From an uncultured Gammaproteobacteria bacterium (lineage in GTDB: Bacteria; Patescibacteriota; Microgenomatia; Daviesbacterales; UBA10151), in contig CAYHYM010000006.1 of assembly GCA_964360965.1 (NCBI GenBank), positions 6,606 to 38,605 of the forward strand: a DNA stretch of 32,000 nt, written 5' to 3'. Below the pieces are notes generated by a model. That model saw nothing but the letters and a program-made list of their open reading frames with translations. It did not search any database and was not told where the DNA came from. Below are positions 1 to 32,000 of this stretch, piece by piece. Made by a program: the position numbers and the translations under genes. Every line of letters starts with the position of its first letter. Within the stretch, counting starts at the first letter, position 1.

Positions 1-1
1 C

Positions 2-244
2 CCTACCCCAACTCCAACACCCACTCCAACACCCACCCCCACCCCTACTCCATTACCAGGTGCAGCTGTCAGCTGTGGCTCTAGTGGCCCTGCCAGAGCA
101 AGTGGGTTAGTTTCTACTCCTGTACTGACTTCTCCAAAATTTAGTACTACCGGTGCTTGTGTTGTTGACCCAAAAGCAGCTTTTGTACCCTTTAAAATCC
201 CCACCTATGATGATTTACAATCTTTATATTACACACAAAAATGA
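2..244 (+). CDS. 3' end of an ORF entering the window (partial): Pro-Thr repeat linker plus Cys-containing tail; hypothetical surface protein
   Basis: The frame starting at nt 2 is open from the window edge. It translates PTPTPTPTPTPTPTPTPLPGAAVSCGSS...IPTYDDLQSLYYTQK and stops at TGA 242-244, overlapping the next ATG as ATGA. It is absent from the ORF track because it has no start inside the window. Confidence 0.5.
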   Translation, partial: PTPTPTPTPTPTPTPTPLPGAAVSCGSSGPARASGLVSTPVLTSPKFSTTGACVVDPKAAFVPFKIPTYDDLQSLYYTQK

Positions 245-2073
245 AAAAAATTATCACCATACTGCTAATTTCATTCATATTATTATTAACAGTGCATAAA
301 GAAGCAGCAGCTGCCACCTATAACTTTACTGCGGCTTATTCCAATACCCAAGGTCCAATCTGGTATTACTACTACAAATATGCGTATGGTAATTTTGATC
401 CTTCTCCAGCTATTTTCGGCAATACCGGCACCATGCAGCCTCAATCTTGGTATGGCCAACCCAGCAATAATTACTGGTATGATTGCACAGGTTGTTGGGG
501 CATGATAGCTCCTTCCAAAATCACTGGTGGGGATTCTAATATGGCTGTGATTTACTGGAAAGCACCTGCTGCTGGGAAGGCCACCATGACCTTAACTCAA
601 ACTAAAACTGATGGTCTAGGCCCAATATCTAGTTGGAATAATGGCTATAAAATTGGTATGGGTGCTGTCACATTTGGCAGATGGTTTAGCAATAATCAAA
701 GACCGAGCAATGAAATTTCAGTGGCAGCCAATGATAATTCCACTAAAACCATCACTTTTACCCAGGATGTAGTCCCAGGTGATGCTTTAATTTATTACAA
801 TGATAGTAATGGCTTGACCTATTATGATGCTGCCACCTTATCTCTGACTGTTACTTTAGACACTGTTCCCGCCCCTCCTACCAATTTCAGCGGATCAGCT
901 GTTAGCTCAACTCAAATAAATCTGTCCTGGAATGCTGTGACAGATGCCAGCTCTTATAAATTAGAACGCTGTGCTTTTGCTGTGGCTGCTACCTGCAATA
1001 ATTTCGGCCAGATAGCTACTCCAACCAACAATTCTTATTCTGATACCAATCTCTCCTGTGCCACCTCGTACCGTTATCGACTCACCGGCCAAAATAGCGC
1101 CGGCTCCTCCAACCCCACCAGTCCCATCACTGTTACTACTCCTGGCTGTCCTACCCCACCTTCAGCTCCCACTAATTTACGGGTCACTGAAACTACTCAA
1201 AATATGGTTGGATTAGCCTGGAATTCTGCTACCGGTGCTACAGGATATGGTGTGGAAAGGTGTACCGGCAGTGGTTGTAGCGCTTTTTTCCAGATAGCCA
1301 CCACTGGCAGCAGCTCAACTGCCTATTATCACACCAATCTATCCTGTGCCACCTCGTACCGTTATCGAGTCAAAGCCACTAACTCTGCCGGTAGTTCTTC
1401 ATATTCAAATGTGGCCTCTGCTACCACTAGCCCATGTCCTGCTCCGCCTCCTCCTCCACCACCTCCACCGCCAGCTGCTCCAGCTTCATCTGGTGCTGGA
1501 GTGACTAAAGAGCCTATTATCTACGGCGATGTCACCACCCAAGGAGGTAGTACAGATAAGATCCAACTAACAGGTAGCAATGATCATATTTATCAGATCC
1601 AAAAATCCTCCCCTACCTCAAATGATGGCAACTTGACTCTCTCTGCTGCTATCCCGGGCAACAGGATTGGGGTAATTTTTGTAGCTGGCAATTTAATTAT
1701 TAATCCCTCATCAGGCACAGTCGGTACTACTCAAGATGGATTGGTCTTTGTGGTCAAAGGGGATGTGTTTATCTCTCCTTCTACTACTAGAATTGATGCA
1801 GTCATTATTTCATCAGGCAGAATTTACACTGCTGCCAGTAGTGGTTCAACTTGTAGTAGTAGTGCTCCGGTATTAACCACCTCACCACTAATCATTAACG
1901 GCAGTTTGGTGTCTATTAATCAAGAACCAGCAGAACAAACCCCAATTAAATTCTGCCGCACCCTTGCCAATAATACCCAGGCTGCGGAGCAAATTAATGC
2001 TCAACCTAAATATCTGGTCATACTTAGAAATATGTTGTCTGATACCTTGCAAAGATGGTCAGAGATTCCATAA
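241..2073 (+). CDS. Secreted surface protein: signal peptide, aromatic-rich N-terminal domain, two tandem Cys-containing FN3-like modules, poly-Pro linker, repetitive beta-rich C-terminal domain
   Basis: 610 aa. N-terminal MKKIITILLISFILLLTVHKEAAAA signal. Two ~95-aa modules show the FN3 pattern (NLSWNAV...Y.LERC...LSCATSYRYR...NSAGSS). PPPPPPPPPPP run at about nt 1438-1482. Confidence 0.8.
   Translation: MKKIITILLISFILLLTVHKEAAAATYNFTAAYSNTQGPIWYYYYKYAYGNFDPSPAIFGNTGTMQPQSWYGQPSNNYWYDCTGCWGMIAPSKITGGDSNMAVIYWKAPAAGKATMTLTQTKTDGLGPISSWNNGYKIGMGAVTFGRWFSNNQRPSNEISVAANDNSTKTITFTQDVVPGDALIYYNDSNGLTYYDAATLSLTVTLDTVPAPPTNFSGSAVSSTQINLSWNAVTDASSYKLERCAFAVAATCNNFGQIATPTNNSYSDTNLSCATSYRYRLTGQNSAGSSNPTSPITVTTPGCPTPPSAPTNLRVTETTQNMVGLAWNSATGATGYGVERCTGSGCSAFFQIATTGSSSTAYYHTNLSCATSYRYRVKATNSAGSSSYSNVASATTSPCPAPPPPPPPPPPAAPASSGAGVTKEPIIYGDVTTQGGSTDKIQLTGSNDHIYQIQKSSPTSNDGNLTLSAAIPGNRIGVIFVAGNLIINPSSGTVGTTQDGLVFVVKGDVFISPSTTRIDAVIISSGRIYTAASSGSTCSSSAPVLTTSPLIINGSLVSINQEPAEQTPIKFCRTLANNTQAAEQINAQPKYLVILRNMLSDTLQRWSEIP
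868..1440 (+). repeat. Tandem duplication of an FN3-like coding module (about 285 + 288 nt)
   Basis: The 36-nt block accaatct[c/a]tcctgtgccacctcgtaccgttatcga occurs at 1045-1080 and 1333-1368, exactly 288 nt apart, with 1 mismatch. Confidence 0.8.
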
Positions 2074-2079
2074 AGCTCA

Positions 2080-2802
2080 TCACTTGCCAAAATTACGCTT
2101 CTGGCTCTGGTACCACAAAATAGCTTTTTTAAGCTCCCCTTCATCAAAATCAGGCCATAAAGTTTTAGTAAAATAAAGCTCGGAATAGGCTGTTTGCCAA
2201 AGCAGGAAGTTAGAGAGTCTTATCTTGCCCCCTGTTCTAATCACCAGCTCCGGATCAGGAATGCCATTGGTATATAAATGCCTTGATATCATCTCCTCAT
2301 TAATTTTGTCAACCTTAACCCCATCTTTGACCAAATCCTTAACAGCCTCCACCAGTTCTTTTTTACCTCCGTAATTTAGGGCAATATTTAATTTTATGGA
2401 TTCATTTTTAATATAAGTCTTTTTAATCTCAGTAACAATTCTTTTGATAGTTATAGGTAAACCCTTAAGCTCGCCCAATACAGCCACCTTTACGCCATTG
2501 TCCATCATTTTTTTTAATTTTGTATGATAACCCCTTCTCATCAGGTCAAAAAGACCCCGGATTTCTCTTTTGGCCCGCTCTTTTAAATTTTCAGTGGACA
2601 GCGCATAAACAGTGACAGTATCAACACCGAACTTTTCAGCAGCCTCCACCACCTTTTCCAAAGTATCTGCACCTTTTTCATGACCTTTAAGGTCAGGTAA
2701 ATGGTGAGCCCGGGCCCAACGTCTGTTGCCATCCATCACAATGGCAATATGTTCAGGTATGTTGTTTTTGTCTATGCCGTTTGTTGAATTTGTTTTGATC
2801 AT
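2080..2802 (-). CDS. uppS: Undecaprenyl (cis-polyprenyl) diphosphate synthase
   Basis: 240 aa. Signatures HIAIVMDGNRRWA and IRTGGKIRLSNFLLWQTAYSELYF, with C-terminal RNFG. The ATG at 2800-2802 overlaps the upstream gene's TGA (ATGA). Confidence 0.9.
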   Translation of the reverse strand: MIKTNSTNGIDKNNIPEHIAIVMDGNRRWARAHHLPDLKGHEKGADTLEKVVEAAEKFGVDTVTVYALSTENLKERAKREIRGLFDLMRRGYHTKLKKMMDNGVKVAVLGELKGLPITIKRIVTEIKKTYIKNESIKLNIALNYGGKKELVEAVKDLVKDGVKVDKINEEMISRHLYTNGIPDPELVIRTGGKIRLSNFLLWQTAYSELYFTKTLWPDFDEGELKKAILWYQSQKRNFGK

Positions 2803-3833
2803 CTGTCTCTTTCAATTAAAAAATCAGCCATATATGCAAGAAGCTTGGCTAGTCTTTTATCCGGGGTTATTTTGACAATAACCTTTTTGGCCTGATTTAC
2901 ATATTGTAAAGCCTTTTGTCTGGAATAAGCAAGTGAGCCGCTATCAGTAAACACTTTACGCACTGCCTCAAGTCCCCTATTCCCCACATTACCTTTTCCA
3001 TAATATTTATCCAGAATTTTGCGTTGGCTGGGATTAGCCAATTTTGCCGCCTGAGTTATCAACAGGGTATTTTTACCTTCCTCAATATCTGAGGTGGCAG
3101 ACTTCCCCAAAGTTTTCTCATCCCCAAATACCCCCAAAATATCATCCTGAACCTGAAAAGCAATCCCCAAATTCTCTCCAAACTCCTCTAAATTATTAAG
3201 TAACTTTTGACTGCCTCCTGCCAAAATGGCCCCCAGCTGAAGAGGATCAATAATGGTGTAATAAGCAGTTTTGAGCTTGTGGATGATGATCACCTCTTTG
3301 TCTACCCTATCCCCTTTTAGATGAGGCAACTCTACATCTAGAACTTCTCCTAACCCGGTATTTATAACTGTTTGAGCAAAGGCAGATATAGCTCTATTTT
3401 TTCTATCCTCTGGGAAATTAGCTTCACTTATCAACCTTACAGTTAAGAAAAAACCAATATCAGCCAAAGCTATAGTTTGAGAGATGCCATAATGACCTCC
3501 ACCTAACTGTTTGTAAATCGTAGGCTTACCGCGTCTTAAATCACTCTGGTCAATAATATCATCATGAGCTAAAATTGCAGTCTGAAAAATTTCATAGGCT
3601 GCACCAACCTTTATTATCTCACCTCCGAGGTGGTCTTCTCCTATCTCATACCCCAGCTTTACTAAAGTCCCACGCAATCTTTTCCCTCCAGCACAGTTTT
3701 CTATTAAAACTTGGGCTAAAGGAACCAAGGTGGGACTAACTTCCCTTACCTCTTCCAGCCAAATTCTAGAAAACCGTTCAATTTCTTGATCAATCTCCTG
3801 CGCAACATCTTTTAGATAGACTTTAAAATCCAT
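2799..3833 (-). CDS. trans-Polyprenyl diphosphate synthase (geranylgeranyl-type or longer)
   Basis: 344 aa. First Asp-rich motif LAHDDIIDQSDLRRGKPT. The second motif FQVQDDILGVFGDEKTLGK reads DDILG. Non-aromatic Ile/Ala at -4/-5 of motif 1 suggests a C20 or longer product (inference). Confidence 0.85.
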   Translation of the reverse strand: MDFKVYLKDVAQEIDQEIERFSRIWLEEVREVSPTLVPLAQVLIENCAGGKRLRGTLVKLGYEIGEDHLGGEIIKVGAAYEIFQTAILAHDDIIDQSDLRRGKPTIYKQLGGGHYGISQTIALADIGFFLTVRLISEANFPEDRKNRAISAFAQTVINTGLGEVLDVELPHLKGDRVDKEVIIIHKLKTAYYTIIDPLQLGAILAGGSQKLLNNLEEFGENLGIAFQVQDDILGVFGDEKTLGKSATSDIEEGKNTLLITQAAKLANPSQRKILDKYYGKGNVGNRGLEAVRKVFTDSGSLAYSRQKALQYVNQAKKVIVKITPDKRLAKLLAYMADFLIERDR

Positions 3834-3858
3834 GTAAAGCTAAATCTACCACAAAAAC

Positions 3859-4899
3859 TCAGTAAGTTCTAGTTAAAGCTAACAGTTCTTCTGGAATTTG
3901 ACCAGATCTAAAATCATAGACCTTGGGTTTAGAGTTAGGAAAAGTTAGTGGTTCGGGTTGCCCAAAGACATAATCCATAGGTTTATAACCCCAACTTTTG
4001 AGTTTATCCATAGCTTTATCTCCCTCATCCGGTAAAACAGAGGCTCCTCCATGAAGACCCACCTTATCAAATCCTCTTACCATCTCTTCTTCTAATAACT
4101 CTCCTCTTTCTAGAAATTCTACTGGTAAACCATGGCTTTTACCTATTTTAACTAACTCTGTTGTATTAGAGCTGGTCGGAGAACCTAAAACTACTAACAT
4201 CTTTATCCCGTTTTGTATTAAACCATCTAATACTCCTTGCCTACCATAGGTAGCAAAACAAATTCCTACTCTAGGCAATCCTCGCAGTCCCGTAAATTTA
4301 TCCCTATATTCCTCAATCATAGCCATTCCTTGTTGAACATTTAGAGTTGTTTGACTATCAGCAAAGTACATCTCATTATGATGAACTTGATAATCTTCTA
4401 ATACAGATCTATCTGTTACTGGCACTACATGAGAAGGAGCTTGTTCTATGACTGCTTTAGGTTCGGGATGAGTTACATCTTTACAGTAATAAAGAACTTT
4501 AGCTGTTTTGTCTTTTTTTCTAGCCTCAGTAATTGCTCTTAAAACTCGCTGATGAACGTTATCTACTAAAGGACAACTTAAATCATAATGTAATAAACTT
4601 TTGGCTATAGATGATCTTAAATCTAGTGGAGATAACCCATGCATGGAATTAGCTACCACAGCTCCTTCTGGAACTTCTTTAATATCTTCAACAAAAACTG
4701 CACCTTGAGTTCTTAATTCTTCTGTAACTCTGTTGTTGTGAACTAAACCATTTTTATTGGGAATATAAACTGTACCATGTTCTCCCAAAAGAACTTTTAG
4801 TTGCTCAATCCCCCAATTAACCCCAGCACAAGTAAAAGATGGGTAGGCTCTTAAAGCTACTTTTTCAGCTGAGGTTTCAATAACCACAAGTATCAACAA
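3859..4899 (-). CDS. ispH: 4-hydroxy-3-methylbut-2-enyl diphosphate reductase homologue (IspH/LytB)
   Basis: 346 aa, collinear with remembered E. coli IspH blocks: FTCAGV/FCAGV, VHNNRV/VHNRYV, SMHGLS/SAHGVS, LSCPLVDNVH/ATCPLVTKVH, THPEP/GHPEV, SQTTL/TQTTL, ICFATYGRQ/ICYATTNRQ, GSPTSSNT/GSKNSSNS, GGASV/AGASA. All three Fe-S Cys are present. The start is TTG at 4899 (GTG at 4890 is possible), so the 5' end is uncertain. Confidence 0.75.
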   Translation of the reverse strand: MLILVVIETSAEKVALRAYPSFTCAGVNWGIEQLKVLLGEHGTVYIPNKNGLVHNNRVTEELRTQGAVFVEDIKEVPEGAVVANSMHGLSPLDLRSSIAKSLLHYDLSCPLVDNVHQRVLRAITEARKKDKTAKVLYYCKDVTHPEPKAVIEQAPSHVVPVTDRSVLEDYQVHHNEMYFADSQTTLNVQQGMAMIEEYRDKFTGLRGLPRVGICFATYGRQGVLDGLIQNGIKMLVVLGSPTSSNTTELVKIGKSHGLPVEFLERGELLEEEMVRGFDKVGLHGGASVLPDEGDKAMDKLKSWGYKPMDYVFGQPEPLTFPNSKPKVYDFRSGQIPEELLALTRTY

Positions 4900-4947
4900 T
4901 ATACACTTTGTTGATGAATCTGTCTATAAGTGATATATTAGTGCTTT

Positions 4948-5994
4948 ATGAAGCCAAAATCACAACCAGAGAGTGCAAAGGCAGTTGAAAAAAGAAAAGT
5001 TGAACATATTAATATTCAGCTAAAAAATGATGTTGAATATCAAAATAAAACCAATCTTTTCGAAGATGTTTTTTTAGTACATAACGCTCTACCAGAACTA
5101 GCTAGATCTGATATTGATACCTCTACTAAATTTTTAGGCAAAAAGTTATCTGCACCATTTATGGTAGCCGCTATTACTGGTGGAGCTAAAGAAGCTGCAA
5201 ATATTAATAGAAATATCGCCAAAGCTTGCCAAAAATTAGGTCTAGCCATGGGATTTGGCAGTATGAAGGCCATGATAGTAGAACCTACGCTTACCTATTC
5301 TTATCAAGTTCGAGATGTAGCACCAGATATTCTACTGGCAGGTAATATTGGAGCTAATGATTTAAAACATTTTTCTCCCAAGGTCTTAAAAGAGGTTATG
5401 AAAAAAACAGGTCTAGATATATTGGCAGTTCACTTAAATCCAGCTCAGGAATTAGTTCAAAAAGAGGGCGATGCTGATTTTAGAGGAGTTTTAGAGATGA
5501 TAAAAAGATACTCTGAGCAGTTACCTATCTATGTTAAAGAAGTAGGACAAGGGATCTCCTTTGAGGTAGCTAAAAAACTAGCCAAAACTAATATTAAAGC
5601 CATAGATGTGGCTGGATCAGGAGGAACTTCTTGGATTGGTATTGAATATTTAAGAAGGGGTATGAAAACTGGACCATATTGGGATTGGGGTATTCCTACT
5701 GCCCTAGCTTTAATTCAAACTAGAAAAGCTACTAAATTACCTATAATTGCCACAGGTGGTATAAGATCTGGCGAAGAGGTGGTTAAAGCATTGTCTCTAG
5801 GAGCTAACATTGCTGCAGCAGCTTTACCCATGCTTAGAACAGCTGCCAAAGATGAAGAGGAAGTCTTCAATGAACTTCAAAGAATAGTCAGAGAGATTGG
5901 AGATATCATGTTTTTAGTGGGAGCAAAAGAAGTAAATGATCTTAAAAAGACTAAACCAATAATTACCAGAGTACTAAAAGAACTAACAGTATAA
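4948..5994 (+). CDS. fni: Type-2 (FMN-dependent) isopentenyl-diphosphate delta-isomerase
   Basis: 348 aa. Blocks KRKVEHINI, FMVAAITGG, VKEVGQGIS, IDVAGSGGTSW and ATGGIRSGEEVVKAL. Confidence 0.9.
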   Translation: MKPKSQPESAKAVEKRKVEHINIQLKNDVEYQNKTNLFEDVFLVHNALPELARSDIDTSTKFLGKKLSAPFMVAAITGGAKEAANINRNIAKACQKLGLAMGFGSMKAMIVEPTLTYSYQVRDVAPDILLAGNIGANDLKHFSPKVLKEVMKKTGLDILAVHLNPAQELVQKEGDADFRGVLEMIKRYSEQLPIYVKEVGQGISFEVAKKLAKTNIKAIDVAGSGGTSWIGIEYLRRGMKTGPYWDWGIPTALALIQTRKATKLPIIATGGIRSGEEVVKALSLGANIAAAALPMLRTAAKDEEEVFNELQRIVREIGDIMFLVGAKEVNDLKKTKPIITRVLKELTV

Positions 5995-5997
5995 AAA

Positions 5998-6798
5998 ATG
6001 AAACTAATAATACTAAAACTAGGCGGTAGTATTCTTACTTTAAAACACAGGAACATCCCCATTTTTAGAACCCGGATCGTTCACAGAATAATTAAAGAGA
6101 TTAAAAGGGCACAAACTGAGAATAATTTTAAACTGATATTAATACACGGGACCGGGTCTTTTGGTCATCCGGTAGCTAAATTTTATAATTTAAACAAAGG
6201 CCTACTATTTGATTCCACTGGCATGGGTTTATCAAAATCGAAGAGATTGGGTTACTTATTGAACGGGTTAATATGGCAAGTTCTTGAGCAAAATAATTTA
6301 CCAGGAATTACCATTCCCCCATACTCAATTATTACTTCTATTAATGGACGAATAAGTTCGATGAATTTACGGCCAATAAAAACAACTCTAGACATTAACA
6401 GGATCCCAATACTTTTTGGGGATGAGGTTATAGATCTTAAGAAGGGGTACTCTGTGTGTTCAAGTGATCATATCTCTGCATATTTAGCACATAAACTAAA
6501 GCCAGATTTATTACTTTTCGCTTCAGACGTAGACGGCGTGTATGATCAAAATCCTAAAGTTAACCCTGAGGCTGATAAGTTTTCAAATATAGAGCTCAAA
6601 AACATTAATCAACTCCAATCCCAAATTAAACCTTACAACTTATCCGATATTTCGGGAGAGATGGCAGGTAAATTACGATCTTTATGCGACTTTACCTTCT
6701 CTAGTAGAACCAGAATTAGGCTTTTTAGTGGCTTAACCCCTAATCAGGTTTATAAAGCACTTAATAACCAACCAGTGGGAACACGCATCTCTTTCTAG
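5998..6798 (+). CDS. Isopentenyl phosphate kinase (amino-acid-kinase fold)
   Basis: 266 aa. IILKLGGSILT and LIHGTGSFGHP match the IPK Gly-rich and HGxGSFGH motifs. It starts 3 nt after the fni stop. Confidence 0.75.
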   Translation: MKLIILKLGGSILTLKHRNIPIFRTRIVHRIIKEIKRAQTENNFKLILIHGTGSFGHPVAKFYNLNKGLLFDSTGMGLSKSKRLGYLLNGLIWQVLEQNNLPGITIPPYSIITSINGRISSMNLRPIKTTLDINRIPILFGDEVIDLKKGYSVCSSDHISAYLAHKLKPDLLLFASDVDGVYDQNPKVNPEADKFSNIELKNINQLQSQIKPYNLSDISGEMAGKLRSLCDFTFSSRTRIRLFSGLTPNQVYKALNNQPVGTRISF

Positions 6799-6800
6799 CC

Positions 6801-7577
6801 TTACCTGCCTAGTCTTTTTTCATAACCTTCAAATTGTTTAATTGTTTGAAGAAGTTTTTCTGGAGTTAAGTTAGGAAAAAGGTGAGGCAAAAATATCCAA
6901 GCAGAATTAGCAGTTTGCAGCGGCATGAAACCAGAGGTATGCGGTAGCTCATTTCTATCAACTCCTGTCCTAATGACTAAATCTACTGATGGTTGACCTG
7001 CTGTATCTAAAAAGTGGCCAATCCCCTTACTCTTATCTTGACCATTTAGCAGTAACTGCCTGACTGCCCTATCTATCTCATCTTTACCACCATAGTCTAG
7101 GGCTAAATTAAGATTATGTCTTTGAAAATGAGCAGTGGAGCGCTCTAAATCAGTAATCACTTCAAGTAGATCTTTAGGTAACCTATCTTTGCGCCCTAGA
7201 TGAATAAATCTAGCTCCAGCTTCATACAGCTCCTGCCTAAAATCAGCCCGTGATAAATGCTCCTTAGCTAAACCCATGACAAAACTAGATTGCTTACGAT
7301 CTCTTCTCCAATTATCAGTGGACCAGACCCAAAAAGTTAGGGTGTGAATTCCCCAAACTCTGCCAGCTCTGGCAATACCCTTAATCACTTCTACCCCAGC
7401 CATATGCCCAAGGTATGGCAAAAGGTGCATGTTGTAAGCAGCTCTTCTATTTCCATCGCAGATAATAGCTACATGTCTAGTTTTTTGGGGATCAACTTCA
7501 TATGAAGGGATTTCTGCTTTTTCCCAGGTTGAGGCGATATCATCTGCCCAACCTTGAGCTATTTCAACTCCATACAT
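6801..7577 (-). CDS. Second, divergent cis-prenyltransferase (UppS-family paralogue)
   Basis: 258 aa. HVAIICDGNRRAA, LTFWVWSTDNWRR, ALDYGGKDEI, LVIRTG and C-terminal RLGR. The segment after IRTG (VDRNELPHTSGFMPLQTANSAW) departs from the canonical SGE.RLSNFLLWQ block. Confidence 0.75.
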   Translation of the reverse strand: MYGVEIAQGWADDIASTWEKAEIPSYEVDPQKTRHVAIICDGNRRAAYNMHLLPYLGHMAGVEVIKGIARAGRVWGIHTLTFWVWSTDNWRRDRKQSSFVMGLAKEHLSRADFRQELYEAGARFIHLGRKDRLPKDLLEVITDLERSTAHFQRHNLNLALDYGGKDEIDRAVRQLLLNGQDKSKGIGHFLDTAGQPSVDLVIRTGVDRNELPHTSGFMPLQTANSAWIFLPHLFPNLTPEKLLQTIKQFEGYEKRLGR

Positions 7578-7591
7578 ATAAGCTGATTATA

Positions 7592-8347
7592 TTAGTGGGC
7601 TGCAGTTCCTTCAAGGGTGGAGATAGCTATAAAGACTACTAGGACGCCTAAAAGTAGCAATACTGTTTCCCAAAAGGCCACTTTTTTATTATCTCTTGAG
7701 TGAATTTCCGGGATTAGATTGGCCAAAGCTATATAGATAAAAAAACCAGCAGTTATTGATAACATAGCTGGTAATAAACCCTCAACAGAATCTTTATAAA
7801 TGTAGGTCAAAATAGCTCCCAATAGAGCTGATAAAGCTGAAAAAAAATTAATCCACAAAACCTTGCCCCTTTTAACACCTTTTGAAAGCATTAATCCAAA
7901 ATCTGCAATTTCTTGAGGAATTTCGTGGGCGGCAACTGCAAAAGTCGTGACAATTCCCAAAGGTATACTTATTAAAAATGTGGCTGCAATTGCCACCCCG
8001 TCTATAAAGTTATGCAAAGTATCACCCACCACAATTAAAGGAACAATAGTTTTCTTCTCGCCGTAACTTTTGCTTTGATCATGATGATGTATGAACCTTT
8101 CAAGAATAAAGAAAATTAAAATTCCAACCAAAGTCCAAAGAAAAATATTGATTTCACTTGGCTCTTCAAAAGCCTCAGGTAGCAGGTCAAAAAAAGCTGT
8201 CCCCAGCAGTGCTCCGGCTGCAAATGAGGCCAAAAGATGAGAAATTTTGACCGCAAACTTCTCTTTCATCAGTAGAATAATTCCCCCAATTAAGGAAACA
8301 ATGCTGCCTATAAAGGTAAACAAAATTATGTAAGCTAAAGTATCCAT
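7592..8347 (-). CDS. ZIP-family divalent metal (zinc) transporter
   Basis: Multi-TM protein with HNFIDGVAIA and the ZIP signature HEIPQEIADFG. The preferred start is ATG 8345-8347, preceded by GGAG (tGGAGtaatATG) and 1 nt after the DUF3105 stop. The track's TTG start at 8392 lies inside the upstream gene. Confidence 0.85.
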   Translation of the reverse strand: MDTLAYIILFTFIGSIVSLIGGIILLMKEKFAVKISHLLASFAAGALLGTAFFDLLPEAFEEPSEINIFLWTLVGILIFFILERFIHHHDQSKSYGEKKTIVPLIVVGDTLHNFIDGVAIAATFLISIPLGIVTTFAVAAHEIPQEIADFGLMLSKGVKRGKVLWINFFSALSALLGAILTYIYKDSVEGLLPAMLSITAGFFIYIALANLIPEIHSRDNKKVAFWETVLLLLGVLVVFIAISTLEGTAAH

Positions 8348-8348
8348 A

Positions 8349-8960
8349 TTACTCCATTGTACGCTCAGGGCCTTGATCTCTATATGTATCAATAAACTGT
8401 CCTATTCTGGCAGCATCTAATGAATCAAACTTATCCAAGTATGTCCAAGCTGTTAGGGCAAAATTGGTATCAAGATTTTGTCTGGGAACAACTATTAATT
8501 TTCTTTGACCTTTTTTCTCGTAAACTTGAGCCAGTTGATCTTTCCTTCCTTCACACTCGTCATTGCGAGGAGCCGCAGGCGACGTGGCCCGCTTCGCCGA
8601 CTCAGCGAGGCGAGCAATCTCTTCATTTTCCGAGGAAGATTGCTTCCCCCTCGCTTCGCTCGGGGTCGCAATGACACATTTGTAACTCATGATAATATAC
8701 CCATGCTCCAATGAATGAACTAAGTTTCTATCATCTTTGGGCTCATCATAAACTCCTGCCCGAATCCAGTCCTCATAATGTTTACCGGAAGTTGGAGGAT
8801 TTGAATTATACTCAACTTGTTCCCCTATTGGTACATGTCCTCTGCCTAAATCATCCAGCTTGGTGCCAGGCAAAGGTTTTGAGGATTCAATAAACAGCCA
8901 AGCAAGAAAAACTACAACCAAGGCAGCTATCACCCCTGATATAACCCATTTGTTACCCAT
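8349..8960 (-). CDS. DUF3105-like membrane-anchored protein carrying a 39-codon repeat-element insertion
   Basis: 203 aa. N-terminal TM, then HVPIGEQVEYNSNPPTSGKHY...LVHSLEHGYIIMSY typical of DUF3105 (recalled). The GC-rich 117-bp element at 8559-8675 is translated in frame. Confidence 0.7.
   Translation of the reverse strand: MGNKWVISGVIAALVVVFLAWLFIESSKPLPGTKLDDLGRGHVPIGEQVEYNSNPPTSGKHYEDWIRAGVYDEPKDDRNLVHSLEHGYIIMSYKCVIATPSEARGKQSSSENEEIARLAESAKRATSPAAPRNDECEGRKDQLAQVYEKKGQRKLIVVPRQNLDTNFALTAWTYLDKFDSLDAARIGQFIDTYRDQGPERTME
8559..8675. repeat. 117-bp GC-rich palindromic mini-element (GTCATTGCGA...TCGCAATGAC) translated within DUF3105
   Basis: Perfect 10-bp terminal inverted repeat. About 62% GC by hand count, against an AT-rich background. 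39 codons, encoding VIATPSEARGKQSSSENEEIARLAESAKRATSPAAPRND. Confidence 0.85.
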
Positions 8961-9697
8961 TAGAAGATATTTTGTTGATTCTGGAAAACTAAATCATGAT
9001 ACTCCCAATACTTATTCTGGTCCCCGGCACATCTGGCTGCTTCTGCAGACTTTTGGGCTCCCGGGTGAATCTGGGGTAATGGAAAATCCCGATAGTAAAA
9101 CTTTACTTTACCGGTATCTATATATTCCTTATTTAGTTGCTGTTCAGTTTGAGTAAAATGCCTGGCGCAGAAAGGACACTGGTAATCAGAAAACTCCACC
9201 AAAGTCACTTTGGCAGAAGCCTTCCCCAGTGAAGGTAAATCACCATTTCCCACAGTTTCTCTTTGAACACTACCTGCTGCTGAACCAGAAAGTTCTTCTT
9301 CTATCACAGATTTAAATTGCTCAAAAGGAACTGCGCCGGAAATAAGCCTGCCATTGATAAAGAAGGCAGGAGTGCCATTAACCCCGGCTTTGGATCCCTC
9401 ATCTAAATCAGCCTGAACTAAAGAGGCTTTATTACCTGAATCCAAACAAGAGTCAAATTTACCTTGATCTAATTTTAGTTGTCCTGCCAGACTCTTCAAG
9501 CCCTTAACAATGTCTGCTTCAGTCTTAGCTTGTTGAGGTGCAGCAGGTTGAGCAGCAGTAGGAGCAGCTTGTTGTGGTTGAGTTGGCTTACCCAGTTTGA
9601 TAATCCCACCATGCATTAAAACAGCCACAGCCACCATCACAGATCCCAAAAGGATTGCAACCTGGGTAGATTTTAAGGGATTTAGGGAATTTTGCAT
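8960..9697 (-). CDS. Membrane-anchored DsbA/thioredoxin-fold thiol:disulfide oxidoreductase with apparently permuted segment order
   Basis: 245 aa. N-terminal TM and Q/A/P-rich linker. The CxxC segment VTLVEFSDYQCPFCARH...YWEYHDLVFQNQ lies at the C terminus. The segment that is normally C-terminal (LDQGKFDSCL...GVNGTPAFFINGRLISGAVPFEQFKSVIEEEL) lies first. Confidence 0.75.
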   Translation of the reverse strand: MQNSLNPLKSTQVAILLGSVMVAVAVLMHGGIIKLGKPTQPQQAAPTAAQPAAPQQAKTEADIVKGLKSLAGQLKLDQGKFDSCLDSGNKASLVQADLDEGSKAGVNGTPAFFINGRLISGAVPFEQFKSVIEEELSGSAAGSVQRETVGNGDLPSLGKASAKVTLVEFSDYQCPFCARHFTQTEQQLNKEYIDTGKVKFYYRDFPLPQIHPGAQKSAEAARCAGDQNKYWEYHDLVFQNQQNIF

Positions 9698-9711
9698 GTT
9701 GGCTTAGTTTA

Positions 9712-10305
9712 TCAATTGTACTGATTTTGTGCAACAGTCAAACCTTTTTCTAAAAGTATCTGTAAAGCCTTTACTGCTTGCTTTAGCATATGTTTAACCT
9801 GCGATCTTTCTGAATGTATAAAAGGCCCTAAAACAAAATGTTCAGCATTAAAATGTATTGCTTTGTGCTCTCCGCTTTGAGACTTTAAATTGCCAATTCC
9901 AAGTCTGACTCTGATAAATTGATCAGACCCCAAAGCGCTGATTACGGATTCTACCCCATGATGTCCTGCTGCTGCACCTCCCATTCTTACCTTAATTTTC
10001 CCCAAAGGCAAATCCAAATCATCATGAACCACAATTAGATTGGTAGGTGGCTCGCCTCGCGAAGCGGGTAGCCTGTAGTAGGTAGTAAGCAGTTTAACAG
10101 CTAGACCAGAATTATTCATGTAAGTTTGAGGACGAGCCAAAATTATCTCTTCTTTTTTTACTATTTCCGACTTAAATTTCTCTTCCATTCCCCAATCTCC
10201 CCAATCACCCTTACTTCTAAATTCCTCCACTGCCAAAAACCCTAAATTATGTCTGACACCTTCATATTTTTCCCCAGGATTTCCTAAACCAACTATTAAT
10301 TTCAT
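9712..10305 (-). CDS. pth: Peptidyl-tRNA hydrolase
   Basis: 197 aa. MKLIVGLGNPGEKYEGVRHNLGF, VVHDDLDLPLGKIKVR and GHHGVESV. ATGA overlap with the upstream gene. Confidence 0.9.
   Translation of the reverse strand: MKLIVGLGNPGEKYEGVRHNLGFLAVEEFRSKGDWGDWGMEEKFKSEIVKKEEIILARPQTYMNNSGLAVKLLTTYYRLPASRGEPPTNLIVVHDDLDLPLGKIKVRMGGAAAGHHGVESVISALGSDQFIRVRLGIGNLKSQSGEHKAIHFNAEHFVLGPFIHSERSQVKHMLKQAVKALQILLEKGLTVAQNQYN
10049..10068. repeat. Fragment of the 117-bp element family inside pth
   Basis: ggctcgcctcgcgaagcggg is the reverse complement of the modules cccgcttcgc...gcgaggcgagc within 8588-8616. It encodes ASRGEPP, in a spot where I recall E. coli Pth being about 7 residues shorter. Confidence 0.5.
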
Positions 10306-10958
10306 GTTAACAATTTTACCACCTCTTCATCTAAAACAGGGTTAAATTCATTATAAAACTGGCCAACTGCTTGAAAGTATTCCGGGGTCTCTAAAACCAC
10401 CACTTCCCCAATCCGCCGGCTGGCGGACCCTAATTCCCTAACTACCCTATCTACAGCTTCTTTGCTTGCCACAGGTACAGCCAAAATTATCTTTTTAGCC
10501 ATATGTCTTTTTAAATATCTAATAGCTGAAAGCATGGTGGCTCCGGTTGCTATCCCATCATCAACTAAAATAACAGTTTTCCCCCTTACCAGCTTCACAA
10601 GGCCAGGCCTTGCGTGCCTATATTCTTTTTCTCTCCTTTTAATCTCCTCTAACTCCCTTAATACCCCTAATTTTAACTGCTCAGGCCCAATTCCAAGTTC
10701 ACTTAACAATCCTTCTTCCCAAAACACCTCACCATCCGGGCCTACAGCTCCCAAAGCCAGTTCAGGCTGATTAGGGGCGCCAATTTTTCTGGTGACGACA
10801 ATATCTAAAGGTAACCTAAGCTGGCTGGCCACTTCTTTGGCCACTGCCACCCCTCCTCTGGGAATACCTAAAACAATTGCATCCCCAACATTCCTAAACT
10901 CCCCAAGTCTTTGAGCCAGTAATTTTCCAGCTGCTTGTCTATCTTTGAATATCTTCAT
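10302..10958 (-). CDS. Phosphoribosyltransferase-family protein
   Basis: 218 aa. PRPP-binding motif KTVILVDDGIATGATM and N-terminal VLGIPRGGV. Confidence 0.75.
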   Translation of the reverse strand: MKIFKDRQAAGKLLAQRLGEFRNVGDAIVLGIPRGGVAVAKEVASQLRLPLDIVVTRKIGAPNQPELALGAVGPDGEVFWEEGLLSELGIGPEQLKLGVLRELEEIKRREKEYRHARPGLVKLVRGKTVILVDDGIATGATMLSAIRYLKRHMAKKIILAVPVASKEAVDRVVRELGSASRRIGEVVVLETPEYFQAVGQFYNEFNPVLDEEVVKLLT

Positions 10959-10972
10959 AATATATCAGGAGC

Positions 10973-11010
10973 AGCGAAGTCACAATCCCACCCTGTGACG
11001 AGCTACGACC
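10973..11010. repeat. Intergenic GC-rich repeat module (agcgaagtc...tacgacc type)
   Basis: Shares both ends (agcgaagtc and tacgacc) with 22386-22420. Contains the internal hairpin gtcaca-N9-tgtgac. Confidence 0.5.
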
Positions 11011-12399
11011 TTAATCAAAAAGCCCTAATTGTGGAGCTTCAACTTGCTCCTCTTTAGCCGGATCCACTCCATCCTGCCATATCTTCACCACTCCATAAAC
11101 TCCATCATAGCCTGGGTCAATCACCAAATCTCCTAATCTTGCCTTTTCCACTCCTTCTGCTATTTTTGAGTCGGATATTTTTGTTATTTCAGAAGTTTCA
11201 ATCTTAGTTAATATTTTTAGCTCATTTCCCAATATCTTTGTTAACTTTTTATACTCATTTAATACTTTTTGGCTTGTTACAGAGGACTTTAATGCTTCTG
11301 AAATAATTTGTAAAAAAGGCACCAACATTCTATATCCGGGCCTATTTGCCATTGTTTGGCTTTTTATTACCCCATTCTCCCTGATCACCCCCAACTCACT
11401 AACATCCCTAACTGCAATCTCCTCCACTCTTTCCATCACCCCCACAGTCAAACCCCGACCGCATTTGGGGCAGGTAGCCCCTTTGGTTTTGGTATCCTCA
11501 GGAGAATATTTAATATTGCAATTTCTATGCCCGGTATAATGATACTTCCCTTCTTCAGGATAAAACTCAATAGTTCCTGCCACCTTGTCATCCCCGCGTA
11601 GGCGGGGATCCAATTTCGAACTAGAGTTGTTTAATTGGATTCCTGCATTCGCAGGAATGACGGTAGGGCTTTTAATTGCTCTATATAAACCATAATAGCT
11701 GAACTCTCCTTCTATGACTGTTGCCTCCCTACCCAAATTTGGTAAAGAATGAGCATCAGAAAAAGAAACAATAGATCTATTATCCAACTCCTTTATCCGC
11801 CAATTCATGGCCGGGTCGCTCGAGAGTCCTGTCTCAATTCCATAGATGTAATCTGTCAAATCTTCAAAACAGTCTTCCAAAGAATCATACCCTGATTCTG
11901 AACCAAATATTCCAAACCAGGGAGTCCAGGCATGCGCCGGGATAAAAAGGGTCTTTTCAGATGCTTGCAAAGCTAAACTTAATAAATCTTTGGAAGAAAT
12001 CCCCACAATCGGTCTTCCGTCAGAACCTAAAGTTGCCCTTCTTGATAAGAGGGCTTTTTGAAAAGCTTCAGCTGAAGCAAAATCAGGCATAAAAACCAGA
12101 TTGTGAACTCTTCTTACTCTACCTTTATGAGAATAAATAGAGGCAATCTCCACAGTTAAAACAAACTTGACCTCACTTCCAGCCAAAGGCTGGTCGTCCT
12201 TTGGACGAAAAAACCCTGATCCATCTTCTTTAAGCTGGCTTTTAAGTTCTGCAAACCAGAGAGGGTGTAAAAAATCCCCTGTCCCCAAAAGATCAATTCC
12301 CTTCAGCTTTGCCCACTCTGCTAGGTTCGGAATATTCAATTGTGGCGAACATGCCCTGGAAAACCTGGAATGAATATGCAAATCAGCTACATATGCCAT
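11011..12399 (-). CDS. PHP-domain endonuclease Q-like protein (TIGR00375-type) with zinc ribbon
   Basis: MAYVADLHIHSRFSRA, GTGDFLHPLW, FIPAHAWTPWFGIFGS, SSDPAMNWR, SFSDAHS, IEFYPEEGKYHYTGHR and CPKCGRGLTVGVMERV. The preferred ATG 12397-12399 lies 1 nt after the ligase stop (TAAtATG). The track's TTG at 12432 lies inside the ligase gene. The 75-bp element at 11587-11661 is translated in frame. Confidence 0.7.
   Translation of the reverse strand: MAYVADLHIHSRFSRACSPQLNIPNLAEWAKLKGIDLLGTGDFLHPLWFAELKSQLKEDGSGFFRPKDDQPLAGSEVKFVLTVEIASIYSHKGRVRRVHNLVFMPDFASAEAFQKALLSRRATLGSDGRPIVGISSKDLLSLALQASEKTLFIPAHAWTPWFGIFGSESGYDSLEDCFEDLTDYIYGIETGLSSDPAMNWRIKELDNRSIVSFSDAHSLPNLGREATVIEGEFSYYGLYRAIKSPTVIPANAGIQLNNSSSKLDPRLRGDDKVAGTIEFYPEEGKYHYTGHRNCNIKYSPEDTKTKGATCPKCGRGLTVGVMERVEEIAVRDVSELGVIRENGVIKSQTMANRPGYRMLVPFLQIISEALKSSVTSQKVLNEYKKLTKILGNELKILTKIETSEITKISDSKIAEGVEKARLGDLVIDPGYDGVYGVVKIWQDGVDPAKEEQVEAPQLGLFD
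11587..11661. repeat. 75-bp two-hairpin palindromic element translated within the EndoQ-like gene
   Basis: gtcatccccgcgtaggcggggatccaatttcgaactagagttgtttaattggattcctgcattcgcaggaatgac. 25 codons, VIPANAGIQLNNSSSKLDPRLRGDD. 66/75 identical by hand alignment to 20919-20993. Confidence 0.9.
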
Positions 12400-12400
12400 A

Positions 12401-14170
12401 TTATTTTTGGTATTGTTGATTATACATCTCAATTAACTCTTTAACTGTAGTGGCATCTTCAGCTTTTTTATCAGCCTCACGGAATTTAACTAAACGAGGA
12501 AACCTTAGGGCATATCCAGCCTGTCCTGAGCCTGCCGAAGGAGTTCTATCCATCCCGGCTGTATGATTTGGGGATCTGGTAATTTCATCTGCCAAAACTT
12601 CTATTACAATTTCCGGAGCTATCCAGACAGAAGGAACCAAGATAGCATTAACTCTGGCTGGTTTTTTATCTACCTTGATTTTGTCTGCTTTTTTGTGTAC
12701 CTCCCTCCATTCCTCATCTGTTAAACCTGTGCCAATTTTAGACACTGTCACAAATTCATCTTTTTTATCATCATAAACTCCTACCAATAGTGCCCCGGCA
12801 CCAAAAGCAGACCTCTTTCCTTTTCCAAAAATATATCCTAAAATTACACAATCAATGGTATCTTTTAACTCCCCGCTTGAATGTCTTTTCAGTTTTACCC
12901 AGTTAAAATTCCTGGCCCCTGCCTCATATTTGGAAGTGGGCCTTTTAACAATTAACCCCTCCAAACCTTTAGTGAGCGCATCATCAAAAAGTTCCTGTAT
13001 TCTGTCTGATGAATCCGTAATCTCACCTACTTCTGGAATTAATACTTCATTACCCTTGATTCTTGATTCTAAAAGCTTGATTCTCTCTCTTAATGGAGTA
13101 TCCATTAAAGATTTACCATCCAAATACATCACATCAAATACAAAAGCTTTTAATGGAAGCTTTGCCGCCATTTCCTCAATTCCATATTTGCGACGCCTTT
13201 TAGTGGTCTCCTGAAAAGGTAAAAATTCTTCAGATACCGGATTAAAAGCCAGGGCTTCTGAATCTAAAATTGCAGTTTTTGCTTTTACTTGTGACAAAAC
13301 TCCTTGGATAATATCCGGAAACATGGGGGTAGTTTCCTCTAAATTTCTGGAGAATAACCTAATTTTATCCCCGTCTTTGTGAATCTGTACTCTAAACCCG
13401 TCAAATTTTTGTTGCACATGAGCCTCCCAGCCAAATTTTTCCAGAATTGTTTTTGGATCCGGTAATCTTTCTGCCAATTGTGATCTGATGGGTCGACCTA
13501 CAGTTACATCCAATCCCCGAACTCCCCGAATCCCCCGACTCCACAAAATTTCTCCAATCAAACCTAAATCAGAAACGCGGTTATAAGCAGCCTCAAGAAT
13601 GGGTCGTTTGGCCCTGTCCCGAGCGAATACGAGGGCAAAAGCATCCAAAATTGTCGGGTCACCAATTCCCAATCTTGACACTCCCAAAGGAATCCTGACT
13701 AAATGCTTGGCACCTATTCCGTCTACTTTTTGTAAAAGTCCAGCCAAGCTGGATATTTTCTTTTCCACTGTTCCCTCCCCTGTGGTCTTTGCTATATTCC
13801 TAAGTGTTTCGAATACTTCATTTACTGTCATCCCGAATTTATTTCGGGATCTCTTTTGAGATTCTGAAACAAGTTCAGAATGACGTTCGGCTACCAATCC
13901 TAAATCCCCTATCCTTCCATATTCTTTGAGTACCTGCTCACGTTCTATTCCATAAGTTCTGGCCATGGCAGCTGCCACACTTTTCTCTGCCATGCCAATC
14001 TCTAATGGTTCATAAAATGGGGCCACCCTACCTTGTAGCAAATAACAAACCTTGGCTATCTCATCAGACTTTACTTTAGAAAAAAGCTCAGCCAAAATAT
14101 CAATCAGGACCAGTCTTGATGAGGTTCCTTCAAGTTTTTCAAAATACTCAGTCAGTTTTGCAAATAACAT
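12401..14170 (-). CDS. ATP-dependent DNA ligase (LigI/archaeal type)
   Basis: Adenylation motif QQKFDGFRVQIH, EGLIVK and LRFPRLVKFREADK. N-terminal DNA-binding-domain pattern FAKLTEYFEKLEGTSSRL. The preferred ATG 14168-14170 is preceded by AGGAAAC. The track's GTG at 14200 extends the ORF into a repeat solo arm (peptide SSLRRQGN). Confidence 0.85.
   Translation of the reverse strand: MLFAKLTEYFEKLEGTSSRLVLIDILAELFSKVKSDEIAKVCYLLQGRVAPFYEPLEIGMAEKSVAAAMARTYGIEREQVLKEYGRIGDLGLVAERHSELVSESQKRSRNKFGMTVNEVFETLRNIAKTTGEGTVEKKISSLAGLLQKVDGIGAKHLVRIPLGVSRLGIGDPTILDAFALVFARDRAKRPILEAAYNRVSDLGLIGEILWSRGIRGVRGLDVTVGRPIRSQLAERLPDPKTILEKFGWEAHVQQKFDGFRVQIHKDGDKIRLFSRNLEETTPMFPDIIQGVLSQVKAKTAILDSEALAFNPVSEEFLPFQETTKRRRKYGIEEMAAKLPLKAFVFDVMYLDGKSLMDTPLRERIKLLESRIKGNEVLIPEVGEITDSSDRIQELFDDALTKGLEGLIVKRPTSKYEAGARNFNWVKLKRHSSGELKDTIDCVILGYIFGKGKRSAFGAGALLVGVYDDKKDEFVTVSKIGTGLTDEEWREVHKKADKIKVDKKPARVNAILVPSVWIAPEIVIEVLADEITRSPNHTAGMDRTPSAGSGQAGYALRFPRLVKFREADKKAEDATTVKELIEMYNQQYQK
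12519..12543. repeat. Possible cctgagc...ccgaagg module fragment inside the ligase gene
   Basis: cctgtcctgagcctgccgaaggag resembles cctgagcgaggccgaagg at 21067-21087. It encodes PSAGSGQAG. Confidence 0.35.
13827..13884. repeat. About 58-bp two-hairpin palindromic element translated within the ligase gene
   Basis: gtcatcccgaatttatttcgggatctcttttgagattctgaaacaagttcagaatgac. Same GTCAT...ggatctc/gagattc...ATGAC architecture as 21718-21786. It is read in a different phase (HSELVSESQKRSRNKFGMT). Confidence 0.8.
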
Positions 14171-14177
14171 AAAGTTT

Positions 14178-14198
14178 CCTTGCCTTCGCAGGGACGAC
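14178..14198. repeat. Solo right arm of the 75-bp element in the ligase/GGDEF divergent intergenic region
   Basis: ccttgccttcgcagggacgac matches ccctgcattcgcagggacgac (20973-20993) at 19/21 positions. Confidence 0.65.
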
Positions 14199-14248
14199 AC
14201 TATGTGTCGATTGTAATAGATTAAGCAAATATTGTAAAATATGTTGCT

Positions 14249-15046
14249 ATGAGTTACCCTATAGAAGCTATGGTAGATGATGTAGAAACTGAAGTATCAA
14301 CACCCGCAAATGGTGCTGACCAATTAGATGTAAGTGACCCTAGAATACGGGAACTACTTGATGCCAATCGAGTGGTGAGAAAAATTGTTAAAGAGAATGG
14401 ACTATTATTTGAACAATTCCATTCTCAAGTAGACCCTAAAAAGCTTGATGAAGCCAAATATAGATCTGCCCTACATATTATTGAGGCTATGGGCTTAGAT
14501 TCCTTAATTGAAGAAATTTACAATAAACGGGGGTTTAACACACAATTAAAAATTGAAGTTGGACGAGCTCTTAGAAATAATCTACCACTTATTGTTTTGC
14601 TTCTAGATCTGGATGATTTTAAAAAAGTTAACACAAATTATGGTCTTCTAGAGGCAGACCAGACACTTGTTAGAATAGGTCAAGAGATTAAACAACATAC
14701 CAGGATGGTTGACACGGTAGCCCGTTGGGGAGGAGATGAATTTGGTATCATCTTACAAGATACCACAGCAGTTGAGGTTGTTGCAGTAGCGATGAGATTG
14801 CTTAGAGCTATTCCTTCTTTAGCACCAGAATACTCAGAATTAACTGCCTCAATAGGAATAGCCCAATTTGATGCTCCCGGTGATAAAGATGGTCAAGCTC
14901 TTTTTAGTAGAGCAGAATCAGCATTACGTGCAGCTAAAGAATTTGGTAAGGATCAGATAGTTATTGCTGGAACAGCTAATCAGGATTTATCAATTGAAAG
15001 CCTTGATGCTGGAATTCAAAACAAAGTTACTTTAATACATAAGTAG
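14249..15046 (+). CDS. GGDEF-domain diguanylate cyclase with a short N-terminal helical region
   Basis: 265 aa. LLLDLDDFKKVNTNYG and ARWGGDEFGIIL. An RxxD I-site candidate (RMVD) lies 5 residues before GGDEF. Confidence 0.8.
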   Translation: MSYPIEAMVDDVETEVSTPANGADQLDVSDPRIRELLDANRVVRKIVKENGLLFEQFHSQVDPKKLDEAKYRSALHIIEAMGLDSLIEEIYNKRGFNTQLKIEVGRALRNNLPLIVLLLDLDDFKKVNTNYGLLEADQTLVRIGQEIKQHTRMVDTVARWGGDEFGIILQDTTAVEVVAVAMRLLRAIPSLAPEYSELTASIGIAQFDAPGDKDGQALFSRAESALRAAKEFGKDQIVIAGTANQDLSIESLDAGIQNKVTLIHK

Positions 15047-16076
15047 CTTTTTTGGTGCCGCCTACTTTTTTAATCAGGCTCTTTTGTTTTAAAAACTTCA
15101 TTTCTCTCAAGACCGTATCATCGGAAAAATCAGGGAAAATTTTTCTGAAATCTTTATTCCTCATCTCTTTATGTTTGTGCAGATATTCCATGATGGCCAT
15201 CTGCCGCTCATTTAACATCACCTGTCCGCCTAATTTGTCCTTGACAGCTGCATCAACAGATATTCTTTGAACCTGCTCTTTAACCCGGTTAAGCTCAATG
15301 GCCACTCCTTCCACAAAATACTCCATCCAGGGAGTTAAATCTCGCTCATGCGTATCTAGTACGAGCTGATTTGATACAGCTTGCAGCGTTAAGTAATAGT
15401 TCATGGGATTTTGATCAAAATATTCTTCAAAGGAGAAAAATTTGCGGATATCATAGCCATCCAAAAACATCACCAAGGTGGTCACCGCTCTGGCTACCCT
15501 GCCATTACCATCAACAAAAGGGTGAATTCTGGACAGTTCATAATGAACAATACCGGCCCTGATAACCGGATGAATAGCTTTAGCTTCATCGGAATTGATC
15601 CAGTCAACCAAATCTTCTATCAAAAATGGCACCTCGGCCGCCGGCGGAGGAGTATAGGAAATTTGACCTGTTAAACTATTGCGAATGACCACCTGACGTA
15701 TTCTAAATATCCCCATCACATCCTGAGGTTGGATTTTTTCCACCACTAATCTGTGTATTTCTAAAACAGCTTCTATGGTCAGTAAGCTCACCTCATCAAT
15801 AAATTTTAATACATTTCTGTAATTTAATATCTCTTGAATATCTCTGTATCGGGCTATTACCTCTTCTCCGGATAAAACCTCTTTTACCTGTTCTTCGGAT
15901 AATGGGTTTCCCTCCAAATGGGTTCCGTGATGGATACTTCTCTCCAGCGCCTCTTTTCTAAATTTAGCTTCCCAAACAGGTACCAGAGGAGCATTTATGA
16001 TCACCTCACGAGCTGCATCAATTCTGCCAATATTTTTTAAAATTGAGTTAGTTATGGTATATTTGGGCACAAACAT
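15027..16076 (-). CDS. Fic/DOC-family protein with C-terminal winged-helix-like region
   Basis: 349 aa. Complete Fic motif HPFVDGNGRVAR, plus N-terminal THLEGNPLSEEQVKEVL. The 3' end overlaps the GGDEF gene's 3' end by 20 nt (convergent). Confidence 0.85.
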   Translation of the reverse strand: MFVPKYTITNSILKNIGRIDAAREVIINAPLVPVWEAKFRKEALERSIHHGTHLEGNPLSEEQVKEVLSGEEVIARYRDIQEILNYRNVLKFIDEVSLLTIEAVLEIHRLVVEKIQPQDVMGIFRIRQVVIRNSLTGQISYTPPPAAEVPFLIEDLVDWINSDEAKAIHPVIRAGIVHYELSRIHPFVDGNGRVARAVTTLVMFLDGYDIRKFFSFEEYFDQNPMNYYLTLQAVSNQLVLDTHERDLTPWMEYFVEGVAIELNRVKEQVQRISVDAAVKDKLGGQVMLNERQMAIMEYLHKHKEMRNKDFRKIFPDFSDDTVLREMKFLKQKSLIKKVGGTKKATYVLK

Positions 16077-16077
16077 G

Positions 16078-16767
16078 TTATTTCCTCAACATTCTTAAAA
16101 GCACTAAACTGGCAATAACCACAGTCACCACCAAAAAAGAATAACGGGTCAAAATAGTCAAAAAAATCTCCCCTACCGAATAAATTAAAATACCCCAAAG
16201 TGGTATCCAGAATAAAGAAGATATGGCAGCCAAAAAGAAGAAATATAAAAATTTAAATTTTAAAGTGCCTGCTCCCAATGATAAAAAAGAGGCCACATTG
16301 GGATAGGCAAATCCCAAAATTAAGCCTTTATCACCAAATTTGTCAAGCTGTCCCCGGGCTTTAGTCAGCACCCAGCCATAGCCAATTTTTTTTAAGATAT
16401 CCCCAAATCCAAAATAACCCAGTAAAAAATCTATAGTATAACCTATCACTAACCCTGAAATTGCAGCAAGAATTACCAGTGTCAACTCCAAATGGCCGGC
16501 TCTGGCAAAAATAGCCCCCAAAGACATGGCCATCAGTCCGGGCACAAAAAAATTAATCACCACCAAAGCTTCCAGCAAGGCGCTGACAAAGATAATTTCA
16601 TAACCATAGCTTTGATAAAGTTTGGTAAAATATGCCAAAATCTCCTGCGCGGTGGGGATGACCCCTTTAACTGCCACCAAAAAAACTATATAAATGGCAA
16701 TTAAGAAAAATGGAACAATCAGTTCTCCGCTTAATCTGGCAGATATGGAACTTACAAAATTCTTCAC
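16078..16767 (-). CDS. DedA/VTT-like integral membrane protein (tentative)
   Basis: 229 aa, polytopic and hydrophobic. The ALLEALVVINFFVPG-type segment resembles the DedA core. The assignment rests on pattern only. Confidence 0.45.
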   Translation of the reverse strand: MKNFVSSISARLSGELIVPFFLIAIYIVFLVAVKGVIPTAQEILAYFTKLYQSYGYEIIFVSALLEALVVINFFVPGLMAMSLGAIFARAGHLELTLVILAAISGLVIGYTIDFLLGYFGFGDILKKIGYGWVLTKARGQLDKFGDKGLILGFAYPNVASFLSLGAGTLKFKFLYFFFLAAISSLFWIPLWGILIYSVGEIFLTILTRYSFLVVTVVIASLVLLRMLRK

Positions 16768-16896
16768 TTGTTAATTTTTGCACAATTCCCGCAAAAAAGA
16801 AAGACTTTAGGCAAGGAGCATCCTCAAAAGAGCCAGACATTCATCATGTAGTTTATAAGCCTTAGAGAACTTTGTCAAATATGATATTATTTAGTT

Positions 16897-17172
16897 ATGG
16901 CTAAACATACTAAAAAGGTTGAAGAGAGATCCTTTCATAGAGAGCTGATCCAACAACTAGTCACTCTTTCTACTTCTGGATTTGGTCTAGTAGCAGCGCT
17001 GGCCTGGAATGAGGTGGTACAAACCTTTGTCAAAGAGTACATTCAAAGGTTTTACCCGGACCAAGCAGGAGTGATCTCCAAATTCATCTATGCCATCATC
17101 ATTACAGCTTTTGCTGTCTTTATCACCTATCAACTGTCCCGCCTGGCATCCCGCTTTTCCAACAAGAATTAG
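16897..17172 (+). CDS. Small two-TM membrane protein, function unknown
   Basis: 91 aa. Hydrophobic helices LVTLSTSGFGLVAALAWNE and FIYAIIITAFAVFITY. Its stop overlaps the recF stop (convergent). Confidence 0.55.
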   Translation: MAKHTKKVEERSFHRELIQQLVTLSTSGFGLVAALAWNEVVQTFVKEYIQRFYPDQAGVISKFIYAIIITAFAVFITYQLSRLASRFSNKN

Positions 17173-18227
17173 TATTGCGTAATTCTTCCATCCTCCACCC
17201 TTAAAATCCTGGCTTGATCTAAAAAATCCTTAGGAATATTTTCCAGTTCTACTGTGGCAATGATAGTTTGCTGTTTACCCACCACCTCCACCACATGAGC
17301 TCTATGATCAGCATCCAGCTCTGAAAAGATATCATCCAATAAAAGTATTGGTCTTTTATCTAAAATTTTGGCCATGTATTCCAGTTGAGCCAGCTTATAT
17401 GCTAAGGTGGCTGTTCTTTGTTCACCTCGGGAACCGAAATGTGCTAAATCACGACCAGATCCCTCGACGACAAAGTCGTCTCGGTGTGGCCCAATTAATG
17501 TGGCAGCTGCTGCCACTTCCCTACCATTAGTTTCTACCAACCTCTCAACAGATATTTCACTTTCTCTGTATTCAAACCTAAACTCTCCCAACGGGCTCTC
17601 CAGACTGTTAATAAACTCAAAAAACTCCCCTCTCCTGTCACTGATCATTTTCCCCAACTTAACCAGCTCATCTGTCCAGAAGTCTAGCTCATCCACCTTA
17701 CCTTGTCCTTCTCTAATTCTTTTTAATACCCTGTTTCTTGATGACAAAAACTGCTCGTATAAAGTCAATGACCGCTTGTACTGCGGATCAACTTGGGCCA
17801 GCGCCAGATCCAGATGCCATCTTCGCAAAGATGGAGAGCCTGTGACCATATTTATATCTGAAGGATAAAAAATTACTGCCGGCAGATTCCCTATAAAATC
17901 AACCACTCTTCTTAAGATACCATTAACCAAAACTTTCTTTCGGGCAGGATTGACCTGATCTGCTCTATTGAGAACTGCCAAAAGTTTCCTCTCTCCACCA
18001 TCCACCACAAACCCTTCCACTCTGGCAAATTCCTCACCCCTCTTTATTAACTCATCCTCATTTTCCACTCTTTGAGACTTGCCGGTCGAGAGAAAATAAA
18101 TAGATTCTAAAAGATTGGATTTACCGACTCCATTATTACCTACTAAAATGGTAGATTTTTGATCAAATGTTAACTTAATTGCAGAATAATTTCTGAAATT
18201 TACTAAATTTAAATTTTTAAGAAACAT
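17169..18227 (-). CDS. recF: DNA replication and repair protein RecF
   Basis: FLKNLNLVNFRNY, Walker A GNNGVGKSNLLESIYFLS, GPHRDDF, and signature/Walker B FGSRGEQRT...ILLLDDIFSELD. The preferred ATG 18225-18227 is preceded by GGGAGAGG and overlaps the MFS stop (TAATG). The track's start is TTG at 18239. Confidence 0.9.
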   Translation of the reverse strand: MFLKNLNLVNFRNYSAIKLTFDQKSTILVGNNGVGKSNLLESIYFLSTGKSQRVENEDELIKRGEEFARVEGFVVDGGERKLLAVLNRADQVNPARKKVLVNGILRRVVDFIGNLPAVIFYPSDINMVTGSPSLRRWHLDLALAQVDPQYKRSLTLYEQFLSSRNRVLKRIREGQGKVDELDFWTDELVKLGKMISDRRGEFFEFINSLESPLGEFRFEYRESEISVERLVETNGREVAAAATLIGPHRDDFVVEGSGRDLAHFGSRGEQRTATLAYKLAQLEYMAKILDKRPILLLDDIFSELDADHRAHVVEVVGKQQTIIATVELENIPKDFLDQARILRVEDGRITQY

Positions 18228-19600
18228 TACCTCTCCCAATGTCCCAAGCCCAAAAATTCTCTGATTCTAAAAGGCAGCCTGTGTTCTGCAAAAAAGATGG
18301 CCGGTTTCCCAGCCAGGATTCCTGTGATAAAAATAATCACTCCCAAGCTCATAAAAATAGGGGTAACTCCAAAAAAATCAGATAAGGCTCCTGTCAAAAG
18401 TACCGGAATGGCGGCAAAAGCATTCATGGTCACAAAAAGGGTGGCAAAAACTTTACCTCTTATTTTTTGATTGGTATTTTCCTGAAGTATTGTTTGCGAG
18501 GAAATAATAATTACCACACTGCAAACTCCCATAATAAAAGCTCCCAAACTAAAAAATGTGGAAAGAGTTGGCGCTGCATGGAAAAAACGCAACTTGGGAA
18601 TTTCCAGGGGTAAATCAGCTGCTTGGATCAGTTGGGCCAAAGTCGGGGTGATTCCCGCCAAAAAAAATAACACCCCAATCAAAGTTATGGCAGGAAGAAC
18701 AAAGGCTCTTTTGGGTATTCTGGCGCCAAATTTGCCTAAAAAAAGAGCCCCCAATACCATCCCCAGTCCCAAAGGAAGCATTAAAACATATGAGGCATCA
18801 GTGGCATGAATTTTTAGCACCCTTTCCATATAAGAGGAAAATACCACTGCCAAAATGCCAATCACTCCCTGAACCGCTGACAGCAGTATGATGGACGTGA
18901 CCACATTTAGCCTTCCCCTGATAAAACTTAAAGTATCTTTAGTCTCCTCCAAAACCACCCCAATTAGTTTTTTCAGATTAACTGTCAGTAAAAAGTTTTC
19001 CAAACGTCTGTTGCTTGAGGCCACAATTTTTGGCAAGTTACCGGATAAAAGAAAGGCCAGAAAAAGACATACAAAACCAATCAGGAAAATGGCATTGATA
19101 CCAAAAAAAGAAAGGATTGGCCCGGCCATTGAATATCCCACCGCCACAGAGCCATACAAAGTCAGAGAAAATAAAGAATTGGCAGGCAGCAGTTGTTTTT
19201 TCTCAACCACCATGGGGATTGATGAGGATTCGGCAGGGGCAAAAAATTGAGATAAAGAGCTCATAAAAAAAGTGTTCAGTAAAATTAAAGGGTATGAATT
19301 TTTAACAAATAGAAAAATAAGCATGGAGAGAGCCAGTAAAAAATCAATCCAAAGAATAATTTTTTTTCTGTCTGCCATATCCACAAAAACTCCTGCAAAA
19401 AAGCCAAATAAAAATGAAGGAACATAAATTGATAAAATCAGGGCAGAAACAGCAAAATTGGAATCTGTCAGTTTAAAAACCCAAATAATAAGGGCAAAGT
19501 TTAAGGTATTATAGACCAGCTGAAGCAATAGCTGATTAATCCATAAATATCTAAAGGCTTTATTTTTTAAAACATCAGTAAAAGTTGGCTGAGAGGACAT
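18227..19600 (-). CDS. Major facilitator superfamily transporter
   Basis: 457 aa with about 12 predicted hydrophobic helices and MFS-like loop DMADRKK. Confidence 0.7.
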   Translation of the reverse strand: MSSQPTFTDVLKNKAFRYLWINQLLLQLVYNTLNFALIIWVFKLTDSNFAVSALILSIYVPSFLFGFFAGVFVDMADRKKIILWIDFLLALSMLIFLFVKNSYPLILLNTFFMSSLSQFFAPAESSSIPMVVEKKQLLPANSLFSLTLYGSVAVGYSMAGPILSFFGINAIFLIGFVCLFLAFLLSGNLPKIVASSNRRLENFLLTVNLKKLIGVVLEETKDTLSFIRGRLNVVTSIILLSAVQGVIGILAVVFSSYMERVLKIHATDASYVLMLPLGLGMVLGALFLGKFGARIPKRAFVLPAITLIGVLFFLAGITPTLAQLIQAADLPLEIPKLRFFHAAPTLSTFFSLGAFIMGVCSVVIIISSQTILQENTNQKIRGKVFATLFVTMNAFAAIPVLLTGALSDFFGVTPIFMSLGVIIFITGILAGKPAIFFAEHRLPFRIREFLGLGHWER

Positions 19601-19620
19601 AACAAGAATTATACTCTATC

Positions 19621-20271
19621 CTAAATATTTTGCCAAAAAAGATGGGGGGAGTACACAATCCAGTCGTGTCCTTGATCCTTTAGTACTATCAATTTAGACC
19701 TTGGAATGGCTTTTTGTAGTGCTCTACCTTGCCATAAAGAGTTTAAAACATCCTTTTCACCCCACATAATAATGGTGTAGTTTTTAATTTTAGATCCTTG
19801 TTCTTTTAAATCTACTTTAAAGGCATAACGCCCTAGTTTTATATGCATGGGAAGTTTTCTTATAAGATATCCTGAATTGGTGAAAAACTTGACTAACTTC
19901 GTATGCCCCCTGGTGAATAAATTTCGCAGCAAATTATTGGAAAGTTCAAAAATAGTCTCTTGACCATAAACTCCAGCTGAATCTACCAGATATAACTTAT
20001 CAACCATTTCAGGATAGTGCATAGCAAACTCCATGGCCATAGCTCCACCTAAAGAATGTCCTATTAAACTCACCTTATTAAGATTTCTGGCTTTAAGGAA
20101 ACTGACAAACTGATCTATAAAATCATCGATATTGCCAGTAGGGATAATCTCATGGTGATTGGCGACAATCACTTTATAACCCTTGGGGGCACTATCAACT
20201 AACCTTTTATATGATCTCTCACTCCTAGTCCATCCAGGAAGAACAACTAAAATTTCTGACATTTTGGACAA
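19621..20271 (-). CDS. Alpha/beta-fold hydrolase
   Basis: 216 aa. Nucleophile elbow LIGHSLGGAMA and C-terminal GHDW histidine. Confidence 0.7.
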   Translation of the reverse strand: MSKMSEILVVLPGWTRSERSYKRLVDSAPKGYKVIVANHHEIIPTGNIDDFIDQFVSFLKARNLNKVSLIGHSLGGAMAMEFAMHYPEMVDKLYLVDSAGVYGQETIFELSNNLLRNLFTRGHTKLVKFFTNSGYLIRKLPMHIKLGRYAFKVDLKEQGSKIKNYTIIMWGEKDVLNSLWQGRALQKAIPRSKLIVLKDQGHDWIVYSPHLFWQNI

Positions 20272-21215
20272 AAGTATGTTCCCCTTCCTCTCAATTGTAC
20301 CTTTTTAATTTCTGTTCCACAGATCTTGCACGGATGTCTATCTCTACCATAAACAAAAGCATAGTCTAAAAAATAGCCTTTGTGACCCTCAGTATCCACA
20401 AAATGGGCCCTGGTGGAACCACCATGCTTAATACCATCCCTTAGCGCCCTGATCAACCCGTCATACAGTGCTTGAAACTGTTTATCAATCAGATTAACCA
20501 CTTTAGTGCGGGGATCAATTTTGGCATTAAAACAAGCCTCGTTGGCATAAATATTTCCCACTCCGGAAACCACTGTTTGATCCATAATCGCCACTTTCAC
20601 AGGCATATTTTTATGTTTTAAAAGATTTTCTTTTAATACTTGCCAGCTAAATCCTTTTTCCAGGGGCTCTGGCCCTAAGTTTTTTAGATCCTTCGCTTCG
20701 CTCAGGATGACAGTGGGCATCACTTTAATCCAGCCGAAGCGCCGCTGGTCATTAAAATAAAGATGGGATCCATTACTGAAGCTAAAAATAACCCTGGTAT
20801 GGGAATTGGGCATTTTACCCACCATATCAGGAGTTGGATGGCCACCAACAAAACGTTTGCCGTCCTCATATATGAGCTGGCCTGTCATTTTCAGATGAAA
20901 AAGTAAGGTTACCCCAACGTCATTCCCGCGGAGGCGGGAATCCAATTCCGAACTAGAGTTTTCTAATTGGATCCCTGCATTCGCAGGGACGACGTCCACT
21001 CCTATATACTTACCTTTTCTCCAGATATTGAGCACTTTCTTACCCTGTAAGCCCTGAGTGAAGCCCGCCCTGAGCGAGGCCGAAGGGTCGAAGGGTTTAC
21101 CATTTTGATTTAAGAAAGATTTAGCAGAAAGTATTTGAATTTTCTTAATGATTAAACCAACTATTTTCTTTTCTAAACCTAGTTTGATAGTTTCTACTTC
21201 AGGAAGTTCTGGCAT
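20247..21215 (-). CDS. mutM: Formamidopyrimidine-DNA glycosylase (Fpg/MutM) with three repeat-derived in-frame segments
   Basis: MPELPEVETI (the catalytic Pro2 requires the ATG at 21213-21215, not the track's 21227). LGPEP, GVGNIYANEA and zinc finger CKICGTEIKKVQLRGRGTYFCPKCQ. About 50 aa longer than E. coli Fpg as I recall it. Confidence 0.9.
   Translation of the reverse strand: MPELPEVETIKLGLEKKIVGLIIKKIQILSAKSFLNQNGKPFDPSASLRAGFTQGLQGKKVLNIWRKGKYIGVDVVPANAGIQLENSSSELDSRLRGNDVGVTLLFHLKMTGQLIYEDGKRFVGGHPTPDMVGKMPNSHTRVIFSFSNGSHLYFNDQRRFGWIKVMPTVILSEAKDLKNLGPEPLEKGFSWQVLKENLLKHKNMPVKVAIMDQTVVSGVGNIYANEACFNAKIDPRTKVVNLIDKQFQALYDGLIRALRDGIKHGGSTRAHFVDTEGHKGYFLDYAFVYGRDRHPCKICGTEIKKVQLRGRGTYFCPKCQKF
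20686..20711. repeat. 26-bp solo arm (agatccttcgcttcgctcaggatgac) inside fpg
   Basis: Its reverse complement gtcatcctgagcgaagcgaaggatct matches the left arm of 21718-21786. It encodes VILSEAKDL. Confidence 0.7.
20919..20993. repeat. 75-bp two-hairpin palindromic element translated within fpg
   Basis: gtcattcccgcggaggcgggaatccaattccgaactagagttttctaattggatccctgcattcgcagggacgac. 25 codons, VVPANAGIQLENSSSELDSRLRGND. Confidence 0.9.
21052..21095. repeat. ccctgag...gggtcgaaggg module cluster inside fpg
   Basis: ccctgagtg, ccctgagcgagg and gggtcgaaggg are the same modules as in intergenic 22381-22448. It encodes PFDPSASLRAGFTQG. Confidence 0.6.
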
Positions 21216-22371
21216 GTTTTTGGACAAGATCTAAAATCTCTTCCTTAAACCTTTCTTTGGAAAATTTTTGAGATTGCCTTAGGCAGTCTTCAGGTTTAAA
21301 TTTGGCAGGATCAAACTTTTTTAAAGCTGCCATAAGATTGTCTGTTGTTACCGTGCCAGGACCTCCGTAAAGTAAACCAGTCTTACCATCCACCACACTT
21401 TCTAAAAACCCACCAGCCTTTGGGGCTATTACTGGAGTTCCTGTGGCCATACTCTCAACAGGCACTATACCAAAATCCTCATCTTCGGATGCCACAATCA
21501 ATGCTTTGGCATTTTGCAAAAGTCTTACTCTCTCCTGATCAGACACCCATCCTAAAAATTCAATATTTTTGAACCCCGCGGAGCCTTGGCGAAGTGGGGC
21601 AATTTCCGGTCCATCCCCGGCAACCTTAAGTGGTAAACCCAACTTCCCACAAGCTTCCACCACTACATCCACTCCCTTTCCCCTTACTAGTCTACTTAAA
21701 ACTAAGAAATATTTTTTGTCATCCTGAGGCTTTGCCGAAGGATCTCCAGGTTTAATCTTGAGATTCTTCACGGAGTTTAGAATGACAGATATATCCACAG
21801 GTGGATATATCATCACCGAATCCCTTCTGTAAAATTTTTTAATTCTTTGGGCCACATTTTTTGAGTTAGCCACCAAAATATCAGGCCTCTGAGAGGTTTC
21901 AAAATCATAAATTCGCAAAATATGGTTGGCCAGTTCCCCAAACACCCTGGTCCACCAGTGTTTTTTATAGTTAAAAGAAGTTGCATACCCATATAAATAA
22001 CGCGGTGGAGTATGGATATAGCTGATATGCAGGCTTTCTGGTTTGGTAATAACAGCCTTGGCAAAATAGGTGTTACAAGAGGAAATCACCAAGTCATATT
22101 CAGATAGATCAAAACTTTCAAACATCATTGGCGCAAATAATCTGAAGGGAGAAAGAAGTTGATTTGCAAATGGAAATTTTTGCAAACCTGATGTTCTTAT
22201 ATCCCAGTCTTTAAATCTCTTTCCATTTTCCCCCATTGCATCCAAATTTACATAAGCTGTATACAAAGGAGCATCCGGCCAAATCTCACGTAAGGCTTCC
22301 AAAACCCTCTCAGCGCCACCATACTCTTTTAAATAGTCATGTATCAAAGCTACTTTTAAATTTTTATCCAT
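21199..22371 (-). CDS. GT4-family (GT-B fold) glycosyltransferase
   Basis: 390 aa. KVALIHDYL...YGGAERV and the C-terminal E-x7-E region SEDEDFGIVPVESMATGTPVIA. The 69-bp element at 21718-21786 is translated in frame. Confidence 0.8.
   Translation of the reverse strand: MDKNLKVALIHDYLKEYGGAERVLEALREIWPDAPLYTAYVNLDAMGENGKRFKDWDIRTSGLQKFPFANQLLSPFRLFAPMMFESFDLSEYDLVISSCNTYFAKAVITKPESLHISYIHTPPRYLYGYATSFNYKKHWWTRVFGELANHILRIYDFETSQRPDILVANSKNVAQRIKKFYRRDSVMIYPPVDISVILNSVKNLKIKPGDPSAKPQDDKKYFLVLSRLVRGKGVDVVVEACGKLGLPLKVAGDGPEIAPLRQGSAGFKNIEFLGWVSDQERVRLLQNAKALIVASEDEDFGIVPVESMATGTPVIAPKAGGFLESVVDGKTGLLYGGPGTVTTDNLMAALKKFDPAKFKPEDCLRQSQKFSKERFKEEILDLVQKHARTS
21718..21786. repeat. 69-bp palindromic element translated within the GT4 gene
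   Basis: gtcatcctgaggctttgccgaaggatctccaggtttaatcttgagattcttcacggagtttagaatgac. 23 codons, VILNSVKNLKIKPGDPSAKPQDD. Confidence 0.85.
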
Positions 22372-22380
22372 AAAAATTTA

Positions 22381-22452
22381 CCCTGAGCGAAGTCGTACTT
22401 CGATTCCACTCAGTACGACCCTGAGTGTTAATCGAATGGGTCGAAGGGCTTC
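22381..22452. repeat. Intergenic composite GC-rich repeat between the GT4 gene and the membrane-protein gene
   Basis: ccctgagcgaagtcgtacttcgattccactcagtacgaccctgagtgttaatcgaatgggtcgaagggcttc. Internal stem gtcgtac-N14-gtacgac. Its modules are shared with 21052-21095, 10973-11010 and 30060-30106. Confidence 0.7.
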
Positions 22453-22453
22453 C

Positions 22454-23047
22454 TTATGATATCATTTTTTTTCGCCATTTAGTAAGCCATAAATAGATCA
22501 GTCCATAAAGTATGGTCCCTATTACTCCTACTACCAAATCATTGACCACATCAAAAGTTCCTCTGACATTGTGAGTTTTTAAAAATACATCAGTGTAATA
22601 TTCTTGGGCTTCAAGTAACAGATGAATAATATTTGCCAGCCCCACCCCACCCCAAAAACTCCAGCCGAAAGCACCCAAAAGTACTGCTGCTAAAGCAGCT
22701 GTGGAATGAAAATGAGGGATTAAATCAAAGTAAAAGTAAGAATCATATAAATTAAAAGAGTTCCCGGCCATATCCAGCCAGAAAATGGATAAATAAAGAT
22801 TATCCCACCAAAATGGATACTTGTGGTGAGCGAACTTGTGGTGAGAGTAACCGAACCAGTCGAACCATTTTTTCTTCCAAAAATACAATACAGGAAAAAG
22901 TAAACTTAAAGTGATCACAATAATAAAATTTCTAATGGGAATAGCTTTGCCGGCAAATCTGGGATCATCCGGAAAAAGCAAAACTTCTCCTAAAAAGTAA
23001 AGGATAGAAAGCCTGATGACGATGTTAATTATTAATCCCCAGTTCAT
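22454..23047 (-). CDS. Integral membrane protein, function unknown
   Basis: 197 aa with several hydrophobic helices. Contains a 47-bp repeat segment encoding GYSHHKFAHHKY. Confidence 0.6.
   Translation of the reverse strand: MNWGLIINIVIRLSILYFLGEVLLFPDDPRFAGKAIPIRNFIIVITLSLLFPVLYFWKKKWFDWFGYSHHKFAHHKYPFWWDNLYLSIFWLDMAGNSFNLYDSYFYFDLIPHFHSTAALAAVLLGAFGWSFWGGVGLANIIHLLLEAQEYYTDVFLKTHNVRGTFDVVNDLVVGVIGTILYGLIYLWLTKWRKKMIS
22820..22867. repeat. 47-bp cttgtggtgagc...gtcgaacc element inside the membrane-protein gene
   Basis: 39/47 identical by hand alignment to the reverse complement of 30060-30106. The first 20 nt are identical. Confidence 0.8.
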
Positions 23048-23083
23048 AAGTTTAGTATATAGACTTTTTGCATGGAAACAAAA

Positions 23084-23109
23084 TATACACCCATACGTAT
23101 GAGTGTATA
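23084..23109. promoter_or_regulatory. 26-bp near-perfect palindrome in a divergent intergenic region (candidate operator)
   Basis: tatacacccatacgtatgagtgtata is self-complementary at 24/26 positions. It lies between divergently transcribed 22454-23047 (-) and 23148-23864 (+). Confidence 0.3.
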
Positions 23110-23147
23110 AAAATGAACCGAAGAATAAATTGTGTTATTATTAAACC

Positions 23148-23864
23148 ATGCAAAAAGGGCAAACACAGGTTTTAATATTGGCTGGAATAGTAATTTTACT
23201 AGCTTTGGCCGGAGGGATATTTTTCCTGGGCAGACTAACTGCACCTAAAACTCAGACTCCAGTGGTTACCTCCTCTCCTCAACCATCCCCCTTGTCCACC
23301 GAAGCTTCAGCGAAGGTGGAGAATCCCACTACCAACTGGAAAACATATACAAATAGTACTTATGGTTACTCTTTCAAGTATCCGGAAGATTGGATCTTGG
23401 ATACATCTAAAGTGGAACCCGCAACATATAATAATGCTATTGCCTCCCCAAATACAAGTTCGGTTATTTTAACAAAAGATGGTTATGAATTTAGTTTTTC
23501 TTACTACTTAGAGGGAGTAGGCGGTGTATGCTCAATAGCGGCAAAAGTGGAGGAGGTGGATATTAGTGGCAGTAAGTTTTTGAAAAAGTATGTGAATACA
23601 AAATCAAATCCTCTCTGCTTCCCAGAAGGAGCGGGCGGGGAGGGCTACAAACCAAAACAAGAGTGTTATGATCATTTCAATGTAATTTGGATAAATAGCT
23701 TTCCTGATACGTATTCTTGTGCTTCATCATTTGTGCATATAAATGGAAAAAATTCAGAAATATCATTTAGCCTACCTAAATTAATAAAAGTAGGTGATAA
23801 AGAATTCTCTCTATATGAGGAAGCATTTAACCAAATCCTTTCCACCTTTAGATTCACCCAGTAG
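23148..23864 (+). CDS. N-terminally anchored extracytoplasmic protein, function unknown
   Basis: 238 aa. TM helix VLILAGIVILLALAGGIFFL, a P/S/T linker, then a Cys-containing globular region. Confidence 0.65.
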   Translation: MQKGQTQVLILAGIVILLALAGGIFFLGRLTAPKTQTPVVTSSPQPSPLSTEASAKVENPTTNWKTYTNSTYGYSFKYPEDWILDTSKVEPATYNNAIASPNTSSVILTKDGYEFSFSYYLEGVGGVCSIAAKVEEVDISGSKFLKKYVNTKSNPLCFPEGAGGEGYKPKQECYDHFNVIWINSFPDTYSCASSFVHINGKNSEISFSLPKLIKVGDKEFSLYEEAFNQILSTFRFTQ

Positions 23865-23874
23865 AAATTGTCCA

Positions 23875-23910
23875 GTTACGTAATGAGTTACGTAATGCAT
23901 TACGTAATTA
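23875..23910. repeat. Three tandem 12-bp units, each carrying the palindrome TTACGTAA, between convergent genes
   Basis: gttacgtaatga / gttacgtaatgc / attacgtaatta. 23888-23907 is a perfect 20-bp palindrome. The last unit contains the stop codon of the minus-strand gene. Confidence 0.8.
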
Positions 23911-24720
23911 AACAGATTTTGCCACATCCATCAGTTGTTCAAACGACAGCTTGGTTGGTTTTGCATCTGGGGCTGCTGAGGAGCCGCATAAAACCATGTG
24001 GTGAGATTGATGTAAATACCACTCTTCCTCTGGTTTAATTTCCTTAATTTTTTGATAAATTGGTTCTAGATCTATCTCCTCTACAGGAGTAAAAAACTGA
24101 ACACTACCATATTTAGGATCATACATTAAAAATAATTCCCCACCCTGTTTTTTACAGAAGGCTCTGTTTACAAAGTGAGATTTAATGGCAAAACTTTTGC
24201 CAAATTTAGATTTAAATTCTATCGCAGAATGCCAATCGATCAGCGCTTGTTGCTCTTTTTTTACAACCTCTAGAATTCTATCTAAAATAGCTGCTCCTAA
24301 TTTCACTCCCTCTAGAGAATCTTCTTGATTACTTTTCATGGGTCTAATAAAAGCAGGCACAGAAAAAGAGTCAAACTCGTAAGGAGAGATTCCCAAATCA
24401 ATCATCCTGACCCATTCTACTAGTTCATTTAGGGCTAATCTTTCTATCTCATCTTTAGGTTTTAAATCACTTTCTCTAATCTCTTTCCAAAGTAAAGATG
24501 TAGCACAATCTTTTAAATCTCCTTTATGTTCATCATATTTACCTCTACCTACTCCAAAATAAACTAGATCTCCCCTTTCTTCTAGGAACTTACCACCAGC
24601 AGTTTGAGAGATAAATTCAATCTTGGCATTAGAAAAGTCAGGATGAAATTTTTTAAAAAGCCAGATAGCTGAGATGTCATCCAGATGGGGATTAATGTGG
24701 GTTACCAGATAATTAGGCAT
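23908..24720 (-). CDS. Hypothetical protein, possible metal-dependent phosphoesterase (MYG1/DHH-like N-terminal His/Asp pattern); tentative
   Basis: 270 aa. VTHINPHLDDISAIWLF and GRGKYDEHKGD resemble the H..H.DD and YD.H motifs of that superfamily. The match is weak and pattern-level only. Confidence 0.35.
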   Translation of the reverse strand: MPNYLVTHINPHLDDISAIWLFKKFHPDFSNAKIEFISQTAGGKFLEERGDLVYFGVGRGKYDEHKGDLKDCATSLLWKEIRESDLKPKDEIERLALNELVEWVRMIDLGISPYEFDSFSVPAFIRPMKSNQEDSLEGVKLGAAILDRILEVVKKEQQALIDWHSAIEFKSKFGKSFAIKSHFVNRAFCKKQGGELFLMYDPKYGSVQFFTPVEEIDLEPIYQKIKEIKPEEEWYLHQSHHMVLCGSSAAPDAKPTKLSFEQLMDVAKSV

Positions 24721-24775
24721 TACTTATTCTACCACAACCTGTCCAGATTCTTCTTGATGACGACAATCATTAGGA

Positions 24776-25144
24776 TCACCGAGGTTTAATTATCTTTTTT
24801 TTATTGTCTGGCTCTTCATTACGTCTGTGAAGAGCGACAGCTACTGTCACTGCCATCCCAGTCGCTGCTACAGCTGTCGCTCCTGCTGCAATCAGTAGCG
24901 CTTTTCCATGACCAGAGACAAAAGCAAAAATATGTTTACCCTCCTTAACCTTAGCCAAAATGCCATCATTATCTGGTCGTATTAAAAATTCAACAGCCTT
25001 ATCCCTTACTCTCTCCACAGTTTCTGGCCTATCGGGGTTTAATGGAGTAGCAACATTATCAATCAATACAATTCCAGGAATTATCTCTAAATTAGGTGGA
25101 TAATCTCCCCATGATTCTGGTAAATCACTTTTTGTTTCTCTCAT
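24776..25144 (-). CDS. Small protein with C-terminal transmembrane anchor, function unknown
   Basis: 122 aa. The ATG overlaps the polA stop (ATGA). Hydrophobic ALLIAAGATAVAATGMAVTVAVAL near the C terminus. Confidence 0.55.
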   Translation of the reverse strand: MRETKSDLPESWGDYPPNLEIIPGIVLIDNVATPLNPDRPETVERVRDKAVEFLIRPDNDGILAKVKEGKHIFAFVSGHGKALLIAAGATAVAATGMAVTVAVALHRRNEEPDNKKKIIKPR

Positions 25145-27351
25145 AAGGGTTTCATTTCTCCCCAGTTTGGGCCTATTTTCAGGTCCACAACCACTGGCAC
25201 AGATAACTTTATAGCATTTTCCATTTTGTCTTTGACCATCAAGGCCACTTTGTGGACTTGTGGTGAGCTTGTCGAACCATCACATTCAAATAACAATTCA
25301 TCATGCACTTGCAGGATCATTGAACAAGATTGCTTTGCTTCGCTCGCAATGACAGAGGAGATTTCCACCATAGCTTTTTTAATAATGTCAGCTTGGGTTC
25401 CCTGTACTGGGTGATTAATAGCCATTCTCTCCCCTGCTGCCTTGATCATTCTATTGCTAGTTTTAAGTTCTGGGATATATCTTTTTCTTCCCCAAATAGT
25501 TTCTACATAGCCATTCTCATATCCAAATTCCAAAGTTTTTTGCATCCATTCTCGAACCTTTGAGAATTGTTCAAAGTATTCAGTAATATAAGTTCTTGCT
25601 TCCTCAAATGAAATTTTTAGCTGACGGGACAAAGCATGTGGACCTTGGCCATACAATGTTGCAAAGTTCATTGTTTTCCCCACCATTCTTTGCTGTTTGC
25701 TTACTTTATCAATAGGTACTTTAAAAATCTTTGAAGCTGTTGCTGCATGAATATCCAAACCTTCATCGAATGCTCTTTTTAAATTAGTATCATCAGCCAG
25801 ATGAGCCATAATCCTCAGCTCAATCTGGGAATAATCTGCTGCCAAAATTATCTTTCCTTTTGGAGCAAGGAAGGCTTTTCTAATTTCCCCACCCTCCTCC
25901 CCTTTCACGGGAATATTTTGTAAATTAGGATTTTGTGAGGAAAGTCTACCTGTAGCAGCGCCTTCAACATTAAAAGTGGAATGTATCCGACCATCCTGAC
26001 CCACTGATTTAGGCAGAGCATCAATATAGGTGGATACCAGTTTAAAAAGCTGGCGATATTCCAAAAGCATCGGCACCACAGGATGGGCCGTTGCCAATTC
26101 ATGTAGTGTTTCCTCATCTGTTGATCTACCGGTTTTGGTTTTTCTAAAAACAGGTAAGTTTAGCTCATCAAAAAGCACTTCTGATAATTGCTTTGGACTG
26201 TTTAAATTAATCTGATGGCCTATTTTTGAGTAAATTTCTTTCTCAAGTTTTTGTAGTCTGCCTTTTAAATCTTTCCCTAATTTGCTTAAAAACTTCAAAT
26301 CTATTAAAACTCCGGTTTTAGACATTTTCTGTAGGACTTTTTCCACTTCTTGATCTAAATTTGTTGTTTTGTCATTCTGATCCTGAGCATTAGCCGAAGG
26401 AGAAGAATCTCTAGATTTTAAGTCTTGAGATCCTTCACTAGCGTTCAGGATGACAGAAGCACCTGGGATCCTTCCAATCAAACTTCTAAACTCCAGCTCT
26501 TCAAACAACTTAATCACCTCCTGTTTATCAAAATCGTGCACTTCACATGCTTTTAAATCCAACCTAATTGGGGCTTTCAAATCCAAAGTTGCCAGTTTTT
26601 TACTCATCACAGCTTGCTCTACTCCCTCAGCTAGTAGAGTTTGCAACCTAGTAGGCAGAGTTTTTAAATTTTTTGGTTGATAGATTTTTTCCACTGAACC
26701 AAATTGTTGGATTAACTTGGTAGCCCAAGTTTCCCCTATCCCATTCACCCCAGGGATGTTATCAGATTGATCTCCAGCTAGGCCCTTATAATCTATTAAC
26801 TTACTTGGTTCAAAACCATATCTTGTCACAAACTCGCTGACTCCATAAAGCCCCACATCTTGGAGAGTTTTCCTAGGCATTAACACCTTTATATTTTTAT
26901 CAATTAACTGCATAATATCTCTATCCCCCGTGATCACTATCACCTCGAGGTTTTTTTGTTTTTTGGCTTGGGTAGCTAAAGTACCTATCAAATCATCAGC
27001 TTCATATCCAGAAAGACTAAATTGAGGAATATTAAAAGCTTTGGCTACTTGATAAACTCTGTCAAATTGAGAAGATAAACCATCATCAGCTGGACCACGG
27101 GTTGCTTTATACTGAGTGTAGGCTTGATGTCTAAAGGTAGGTCCTTTTTCGTCCCAAGTTAAGCCTAAAAAGTCTGGCTTCAGATCAGCTAAAGCTTTTA
27201 AAATCATGGAGGAAAAGCCATAAACCGCATTAACCAACTCACCCTTGGAGGTGGTAAAAGGAGGAGTGGCATGATAGGCCCTGTGCAACAGAGCGTTACC
27301 ATCAATCAGAACCAGTCTTCTTGTCCTGAGCAAAGCCCGATTCATGCTCAA
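25141..27351 (-). CDS. polA: DNA polymerase I: 5'-nuclease domain fused directly to the polymerase domain, with no 3'-5' exonuclease-like domain
   Basis: 736 aa. LIDGNALLHRAYHA and GDRDIMQL (5' nuclease). DYSQIELRIMAH, NFATLYG and QVHDELLFE (pol motifs A, B, C). The junction linker is encoded by the 84-bp element at 26371-26454. Confidence 0.9.
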   Translation of the reverse strand: MSMNRALLRTRRLVLIDGNALLHRAYHATPPFTTSKGELVNAVYGFSSMILKALADLKPDFLGLTWDEKGPTFRHQAYTQYKATRGPADDGLSSQFDRVYQVAKAFNIPQFSLSGYEADDLIGTLATQAKKQKNLEVIVITGDRDIMQLIDKNIKVLMPRKTLQDVGLYGVSEFVTRYGFEPSKLIDYKGLAGDQSDNIPGVNGIGETWATKLIQQFGSVEKIYQPKNLKTLPTRLQTLLAEGVEQAVMSKKLATLDLKAPIRLDLKACEVHDFDKQEVIKLFEELEFRSLIGRIPGASVILNASEGSQDLKSRDSSPSANAQDQNDKTTNLDQEVEKVLQKMSKTGVLIDLKFLSKLGKDLKGRLQKLEKEIYSKIGHQINLNSPKQLSEVLFDELNLPVFRKTKTGRSTDEETLHELATAHPVVPMLLEYRQLFKLVSTYIDALPKSVGQDGRIHSTFNVEGAATGRLSSQNPNLQNIPVKGEEGGEIRKAFLAPKGKIILAADYSQIELRIMAHLADDTNLKRAFDEGLDIHAATASKIFKVPIDKVSKQQRMVGKTMNFATLYGQGPHALSRQLKISFEEARTYITEYFEQFSKVREWMQKTLEFGYENGYVETIWGRKRYIPELKTSNRMIKAAGERMAINHPVQGTQADIIKKAMVEISSVIASEAKQSCSMILQVHDELLFECDGSTSSPQVHKVALMVKDKMENAIKLSVPVVVDLKIGPNWGEMKPL
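25257..25278. repeat. Short cttgtggtgagc-ttgtcgaacc module inside polA
   Basis: Shares both ends with the 47-bp element. It encodes GSTSSPQV, in the segment after QVHDELLFE. Confidence 0.55.
25328..25353. repeat. 26-bp solo arm (gattgctttgcttcgctcgcaatgac) inside polA
   Basis: Its reverse complement gtcattgcgagcgaagcaaagcaatc matches the arms of the 117-bp element. It encodes VIASEAKQS, just before QVHDE. Confidence 0.7.
26371..26454. repeat. 84-bp palindromic element translated within polA at the nuclease/polymerase junction
   Basis: gtcattctgatcctgagcattagccgaaggagaagaatctctagattttaagtcttgagatccttcactagcgttcaggatgac. 28 codons, VILNASEGSQDLKSRDSSPSANAQDQND. Its arms are inverted relative to the GT4 copy. 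Confidence 0.85.
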
Positions 27352-27384
27352 ATTGTAACACTACTTGGGGTTAAATTCTAATGA

Positions 27385-28191
27385 TCATTGAGCAGTTGAG
27401 GATGGAGTGGAACTGCGGCGATCTCTTTGTTGATTGATCACTTCTTCCTTGATATTCTGGCGTTTTTTTCGTAAATCCAAAATCTCATCTTTAAGCTTCT
27501 CTCTAACATTTTCCCTGCACCCTATTACTCTTTCTTTCAAAGCCTGTTTTTGATCATCAGCCAAACTTGAGGTTGTTGCTTCCCTGGTTAAGAATCTGCA
27601 GGCAAGGGCCTGATGAGCAGCAATTTTTCTGATCAGTTGCTGTTGTCTGGTAATATCCAGTTTTGTAAGAAGCTCTCTGTTGTGCTGCTCTGCCCGCTTT
27701 AAACTTTCCAATATAGCTGCCTTGGCAGAAGGATTTCCCACCTGATCATAAACCCGGGCCAAAACATCCACATGCCTGGAAATAGCTTCACCTGCTCTGA
27801 CTGAACTGTCATTACCGCTTTGTGAAAACTGCCCAACTTGAGTAATATGCCTGAGATATTTATCCAAAGTGGGCTGGATCATTTCCTGCTGTTTTACTTT
27901 GATAAGAGACTTAACCTCTCTTAGTCTTCTTTGGGCAAACTCCAGTTCTCTGTTTAATTTAGCCTCACTGCTGACAGAGAAGGCCAGTTCAATTTGCTCT
28001 CTTAAAGTTTTTAAAAAATACAGCGGGGAGGCCGGATGAACCAAAGATTCACCAATCTCCACAGCCTCAGGTTCAGGAGCTACGGCAACCAAATCTTCTT
28101 CCTGGGCATAGGCTGTTGAGCAATTGGATAAAAAGAGGGTTAAGGATAAAGCCAAAACTGCCAAGACAATGGTAACGCGCATCTTTAACAC
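27385..28191 (-). CDS. Secreted helical protein, function unknown (DUF5667-like pattern, tentative)
   Basis: 268 aa. Signal peptide MRVTIVLAVLALSLTLFLSNCSTAYA, HPASPLYFLKTLREQIEL, and coiled-coil-like repeats. Confidence 0.6.
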   Translation of the reverse strand: MLKMRVTIVLAVLALSLTLFLSNCSTAYAQEEDLVAVAPEPEAVEIGESLVHPASPLYFLKTLREQIELAFSVSSEAKLNRELEFAQRRLREVKSLIKVKQQEMIQPTLDKYLRHITQVGQFSQSGNDSSVRAGEAISRHVDVLARVYDQVGNPSAKAAILESLKRAEQHNRELLTKLDITRQQQLIRKIAAHQALACRFLTREATTSSLADDQKQALKERVIGCRENVREKLKDEILDLRKKRQNIKEEVINQQRDRRSSTPSSTAQ

Positions 28192-28217
28192 TATATTAGT
28201 CTACCTTAAATTAAATG

Positions 28218-30059
28218 TCAACTTTTTTTCTTTCCCACCAGTTTTTCAAATTCATCAGTATCCAGAGTTTCTTTTTCAAGCAGGGTTTTGGCCACTTTAT
28301 CAAGCTTGACTCTTTCCATCTTTAAGATTTTTTGAGCTTGTTTATAACAGGCATCAATAATCTTTTTTATTTCCACATCTATTTTTGATTGCATTGATTC
28401 GGAAACATCCCCTCCTTCATCCGACATCCTGGGCCAAAGACCAAACATGGACCGGGACTTGATATTAATCGGCCCCAAAGAAGACATGCCATACTCCACC
28501 ACCATTTCTCTGGCAATGGAGGTGGCAATCTCAATGTCATTGGCAGCCCCGGTTGATAAATCCCCAAATACCATCTCCTCTGCTGCCCGACCACCCAAAG
28601 CTGTTGATATTTGCTCCAACAGTCTTGATTTGGTTTCATTTGACCTGTCCTCTGTTGGAGGAAACATGGTGTGACCCCCGGATATACCCCTGGCCACTAT
28701 GGTGATTCTATGAACCGGATCAATATTGGGCAAGTGGTGCCCTACAATGGCATGACCTGCCTCATGATAGGCTGCCAATTTTCTGTCTTTTTCAGTCTGC
28801 ATCCTTTTTCGCTGTGGCCCCAGTTTAACTTTAGTGGCAGCCTCTTCCAAATCTTTAGCCTCGATTGCTTTTTTGCCCTCCCGAGCTGCTAAAATTGCTG
28901 CTTCATTTAACATGTTACTCAGATCCGCTCCGGAAAAACCAACTGTACGTCTGGCCAGTCTCTCGATGTCAACATCATCTGTAAAGGGTTTACCCTTCAT
29001 ATGAAGTTTGATGATATCTTTTCGCTCCTCAATATCCGGCATATTTAAAACCACCCGCCTGTCAAATCTGCCTGGACGGACCAGGGCCGGATCCAGCAGA
29101 TCTGGCCTGTTGGTGGCTGCCAGCACTATCACGCTCTCATTAGGAGTAAATCCATCCATCTCCACTAGTATCTGATTTAGGGTTTGCTCTCTCTCATCAT
29201 GCCCTCCTGACATGCCAAAACCGCGCATTCTGCCAATTGATTCAATCTCATCTATAAAAATAATGGCTGGAGCGCTCTTTTTGGCTTGAACAAACATATC
29301 ACGAACGCGGGAAGCACCAACACCTACCAACATTTCCATAAACTCAGATCCGGCAATTGAATAAAATGGCACTCCGGCTTCTCCTGCTACGGCGCGCGAA
29401 ATTAGCGTTTTTCCACATCCGGGTGGACCCACCAAAAGTACTCCTTTGGGCGTTCTGGCCCCAATCTCTTTATACTTTGCGGGACTTTTTAAAAAATCAA
29501 CTATCTCTTCAAGTTCCTTTTTGGCCTCATCTGCTCCTGCCACATCGGAAAATTTAATCTGTGGAGCATCTTTGGTAAAAAGGCGAGCCCTGGATTGGCC
29601 AAAAGAAAAAATTCCCCCTCCTGCTTCTTTGGCGTTTCTGAAGATTAAAAAGAAAAATCCCACCATCAAAAGAATTGGTAAGATCGCCCCTAAAACATTA
29701 AGCCAGGCCTCTTGAAAAGAAATATCTTTAATCTCAACTGTGGTTAATTTGGGATCAACTCCTGAGGAATCCAGGATTTTATAAATTGACTCACCCGCCT
29801 CTTTTCTGGACATTAGTTTTTCATCAGAATCTTTGATTTGAGCAGATACTTTATCTCCTTCCAAAGATAATTTCTCCACCTTTCCCTCTTTGATCATATT
29901 TATAATCTGTGAAATGGGTACCTCATTTGAAGGAATTGAGGAGCCTGACAATTGATAAAAAAAGATCAAGGAAGCAACAGCAATAAGTGCATAAACAGCC
30001 ACTCCTTTAAGGATGGATATGATCCGACCATTAAATTTTTTTTTATGGTTATTGGCCAT
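28218..30059 (-). CDS. ftsH: ATP-dependent zinc metalloprotease FtsH
   Basis: 613 aa. Two TM helices, Walker [10 protein letters not shown], Walker B IIFIDEID-like [32 protein letters not shown], and zinc site HEAGHA. Confidence 0.95.
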
Positions 30060-30106
30060 GGTTCGACTACTTCGACTATGCTCAGTACAAGTTCGCTCAC
30101 CACAAG
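30060..30106. repeat. 47-bp element abutting the ftsH start codon (5' leader)
   Basis: ggttcgactacttcgactatgctcagtacaagttcgctcaccacaag. Its reverse complement matches 22820-22867. Confidence 0.8.
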
Positions 30107-30126
30107 TAAAAGAATACTAACATAAA

Positions 30127-30450
30127 TTAACGGATTTTGATACCTGGAGGGACCTTTTTAGGAACAGTTAAGAAAACTGGACCATTCTTTGTATCAGCTG
30201 CAAGCATCATCCCCTGTGACTCAAGTCCTATCATAGTGCGCGGTTCTAAATTTACCACAACTACTGCCTGTTTACCCACAAAATCTTTCGGTTTATACCA
30301 CTGTTTAACTCCTGCTAAAATCTGCCTAGAATTTTCTTCTCCTAAATCAACTTCTAATTTAATTAGTTTTTCAGATCCTTCCACCTCTTCTGCTTCCAAA
30401 ACAGTACCCACTCTTAATTCAACTTTGGCAAAATCATCTATAGTAATCAT
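30127..30450 (-). CDS. tRNA-binding (EMAP/CsaA/Trbp111-like OB-fold) protein
   Basis: 107 aa. FAKVELRVGTVLEAE...KLIKLEVDLGEE..RQILAGVK...VVNLEPRTMIGLESQGMMLAA. Confidence 0.8.
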   Translation of the reverse strand: MITIDDFAKVELRVGTVLEAEEVEGSEKLIKLEVDLGEENSRQILAGVKQWYKPKDFVGKQAVVVVNLEPRTMIGLESQGMMLAADTKNGPVFLTVPKKVPPGIKIR

Positions 30451-30549
30451 GATTTATAAGTTTTCCAAGTACCAAATTACAAGATTTCTTGGAATACTTG
30501 GTACTTCTTGATTAGAAATAATCAATCTTCATAACTTTTTTAACTTTAG

Positions 30550-30891
30550 TTAAAGTTTTTTGGGTTTTTTAATTTGATGTAGTGTTACCTGAGATGAAAT
30601 TTCAGATTGTTTAGGTTTCCTACCAAGTGATTTTAACTTTTCCATAATCCACATTCTGACCATAGTTGATGGACCTACACCTAATTTAGCGCTTAGTTTT
30701 GTAAGTTGGGTCAGGGTTTTCCCATCCATTCTTACCCCTAAAATATGTTGCAAAGGTCTTACAAATTCAAGCTTAACAGGCTTAAATTCATCTTCAAATT
30801 CGGTTGTATCATGAGTATCCCACCACTCCACTTCTTCTTCATAGCTTTTGAATCTTGGGATTCTGCTTTTTTTTCTTTTATTTGTAGTCAT
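30550..30891 (-). CDS. brnA: BrnA-like (CopG/RHH) antitoxin
   Basis: 113 aa. FKSYEEEVEWWDTHDTTEF N-terminal motif and a C-terminal ribbon-helix-helix-like LGVRMDGKTLTQLTKLSAKLGVGPSTMVRMWIMEKL. Located 2 nt downstream of brnT. Confidence 0.7.
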   Translation of the reverse strand: MTTNKRKKSRIPRFKSYEEEVEWWDTHDTTEFEDEFKPVKLEFVRPLQHILGVRMDGKTLTQLTKLSAKLGVGPSTMVRMWIMEKLKSLGRKPKQSEISSQVTLHQIKKPKKL

Positions 30892-30893
30892 AG

Positions 30894-31166
30894 TTATTTT
30901 ATCTTTTTCAAATAGAGTTTCTTTTCATTTTTAGCAGCATCTCTAGCTGTTATTGGATCAAACCAACCATAATCAGCAGGCTCAATTATAATGACTAAAT
31001 AACGTCCACTACCTGTCTGCCCAATCAGTCTATACCTACCTTGCTTTGTTTTAACATCATAATGTTTACCAAAAACAACTTCTTCTACCTCATCTGGCAA
31101 AACTCCGTGTCTTGAGATATGTTCCTCACGCCACTGATTCCAATTCAAACCTTTAATCTTAATCAT
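30894..31166 (-). CDS. brnT: BrnT-like (DUF497) ribonuclease toxin
   Basis: 90 aa. W..W...H..RHGV...EVEEVVF ... RYRLIGQTGSGRYLVIII ... PITARDAAKNEKKLY matches the DUF497 pattern. Confidence 0.7.
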   Translation of the reverse strand: MIKIKGLNWNQWREEHISRHGVLPDEVEEVVFGKHYDVKTKQGRYRLIGQTGSGRYLVIIIEPADYGWFDPITARDAAKNEKKLYLKKIK

Positions 31167-31193
31167 TGTATAACATTGTTAAACAAAAAGCAA

Positions 31194-32000
31194 TTACCTA
31201 AAATAATCAAGTCTCATAGCCTTCTTAACCTCTAACAAAGTTTTTTGGGCTTCTGATCTGGCTTTTTCAGTTCCCTCTTTTAAGATCCGTTCGACAAGCT
31301 TAGGATCTCGCTCGAAACGAGCTCGATTTTCTCTGATAGGCTGCAGGAAATTATTTAAAACTTTTATCAGGTACTTTTTTACCTCAATATCACCAACTTG
31401 GCCTTTTGTATAAGCCTCTTTAAATTTGCCTATCTGAGCTCTATCACTCTCAGCACCAAAGGCATCCAGATAAATAAATACAGGGTTTCCTTCCACGGTC
31501 CCCGGGTCTGTTGGGTGTATTCTTTTCGGATCTGTATACATGCTCATGACCTTCTTTTCTACCTCTTCTTCGGAATCTGTCAGGAAAATAGCATTATTCA
31601 AGGATTTTCCCATTTTTCCTTGTCCGTCAGTACCTGGTAAAGTTGGTACTTCCCCTATTAAAGGTTCTGGAATTGGAAAAACATCTCCGTATAGATTATT
31701 GAATTTGATCGCCATATCTCTGGCAAATTCTACATGAGCCTTTTGATCCTTACCCACAGGCACTAAATTTGCTCTTGGAGTCAAAATATCAGCAGCCATA
31801 AGTACCGGGTAATAGAATAATCCTACAGTGTCTTGCTCTCCATGATCCAGCTTTTCTTTTAGAGCAGGCTGTCTTTCTAAAAGTGGTCTGGGTGTTAATA
31901 AACTTAAGAAATAGGCTAATTCAACTATTTCAGGAATTTTAGACTGCAGACAAAAAGTTACCTTATTAGGATCCAAACCAACTGATAAATATCCCAGCAT
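31194..32000 (-). CDS. trpS: Tryptophanyl-tRNA synthetase, C-terminal part (the gene continues beyond the window)
   Basis: GLDPNKVTFCLQSKIPE, VPVGKDQKAHVEFARDMAIKFN and the KMSKS-type loop GKMGKSLNNAIFL. The ORF is open to the window edge. Confidence 0.85.
   Translation of the reverse strand: MLGYLSVGLDPNKVTFCLQSKIPEIVELAYFLSLLTPRPLLERQPALKEKLDHGEQDTVGLFYYPVLMAADILTPRANLVPVGKDQKAHVEFARDMAIKFNNLYGDVFPIPEPLIGEVPTLPGTDGQGKMGKSLNNAIFLTDSEEEVEKKVMSMYTDPKRIHPTDPGTVEGNPVFIYLDAFGAESDRAQIGKFKEAYTKGQVGDIEVKKYLIKVLNNFLQPIRENRARFERDPKLVERILKEGTEKARSEAQKTLLEVKKAMRLDYFR

What the first reader, a model, noticed from the sequence alone, without database searches (positions are those of the whole stretch)
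8559..26454. Superfamily of GTCAT...ATGAC palindromic mini-elements embedded in frame in unrelated housekeeping genes
Six discrete GC-rich segments sit inside intact ORFs. Each is bounded by inverted termini GTCAT...(A/C)(T/C)GAC and built as terminal stem, hairpin, central ggatc(t)c/gagat(t/c)c-type core, hairpin, terminal stem.

The six copies are:
- 8559-8675, 117 bp, DUF3105.
- 11587-11661, 75 bp, EndoQ-like.
- 13827-13884, about 58 bp, ligase.
- 20919-20993, 75 bp, Fpg.
- 21718-21786, 69 bp, GT4.
- 26371-26454, 84 bp, PolA.

Five of the six have terminus-defined lengths divisible by 3. Those five are read in the same phase: GTC-AT(T/C) or GTC-GTC at the start and (A/G)AT-GAC at the end, giving peptides that start Val-Ile/Val-Val and end Asn/Asp-Asp. 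The ligase copy is read in another phase.

Solo arms occur in Fpg (VILSEAKDL), PolA (VIASEAKQS) and the ligase upstream region. A fragment occurs in Pth. At least 8 of about 35 genes carry such segments.

The plus-strand phase-0 reading of the 75-bp, 69-bp and 84-bp copies contains stop codons. Every copy seen is therefore in the one orientation that keeps the host ORF open.

The established precedent is the Rickettsia palindromic elements, which insert in frame into coding genes. Here several subfamilies share termini and architecture. No transposase is visible in the window.
Basis: partly seen in the sequence, partly recalled or inferred. Interest (0 to 1): 0.8.

Follow-up and report, generated by a model that had tools for sequence, protein, structure and literature searches.

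The report
In-frame CGTC-tagged hairpin repeat dimers
Six short palindromic DNA elements, members of the known CGTC-tagged REP / Rickettsia-palindromic-element / Neisseria NTS class, are inserted in frame into loops of repair and housekeeping proteins of a groundwater Patescibacteria (Daviesbacteria-like) genome, which extends a known phenomenon to a new lineage.

Summary
All six segments are at the stated coordinates inside intact minus-strand ORFs. Five are read Val-Ile/Val…Asn/Asp-Asp.

Each segment is a pair of inverted hairpin arms. An arm is (C/T)GTC, then a palindrome that almost always starts with AT, then C. The window holds 13 such arms against about 1 expected by chance.

They are insertions. 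Most orthologues lack them. The 75-bp element sits in two unrelated window genes and, in frame, in four further gene contexts in metagenomes.

They are not a new kind. The arms fit the CGTC-tagged REP superfamily of Di Nocera 2013 (CGTC-1 = Neisseria dRS3 = Rickettsia RPE-6). That family mostly forms tag-outward dimers and is already known inside repair genes. One arm matches the Neisseria NTS, the ssDNA target of the GIY-YIG nuclease SsnA (Chenal 2025), at 26 of 28 positions.

In five of five related loci examined (four from Patescibacteria MAGs), a 95–98-aa GIY-YIG gene is bracketed by the same GTCATTGCGAG…GCAATC arms. The window elements therefore look like gene-less derivatives of that unit. 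Mobilisation by Ssn is inferred, not shown.

What is new is the lineage, the very high in-gene density and some arm variants. Interest is moderate.

The parts
8559..8675 (.). 117-bp tag-outward dimer of ATTGCGAG-type arms (left arm 8559-8619, right arm 8638-8675 on the minus strand). Translated in DUF3105 as VIATPSEARGKQSSSENEEIARLAESAKRATSPAAPRND.
   Evidence: Pfam DUF3105 matches 160 residues to 125 profile positions, consistent with a 39-aa insert. DNA fold z = -3.4.
11587..11661 (.). 75-bp dimer of CGTC-1/NTS-type arms (8-bp stem, 4-nt loop, CCA tail) with a palindromic spacer. Translated in the endonuclease Q homologue as VIPANAGIQLNNSSSKLDPRLRGDD.
   Evidence: Three-hairpin fold, z = -6.5. 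Absent from five EndoQ orthologues. EndoQ identity from PDB 5zb8, E = 3e-44.
13827..13884 (.). 58-bp dimer of arms with 8-bp stem and 5-nt loop (CGTC-2-like). Translated in the ATP-dependent DNA ligase in a different phase as (R)HSELVSESQKRSRNKFGMT.
   Evidence: Fold z = -4.9. Net gain of about 7 aa relative to orthologues, in a variable loop.
20919..20993 (.). 75-bp dimer, 88-90% identical to 11587-11661. Translated in Fpg as VVPANAGIQLENSSSELDSRLRGND. The left arm with its tag (20918-20945) matches the Neisseria NTS consensus at 26 of 28 positions.
   Evidence: Present only in the window and L002 among 17 sequences (window plus 16 orthologues). AF2 pLDDT 59-61 over the insert, between confident strands. 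Recovered in two independent ENA assemblies.
21718..21786 (.). 69-bp decayed dimer (ATCCTGAG / ATTCTAAA arms, 5-bp outer stems). Translated in the linker between the two GT4 domains as VILNSVKNLKIKPGDPSAKPQDD.
   Evidence: A related element sits at the same site in L007 only. Fold z = -1.1. Only 1 of 6 frames is open.
26371..26454 (.). 84-bp dimer. The left arm carries a second hairpin nested in its loop. Translated in the linker between the 5'-3' exonuclease and polymerase domains of PolA as VILNASEGSQDLKSRDSSPSANAQDQND.
   Evidence: Fold z = -3.1. Only 1 of 6 frames is open.
20687..20711 (-). Solo arm GTCATCCTGAGCGAAGCGAAGGATC, translated VILSEAKDL in a variable Fpg loop with no net length change.
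25328..25353 (-). Solo arm GTCATTGCGAGCGAAGCAAAGCAATC, translated VIASEAKQS in a variable loop of the PolA polymerase domain. It is the same type as the arms that bracket the GIY-YIG genes in related genomes.
14174..14198 (-). Decayed solo arm (TGTCGTCCCTGCGAAGGCAAGGAAAC). It lies upstream of the likely ATG of the ligase and is the only non-coding copy.
   Evidence: family D6; orthologues start at the internal Met.
21041..21104 (-). Candidate decayed hairpin segment, translated FDPSASLRAGFT in Fpg. It is absent from nearly all orthologues.
   Evidence: 3 of 120 orthologues have an insert here. AF2 pLDDT below 50 at residues 48-52.
12507..12549 (-). Candidate decayed hairpin segment, translated PSAGSGQAG near the ligase C-terminus.
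   Evidence: variable or absent in orthologues.

Best explanation
The six segments are tag-outward ('head-to-head') dimers of CGTC-tagged REP hairpins. This is the class that includes Neisseria dRS3/NTS and Rickettsia RPE-4 and RPE-6.

Each arm is (C/T)GTC, then a palindrome that nearly always begins with AT, then C. In Neisseria these are the positions needed for cleavage (the three bases upstream of the palindrome) and for binding (the C after it) by the small GIY-YIG single-strand DNA nuclease SsnA.

The dimers are gene-less, REPIN/MITE-like derivatives of a unit in which the same inverted arms bracket a 95-98-aa GIY-YIG gene.

Copies land throughout a genome that is 95% coding. Only those that are stop-free and frame-preserving, and that fall in surface loops or inter-domain linkers, survive. 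These are translated as 19-39 extra, mostly hydrophilic, residues.

Shown here: the anatomy, the excess over chance, insertion polymorphism, multi-gene distribution, loop location, and arm-GIY-YIG-arm units in related loci, mostly from Patescibacteria.

Inferred: that an Ssn-type nuclease processes or spreads these copies, and that the segments persist in mRNA and protein. My confidence is about 0.9 that these are in-frame CGTC-type REP dimers and about 0.5 that Ssn is what processes or spreads them; the single figure given is a blend.
For: **Anatomy and excess over chance.** The window holds 13 arms against 1.07 expected. All 15 arms carry a CGTC or TGTC tag, and 13 of 15 stems begin with AT. 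The arms of the 75-bp copies have an 8-bp stem (7 bp in the right arm of the Fpg copy), a 4-nt loop and a CCA tail. The arms of the 58-bp copy have an 8-bp stem and a 5-nt loop. These match the published definition of CGTC-1 and CGTC-2 and the predominance of tag-outward dimers (PMC3733652).

**Link to NTS.** Positions 20918-20945 match the NTS consensus at 26 of 28 positions, with 0 expected by chance (consensus).

**They are insertions.** The Fpg element is absent from 11 of 16 orthologues, and three others carry different inserts at that loop. The GT4, PolA, ligase and EndoQ elements are absent from most orthologues. Of 120 Fpg orthologues, 49 carry diverse palindrome-derived inserts in the same loop.

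**They are mobile.** The 75-bp element occurs twice in the window at 88-90% identity. It also occurs in frame in metagenomes in proteins that look by sequence like Rho, the ATP synthase gamma subunit and TsaD, and in a membrane protein.

**Autonomous-looking unit.** In L021, L091/92, L094-96, L097-99 and L100-107 a single-domain GIY-YIG ORF is bracketed by inverted GTCATTGCGAG…GCAATC arms with tags outward. Pfam PF01541 gives E = 7e-14. Its residues Y9, Y20 and E67 reproduce the spacing of the SsnA residues Y6, Y17 and E64 that were mutated. Two of these genes come from the same Hainich aquifer project as the window.

**They are translated.** Every copy sits in an open frame, although only 1-4 of the 6 frames are open. 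AF2 places the Fpg insert as a low-confidence protrusion between confident strands. Independent assemblies carry it.
Against: - No GIY-YIG gene lies in the 32-kb window, and the rest of the source genome could not be read.
- The strict published SRM search pattern gives 0 hits in the window. The best arms miss by 1-2 positions.
- Only the ATTGCGAG arm type was seen flanking a GIY-YIG gene here. No cognate gene was found for the ATTCCCGCG and ATCCTGA/ATTCTGA types in these genomes.
- The arms of the 117-, 69- and 84-bp copies have 5-bp outer stems and long interiors. This falls outside the published limits of 8-9-bp stems and 4-5-nt loops.
- SsnA is a hydrolytic ssDNA nuclease that cuts one strand upstream of one arm. 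No transposition chemistry is known for it.
- No target-site duplication or conserved empty-site motif was seen.
Confidence: 0.75

Rival explanations
1. The segments are genuine CGTC-type REP dimers, but they are spread or created by something other than Ssn. Candidates are a tyrosine (RAYT/IS200-like) transposase, template switching or slippage at hairpins during replication, or recombination between copies. On this view the GIY-YIG gene is merely another frequent neighbour or target of the arms.
For: - Di Nocera 2013 found no transposase associated with CGTC REPs.
- SsnA is a hydrolytic ssDNA nuclease with no shown strand-transfer activity.
- No ssn gene lies in the window.
- Arms also nest inside each other's loops, which suggests hairpin-driven rearrangement.
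Against: - Five of five GIY-YIG loci are bracketed precisely by inverted arms abutting the start and stop codons.
- Chenal 2025 report that 71% of ssnA homologues have flanking SRMs, and that 81% of genomes with more than 200 SRMs carry ssnA.
- No RAYT or IS200-type gene was seen in the window.
Confidence: 0.2
2. The copies are kept by selection as functional DNA or RNA signals and are not merely tolerated selfish DNA. Examples would be Ssn target sites that limit or steer recombination of incoming single-stranded DNA around repair genes, or mRNA hairpins that pause translation at domain boundaries.
For: - The Fpg copy is 94.7% identical (71 of 75 nt) to the orthologous copy in L002, while the rest of the gene is 71-74% identical. 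Both share the derived GTCGTC terminus.
- Four of six dimers are in DNA repair or replication genes (length-weighted P = 0.034). The same tendency was reported in 2013.
- NTS and SsnA modulate transformation in Neisseria.
- Two copies sit in inter-domain linkers.
Against: - Most orthologues do without the elements.
- The same loop holds many unrelated inserts, which fits tolerance better than a specific function.
- The 69-bp copy has lost its fold.
- Gene conversion among copies could also explain the high identity.
- The enrichment test is post hoc.
Confidence: 0.15
3. The segments are intervening sequences removed from the transcript or the protein, so they are not translated insertions.
For: - They have strong hairpin potential.
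- No expression data are available.
Against: - All ten copies examined are stop-free and frame-preserving in the host frame, although most of their six frames are closed. Excised sequences would not need this.
- There are no Rfam intron or ribozyme matches.
- There are no intein motifs, and 19-39 aa is too short for an intein.
- Proteins decorated with Rickettsia RPE-1 are reported to be expressed in vivo.
Confidence: 0.04
4. The segments are ancestral protein sequence, or an assembly artefact.
For: None beyond the intact ORFs.
Against: - They are absent from most close orthologues.
- The same DNA occurs in unrelated genes.
- The identical element-bearing gene was recovered in two ENA assemblies of replicate samples, and the protein is also listed with an NCBI source.
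Confidence: 0.01

Closest known systems
CGTC-tagged REPs (families CGTC-1 to CGTC-4; Di Nocera, De Gregorio and Rocco 2013, PMC3733652)
   Same: - A CGTC or TGTC tag at one end.
- Stems that start with AT.
- An 8-bp stem with a 4- or 5-nt loop in the 75- and 58-bp copies, and a CCA tail in the 75-bp copies.
- Mostly tag-outward (HH) dimers with conserved spacers.
- In-frame dimers that encode 20-30 aa.
- Hosts that include PolA, DNA ligase and other repair genes.
   Different: - The host phylum, Patescibacteria, is not among the five phyla listed in 2013.
- The arms of the 117-, 69- and 84-bp copies and the Fpg and PolA solo arms have 5-bp outer stems and 11-47-nt interiors.
- The tail is CTC rather than CCA in most arms.
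- Nearly all window copies are intragenic, whereas REPs are mostly intergenic elsewhere.
Neisseria NTS/dRS3 and Ssn-related motifs with the GIY-YIG ssDNA nuclease SsnA (Chenal et al. 2025, PMC11893778)
   Same: - A 26 of 28 match to the NTS consensus.
- GTC upstream of the palindrome and C after it are conserved.
- An arm-gene-arm architecture around a roughly 95-aa single-domain GIY-YIG gene in related genomes.
- The Tyr/Tyr/Glu spacing is the same as in SsnA.
   Different: - Neisseria NTS copies form intergenic clusters, and their shown role is modulation of transformation.
- The window has no ssn gene.
- The strict SRM pattern is not met.
- In-frame coding insertion is not discussed in that paper.
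Rickettsia palindromic elements (RPE-1 to RPE-8; Ogata et al. 2000. RPE-6 = CGTC-1 and RPE-4 = CGTC-4 according to PMC3733652)
   Same: - Palindromic repeats inserted in frame into unrelated, apparently functional genes.
- No target duplication.
- No transposase nearby.
   Different: - A different phylum and lifestyle.
- RPE-1 is longer (100-150 bp; from my own knowledge).
- Direct sequence comparison with Rickettsia copies was not run here.
REPIN-RAYT systems (GTAG-tagged REP doublets with a single-copy HUH tyrosine transposase)
   Same: They work alike. Both are inverted hairpin doublets that are non-autonomous partners of a small single-copy nuclease gene, and that gene is itself flanked by the hairpins.
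   Different: - The tag is GTAG, not CGTC.
- The enzyme is an HUH/Y1 transposase, not a GIY-YIG nuclease.
- REPINs are essentially extragenic.

Membership tests
CGTC-tagged REP superfamily | An unpaired CGTC tag (TGTC or CCTC allowed) at one end of the hairpin. | tested here: met
   15 of 15 arms: 5 CGTC and 10 TGTC.
CGTC-tagged REP superfamily | The stem begins with complementary A and T at positions 1 and 2. | tested here: met
   13 of 15 arms. The two exceptions have GT, an A-to-G change.
CGTC-tagged REP superfamily | A stem of 8-9 bp and a loop of 4-5 nt. | tested here: inconclusive
   Met by five arms of the 75-, 58- and 75-bp copies, with one further arm at 7 bp. Not met by the arms of the 117-, 69- and 84-bp copies or by the solo arms, which have a 5-bp outer stem and an 11-47-nt interior.
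CGTC-tagged REP superfamily | A 3-nt unpaired tail, consensus CCA. | tested here: met
   CCA in all four arms of the 75-bp copies. CTC, CTT or CTA in the others. The C after the palindrome is present in all intact arms.
CGTC-tagged REP superfamily | Mostly organised as HH dimers (tags outside) with conserved spacers. | tested here: met
   6 of 6 dimers have the tags outside. The spacer of the 75-bp family is conserved in the window, in L002 and in six metagenome loci.
CGTC-tagged REP superfamily | A multi-copy family within the genome. | tested here: inconclusive
   13 arms in 32 kb against about 1 expected.
Ssn-related motif (SRM) / Ssn system | A match to the published degenerate SRM pattern HGTCWYN(0-2)YYVSBRHN(0-5)WNVSBRGN(0-2)RNCYNB. 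| tested here: not met
   0 exact hits. The NTS-type arms miss by 1-2 positions, and at that tolerance the pattern is no longer specific.
Ssn-related motif (SRM) / Ssn system | The bases shown to matter for SsnA: three nucleotides (GTC) upstream of the palindrome and a C immediately after it. | tested here: met
   This was required by the scan that recovers the 13 arms. There is also a 26 of 28 match to NTS.
Ssn-related motif (SRM) / Ssn system | A small single-domain GIY-YIG (cd10448) gene in the same genome, flanked by the motif. | not testable with these tools
   No such gene lies in the window. In related loci, mostly from Patescibacteria, 5 of 5 examined have the gene bracketed by the arms. 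The cd10448 assignment itself could not be run.
Ssn-related motif (SRM) / Ssn system | Cleavage of the motif as single-stranded DNA by the cognate Ssn. | not testable with these tools
   This needs biochemistry.
Rickettsia palindromic elements (as a functional class) | A palindromic repeat inserted in frame in otherwise conserved genes, absent from orthologues. | tested here: met
Rickettsia palindromic elements (as a functional class) | The segment is retained in mRNA and protein. | not testable with these tools
   Supported only indirectly by open-frame and length constraints.
REPIN-RAYT | A GTAG tag and an associated HUH tyrosine transposase. | tested here: not met
   The tag is C/TGTC. No such gene was found among the window ORFs.

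The most novel reading that the evidence does not exclude
Ssn-type GIY-YIG units may be the long-sought autonomous partners of RPE-type in-frame palindromic elements. In Patescibacteria the system may act as a targeted loop-remodelling process and not as random insertion followed by selection.

The supporting pattern is in Fpg. One beta-hairpin loop carries at least ten different palindrome families, read in all three phases, in 41% of 120 close orthologues. The element at that site evolves more slowly than the surrounding gene.
Probability: 0.2. Interest if true: 0.8.

Novelty: new member of a known kind. Interest (0 to 1): 0.5.

Why it matters
How RPE-type repeats come to sit in frame inside essential genes, and what moves them, has been open since 2000. 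The 2013 survey found no transposase for CGTC repeats.

This window comes from a 95%-coding Patescibacteria genome. It shows the same class at very high in-gene density. Related loci, mostly from Patescibacteria, show the matching arm-GIY-YIG-arm unit.

That gives a concrete, testable candidate enzyme-substrate pair. It also gives a rich natural set of insertion polymorphisms, such as the Fpg loop. These can be used to study how selfish hairpins add loops to proteins in reduced genomes.

It also matters for annotation. Peptides such as VIPANAGIQ…RLRGND, VIASEAKQS and VILSEAKDL in CPR proteins are repeat-derived and not conserved motifs.

Tried and rejected
- **Strict SRM pattern:** 0 hits. With 1-2 mismatches allowed it becomes non-specific, giving 21 hits against 17 expected. 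I replaced it with a structural scan.
- **Literature searches:** searching for the encoded peptides found nothing relevant. Searching for the arm DNA strings led to the Ssn paper. Searches for CPR-specific reports of such elements found none.
- **Protein-database survey of host proteins:** A duplicated consensus peptide returned a single 44-aa hit, so one search was wasted.
- **Exact look-up of Fpg:** it failed from the TTG start and worked from the ATG. The contigs found do not extend usefully beyond the window, so the source genome's ssn status stays unknown.
- **Other GIY-YIG genes:** phmmer of the GIY-YIG protein against all ORFs of about 1.2 Mb of fetched loci found no second copy.
- **Viral contigs:** no close relative of the GIY-YIG gene, and only 10 loci with the ATTGCGAG arm pattern.
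- **RNA features:** Rfam gave 0 matches and tRNA scanning gave none.
- **Target-site duplication or empty-site motif at the Fpg site:** none seen.
- **Supplementary data:** the supplementary tables of the Ssn paper are not held, so SsnA itself could not be aligned.
- **Rejected hypotheses:** GTAG/RAYT REPINs (wrong tag), classical TIR MITEs (no TIR transposase, no duplication), and inteins or introns (too short, frame-constrained).

Full report
**1. What is in the window**

Each lies inside a long minus-strand ORF. The hosts and their annotations are:

| Segment | Length | Host protein | Evidence for host |
|---|---|---|---|
| 8559-8675 | 117 bp | DUF3105 protein | Pfam E = 1e-28 |
| 11587-11661 | 75 bp | endonuclease Q homologue | PDB 5zb8 E = 3e-44; TIGR00375 |
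| 13827-13884 | 58 bp | ATP-dependent DNA ligase | |
| 20919-20993 | 75 bp | Fpg/MutM | |
| 21718-21786 | 69 bp | GT4 glycosyltransferase | |
| 26371-26454 | 84 bp | PolA | |

Five copies are read from their first base as Val-Ile/Val-Val … Asn/Asp-Asp. The 58-bp ligase copy is read His-Ser-Glu … Gly-Met-Thr.

The window is 95.5% coding. It contains no tRNA and no Rfam family.

**2. Anatomy**

Each segment is two hairpin arms in inverted orientation around a short spacer. Read 5' to 3', every arm is (C/T)GTC, then a palindrome that begins with AT, then C and two more bases.

- The arms of the two 75-bp copies have 8-bp stems (7 bp in the right arm of the Fpg copy, after an A-to-G change), 4-nt loops and a CCA tail.
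- The arms of the 58-bp copy have 8-bp stems and 5-nt loops.
- The arms of the 117-, 69- and 84-bp copies, and the Fpg and PolA solo arms, have a 5-bp outer stem (ATTGC…GCAAT, ATCCT…AGGAT or ATTCT…AGAAT) around an 11-47-nt interior that is partly paired.

A scan asking only for GTC[A/G]T, a perfect stem of at least 5 bp starting after GTC, and a following C finds 13 arms. Dinucleotide shuffles give 1.07 ± 1.07.

As single-stranded DNA, the 75-, 58- and 75-bp copies fold into three adjacent hairpins (z = -6.5, -4.9, -5.6). The 117- and 84-bp copies are weaker, and the 69-bp copy is no longer distinguishable from shuffles.

**3. They are insertions**

A scan of species-representative genomes with Fpg returned syntenic loci from Daviesbacteria and other Microgenomates MAGs. 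The closest is 73% identical.

- **Fpg.** In the alignment the 25-residue segment is present only in the window and in L002. It is absent from 11 of 16 orthologues. L003, L005 and L013 carry unrelated inserts at the same loop.
- **GT4, PolA, ligase and EndoQ.** These segments likewise fall in length-variable loops or linkers and are missing from most orthologues. L007 has a related element at the GT4 site.
- **Larger Fpg sample.** Among 120 Fpg orthologues (61-77% identity, 275-356 aa), 49 carry a 9-34-residue insert in that one beta-hairpin loop. At least ten peptide types are present, and they are read in all three phases.
- **Structure.** An AlphaFold2 model of the window Fpg (pTM 0.78) gives pLDDT 59-61 over the element, between strands at 84-91. 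This fits a protruding loop.
- **Solo arms.** They replace variable loop residues with little or no net length change.

**4. The same element in other genes**

The two 75-bp copies are 88-90% identical.

A metagenome scan with the spacer core found six loci representing four new contexts. By their sequence the host proteins look like Rho, the ATP synthase gamma subunit and TsaD, plus a membrane protein (I did not run family searches on these). All copies lie inside ORFs. Three are read VIPANAGIQ…RLRGDD. The fourth, in the membrane protein, is read in the other orientation as …NWIPAFAGMT.

RecF of three other Patescibacteria carries in-frame dimers at three different loops.

In the unbiased Fpg-anchored loci, 21 of 41 good arms (51%) lie inside ORFs of at least 150 aa. 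In the window the figure is 10 of 10.

The element-bearing Fpg gene is found identically in two ENA assemblies of replicate Hainich groundwater samples. It is therefore not an assembly artefact.

**5. Identity with known families**

Searching papers for the arm DNA strings led to Chenal et al. 2025. The Neisseria NTS, CGTCATTCCCGCGMAVGCGGGAATCYRG, contains dRS3. As single-stranded DNA it is bound and cut by SsnA, a 94-aa GIY-YIG nuclease.

- The C after the palindrome is the key base for binding.
- The three bases upstream matter most for cleavage.
- The cut falls a few nucleotides further upstream.
- ssnA genes are typically flanked by such motifs in an IS-like arrangement.

Window positions 20918-20945 match NTS at 26 of 28 positions, with none expected by chance.

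Di Nocera et al. 2013 had already defined the CGTC-tagged REP superfamily. Its features are:

- a CGTC or TGTC tag;
- stems that start with AT;
- stems of 8-9 bp and loops of 4-5 nt;
- a 3-nt tail, consensus CCA;
- mostly tag-outward 'HH' dimers with conserved spacers.

In that paper CGTC-1 equals dRS3 and Rickettsia RPE-6, and CGTC-4 equals RPE-4. The repeats are found in frame in genes, where dimers encode 20-30 aa. Hosts notably include replication and repair genes such as PolA and DNA ligase. No dedicated transposase was found.

The 75- and 58-bp window copies meet that definition feature by feature. The other copies share the tag, the AT start, the trailing C and the dimer layout, but not the stem and loop sizes.

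The strict SRM search pattern of the 2025 paper is not met. It gives 0 hits, with near misses.

**6. The partner gene in related genomes**

L021 is a Gottesmanbacteria locus. In it a 98-aa ORF with a GIY-YIG domain (Pfam E = 7e-14) is bracketed by inverted GTCATTGCGAG…GCAATC arms with tags outward. One arm ends 3 nt before the ATG. The other begins right after the stop codon.

- The protein family has at least 7,993 members of 95-98 aa. They are 65-74% identical across Patescibacteria, Cyanobacteria, Bacteroidota and Ignavibacteria.
- In all four further loci examined the gene is bracketed in the same way. Three are from Patescibacteria MAGs and one is of unassigned origin.
- Two of these genes occur in Hainich samples.
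- Its Tyr9, Tyr20 and Glu67 have the same spacing as the SsnA residues Tyr6, Tyr17 and Glu64 that were mutated.
- The bracketing arms are the type seen in the 117-bp window element and in the PolA solo arm.

The window elements are thus best read as gene-less derivatives of such a unit. This parallels REPINs and their RAYT.

**7. Translated or excised?**

No expression data could be consulted. The sequence argues for translation.

- Only 1 (69- and 84-bp copies), 2 (75- and 58-bp copies) or 4 (117-bp copy) of the six frames are open. Yet every copy, including the four metagenomic ones, is open and frame-preserving in its host.
- The 58-bp copy, whose length is not a multiple of three when measured between the termini, still leaves the ligase reading frame intact across it.

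**8. A conserved copy**

The Fpg element is 94.7% identical (71 of 75 nt) to the orthologous copy in L002. The rest of the gene is 71-74% identical, and the 60 nt upstream are 89% identical.

Both copies share the derived GTCGTC terminus, so they descend from one insertion. All four differences lie outside the arm stems, three in the spacer and one in an arm loop.

Possible causes are selection on the hairpins, gene conversion among copies, or a local recombination tract. I could not separate them.

**9. Mechanism: shown and inferred**

Shown:
- the arm anatomy and its excess over chance;
- insertion polymorphism;
- spread to unrelated genes;
- loop location;
- arm-GIY-YIG-arm units in related loci, mostly from Patescibacteria.

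Established elsewhere: Ssn enzymes cut single-stranded DNA next to such hairpins.

Inferred: that an Ssn-type enzyme of this organism acts on these copies and contributes to their spread, and that purifying selection leaves only in-frame, stop-free copies in tolerant loops.

Against a simple transposon model:
- no target duplication or empty-site motif is seen;
- SsnA recognises only one strand of each arm;
- no ssn gene is in the window.

**10. Verdict**

The 'superfamily with shared termini' is the published CGTC-tagged REP / NTS-SRM class, so this is a new member of a known kind.

What is new:
- the host lineage, a Daviesbacteria-like Patescibacterium from groundwater;
- the near-total intragenic location in a 95%-coding genome;
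- arm variants outside the published size limits;
- the explicit link between in-frame RPE-type dimers and arm-flanked GIY-YIG units.

Noticed in passing
window 20919-20993 and proteins P0122-P0241: One Fpg beta-hairpin loop (WRKGKYIGVD^…TLLFHLKMTGQ) carries an insert of 9-34 aa in 49 of 120 close orthologues. At least ten different palindrome-derived peptide types are present, read in three phases. It is either an insertion hot spot or the only permissive loop.
   Followed up: partly
window 11011-14200, 20247-21227, 25141-27351: Four of the six dimers lie in DNA repair or replication genes (EndoQ, ATP-dependent ligase, Fpg, PolA). The length-weighted binomial gives P = 0.034 and the gene-count hypergeometric gives P = 0.0017. 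The test is post hoc. The same tendency was reported for CGTC and GTAG REPs in 2013.
   Followed up: partly
window 20919-20993 versus L002 10178-10252: The orthologous element copy is 94.7% identical, while the rest of the gene is 71-74% identical. The 60 nt upstream are also 89% identical. The cause could be selection, gene conversion or a recombination tract.
   Followed up: partly
window 26371-26409; L091 1975-2026: Hairpins are nested inside the loops of other arms. In L091 the palindrome inserted in the loop is flanked by a duplicated CGAAAGC. This is a possible route to new arm variants.
   Followed up: no
L004 3259-3320, L020 3215-3304, L068 7253-7277: RecF of three other Patescibacteria carries in-frame arm dimers at three different loops. 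The window RecF (17169-18239) has none.
   Followed up: partly
L005 about 10220-10300; L003 and L013 at the same Fpg site; ligase and GT4 loops of L009, L012, L014: Other in-frame palindromic families lack GTCAT termini. Examples are AGCTGTCAG…CTGACAGCT, read xQSSAISYQ…LTTDDR, and short KFKIQSSK or LRIKNYEL peptides.
   Followed up: no
window 10394-10448, 12507-12549, 21041-21104, 21568-21614, 10037-10086: Further G+C-rich hairpin-like islands lie inside a phosphoribosyltransferase gene, the ligase, Fpg, GT4 and Pth. They look like decayed arms or other repeat types.
   Followed up: partly
window 25141-27351: PolA has only about 77 residues between the 5'-3' exonuclease domain and the polymerase domain, and 28 of them are the element. 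A 3'-5' exonuclease domain therefore appears to be missing.
   Followed up: no
L086 2855-2930: In a membrane protein the 75-bp element is read in the opposite orientation and another phase, giving the more hydrophobic …SNSEPDLFNWIPAFAGMT.
   Followed up: no
window 1036-1372 and 1-2073: A fibronectin type III protein has a 49-nt direct repeat 288 nt apart, and there are Pro/Thr-rich G+C-rich tracts.
   Followed up: no
L108-L117: The ATTGCGAG-type arm pattern occurs in only 10 IMG/VR viral contigs, with one dimer in L108. No close relative of the GIY-YIG gene was found there.
   Followed up: no

Follow-up and report, generated by a model that had tools for sequence, protein, structure and literature searches.

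In-frame hairpin doublets resembling NTS/SRM repeats in genes of a CPR bacterium are constrained at the nucleotide level

Two copies of a 75-bp hairpin doublet lie in-frame within protein-coding genes of the window, which here denotes the whole 32-kb stretch of DNA that was analysed. Copy 1 (11587..11661, + strand) is located in a gene of the endonuclease Q (EndoQ) family (11011..12399, - strand; E = 2e-44 to Pyrococcus EndoQ) and is translated as VIPANAGIQLNNSSSKLDPRLRGDD, while copy 2 (20919..20993, + strand) is located in the Fpg/MutM gene (20247..21215, - strand), where its translated reading is VVPANAGIQLENSSSELDSRLRGND. Both host assignments agree with those made in an earlier note on this DNA. 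Each copy forms a 25-residue insert. The EndoQ insert separates segments that match residues 5–225 and 237–390 of Pyrococcus EndoQ, and residues 245–278 of the query correspond to Pyrococcus residues 226–236. We take the first segment to be the PHP domain and the second, which starts with CxxC pairs, to be the zinc finger. In Fpg, the insert is found in the N-terminal domain between 'GxD(L/V)' and 'xTLLFHLKM'. An AlphaFold model of this protein (20-sequence alignment) had a mean pLDDT of 38, too low to place the insert.

Realignment of the two copies gave 66/75 identities without gaps, exactly the count in the earlier note, with differences at element positions 6, 13, 21, 30, 43, 45, 55, 70, and 72. 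Copy 1 comprises hairpin 1 (11590..11609, + strand; ATCCCCGC-GTAG-GCGGGGAT) and hairpin 2 (11639..11658, + strand; ATTCCTGC-ATTC-GCAGGAAT); hairpin 2 of copy 2 (20971..20990, + strand) is ATCCCTGC-ATTC-GCAGGGAC. The note had also described two compensated pairs and a change in the loop of hairpin 1, and these are indeed present: pair 6:21, within local hairpin 1, is C:G in copy 1 and T:A in copy 2, pair 55:70, within local hairpin 2, is T:A in copy 1 and C:G in copy 2, and the loop change is at position 13. Positions 30, 43, and 45 are in the central region. The ninth difference, T72C, which was absent from that discussion, replaces the outermost pair of the 8-bp stem 2, A53:T72, with A:C as read on the + strand, equivalent to G:T on the - strand. 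At up to three mismatches, a 25-nt hairpin 1 probe matched the two copies and nothing else in the window, and it gave 0 matches in 100 shuffles. When the copies were folded as single-stranded DNA, the minimum-energy structure of all four strands consisted of the two terminal hairpins and a short central stem, with z-scores of -4.9 to -6.5.

The window harbors further hairpins. A third doublet, which belongs to another subfamily (13827..13884, + strand; GTCATCCCGAA-TTTA-TTTCGGGAT ... ATTCTGAAACAAGTTCAGAATGAC), lies in-frame within the gene for ATP-dependent DNA ligase; the site is empty in the orthologous locus L205, and in L206 it is occupied by a single hairpin. Directly 5' of the ligase start codon is a lone, slightly degenerate hairpin of the NTS/SRM type discussed below (14176..14198, - strand; GTCGTCCCTGCGAAGGCAAGGAA). 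The Fpg gene contains a candidate lone hairpin (20688..20711, - strand; GTCATCCTGAGCGAAGCGAAGGAT, translated VILSEAKDL), which is common to P0025 only and is individually uncertain because of two stem mismatches, and a glycosyltransferase gene contains a candidate degenerate 69-bp doublet with GTCAT...ATGAC ends (21718..21786, + strand), uncertain because of two mismatches per hairpin.

Some EndoQ and Fpg orthologues have no insert, and in further orthologues other doublets that encode quite different peptides occupy the same position. With about 65–70% protein identity, the orthologues that lack the insert are too distant for insertion boundaries to be fixed to the nucleotide. In-frame copies were also found in the genes for PolA, Rho, TsaD, ATP synthase gamma, polyprenyl synthase, Fmt, PrmC, and a Wzy-like protein, and in these Pfam matches flank or span the insert. 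An example of a predicted peptide across an insert junction is ...GVDVVPANAGIQ.... The insert peptide is conserved across hosts as VIPANAGIQL..S.SELD.RLRG.D, and a literature search for the insert peptides gave no match. Outside genes the family is frequent too, and many copies are intergenic or yield just short spurious ORFs. Relative to its host gene, a copy may lie in either orientation.

One metagenome scan, in which hairpin 1 was left unconstrained, returned 48 unique elements, 29 of them exactly 75 nt long. In this set the local hairpins were paired in 98.7% of cells and six pairs had changes on both sides; the covariation score was 0.168, compared to 0.076 in shuffles (0/500), and shifted pairing partners were paired in <50%. 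A covariance-model search yielded extra copies independently of the search pattern. Its alignment was 97.2% paired, with double changes in 19/25 pairs, and the model scored copies 1 and 2 at 99.5 and 94.8 bits, respectively. In viral contigs, pair 6:21 was T:A in 148 cases, C:G in 24, T:G in three, and C:A in one, and both the doublet pattern and the central-region probe AATTNCGAACTAGAGTTNNNNAATT gave 0 matches. Another central-region probe, CCAATTNCGAACTAGAGTT, had two matches among the species-representative genomes, of which L124 is a true relative and L123 a chance match. A single long hairpin or cruciform joining the two halves of the element showed no covariation: its pairs 6:70 and 9:67 were unpaired in 16/25 and 19/25 sequences, respectively. 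Copy 1 is a member of subfamily A (C6:G21 and T55:A70) and copy 2 of subfamily B (T6:A21 and C55:G70). Both subfamilies have many members and predate the window insertions, and the four compensated differences are the mark of these two pre-existing subfamilies and not of changes that arose within EndoQ or Fpg.

The orthologous insertions provide a view of the element after it entered its host gene. The EndoQ copy is common to the window, L205, and L206, and the Fpg copy to the window, L159, and L202, all three of which carry the derived T72C. Between orthologous insertions the element is 87–95% identical, compared to 64–81% for the host DNA. In six comparisons, read off the element alignments, the 50 stem and terminal bases had no differences, while the loops, the centre, and the host gene had diverged, the centre at about the host rate. 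Four-fold sites differed at 53/79, 36/58, 88/130, 71/126, and 78/119 in the host genes (56–68%) and at 1/13, 2/13, 1/14, 0/12, and 2/12 within the element; a pooled test on two independent pairs gave p = 1e-9. Thus, the constraint acts on the nucleotides and not on the peptide, and the combination of invariant stems with a diverged centre, loops, and host gene shows that what is constrained is a hairpin, of DNA or RNA, within the coding sequence. The proposal that the nucleic-acid hairpin, and not only the peptide, is maintained is therefore supported by three independent tests: the family-wide covariation for the local hairpins with none for long cruciform-type pairing, the unchanged stems in orthologous insertions (up to three genomes per host gene), and four-fold sites that are 5–8 times more conserved inside the element than in the host gene. 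A purely selfish, immobile copy would be expected to have lost its stems over this time, which suggests some further host-level or mechanistic constraint.

Judged by its sequence, each hairpin is an NTS/SRM-type motif, with a YGTCAT head, an 8-bp stem, and a 4-nt loop. The NTS consensus is CGTCATTCCCGCGMAVGCGGGAATCYRG, for which one mismatch was allowed by its authors (Chenal et al., Nat Commun 2025, PMC11893778). The unit at 20918..20945 (+ strand), formed by a C, hairpin 1 of copy 2, and ATCCAA, differs from this 28-nt Neisseria consensus by substitutions at 2/28 positions, which is close yet beyond that threshold, and is 91–97% identical to sequences of Neisseria gonorrhoeae, Tistrella, Azospirillum, and others. 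On the - strand, the unit at 11635 departs from the consensus by four substitutions; in 30 shuffles there were 0 matches even at up to four. The strict form of the degenerate SRM pattern, HGTCWYN(0-2)YYVSBRHN(0-5)WNVSBRGN(0-2)RNCYNB (PMC11893778), has 0 matches in the window. By a hand parse, hairpin 1 of copy 1 misses it by one position, the final B, and hairpin 1 of copy 2 also by one, the loop H. If one substitution is tolerated, the sole match is 11586-11613 (hairpin 1 of copy 1), and background matches are about equally common, with an average of 1.8 in shuffles. The oriented, unpaired 5' head GTC(A/G)T is invariant, is preceded by a pyrimidine at position -1 in 75/76 element ends, and is kept as YGTCAT at both ends of the element, that is, on opposite strands.

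The NTS/SRM motif is bound as a single-stranded DNA hairpin by Ssn GIY-YIG nucleases, which cut a few bases upstream; the activity demonstrated is cutting only, and no transposition (PMC11893778). Homologues of ssn (PF01541, about 95 residues) with flanking hairpins are present in the related CPR loci L181, L124, and L129, the second of which is from Candidatus Daviesbacteria. In L181, the gene (2966-3283) is enclosed by hairpins at 2954+ and 3284-; the L124 homologue lies at 6801-7088. L181 is identical to L138 over their shared stretch, and the 169-kb contig of L138 also bears the in-frame PrmC copy (L191). In the loci examined, the GIY-YIG nuclease was the only gene seen in association with such hairpins, and no transposase was. 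A tblastn search found no ssn gene within the 32-kb window, and an NCBIfam search of the Ssn-like ORFs gave no informative match.

We consider it probable that the doublets are non-autonomous NTS/SRM-type repeats that reside in-frame in genes and whose stems are held by selection at the nucleotide level. In this model each 75-bp copy would consist of two inverted hairpin units, each made of a pyrimidine, GTCAT, an 8-bp stem, a 4-nt loop, the returning stem, and ATCC, and the doublet would correspond to both hairpin ends of a hairpin-ssn-hairpin cassette minus the gene, much as a miniature element relates to its parent insertion sequence. Such doublets may have entered protein-coding genes in a Daviesbacteria-type (CPR) lineage, probably by spreading through single-stranded DNA. 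They would survive where the length of the orthologues varies, which we read as a linker or surface loop, and only if one of their two stop-free frames matches the frame of the host gene, so that the element is translated. Their stems would be kept by selection on the nucleotide sequence together with self-pairing, and the selected form is most likely a single-stranded DNA hairpin recognised by a protein, for which an Ssn enzyme of the source genome is the plausible candidate. Among the functions that the earlier note had offered, a substrate for single-stranded DNA transposition or recombination is the best fit, since the motif is an Ssn nuclease target; the mRNA roles it had listed found no specific support.

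That the hairpins act in mRNA, for example by pausing ribosomes, offering an RNase site, or stabilising the message, and that their likeness to Ssn targets is merely historical, is unlikely. The conservation of synonymous sites in stems inside transcribed and translated genes would be expected of such a role, G:U-compatible variants exist, and RNA folding gave equivalent hairpins, with local structures of -26 to -32 kcal/mol. However, the family is common intergenically and lies either way round with respect to the host gene, the unpaired 5' YGTCAT that orients the Ssn target is conserved on opposite strands at both ends, and orthologues keep the stem sequence itself and not pairing alone. In addition, SsnA binds neither RNA nor double-stranded DNA (PMC11893778). 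Rfam contained no match to the window, and ARAGORN detected no tRNA-like match.

Perfect stems could also arise with no structural selection at all, if template switching in quasi-palindromes or short-tract gene conversion copied one arm onto the other. The near-always perfect pairing (97–99% of cells) is compatible with this, as are L128 and L160, which have near-identical centres yet several fully compensated pair differences, and the palindromic insertions nested in hairpin loops. We nevertheless regard this account as quite improbable: arm-to-arm correction permits paired drift, yet no stem changed in the six orthologous comparisons, gene conversion should homogenise the centre, which instead diverges at about the host rate, and the Fpg orthologues retain their private variant T72C.

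Short length, inverted termini, many copies, and a lack of coding capacity would equally describe a classical miniature inverted-repeat element whose GTCAT...ATGAC terminal inverted repeats are recognised by a DDE transposase that mobilises it. This is very unlikely, as target-site duplications of 2, 3, 4, and 5 bp were present in one, two, 0, and 0 of 38 elements, which is chance level, the gene adjoining the hairpins encodes a GIY-YIG nuclease and not a transposase, and the doublets combine hairpin types modularly. Finally, although the 25-residue peptide is well conserved among hosts, there is hardly any chance that selection acts on it as a short protein module acquired by several enzymes, given that synonymous stem sites show the same conservation as the remaining stem positions, that the Wzy-like host uses the second reading frame and orientation of the element, that many copies are intergenic or give short spurious ORFs, and that quite different doublet peptides hold the same protein position in other orthologues.

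The non-autonomous NTS/SRM-type doublets share traits with several known repeat systems. With the NTS/SRM elements of Neisseria they have in common the core and 5' flank (CGTCATTCCCGCG..GCGGGAATCC), the oriented unpaired head, and, in related CPR contigs, small GIY-YIG genes flanked by hairpins. They differ in being tight inverted doublets of a fixed 75-bp length and in residing in-frame in essential genes, whereas only 2% of Neisseria NTS are intragenic; Patescibacteria and 'Candidatus' lineages are unmentioned in the main text of that study (PMC11893778). Hairpin 1 of copy 2 (20922-20941; ATTCCCGCGGAGGCGGGAAT) exactly fits, by eye, the ATTCCC-N8-GGGAAT form of Neisseria dRS3 (ATTCCCNNNNNNNNGGGAAT), but the remaining three hairpins (ATCCCC..., ATTCCT..., ATCCCT...) lack this fit. 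Repeat units border short variable spacers here as in Neisseria NIMEs, which, however, are long intergenic arrays near surface-protein genes and not isolated doublets within coding sequence. The REP/REPIN elements with RAYT and the IS200/IS605 family likewise have two inverted hairpin units, no target-site duplication, presumed recognition of a single-stranded DNA hairpin, and compensated stem variation. REPs, however, are extragenic, have a GTAG-type head, and are associated with a Y1 HUH transposase, whereas many of the present copies are intragenic, the head is GTCAT, and the sole associated gene seen encodes a GIY-YIG nuclease. Classical MITEs such as Correia elements are short and multicopy with inverted ends and sometimes form in-frame gene fusions, but neither the target-site duplications that they generate nor the DDE insertion sequences from which they descend were found here. 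In insertion habit, the present family resembles the Rickettsia palindromic elements (RPEs), in-frame palindromic repeats that are translated within unrelated housekeeping genes (PMC10969869). It shows the same protein-compatible insertion in unrelated genes; RPEs differ in their length of about 100–150 bp, in being alphaproteobacterial, and in lacking an established enzyme partner.

We tentatively extend this to a wider reading, in which pairs of Ssn-target-type hairpins in CPR bacteria might be GIY-YIG-dependent mobile or exchangeable modules that home to existing hairpin sites and are kept by the host in essential genes. The host-level selection could act, for example, on single-stranded DNA processing sites in DNA uptake, recombination, or replication, which may be why the stems stay intact. 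If true, this would explain why the Fpg, EndoQ, and ligase sites are empty in some orthologues and hold other hairpin families in others, and why stems are unchanged while the host genes are near synonymous saturation. Were RPEs to carry the same motif, it would provide a candidate enzyme for the 25-year-old question of how in-frame palindromic repeats spread. The present observations connect the recently found Ssn nuclease/hairpin system, REPIN/MITE-like doublets, and Rickettsia-style in-frame palindromes, which have been described separately, and place all three phenomena in reduced CPR genomes, here that of a tiny groundwater bacterium. The orthologous insertions, with their invariant stems and diverging centre, loops, and host gene, form a clean natural experiment, and the family together with the Daviesbacteria Ssn homologues could supply natural substrates and enzymes for single-stranded DNA tools.

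The inserts also affect annotation, as they inflate and split CPR protein-family alignments and create spurious small ORFs (VIPAKAGIQ..., ...RLRGNDG). A concatenated 50-residue query of the insert peptides missed the window's own proteins and retrieved 12 short ORFs only, which are useful solely as evidence that the wider family yields such spurious small ORFs.

Realigning 11587-11661, in the endonuclease Q (EndoQ) gene, with 20919-20993, in the Fpg gene, gave 66/75 identities without gaps, as the earlier note had found by hand. The nine mismatches fall at element positions 6, 13, 21, 30, 43, 45, 55, 70 and 72. The two compensated pairs that had been claimed, 6:21 (C:G versus T:A) and 55:70 (T:A versus C:G), are present inside the two local hairpins, and position 13 indeed lies in loop 1; positions 30, 43 and 45 belong to the centre, and the change at position 72 weakens the outermost pair of the 8-bp stem 2. 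A probe for hairpin 1 matched nowhere in the window but at these two copies, and nowhere in shuffled sequence. With DNA energy parameters 4/4 strands folded into two terminal hairpins and a short central stem, with z-scores of -4.9 to -6.5. RNA parameters make a single long hairpin, in which one half of the element pairs with the other, about as stable as the local hairpins, so that energy alone cannot choose between the two structures.

Both copies are in-frame in minus-strand genes of a genome from Hainich groundwater (0.1-µm fraction), whose nearest protein relatives are Candidatus Daviesbacteria. The host genes are Fpg/MutM (ORF 20247-21215; Pfam and PDB matches) and EndoQ (ORF 11011-12399; PDB 5zb8/7k30, E about 1e-44). 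Only 2/6 frames of the element are stop-free, and both copies use one common frame, encoding the peptides VIPANAGIQLNNSSSKLDPRLRGDD and VVPANAGIQLENSSSELDSRLRGND. The EndoQ insert separates two PDB-matched parts, which we take to be the PHP domain and the zinc finger, with query residues 245-278 corresponding to Pyrococcus residues 226-236. The Fpg insert, in the N-terminal domain, falls between 'GxD(L/V)' and 'xTLLFHLKM', at what we read as a turn joining two strands. The two copies are oriented alike; they lie in a region of uniformly negative GC skew with nearly all genes on the minus strand.

Close relatives of the element split into subfamily A (C6:G21 and T55:A70) and subfamily B (T6:A21 and C55:G70). 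Copy 1 belongs to A and copy 2 to B, so the four compensated differences were inherited as subfamily markers and did not arise within EndoQ or Fpg. In both subfamilies hairpins 1 and 2 differ at two stem pairs, which leaves the long hairpin mismatched. The two structures were compared across alignment A2, which comprises 25 members of 75 nt without gaps. The local hairpins had 98.7% of cells paired, double changes at six pairs and a covariation score of 0.168 versus 0.076 in shuffles (reached in 0/500), whereas the long hairpin had 91.2% paired, two such pairs and a score of 0.057 versus 0.075 (reached in 499/500). Pairing of the local hairpins fell below 50% once partners were slid. The single long hairpin was rejected on this score and because its pairs 6:70 and 9:67 are unpaired in most A2 sequences.

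These members came from a metagenome scan whose pattern constrained just the central ATCCAATT...AATTGGAT and a portion of the hairpin 2 5' arm; its 77 loci gave 48 unique family elements, 29 of exactly 75 nt. A covariance model built from A2 recovered additional copies independent of the search pattern, and its alignment, which includes both strands and hence non-independent sequences, was 97.2% paired with double changes in 19/25 pairs. The earlier note had proposed such a wider alignment, in which uncompensated stem variation would count against its claim; the stems proved to vary with compensation. In viral contigs the pattern GTCRTYCCCGCNNNNGCGGGRAT, which permits all four combinations at pair 6:21, matched at least >120 loci. 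Among the matches listed, many have inverted pairs and some resemble Neisseria mosaic arrays, and pair 6:21 in 176 distinct hairpins was T:A in 148, C:G in 24, T:G in three and C:A in one. Unlike the orthologous insertions described below, paralogous copies can have near-identical centres but several compensated pair differences in their stems (for example loci L128 and L160), and doublets mixing different hairpin types occur, which together indicate that the hairpin is an evolving or exchangeable module. Nested palindromic extras of about 21-45 nt interrupt the 4-nt loop of hairpin 1 or 2 at L170 1611-1706, L135 811-915, L124 2934-3031 and L205 3482-3589; the L170 insert, 21 nt long, has a copy of the loop ATTC on either side. 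Such extras seem to enter preferentially at the loops.

Each element is a doublet of two inverted hairpin units with GTCAT...ATGAC ends, and the motif and its nuclease have been known since 2025. The 28-nt Neisseria Transformation Sequence (NTS), CGTCATTCCCGCGMAVGCGGGAATCYRG, belongs to the broader Ssn-related motif (SRM) class (Chenal et al. 2025, PMC11893778) and contains the older dRS3 repeat ATTCCC-N8-GGGAAT (PMC1797815). SsnA, a single-domain GIY-YIG nuclease, binds the SRM as a single-stranded DNA hairpin and cleaves a few bases upstream; the motif typically flanks ssn genes in the fashion of insertion sequences (PMC11893778). The unit at 20918-20945 differs from the NTS consensus at 2/28 positions, and no shuffle matched even at <=4 substitutions. 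By BLAST against a plasmid collection, this unit recurs at 91-97% identity in Neisseria gonorrhoeae, Tistrella, Azospirillum and others. As in the NTS, the base preceding GTCAT is a pyrimidine, here at 75/76 element ends. The published degenerate SRM pattern, itself hand-made, gave 0 strict matches to the window hairpins, each hand-parsed hairpin missing one position, and this stands as a failed formal test.

Using GIY-YIG ORFs adjoining canonical hairpins in other loci as tblastn queries, we identified homologues (43-60% identity) in three of the related loci (L181, L124 and L129), and none in the window, a weak negative for 32 kb of a genome. The L181 ORF (2966-3283) has hairpins directly on either side and a doublet 300 bp off. 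L181 is identical over the common stretch to L138, from a 169-kb contig that also bears the 75-nt element in-frame in PrmC (L191). In L124, from Candidatus Daviesbacteria, a doublet lies just downstream of the ORF and, by our reading, there is a hairpin at the end of the upstream topoisomerase gene. The L181 and L124 ORFs, both tested, encode about 95 residues with a PF01541 domain only.

In this Daviesbacteria-type lineage the element generally resides in-frame. The open frames that run through it in the low-GC members are 290-766 residues long, and Pfam domains flanking or spanning the insert confirmed DNA polymerase I, Rho, TsaD, ATP synthase gamma, polyprenyl synthase, methionyl-tRNA formyltransferase, PrmC and an Fpg orthologue as hosts, together with a Wzy-like membrane protein that uses the other open frame (SFPRR...WIPAFAGMT). 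By our own count, 11/12 independent verified in-frame copies have the VIPANAGIQ...RLRGDD frame and orientation, the Wzy-like group being the only exception; this bias may reflect either peptide tolerance or strand-specific insertion. Palindromic repeats likewise reside in-frame in Rickettsia (PMC10969869). Protein alignments identified empty sites in Daviesbacteria orthologues, for Fpg in P0019, P0025, P0026 and P0032 (A3) and for EndoQ in P0137, P0139, P0141, P0161 and P0171 (A4). The closest relatives carry the same element at both sites, and others have unrelated GTCAT...ATGAC doublet peptides there (VVLNEVKDL..., VILSERSESKDL..., VIASGAKQS..., RHAELVSASQ...). This suggests, from the sequences compared, that the positions are insertion hot spots or that one doublet replaced another. 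A third doublet, of a different subfamily, lies at 13827-13884, in-frame in ATP-dependent DNA ligase (stems CCCGAA/TTCGGG and TTCTGAA/TTCAGAA); its site holds nothing in orthologue L205 and a single hairpin in L206.

Orthologous insertions allow the constraint on the element to be assessed: the Fpg copy is common to the window, L159 and L202, which all carry the private T72C, the EndoQ copy to the window, L205 and L206, and the Wzy-like copy to L200 and L184. Element identity is 87-95% throughout these comparisons, versus 64-81% for flanking host DNA. In the printed element alignments the differences are confined to loops and centre, with 0 in 50 stem/terminal bases. At four-fold degenerate sites 56-68% differ between orthologues in the host genes versus 1/13, 2/13, 2/14, 1/14, 0/12, 2/12 and 2/12 inside the element (Fisher, six comparisons: p = 7e-5, 4e-3, 1e-5, 1e-4, 1e-3, 8e-4; two independent pairs pooled, p = 1e-9). 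This far lower divergence places the constraint on the nucleotides, not the peptide. The earlier claim that nucleic-acid structure is maintained, and not only the peptide, is thus supported by invariant orthologue stems, four-fold-site conservation and family covariation.

The best-supported reading overall, which we consider fairly probable, is a non-autonomous doublet of Ssn-target hairpins. Such a doublet would insert without target-site duplication, would be tolerated only at permissive protein positions in open frame, and would keep its stems because a protein recognises both sequence and structure of the single-stranded DNA hairpin. What the element is and how it is built are shown; that an Ssn enzyme recognises it, how it spreads and why it has been conserved for so long are inferences. 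Less probably, the invariant stems are kept for a function of the hairpins in mRNA, or the palindromes are maintained by mutation alone. A classical MITE driven by a DDE transposase is a still less likely alternative; target-site duplications were absent at the element flanks. Selection of the peptide module itself is at odds with the four-fold sites. In the literature searched, we found no description of the NTS/SRM-type motif as fixed-length doublets colonising essential CPR genes, none of the same protein positions recurrently occupied by different hairpin families, and no earlier demonstration of synonymous-site stem conservation across orthologous insertions.

GTCAT-headed imperfect hairpins, with two stem mismatches each, occur at 20688-20711 (Fpg, VILSEAKDL), 21718-21786, 25329-25353 and 26371-26454, within Fpg, a glycosyltransferase gene and DNA polymerase I. 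At this stringency the window holds 38 candidates versus 20 in shuffles, so individual imperfect hairpins are uncertain. Short in-frame extras lacking GTCAT were seen in Fpg ('KPFDPSASLRAGF', about 21058-21100; nothing or 'GQPFDFAQGLRG' in orthologues) and in the C-terminal part of the ligase ('MDRTPSAGSGQAG', about 12520-12560; not in L205), with coordinates estimated from protein alignments; they look like a second repeat-derived insert family. In public protein sets, intergenic copies of the wider family are annotated as short hypothetical proteins (P0001-P0012; MIVIPANAGIQLEESSSEMDPRLRGDD..., ...VIPAKAGIQL...LDSRLRGNDG) and so give rise to spurious ORFs. At 22818-22868 and 30058-30108, 7.2 kb apart, lie the arms of a 51-nt inverted repeat (84% complementary) that has no sequence relation to the hairpin family. 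Finally, a 49-nt direct repeat (1036-1084 and 1324-1372; 90% identical, 288-nt spacing) inside ORF 241-2073 is probably an internal protein repeat.
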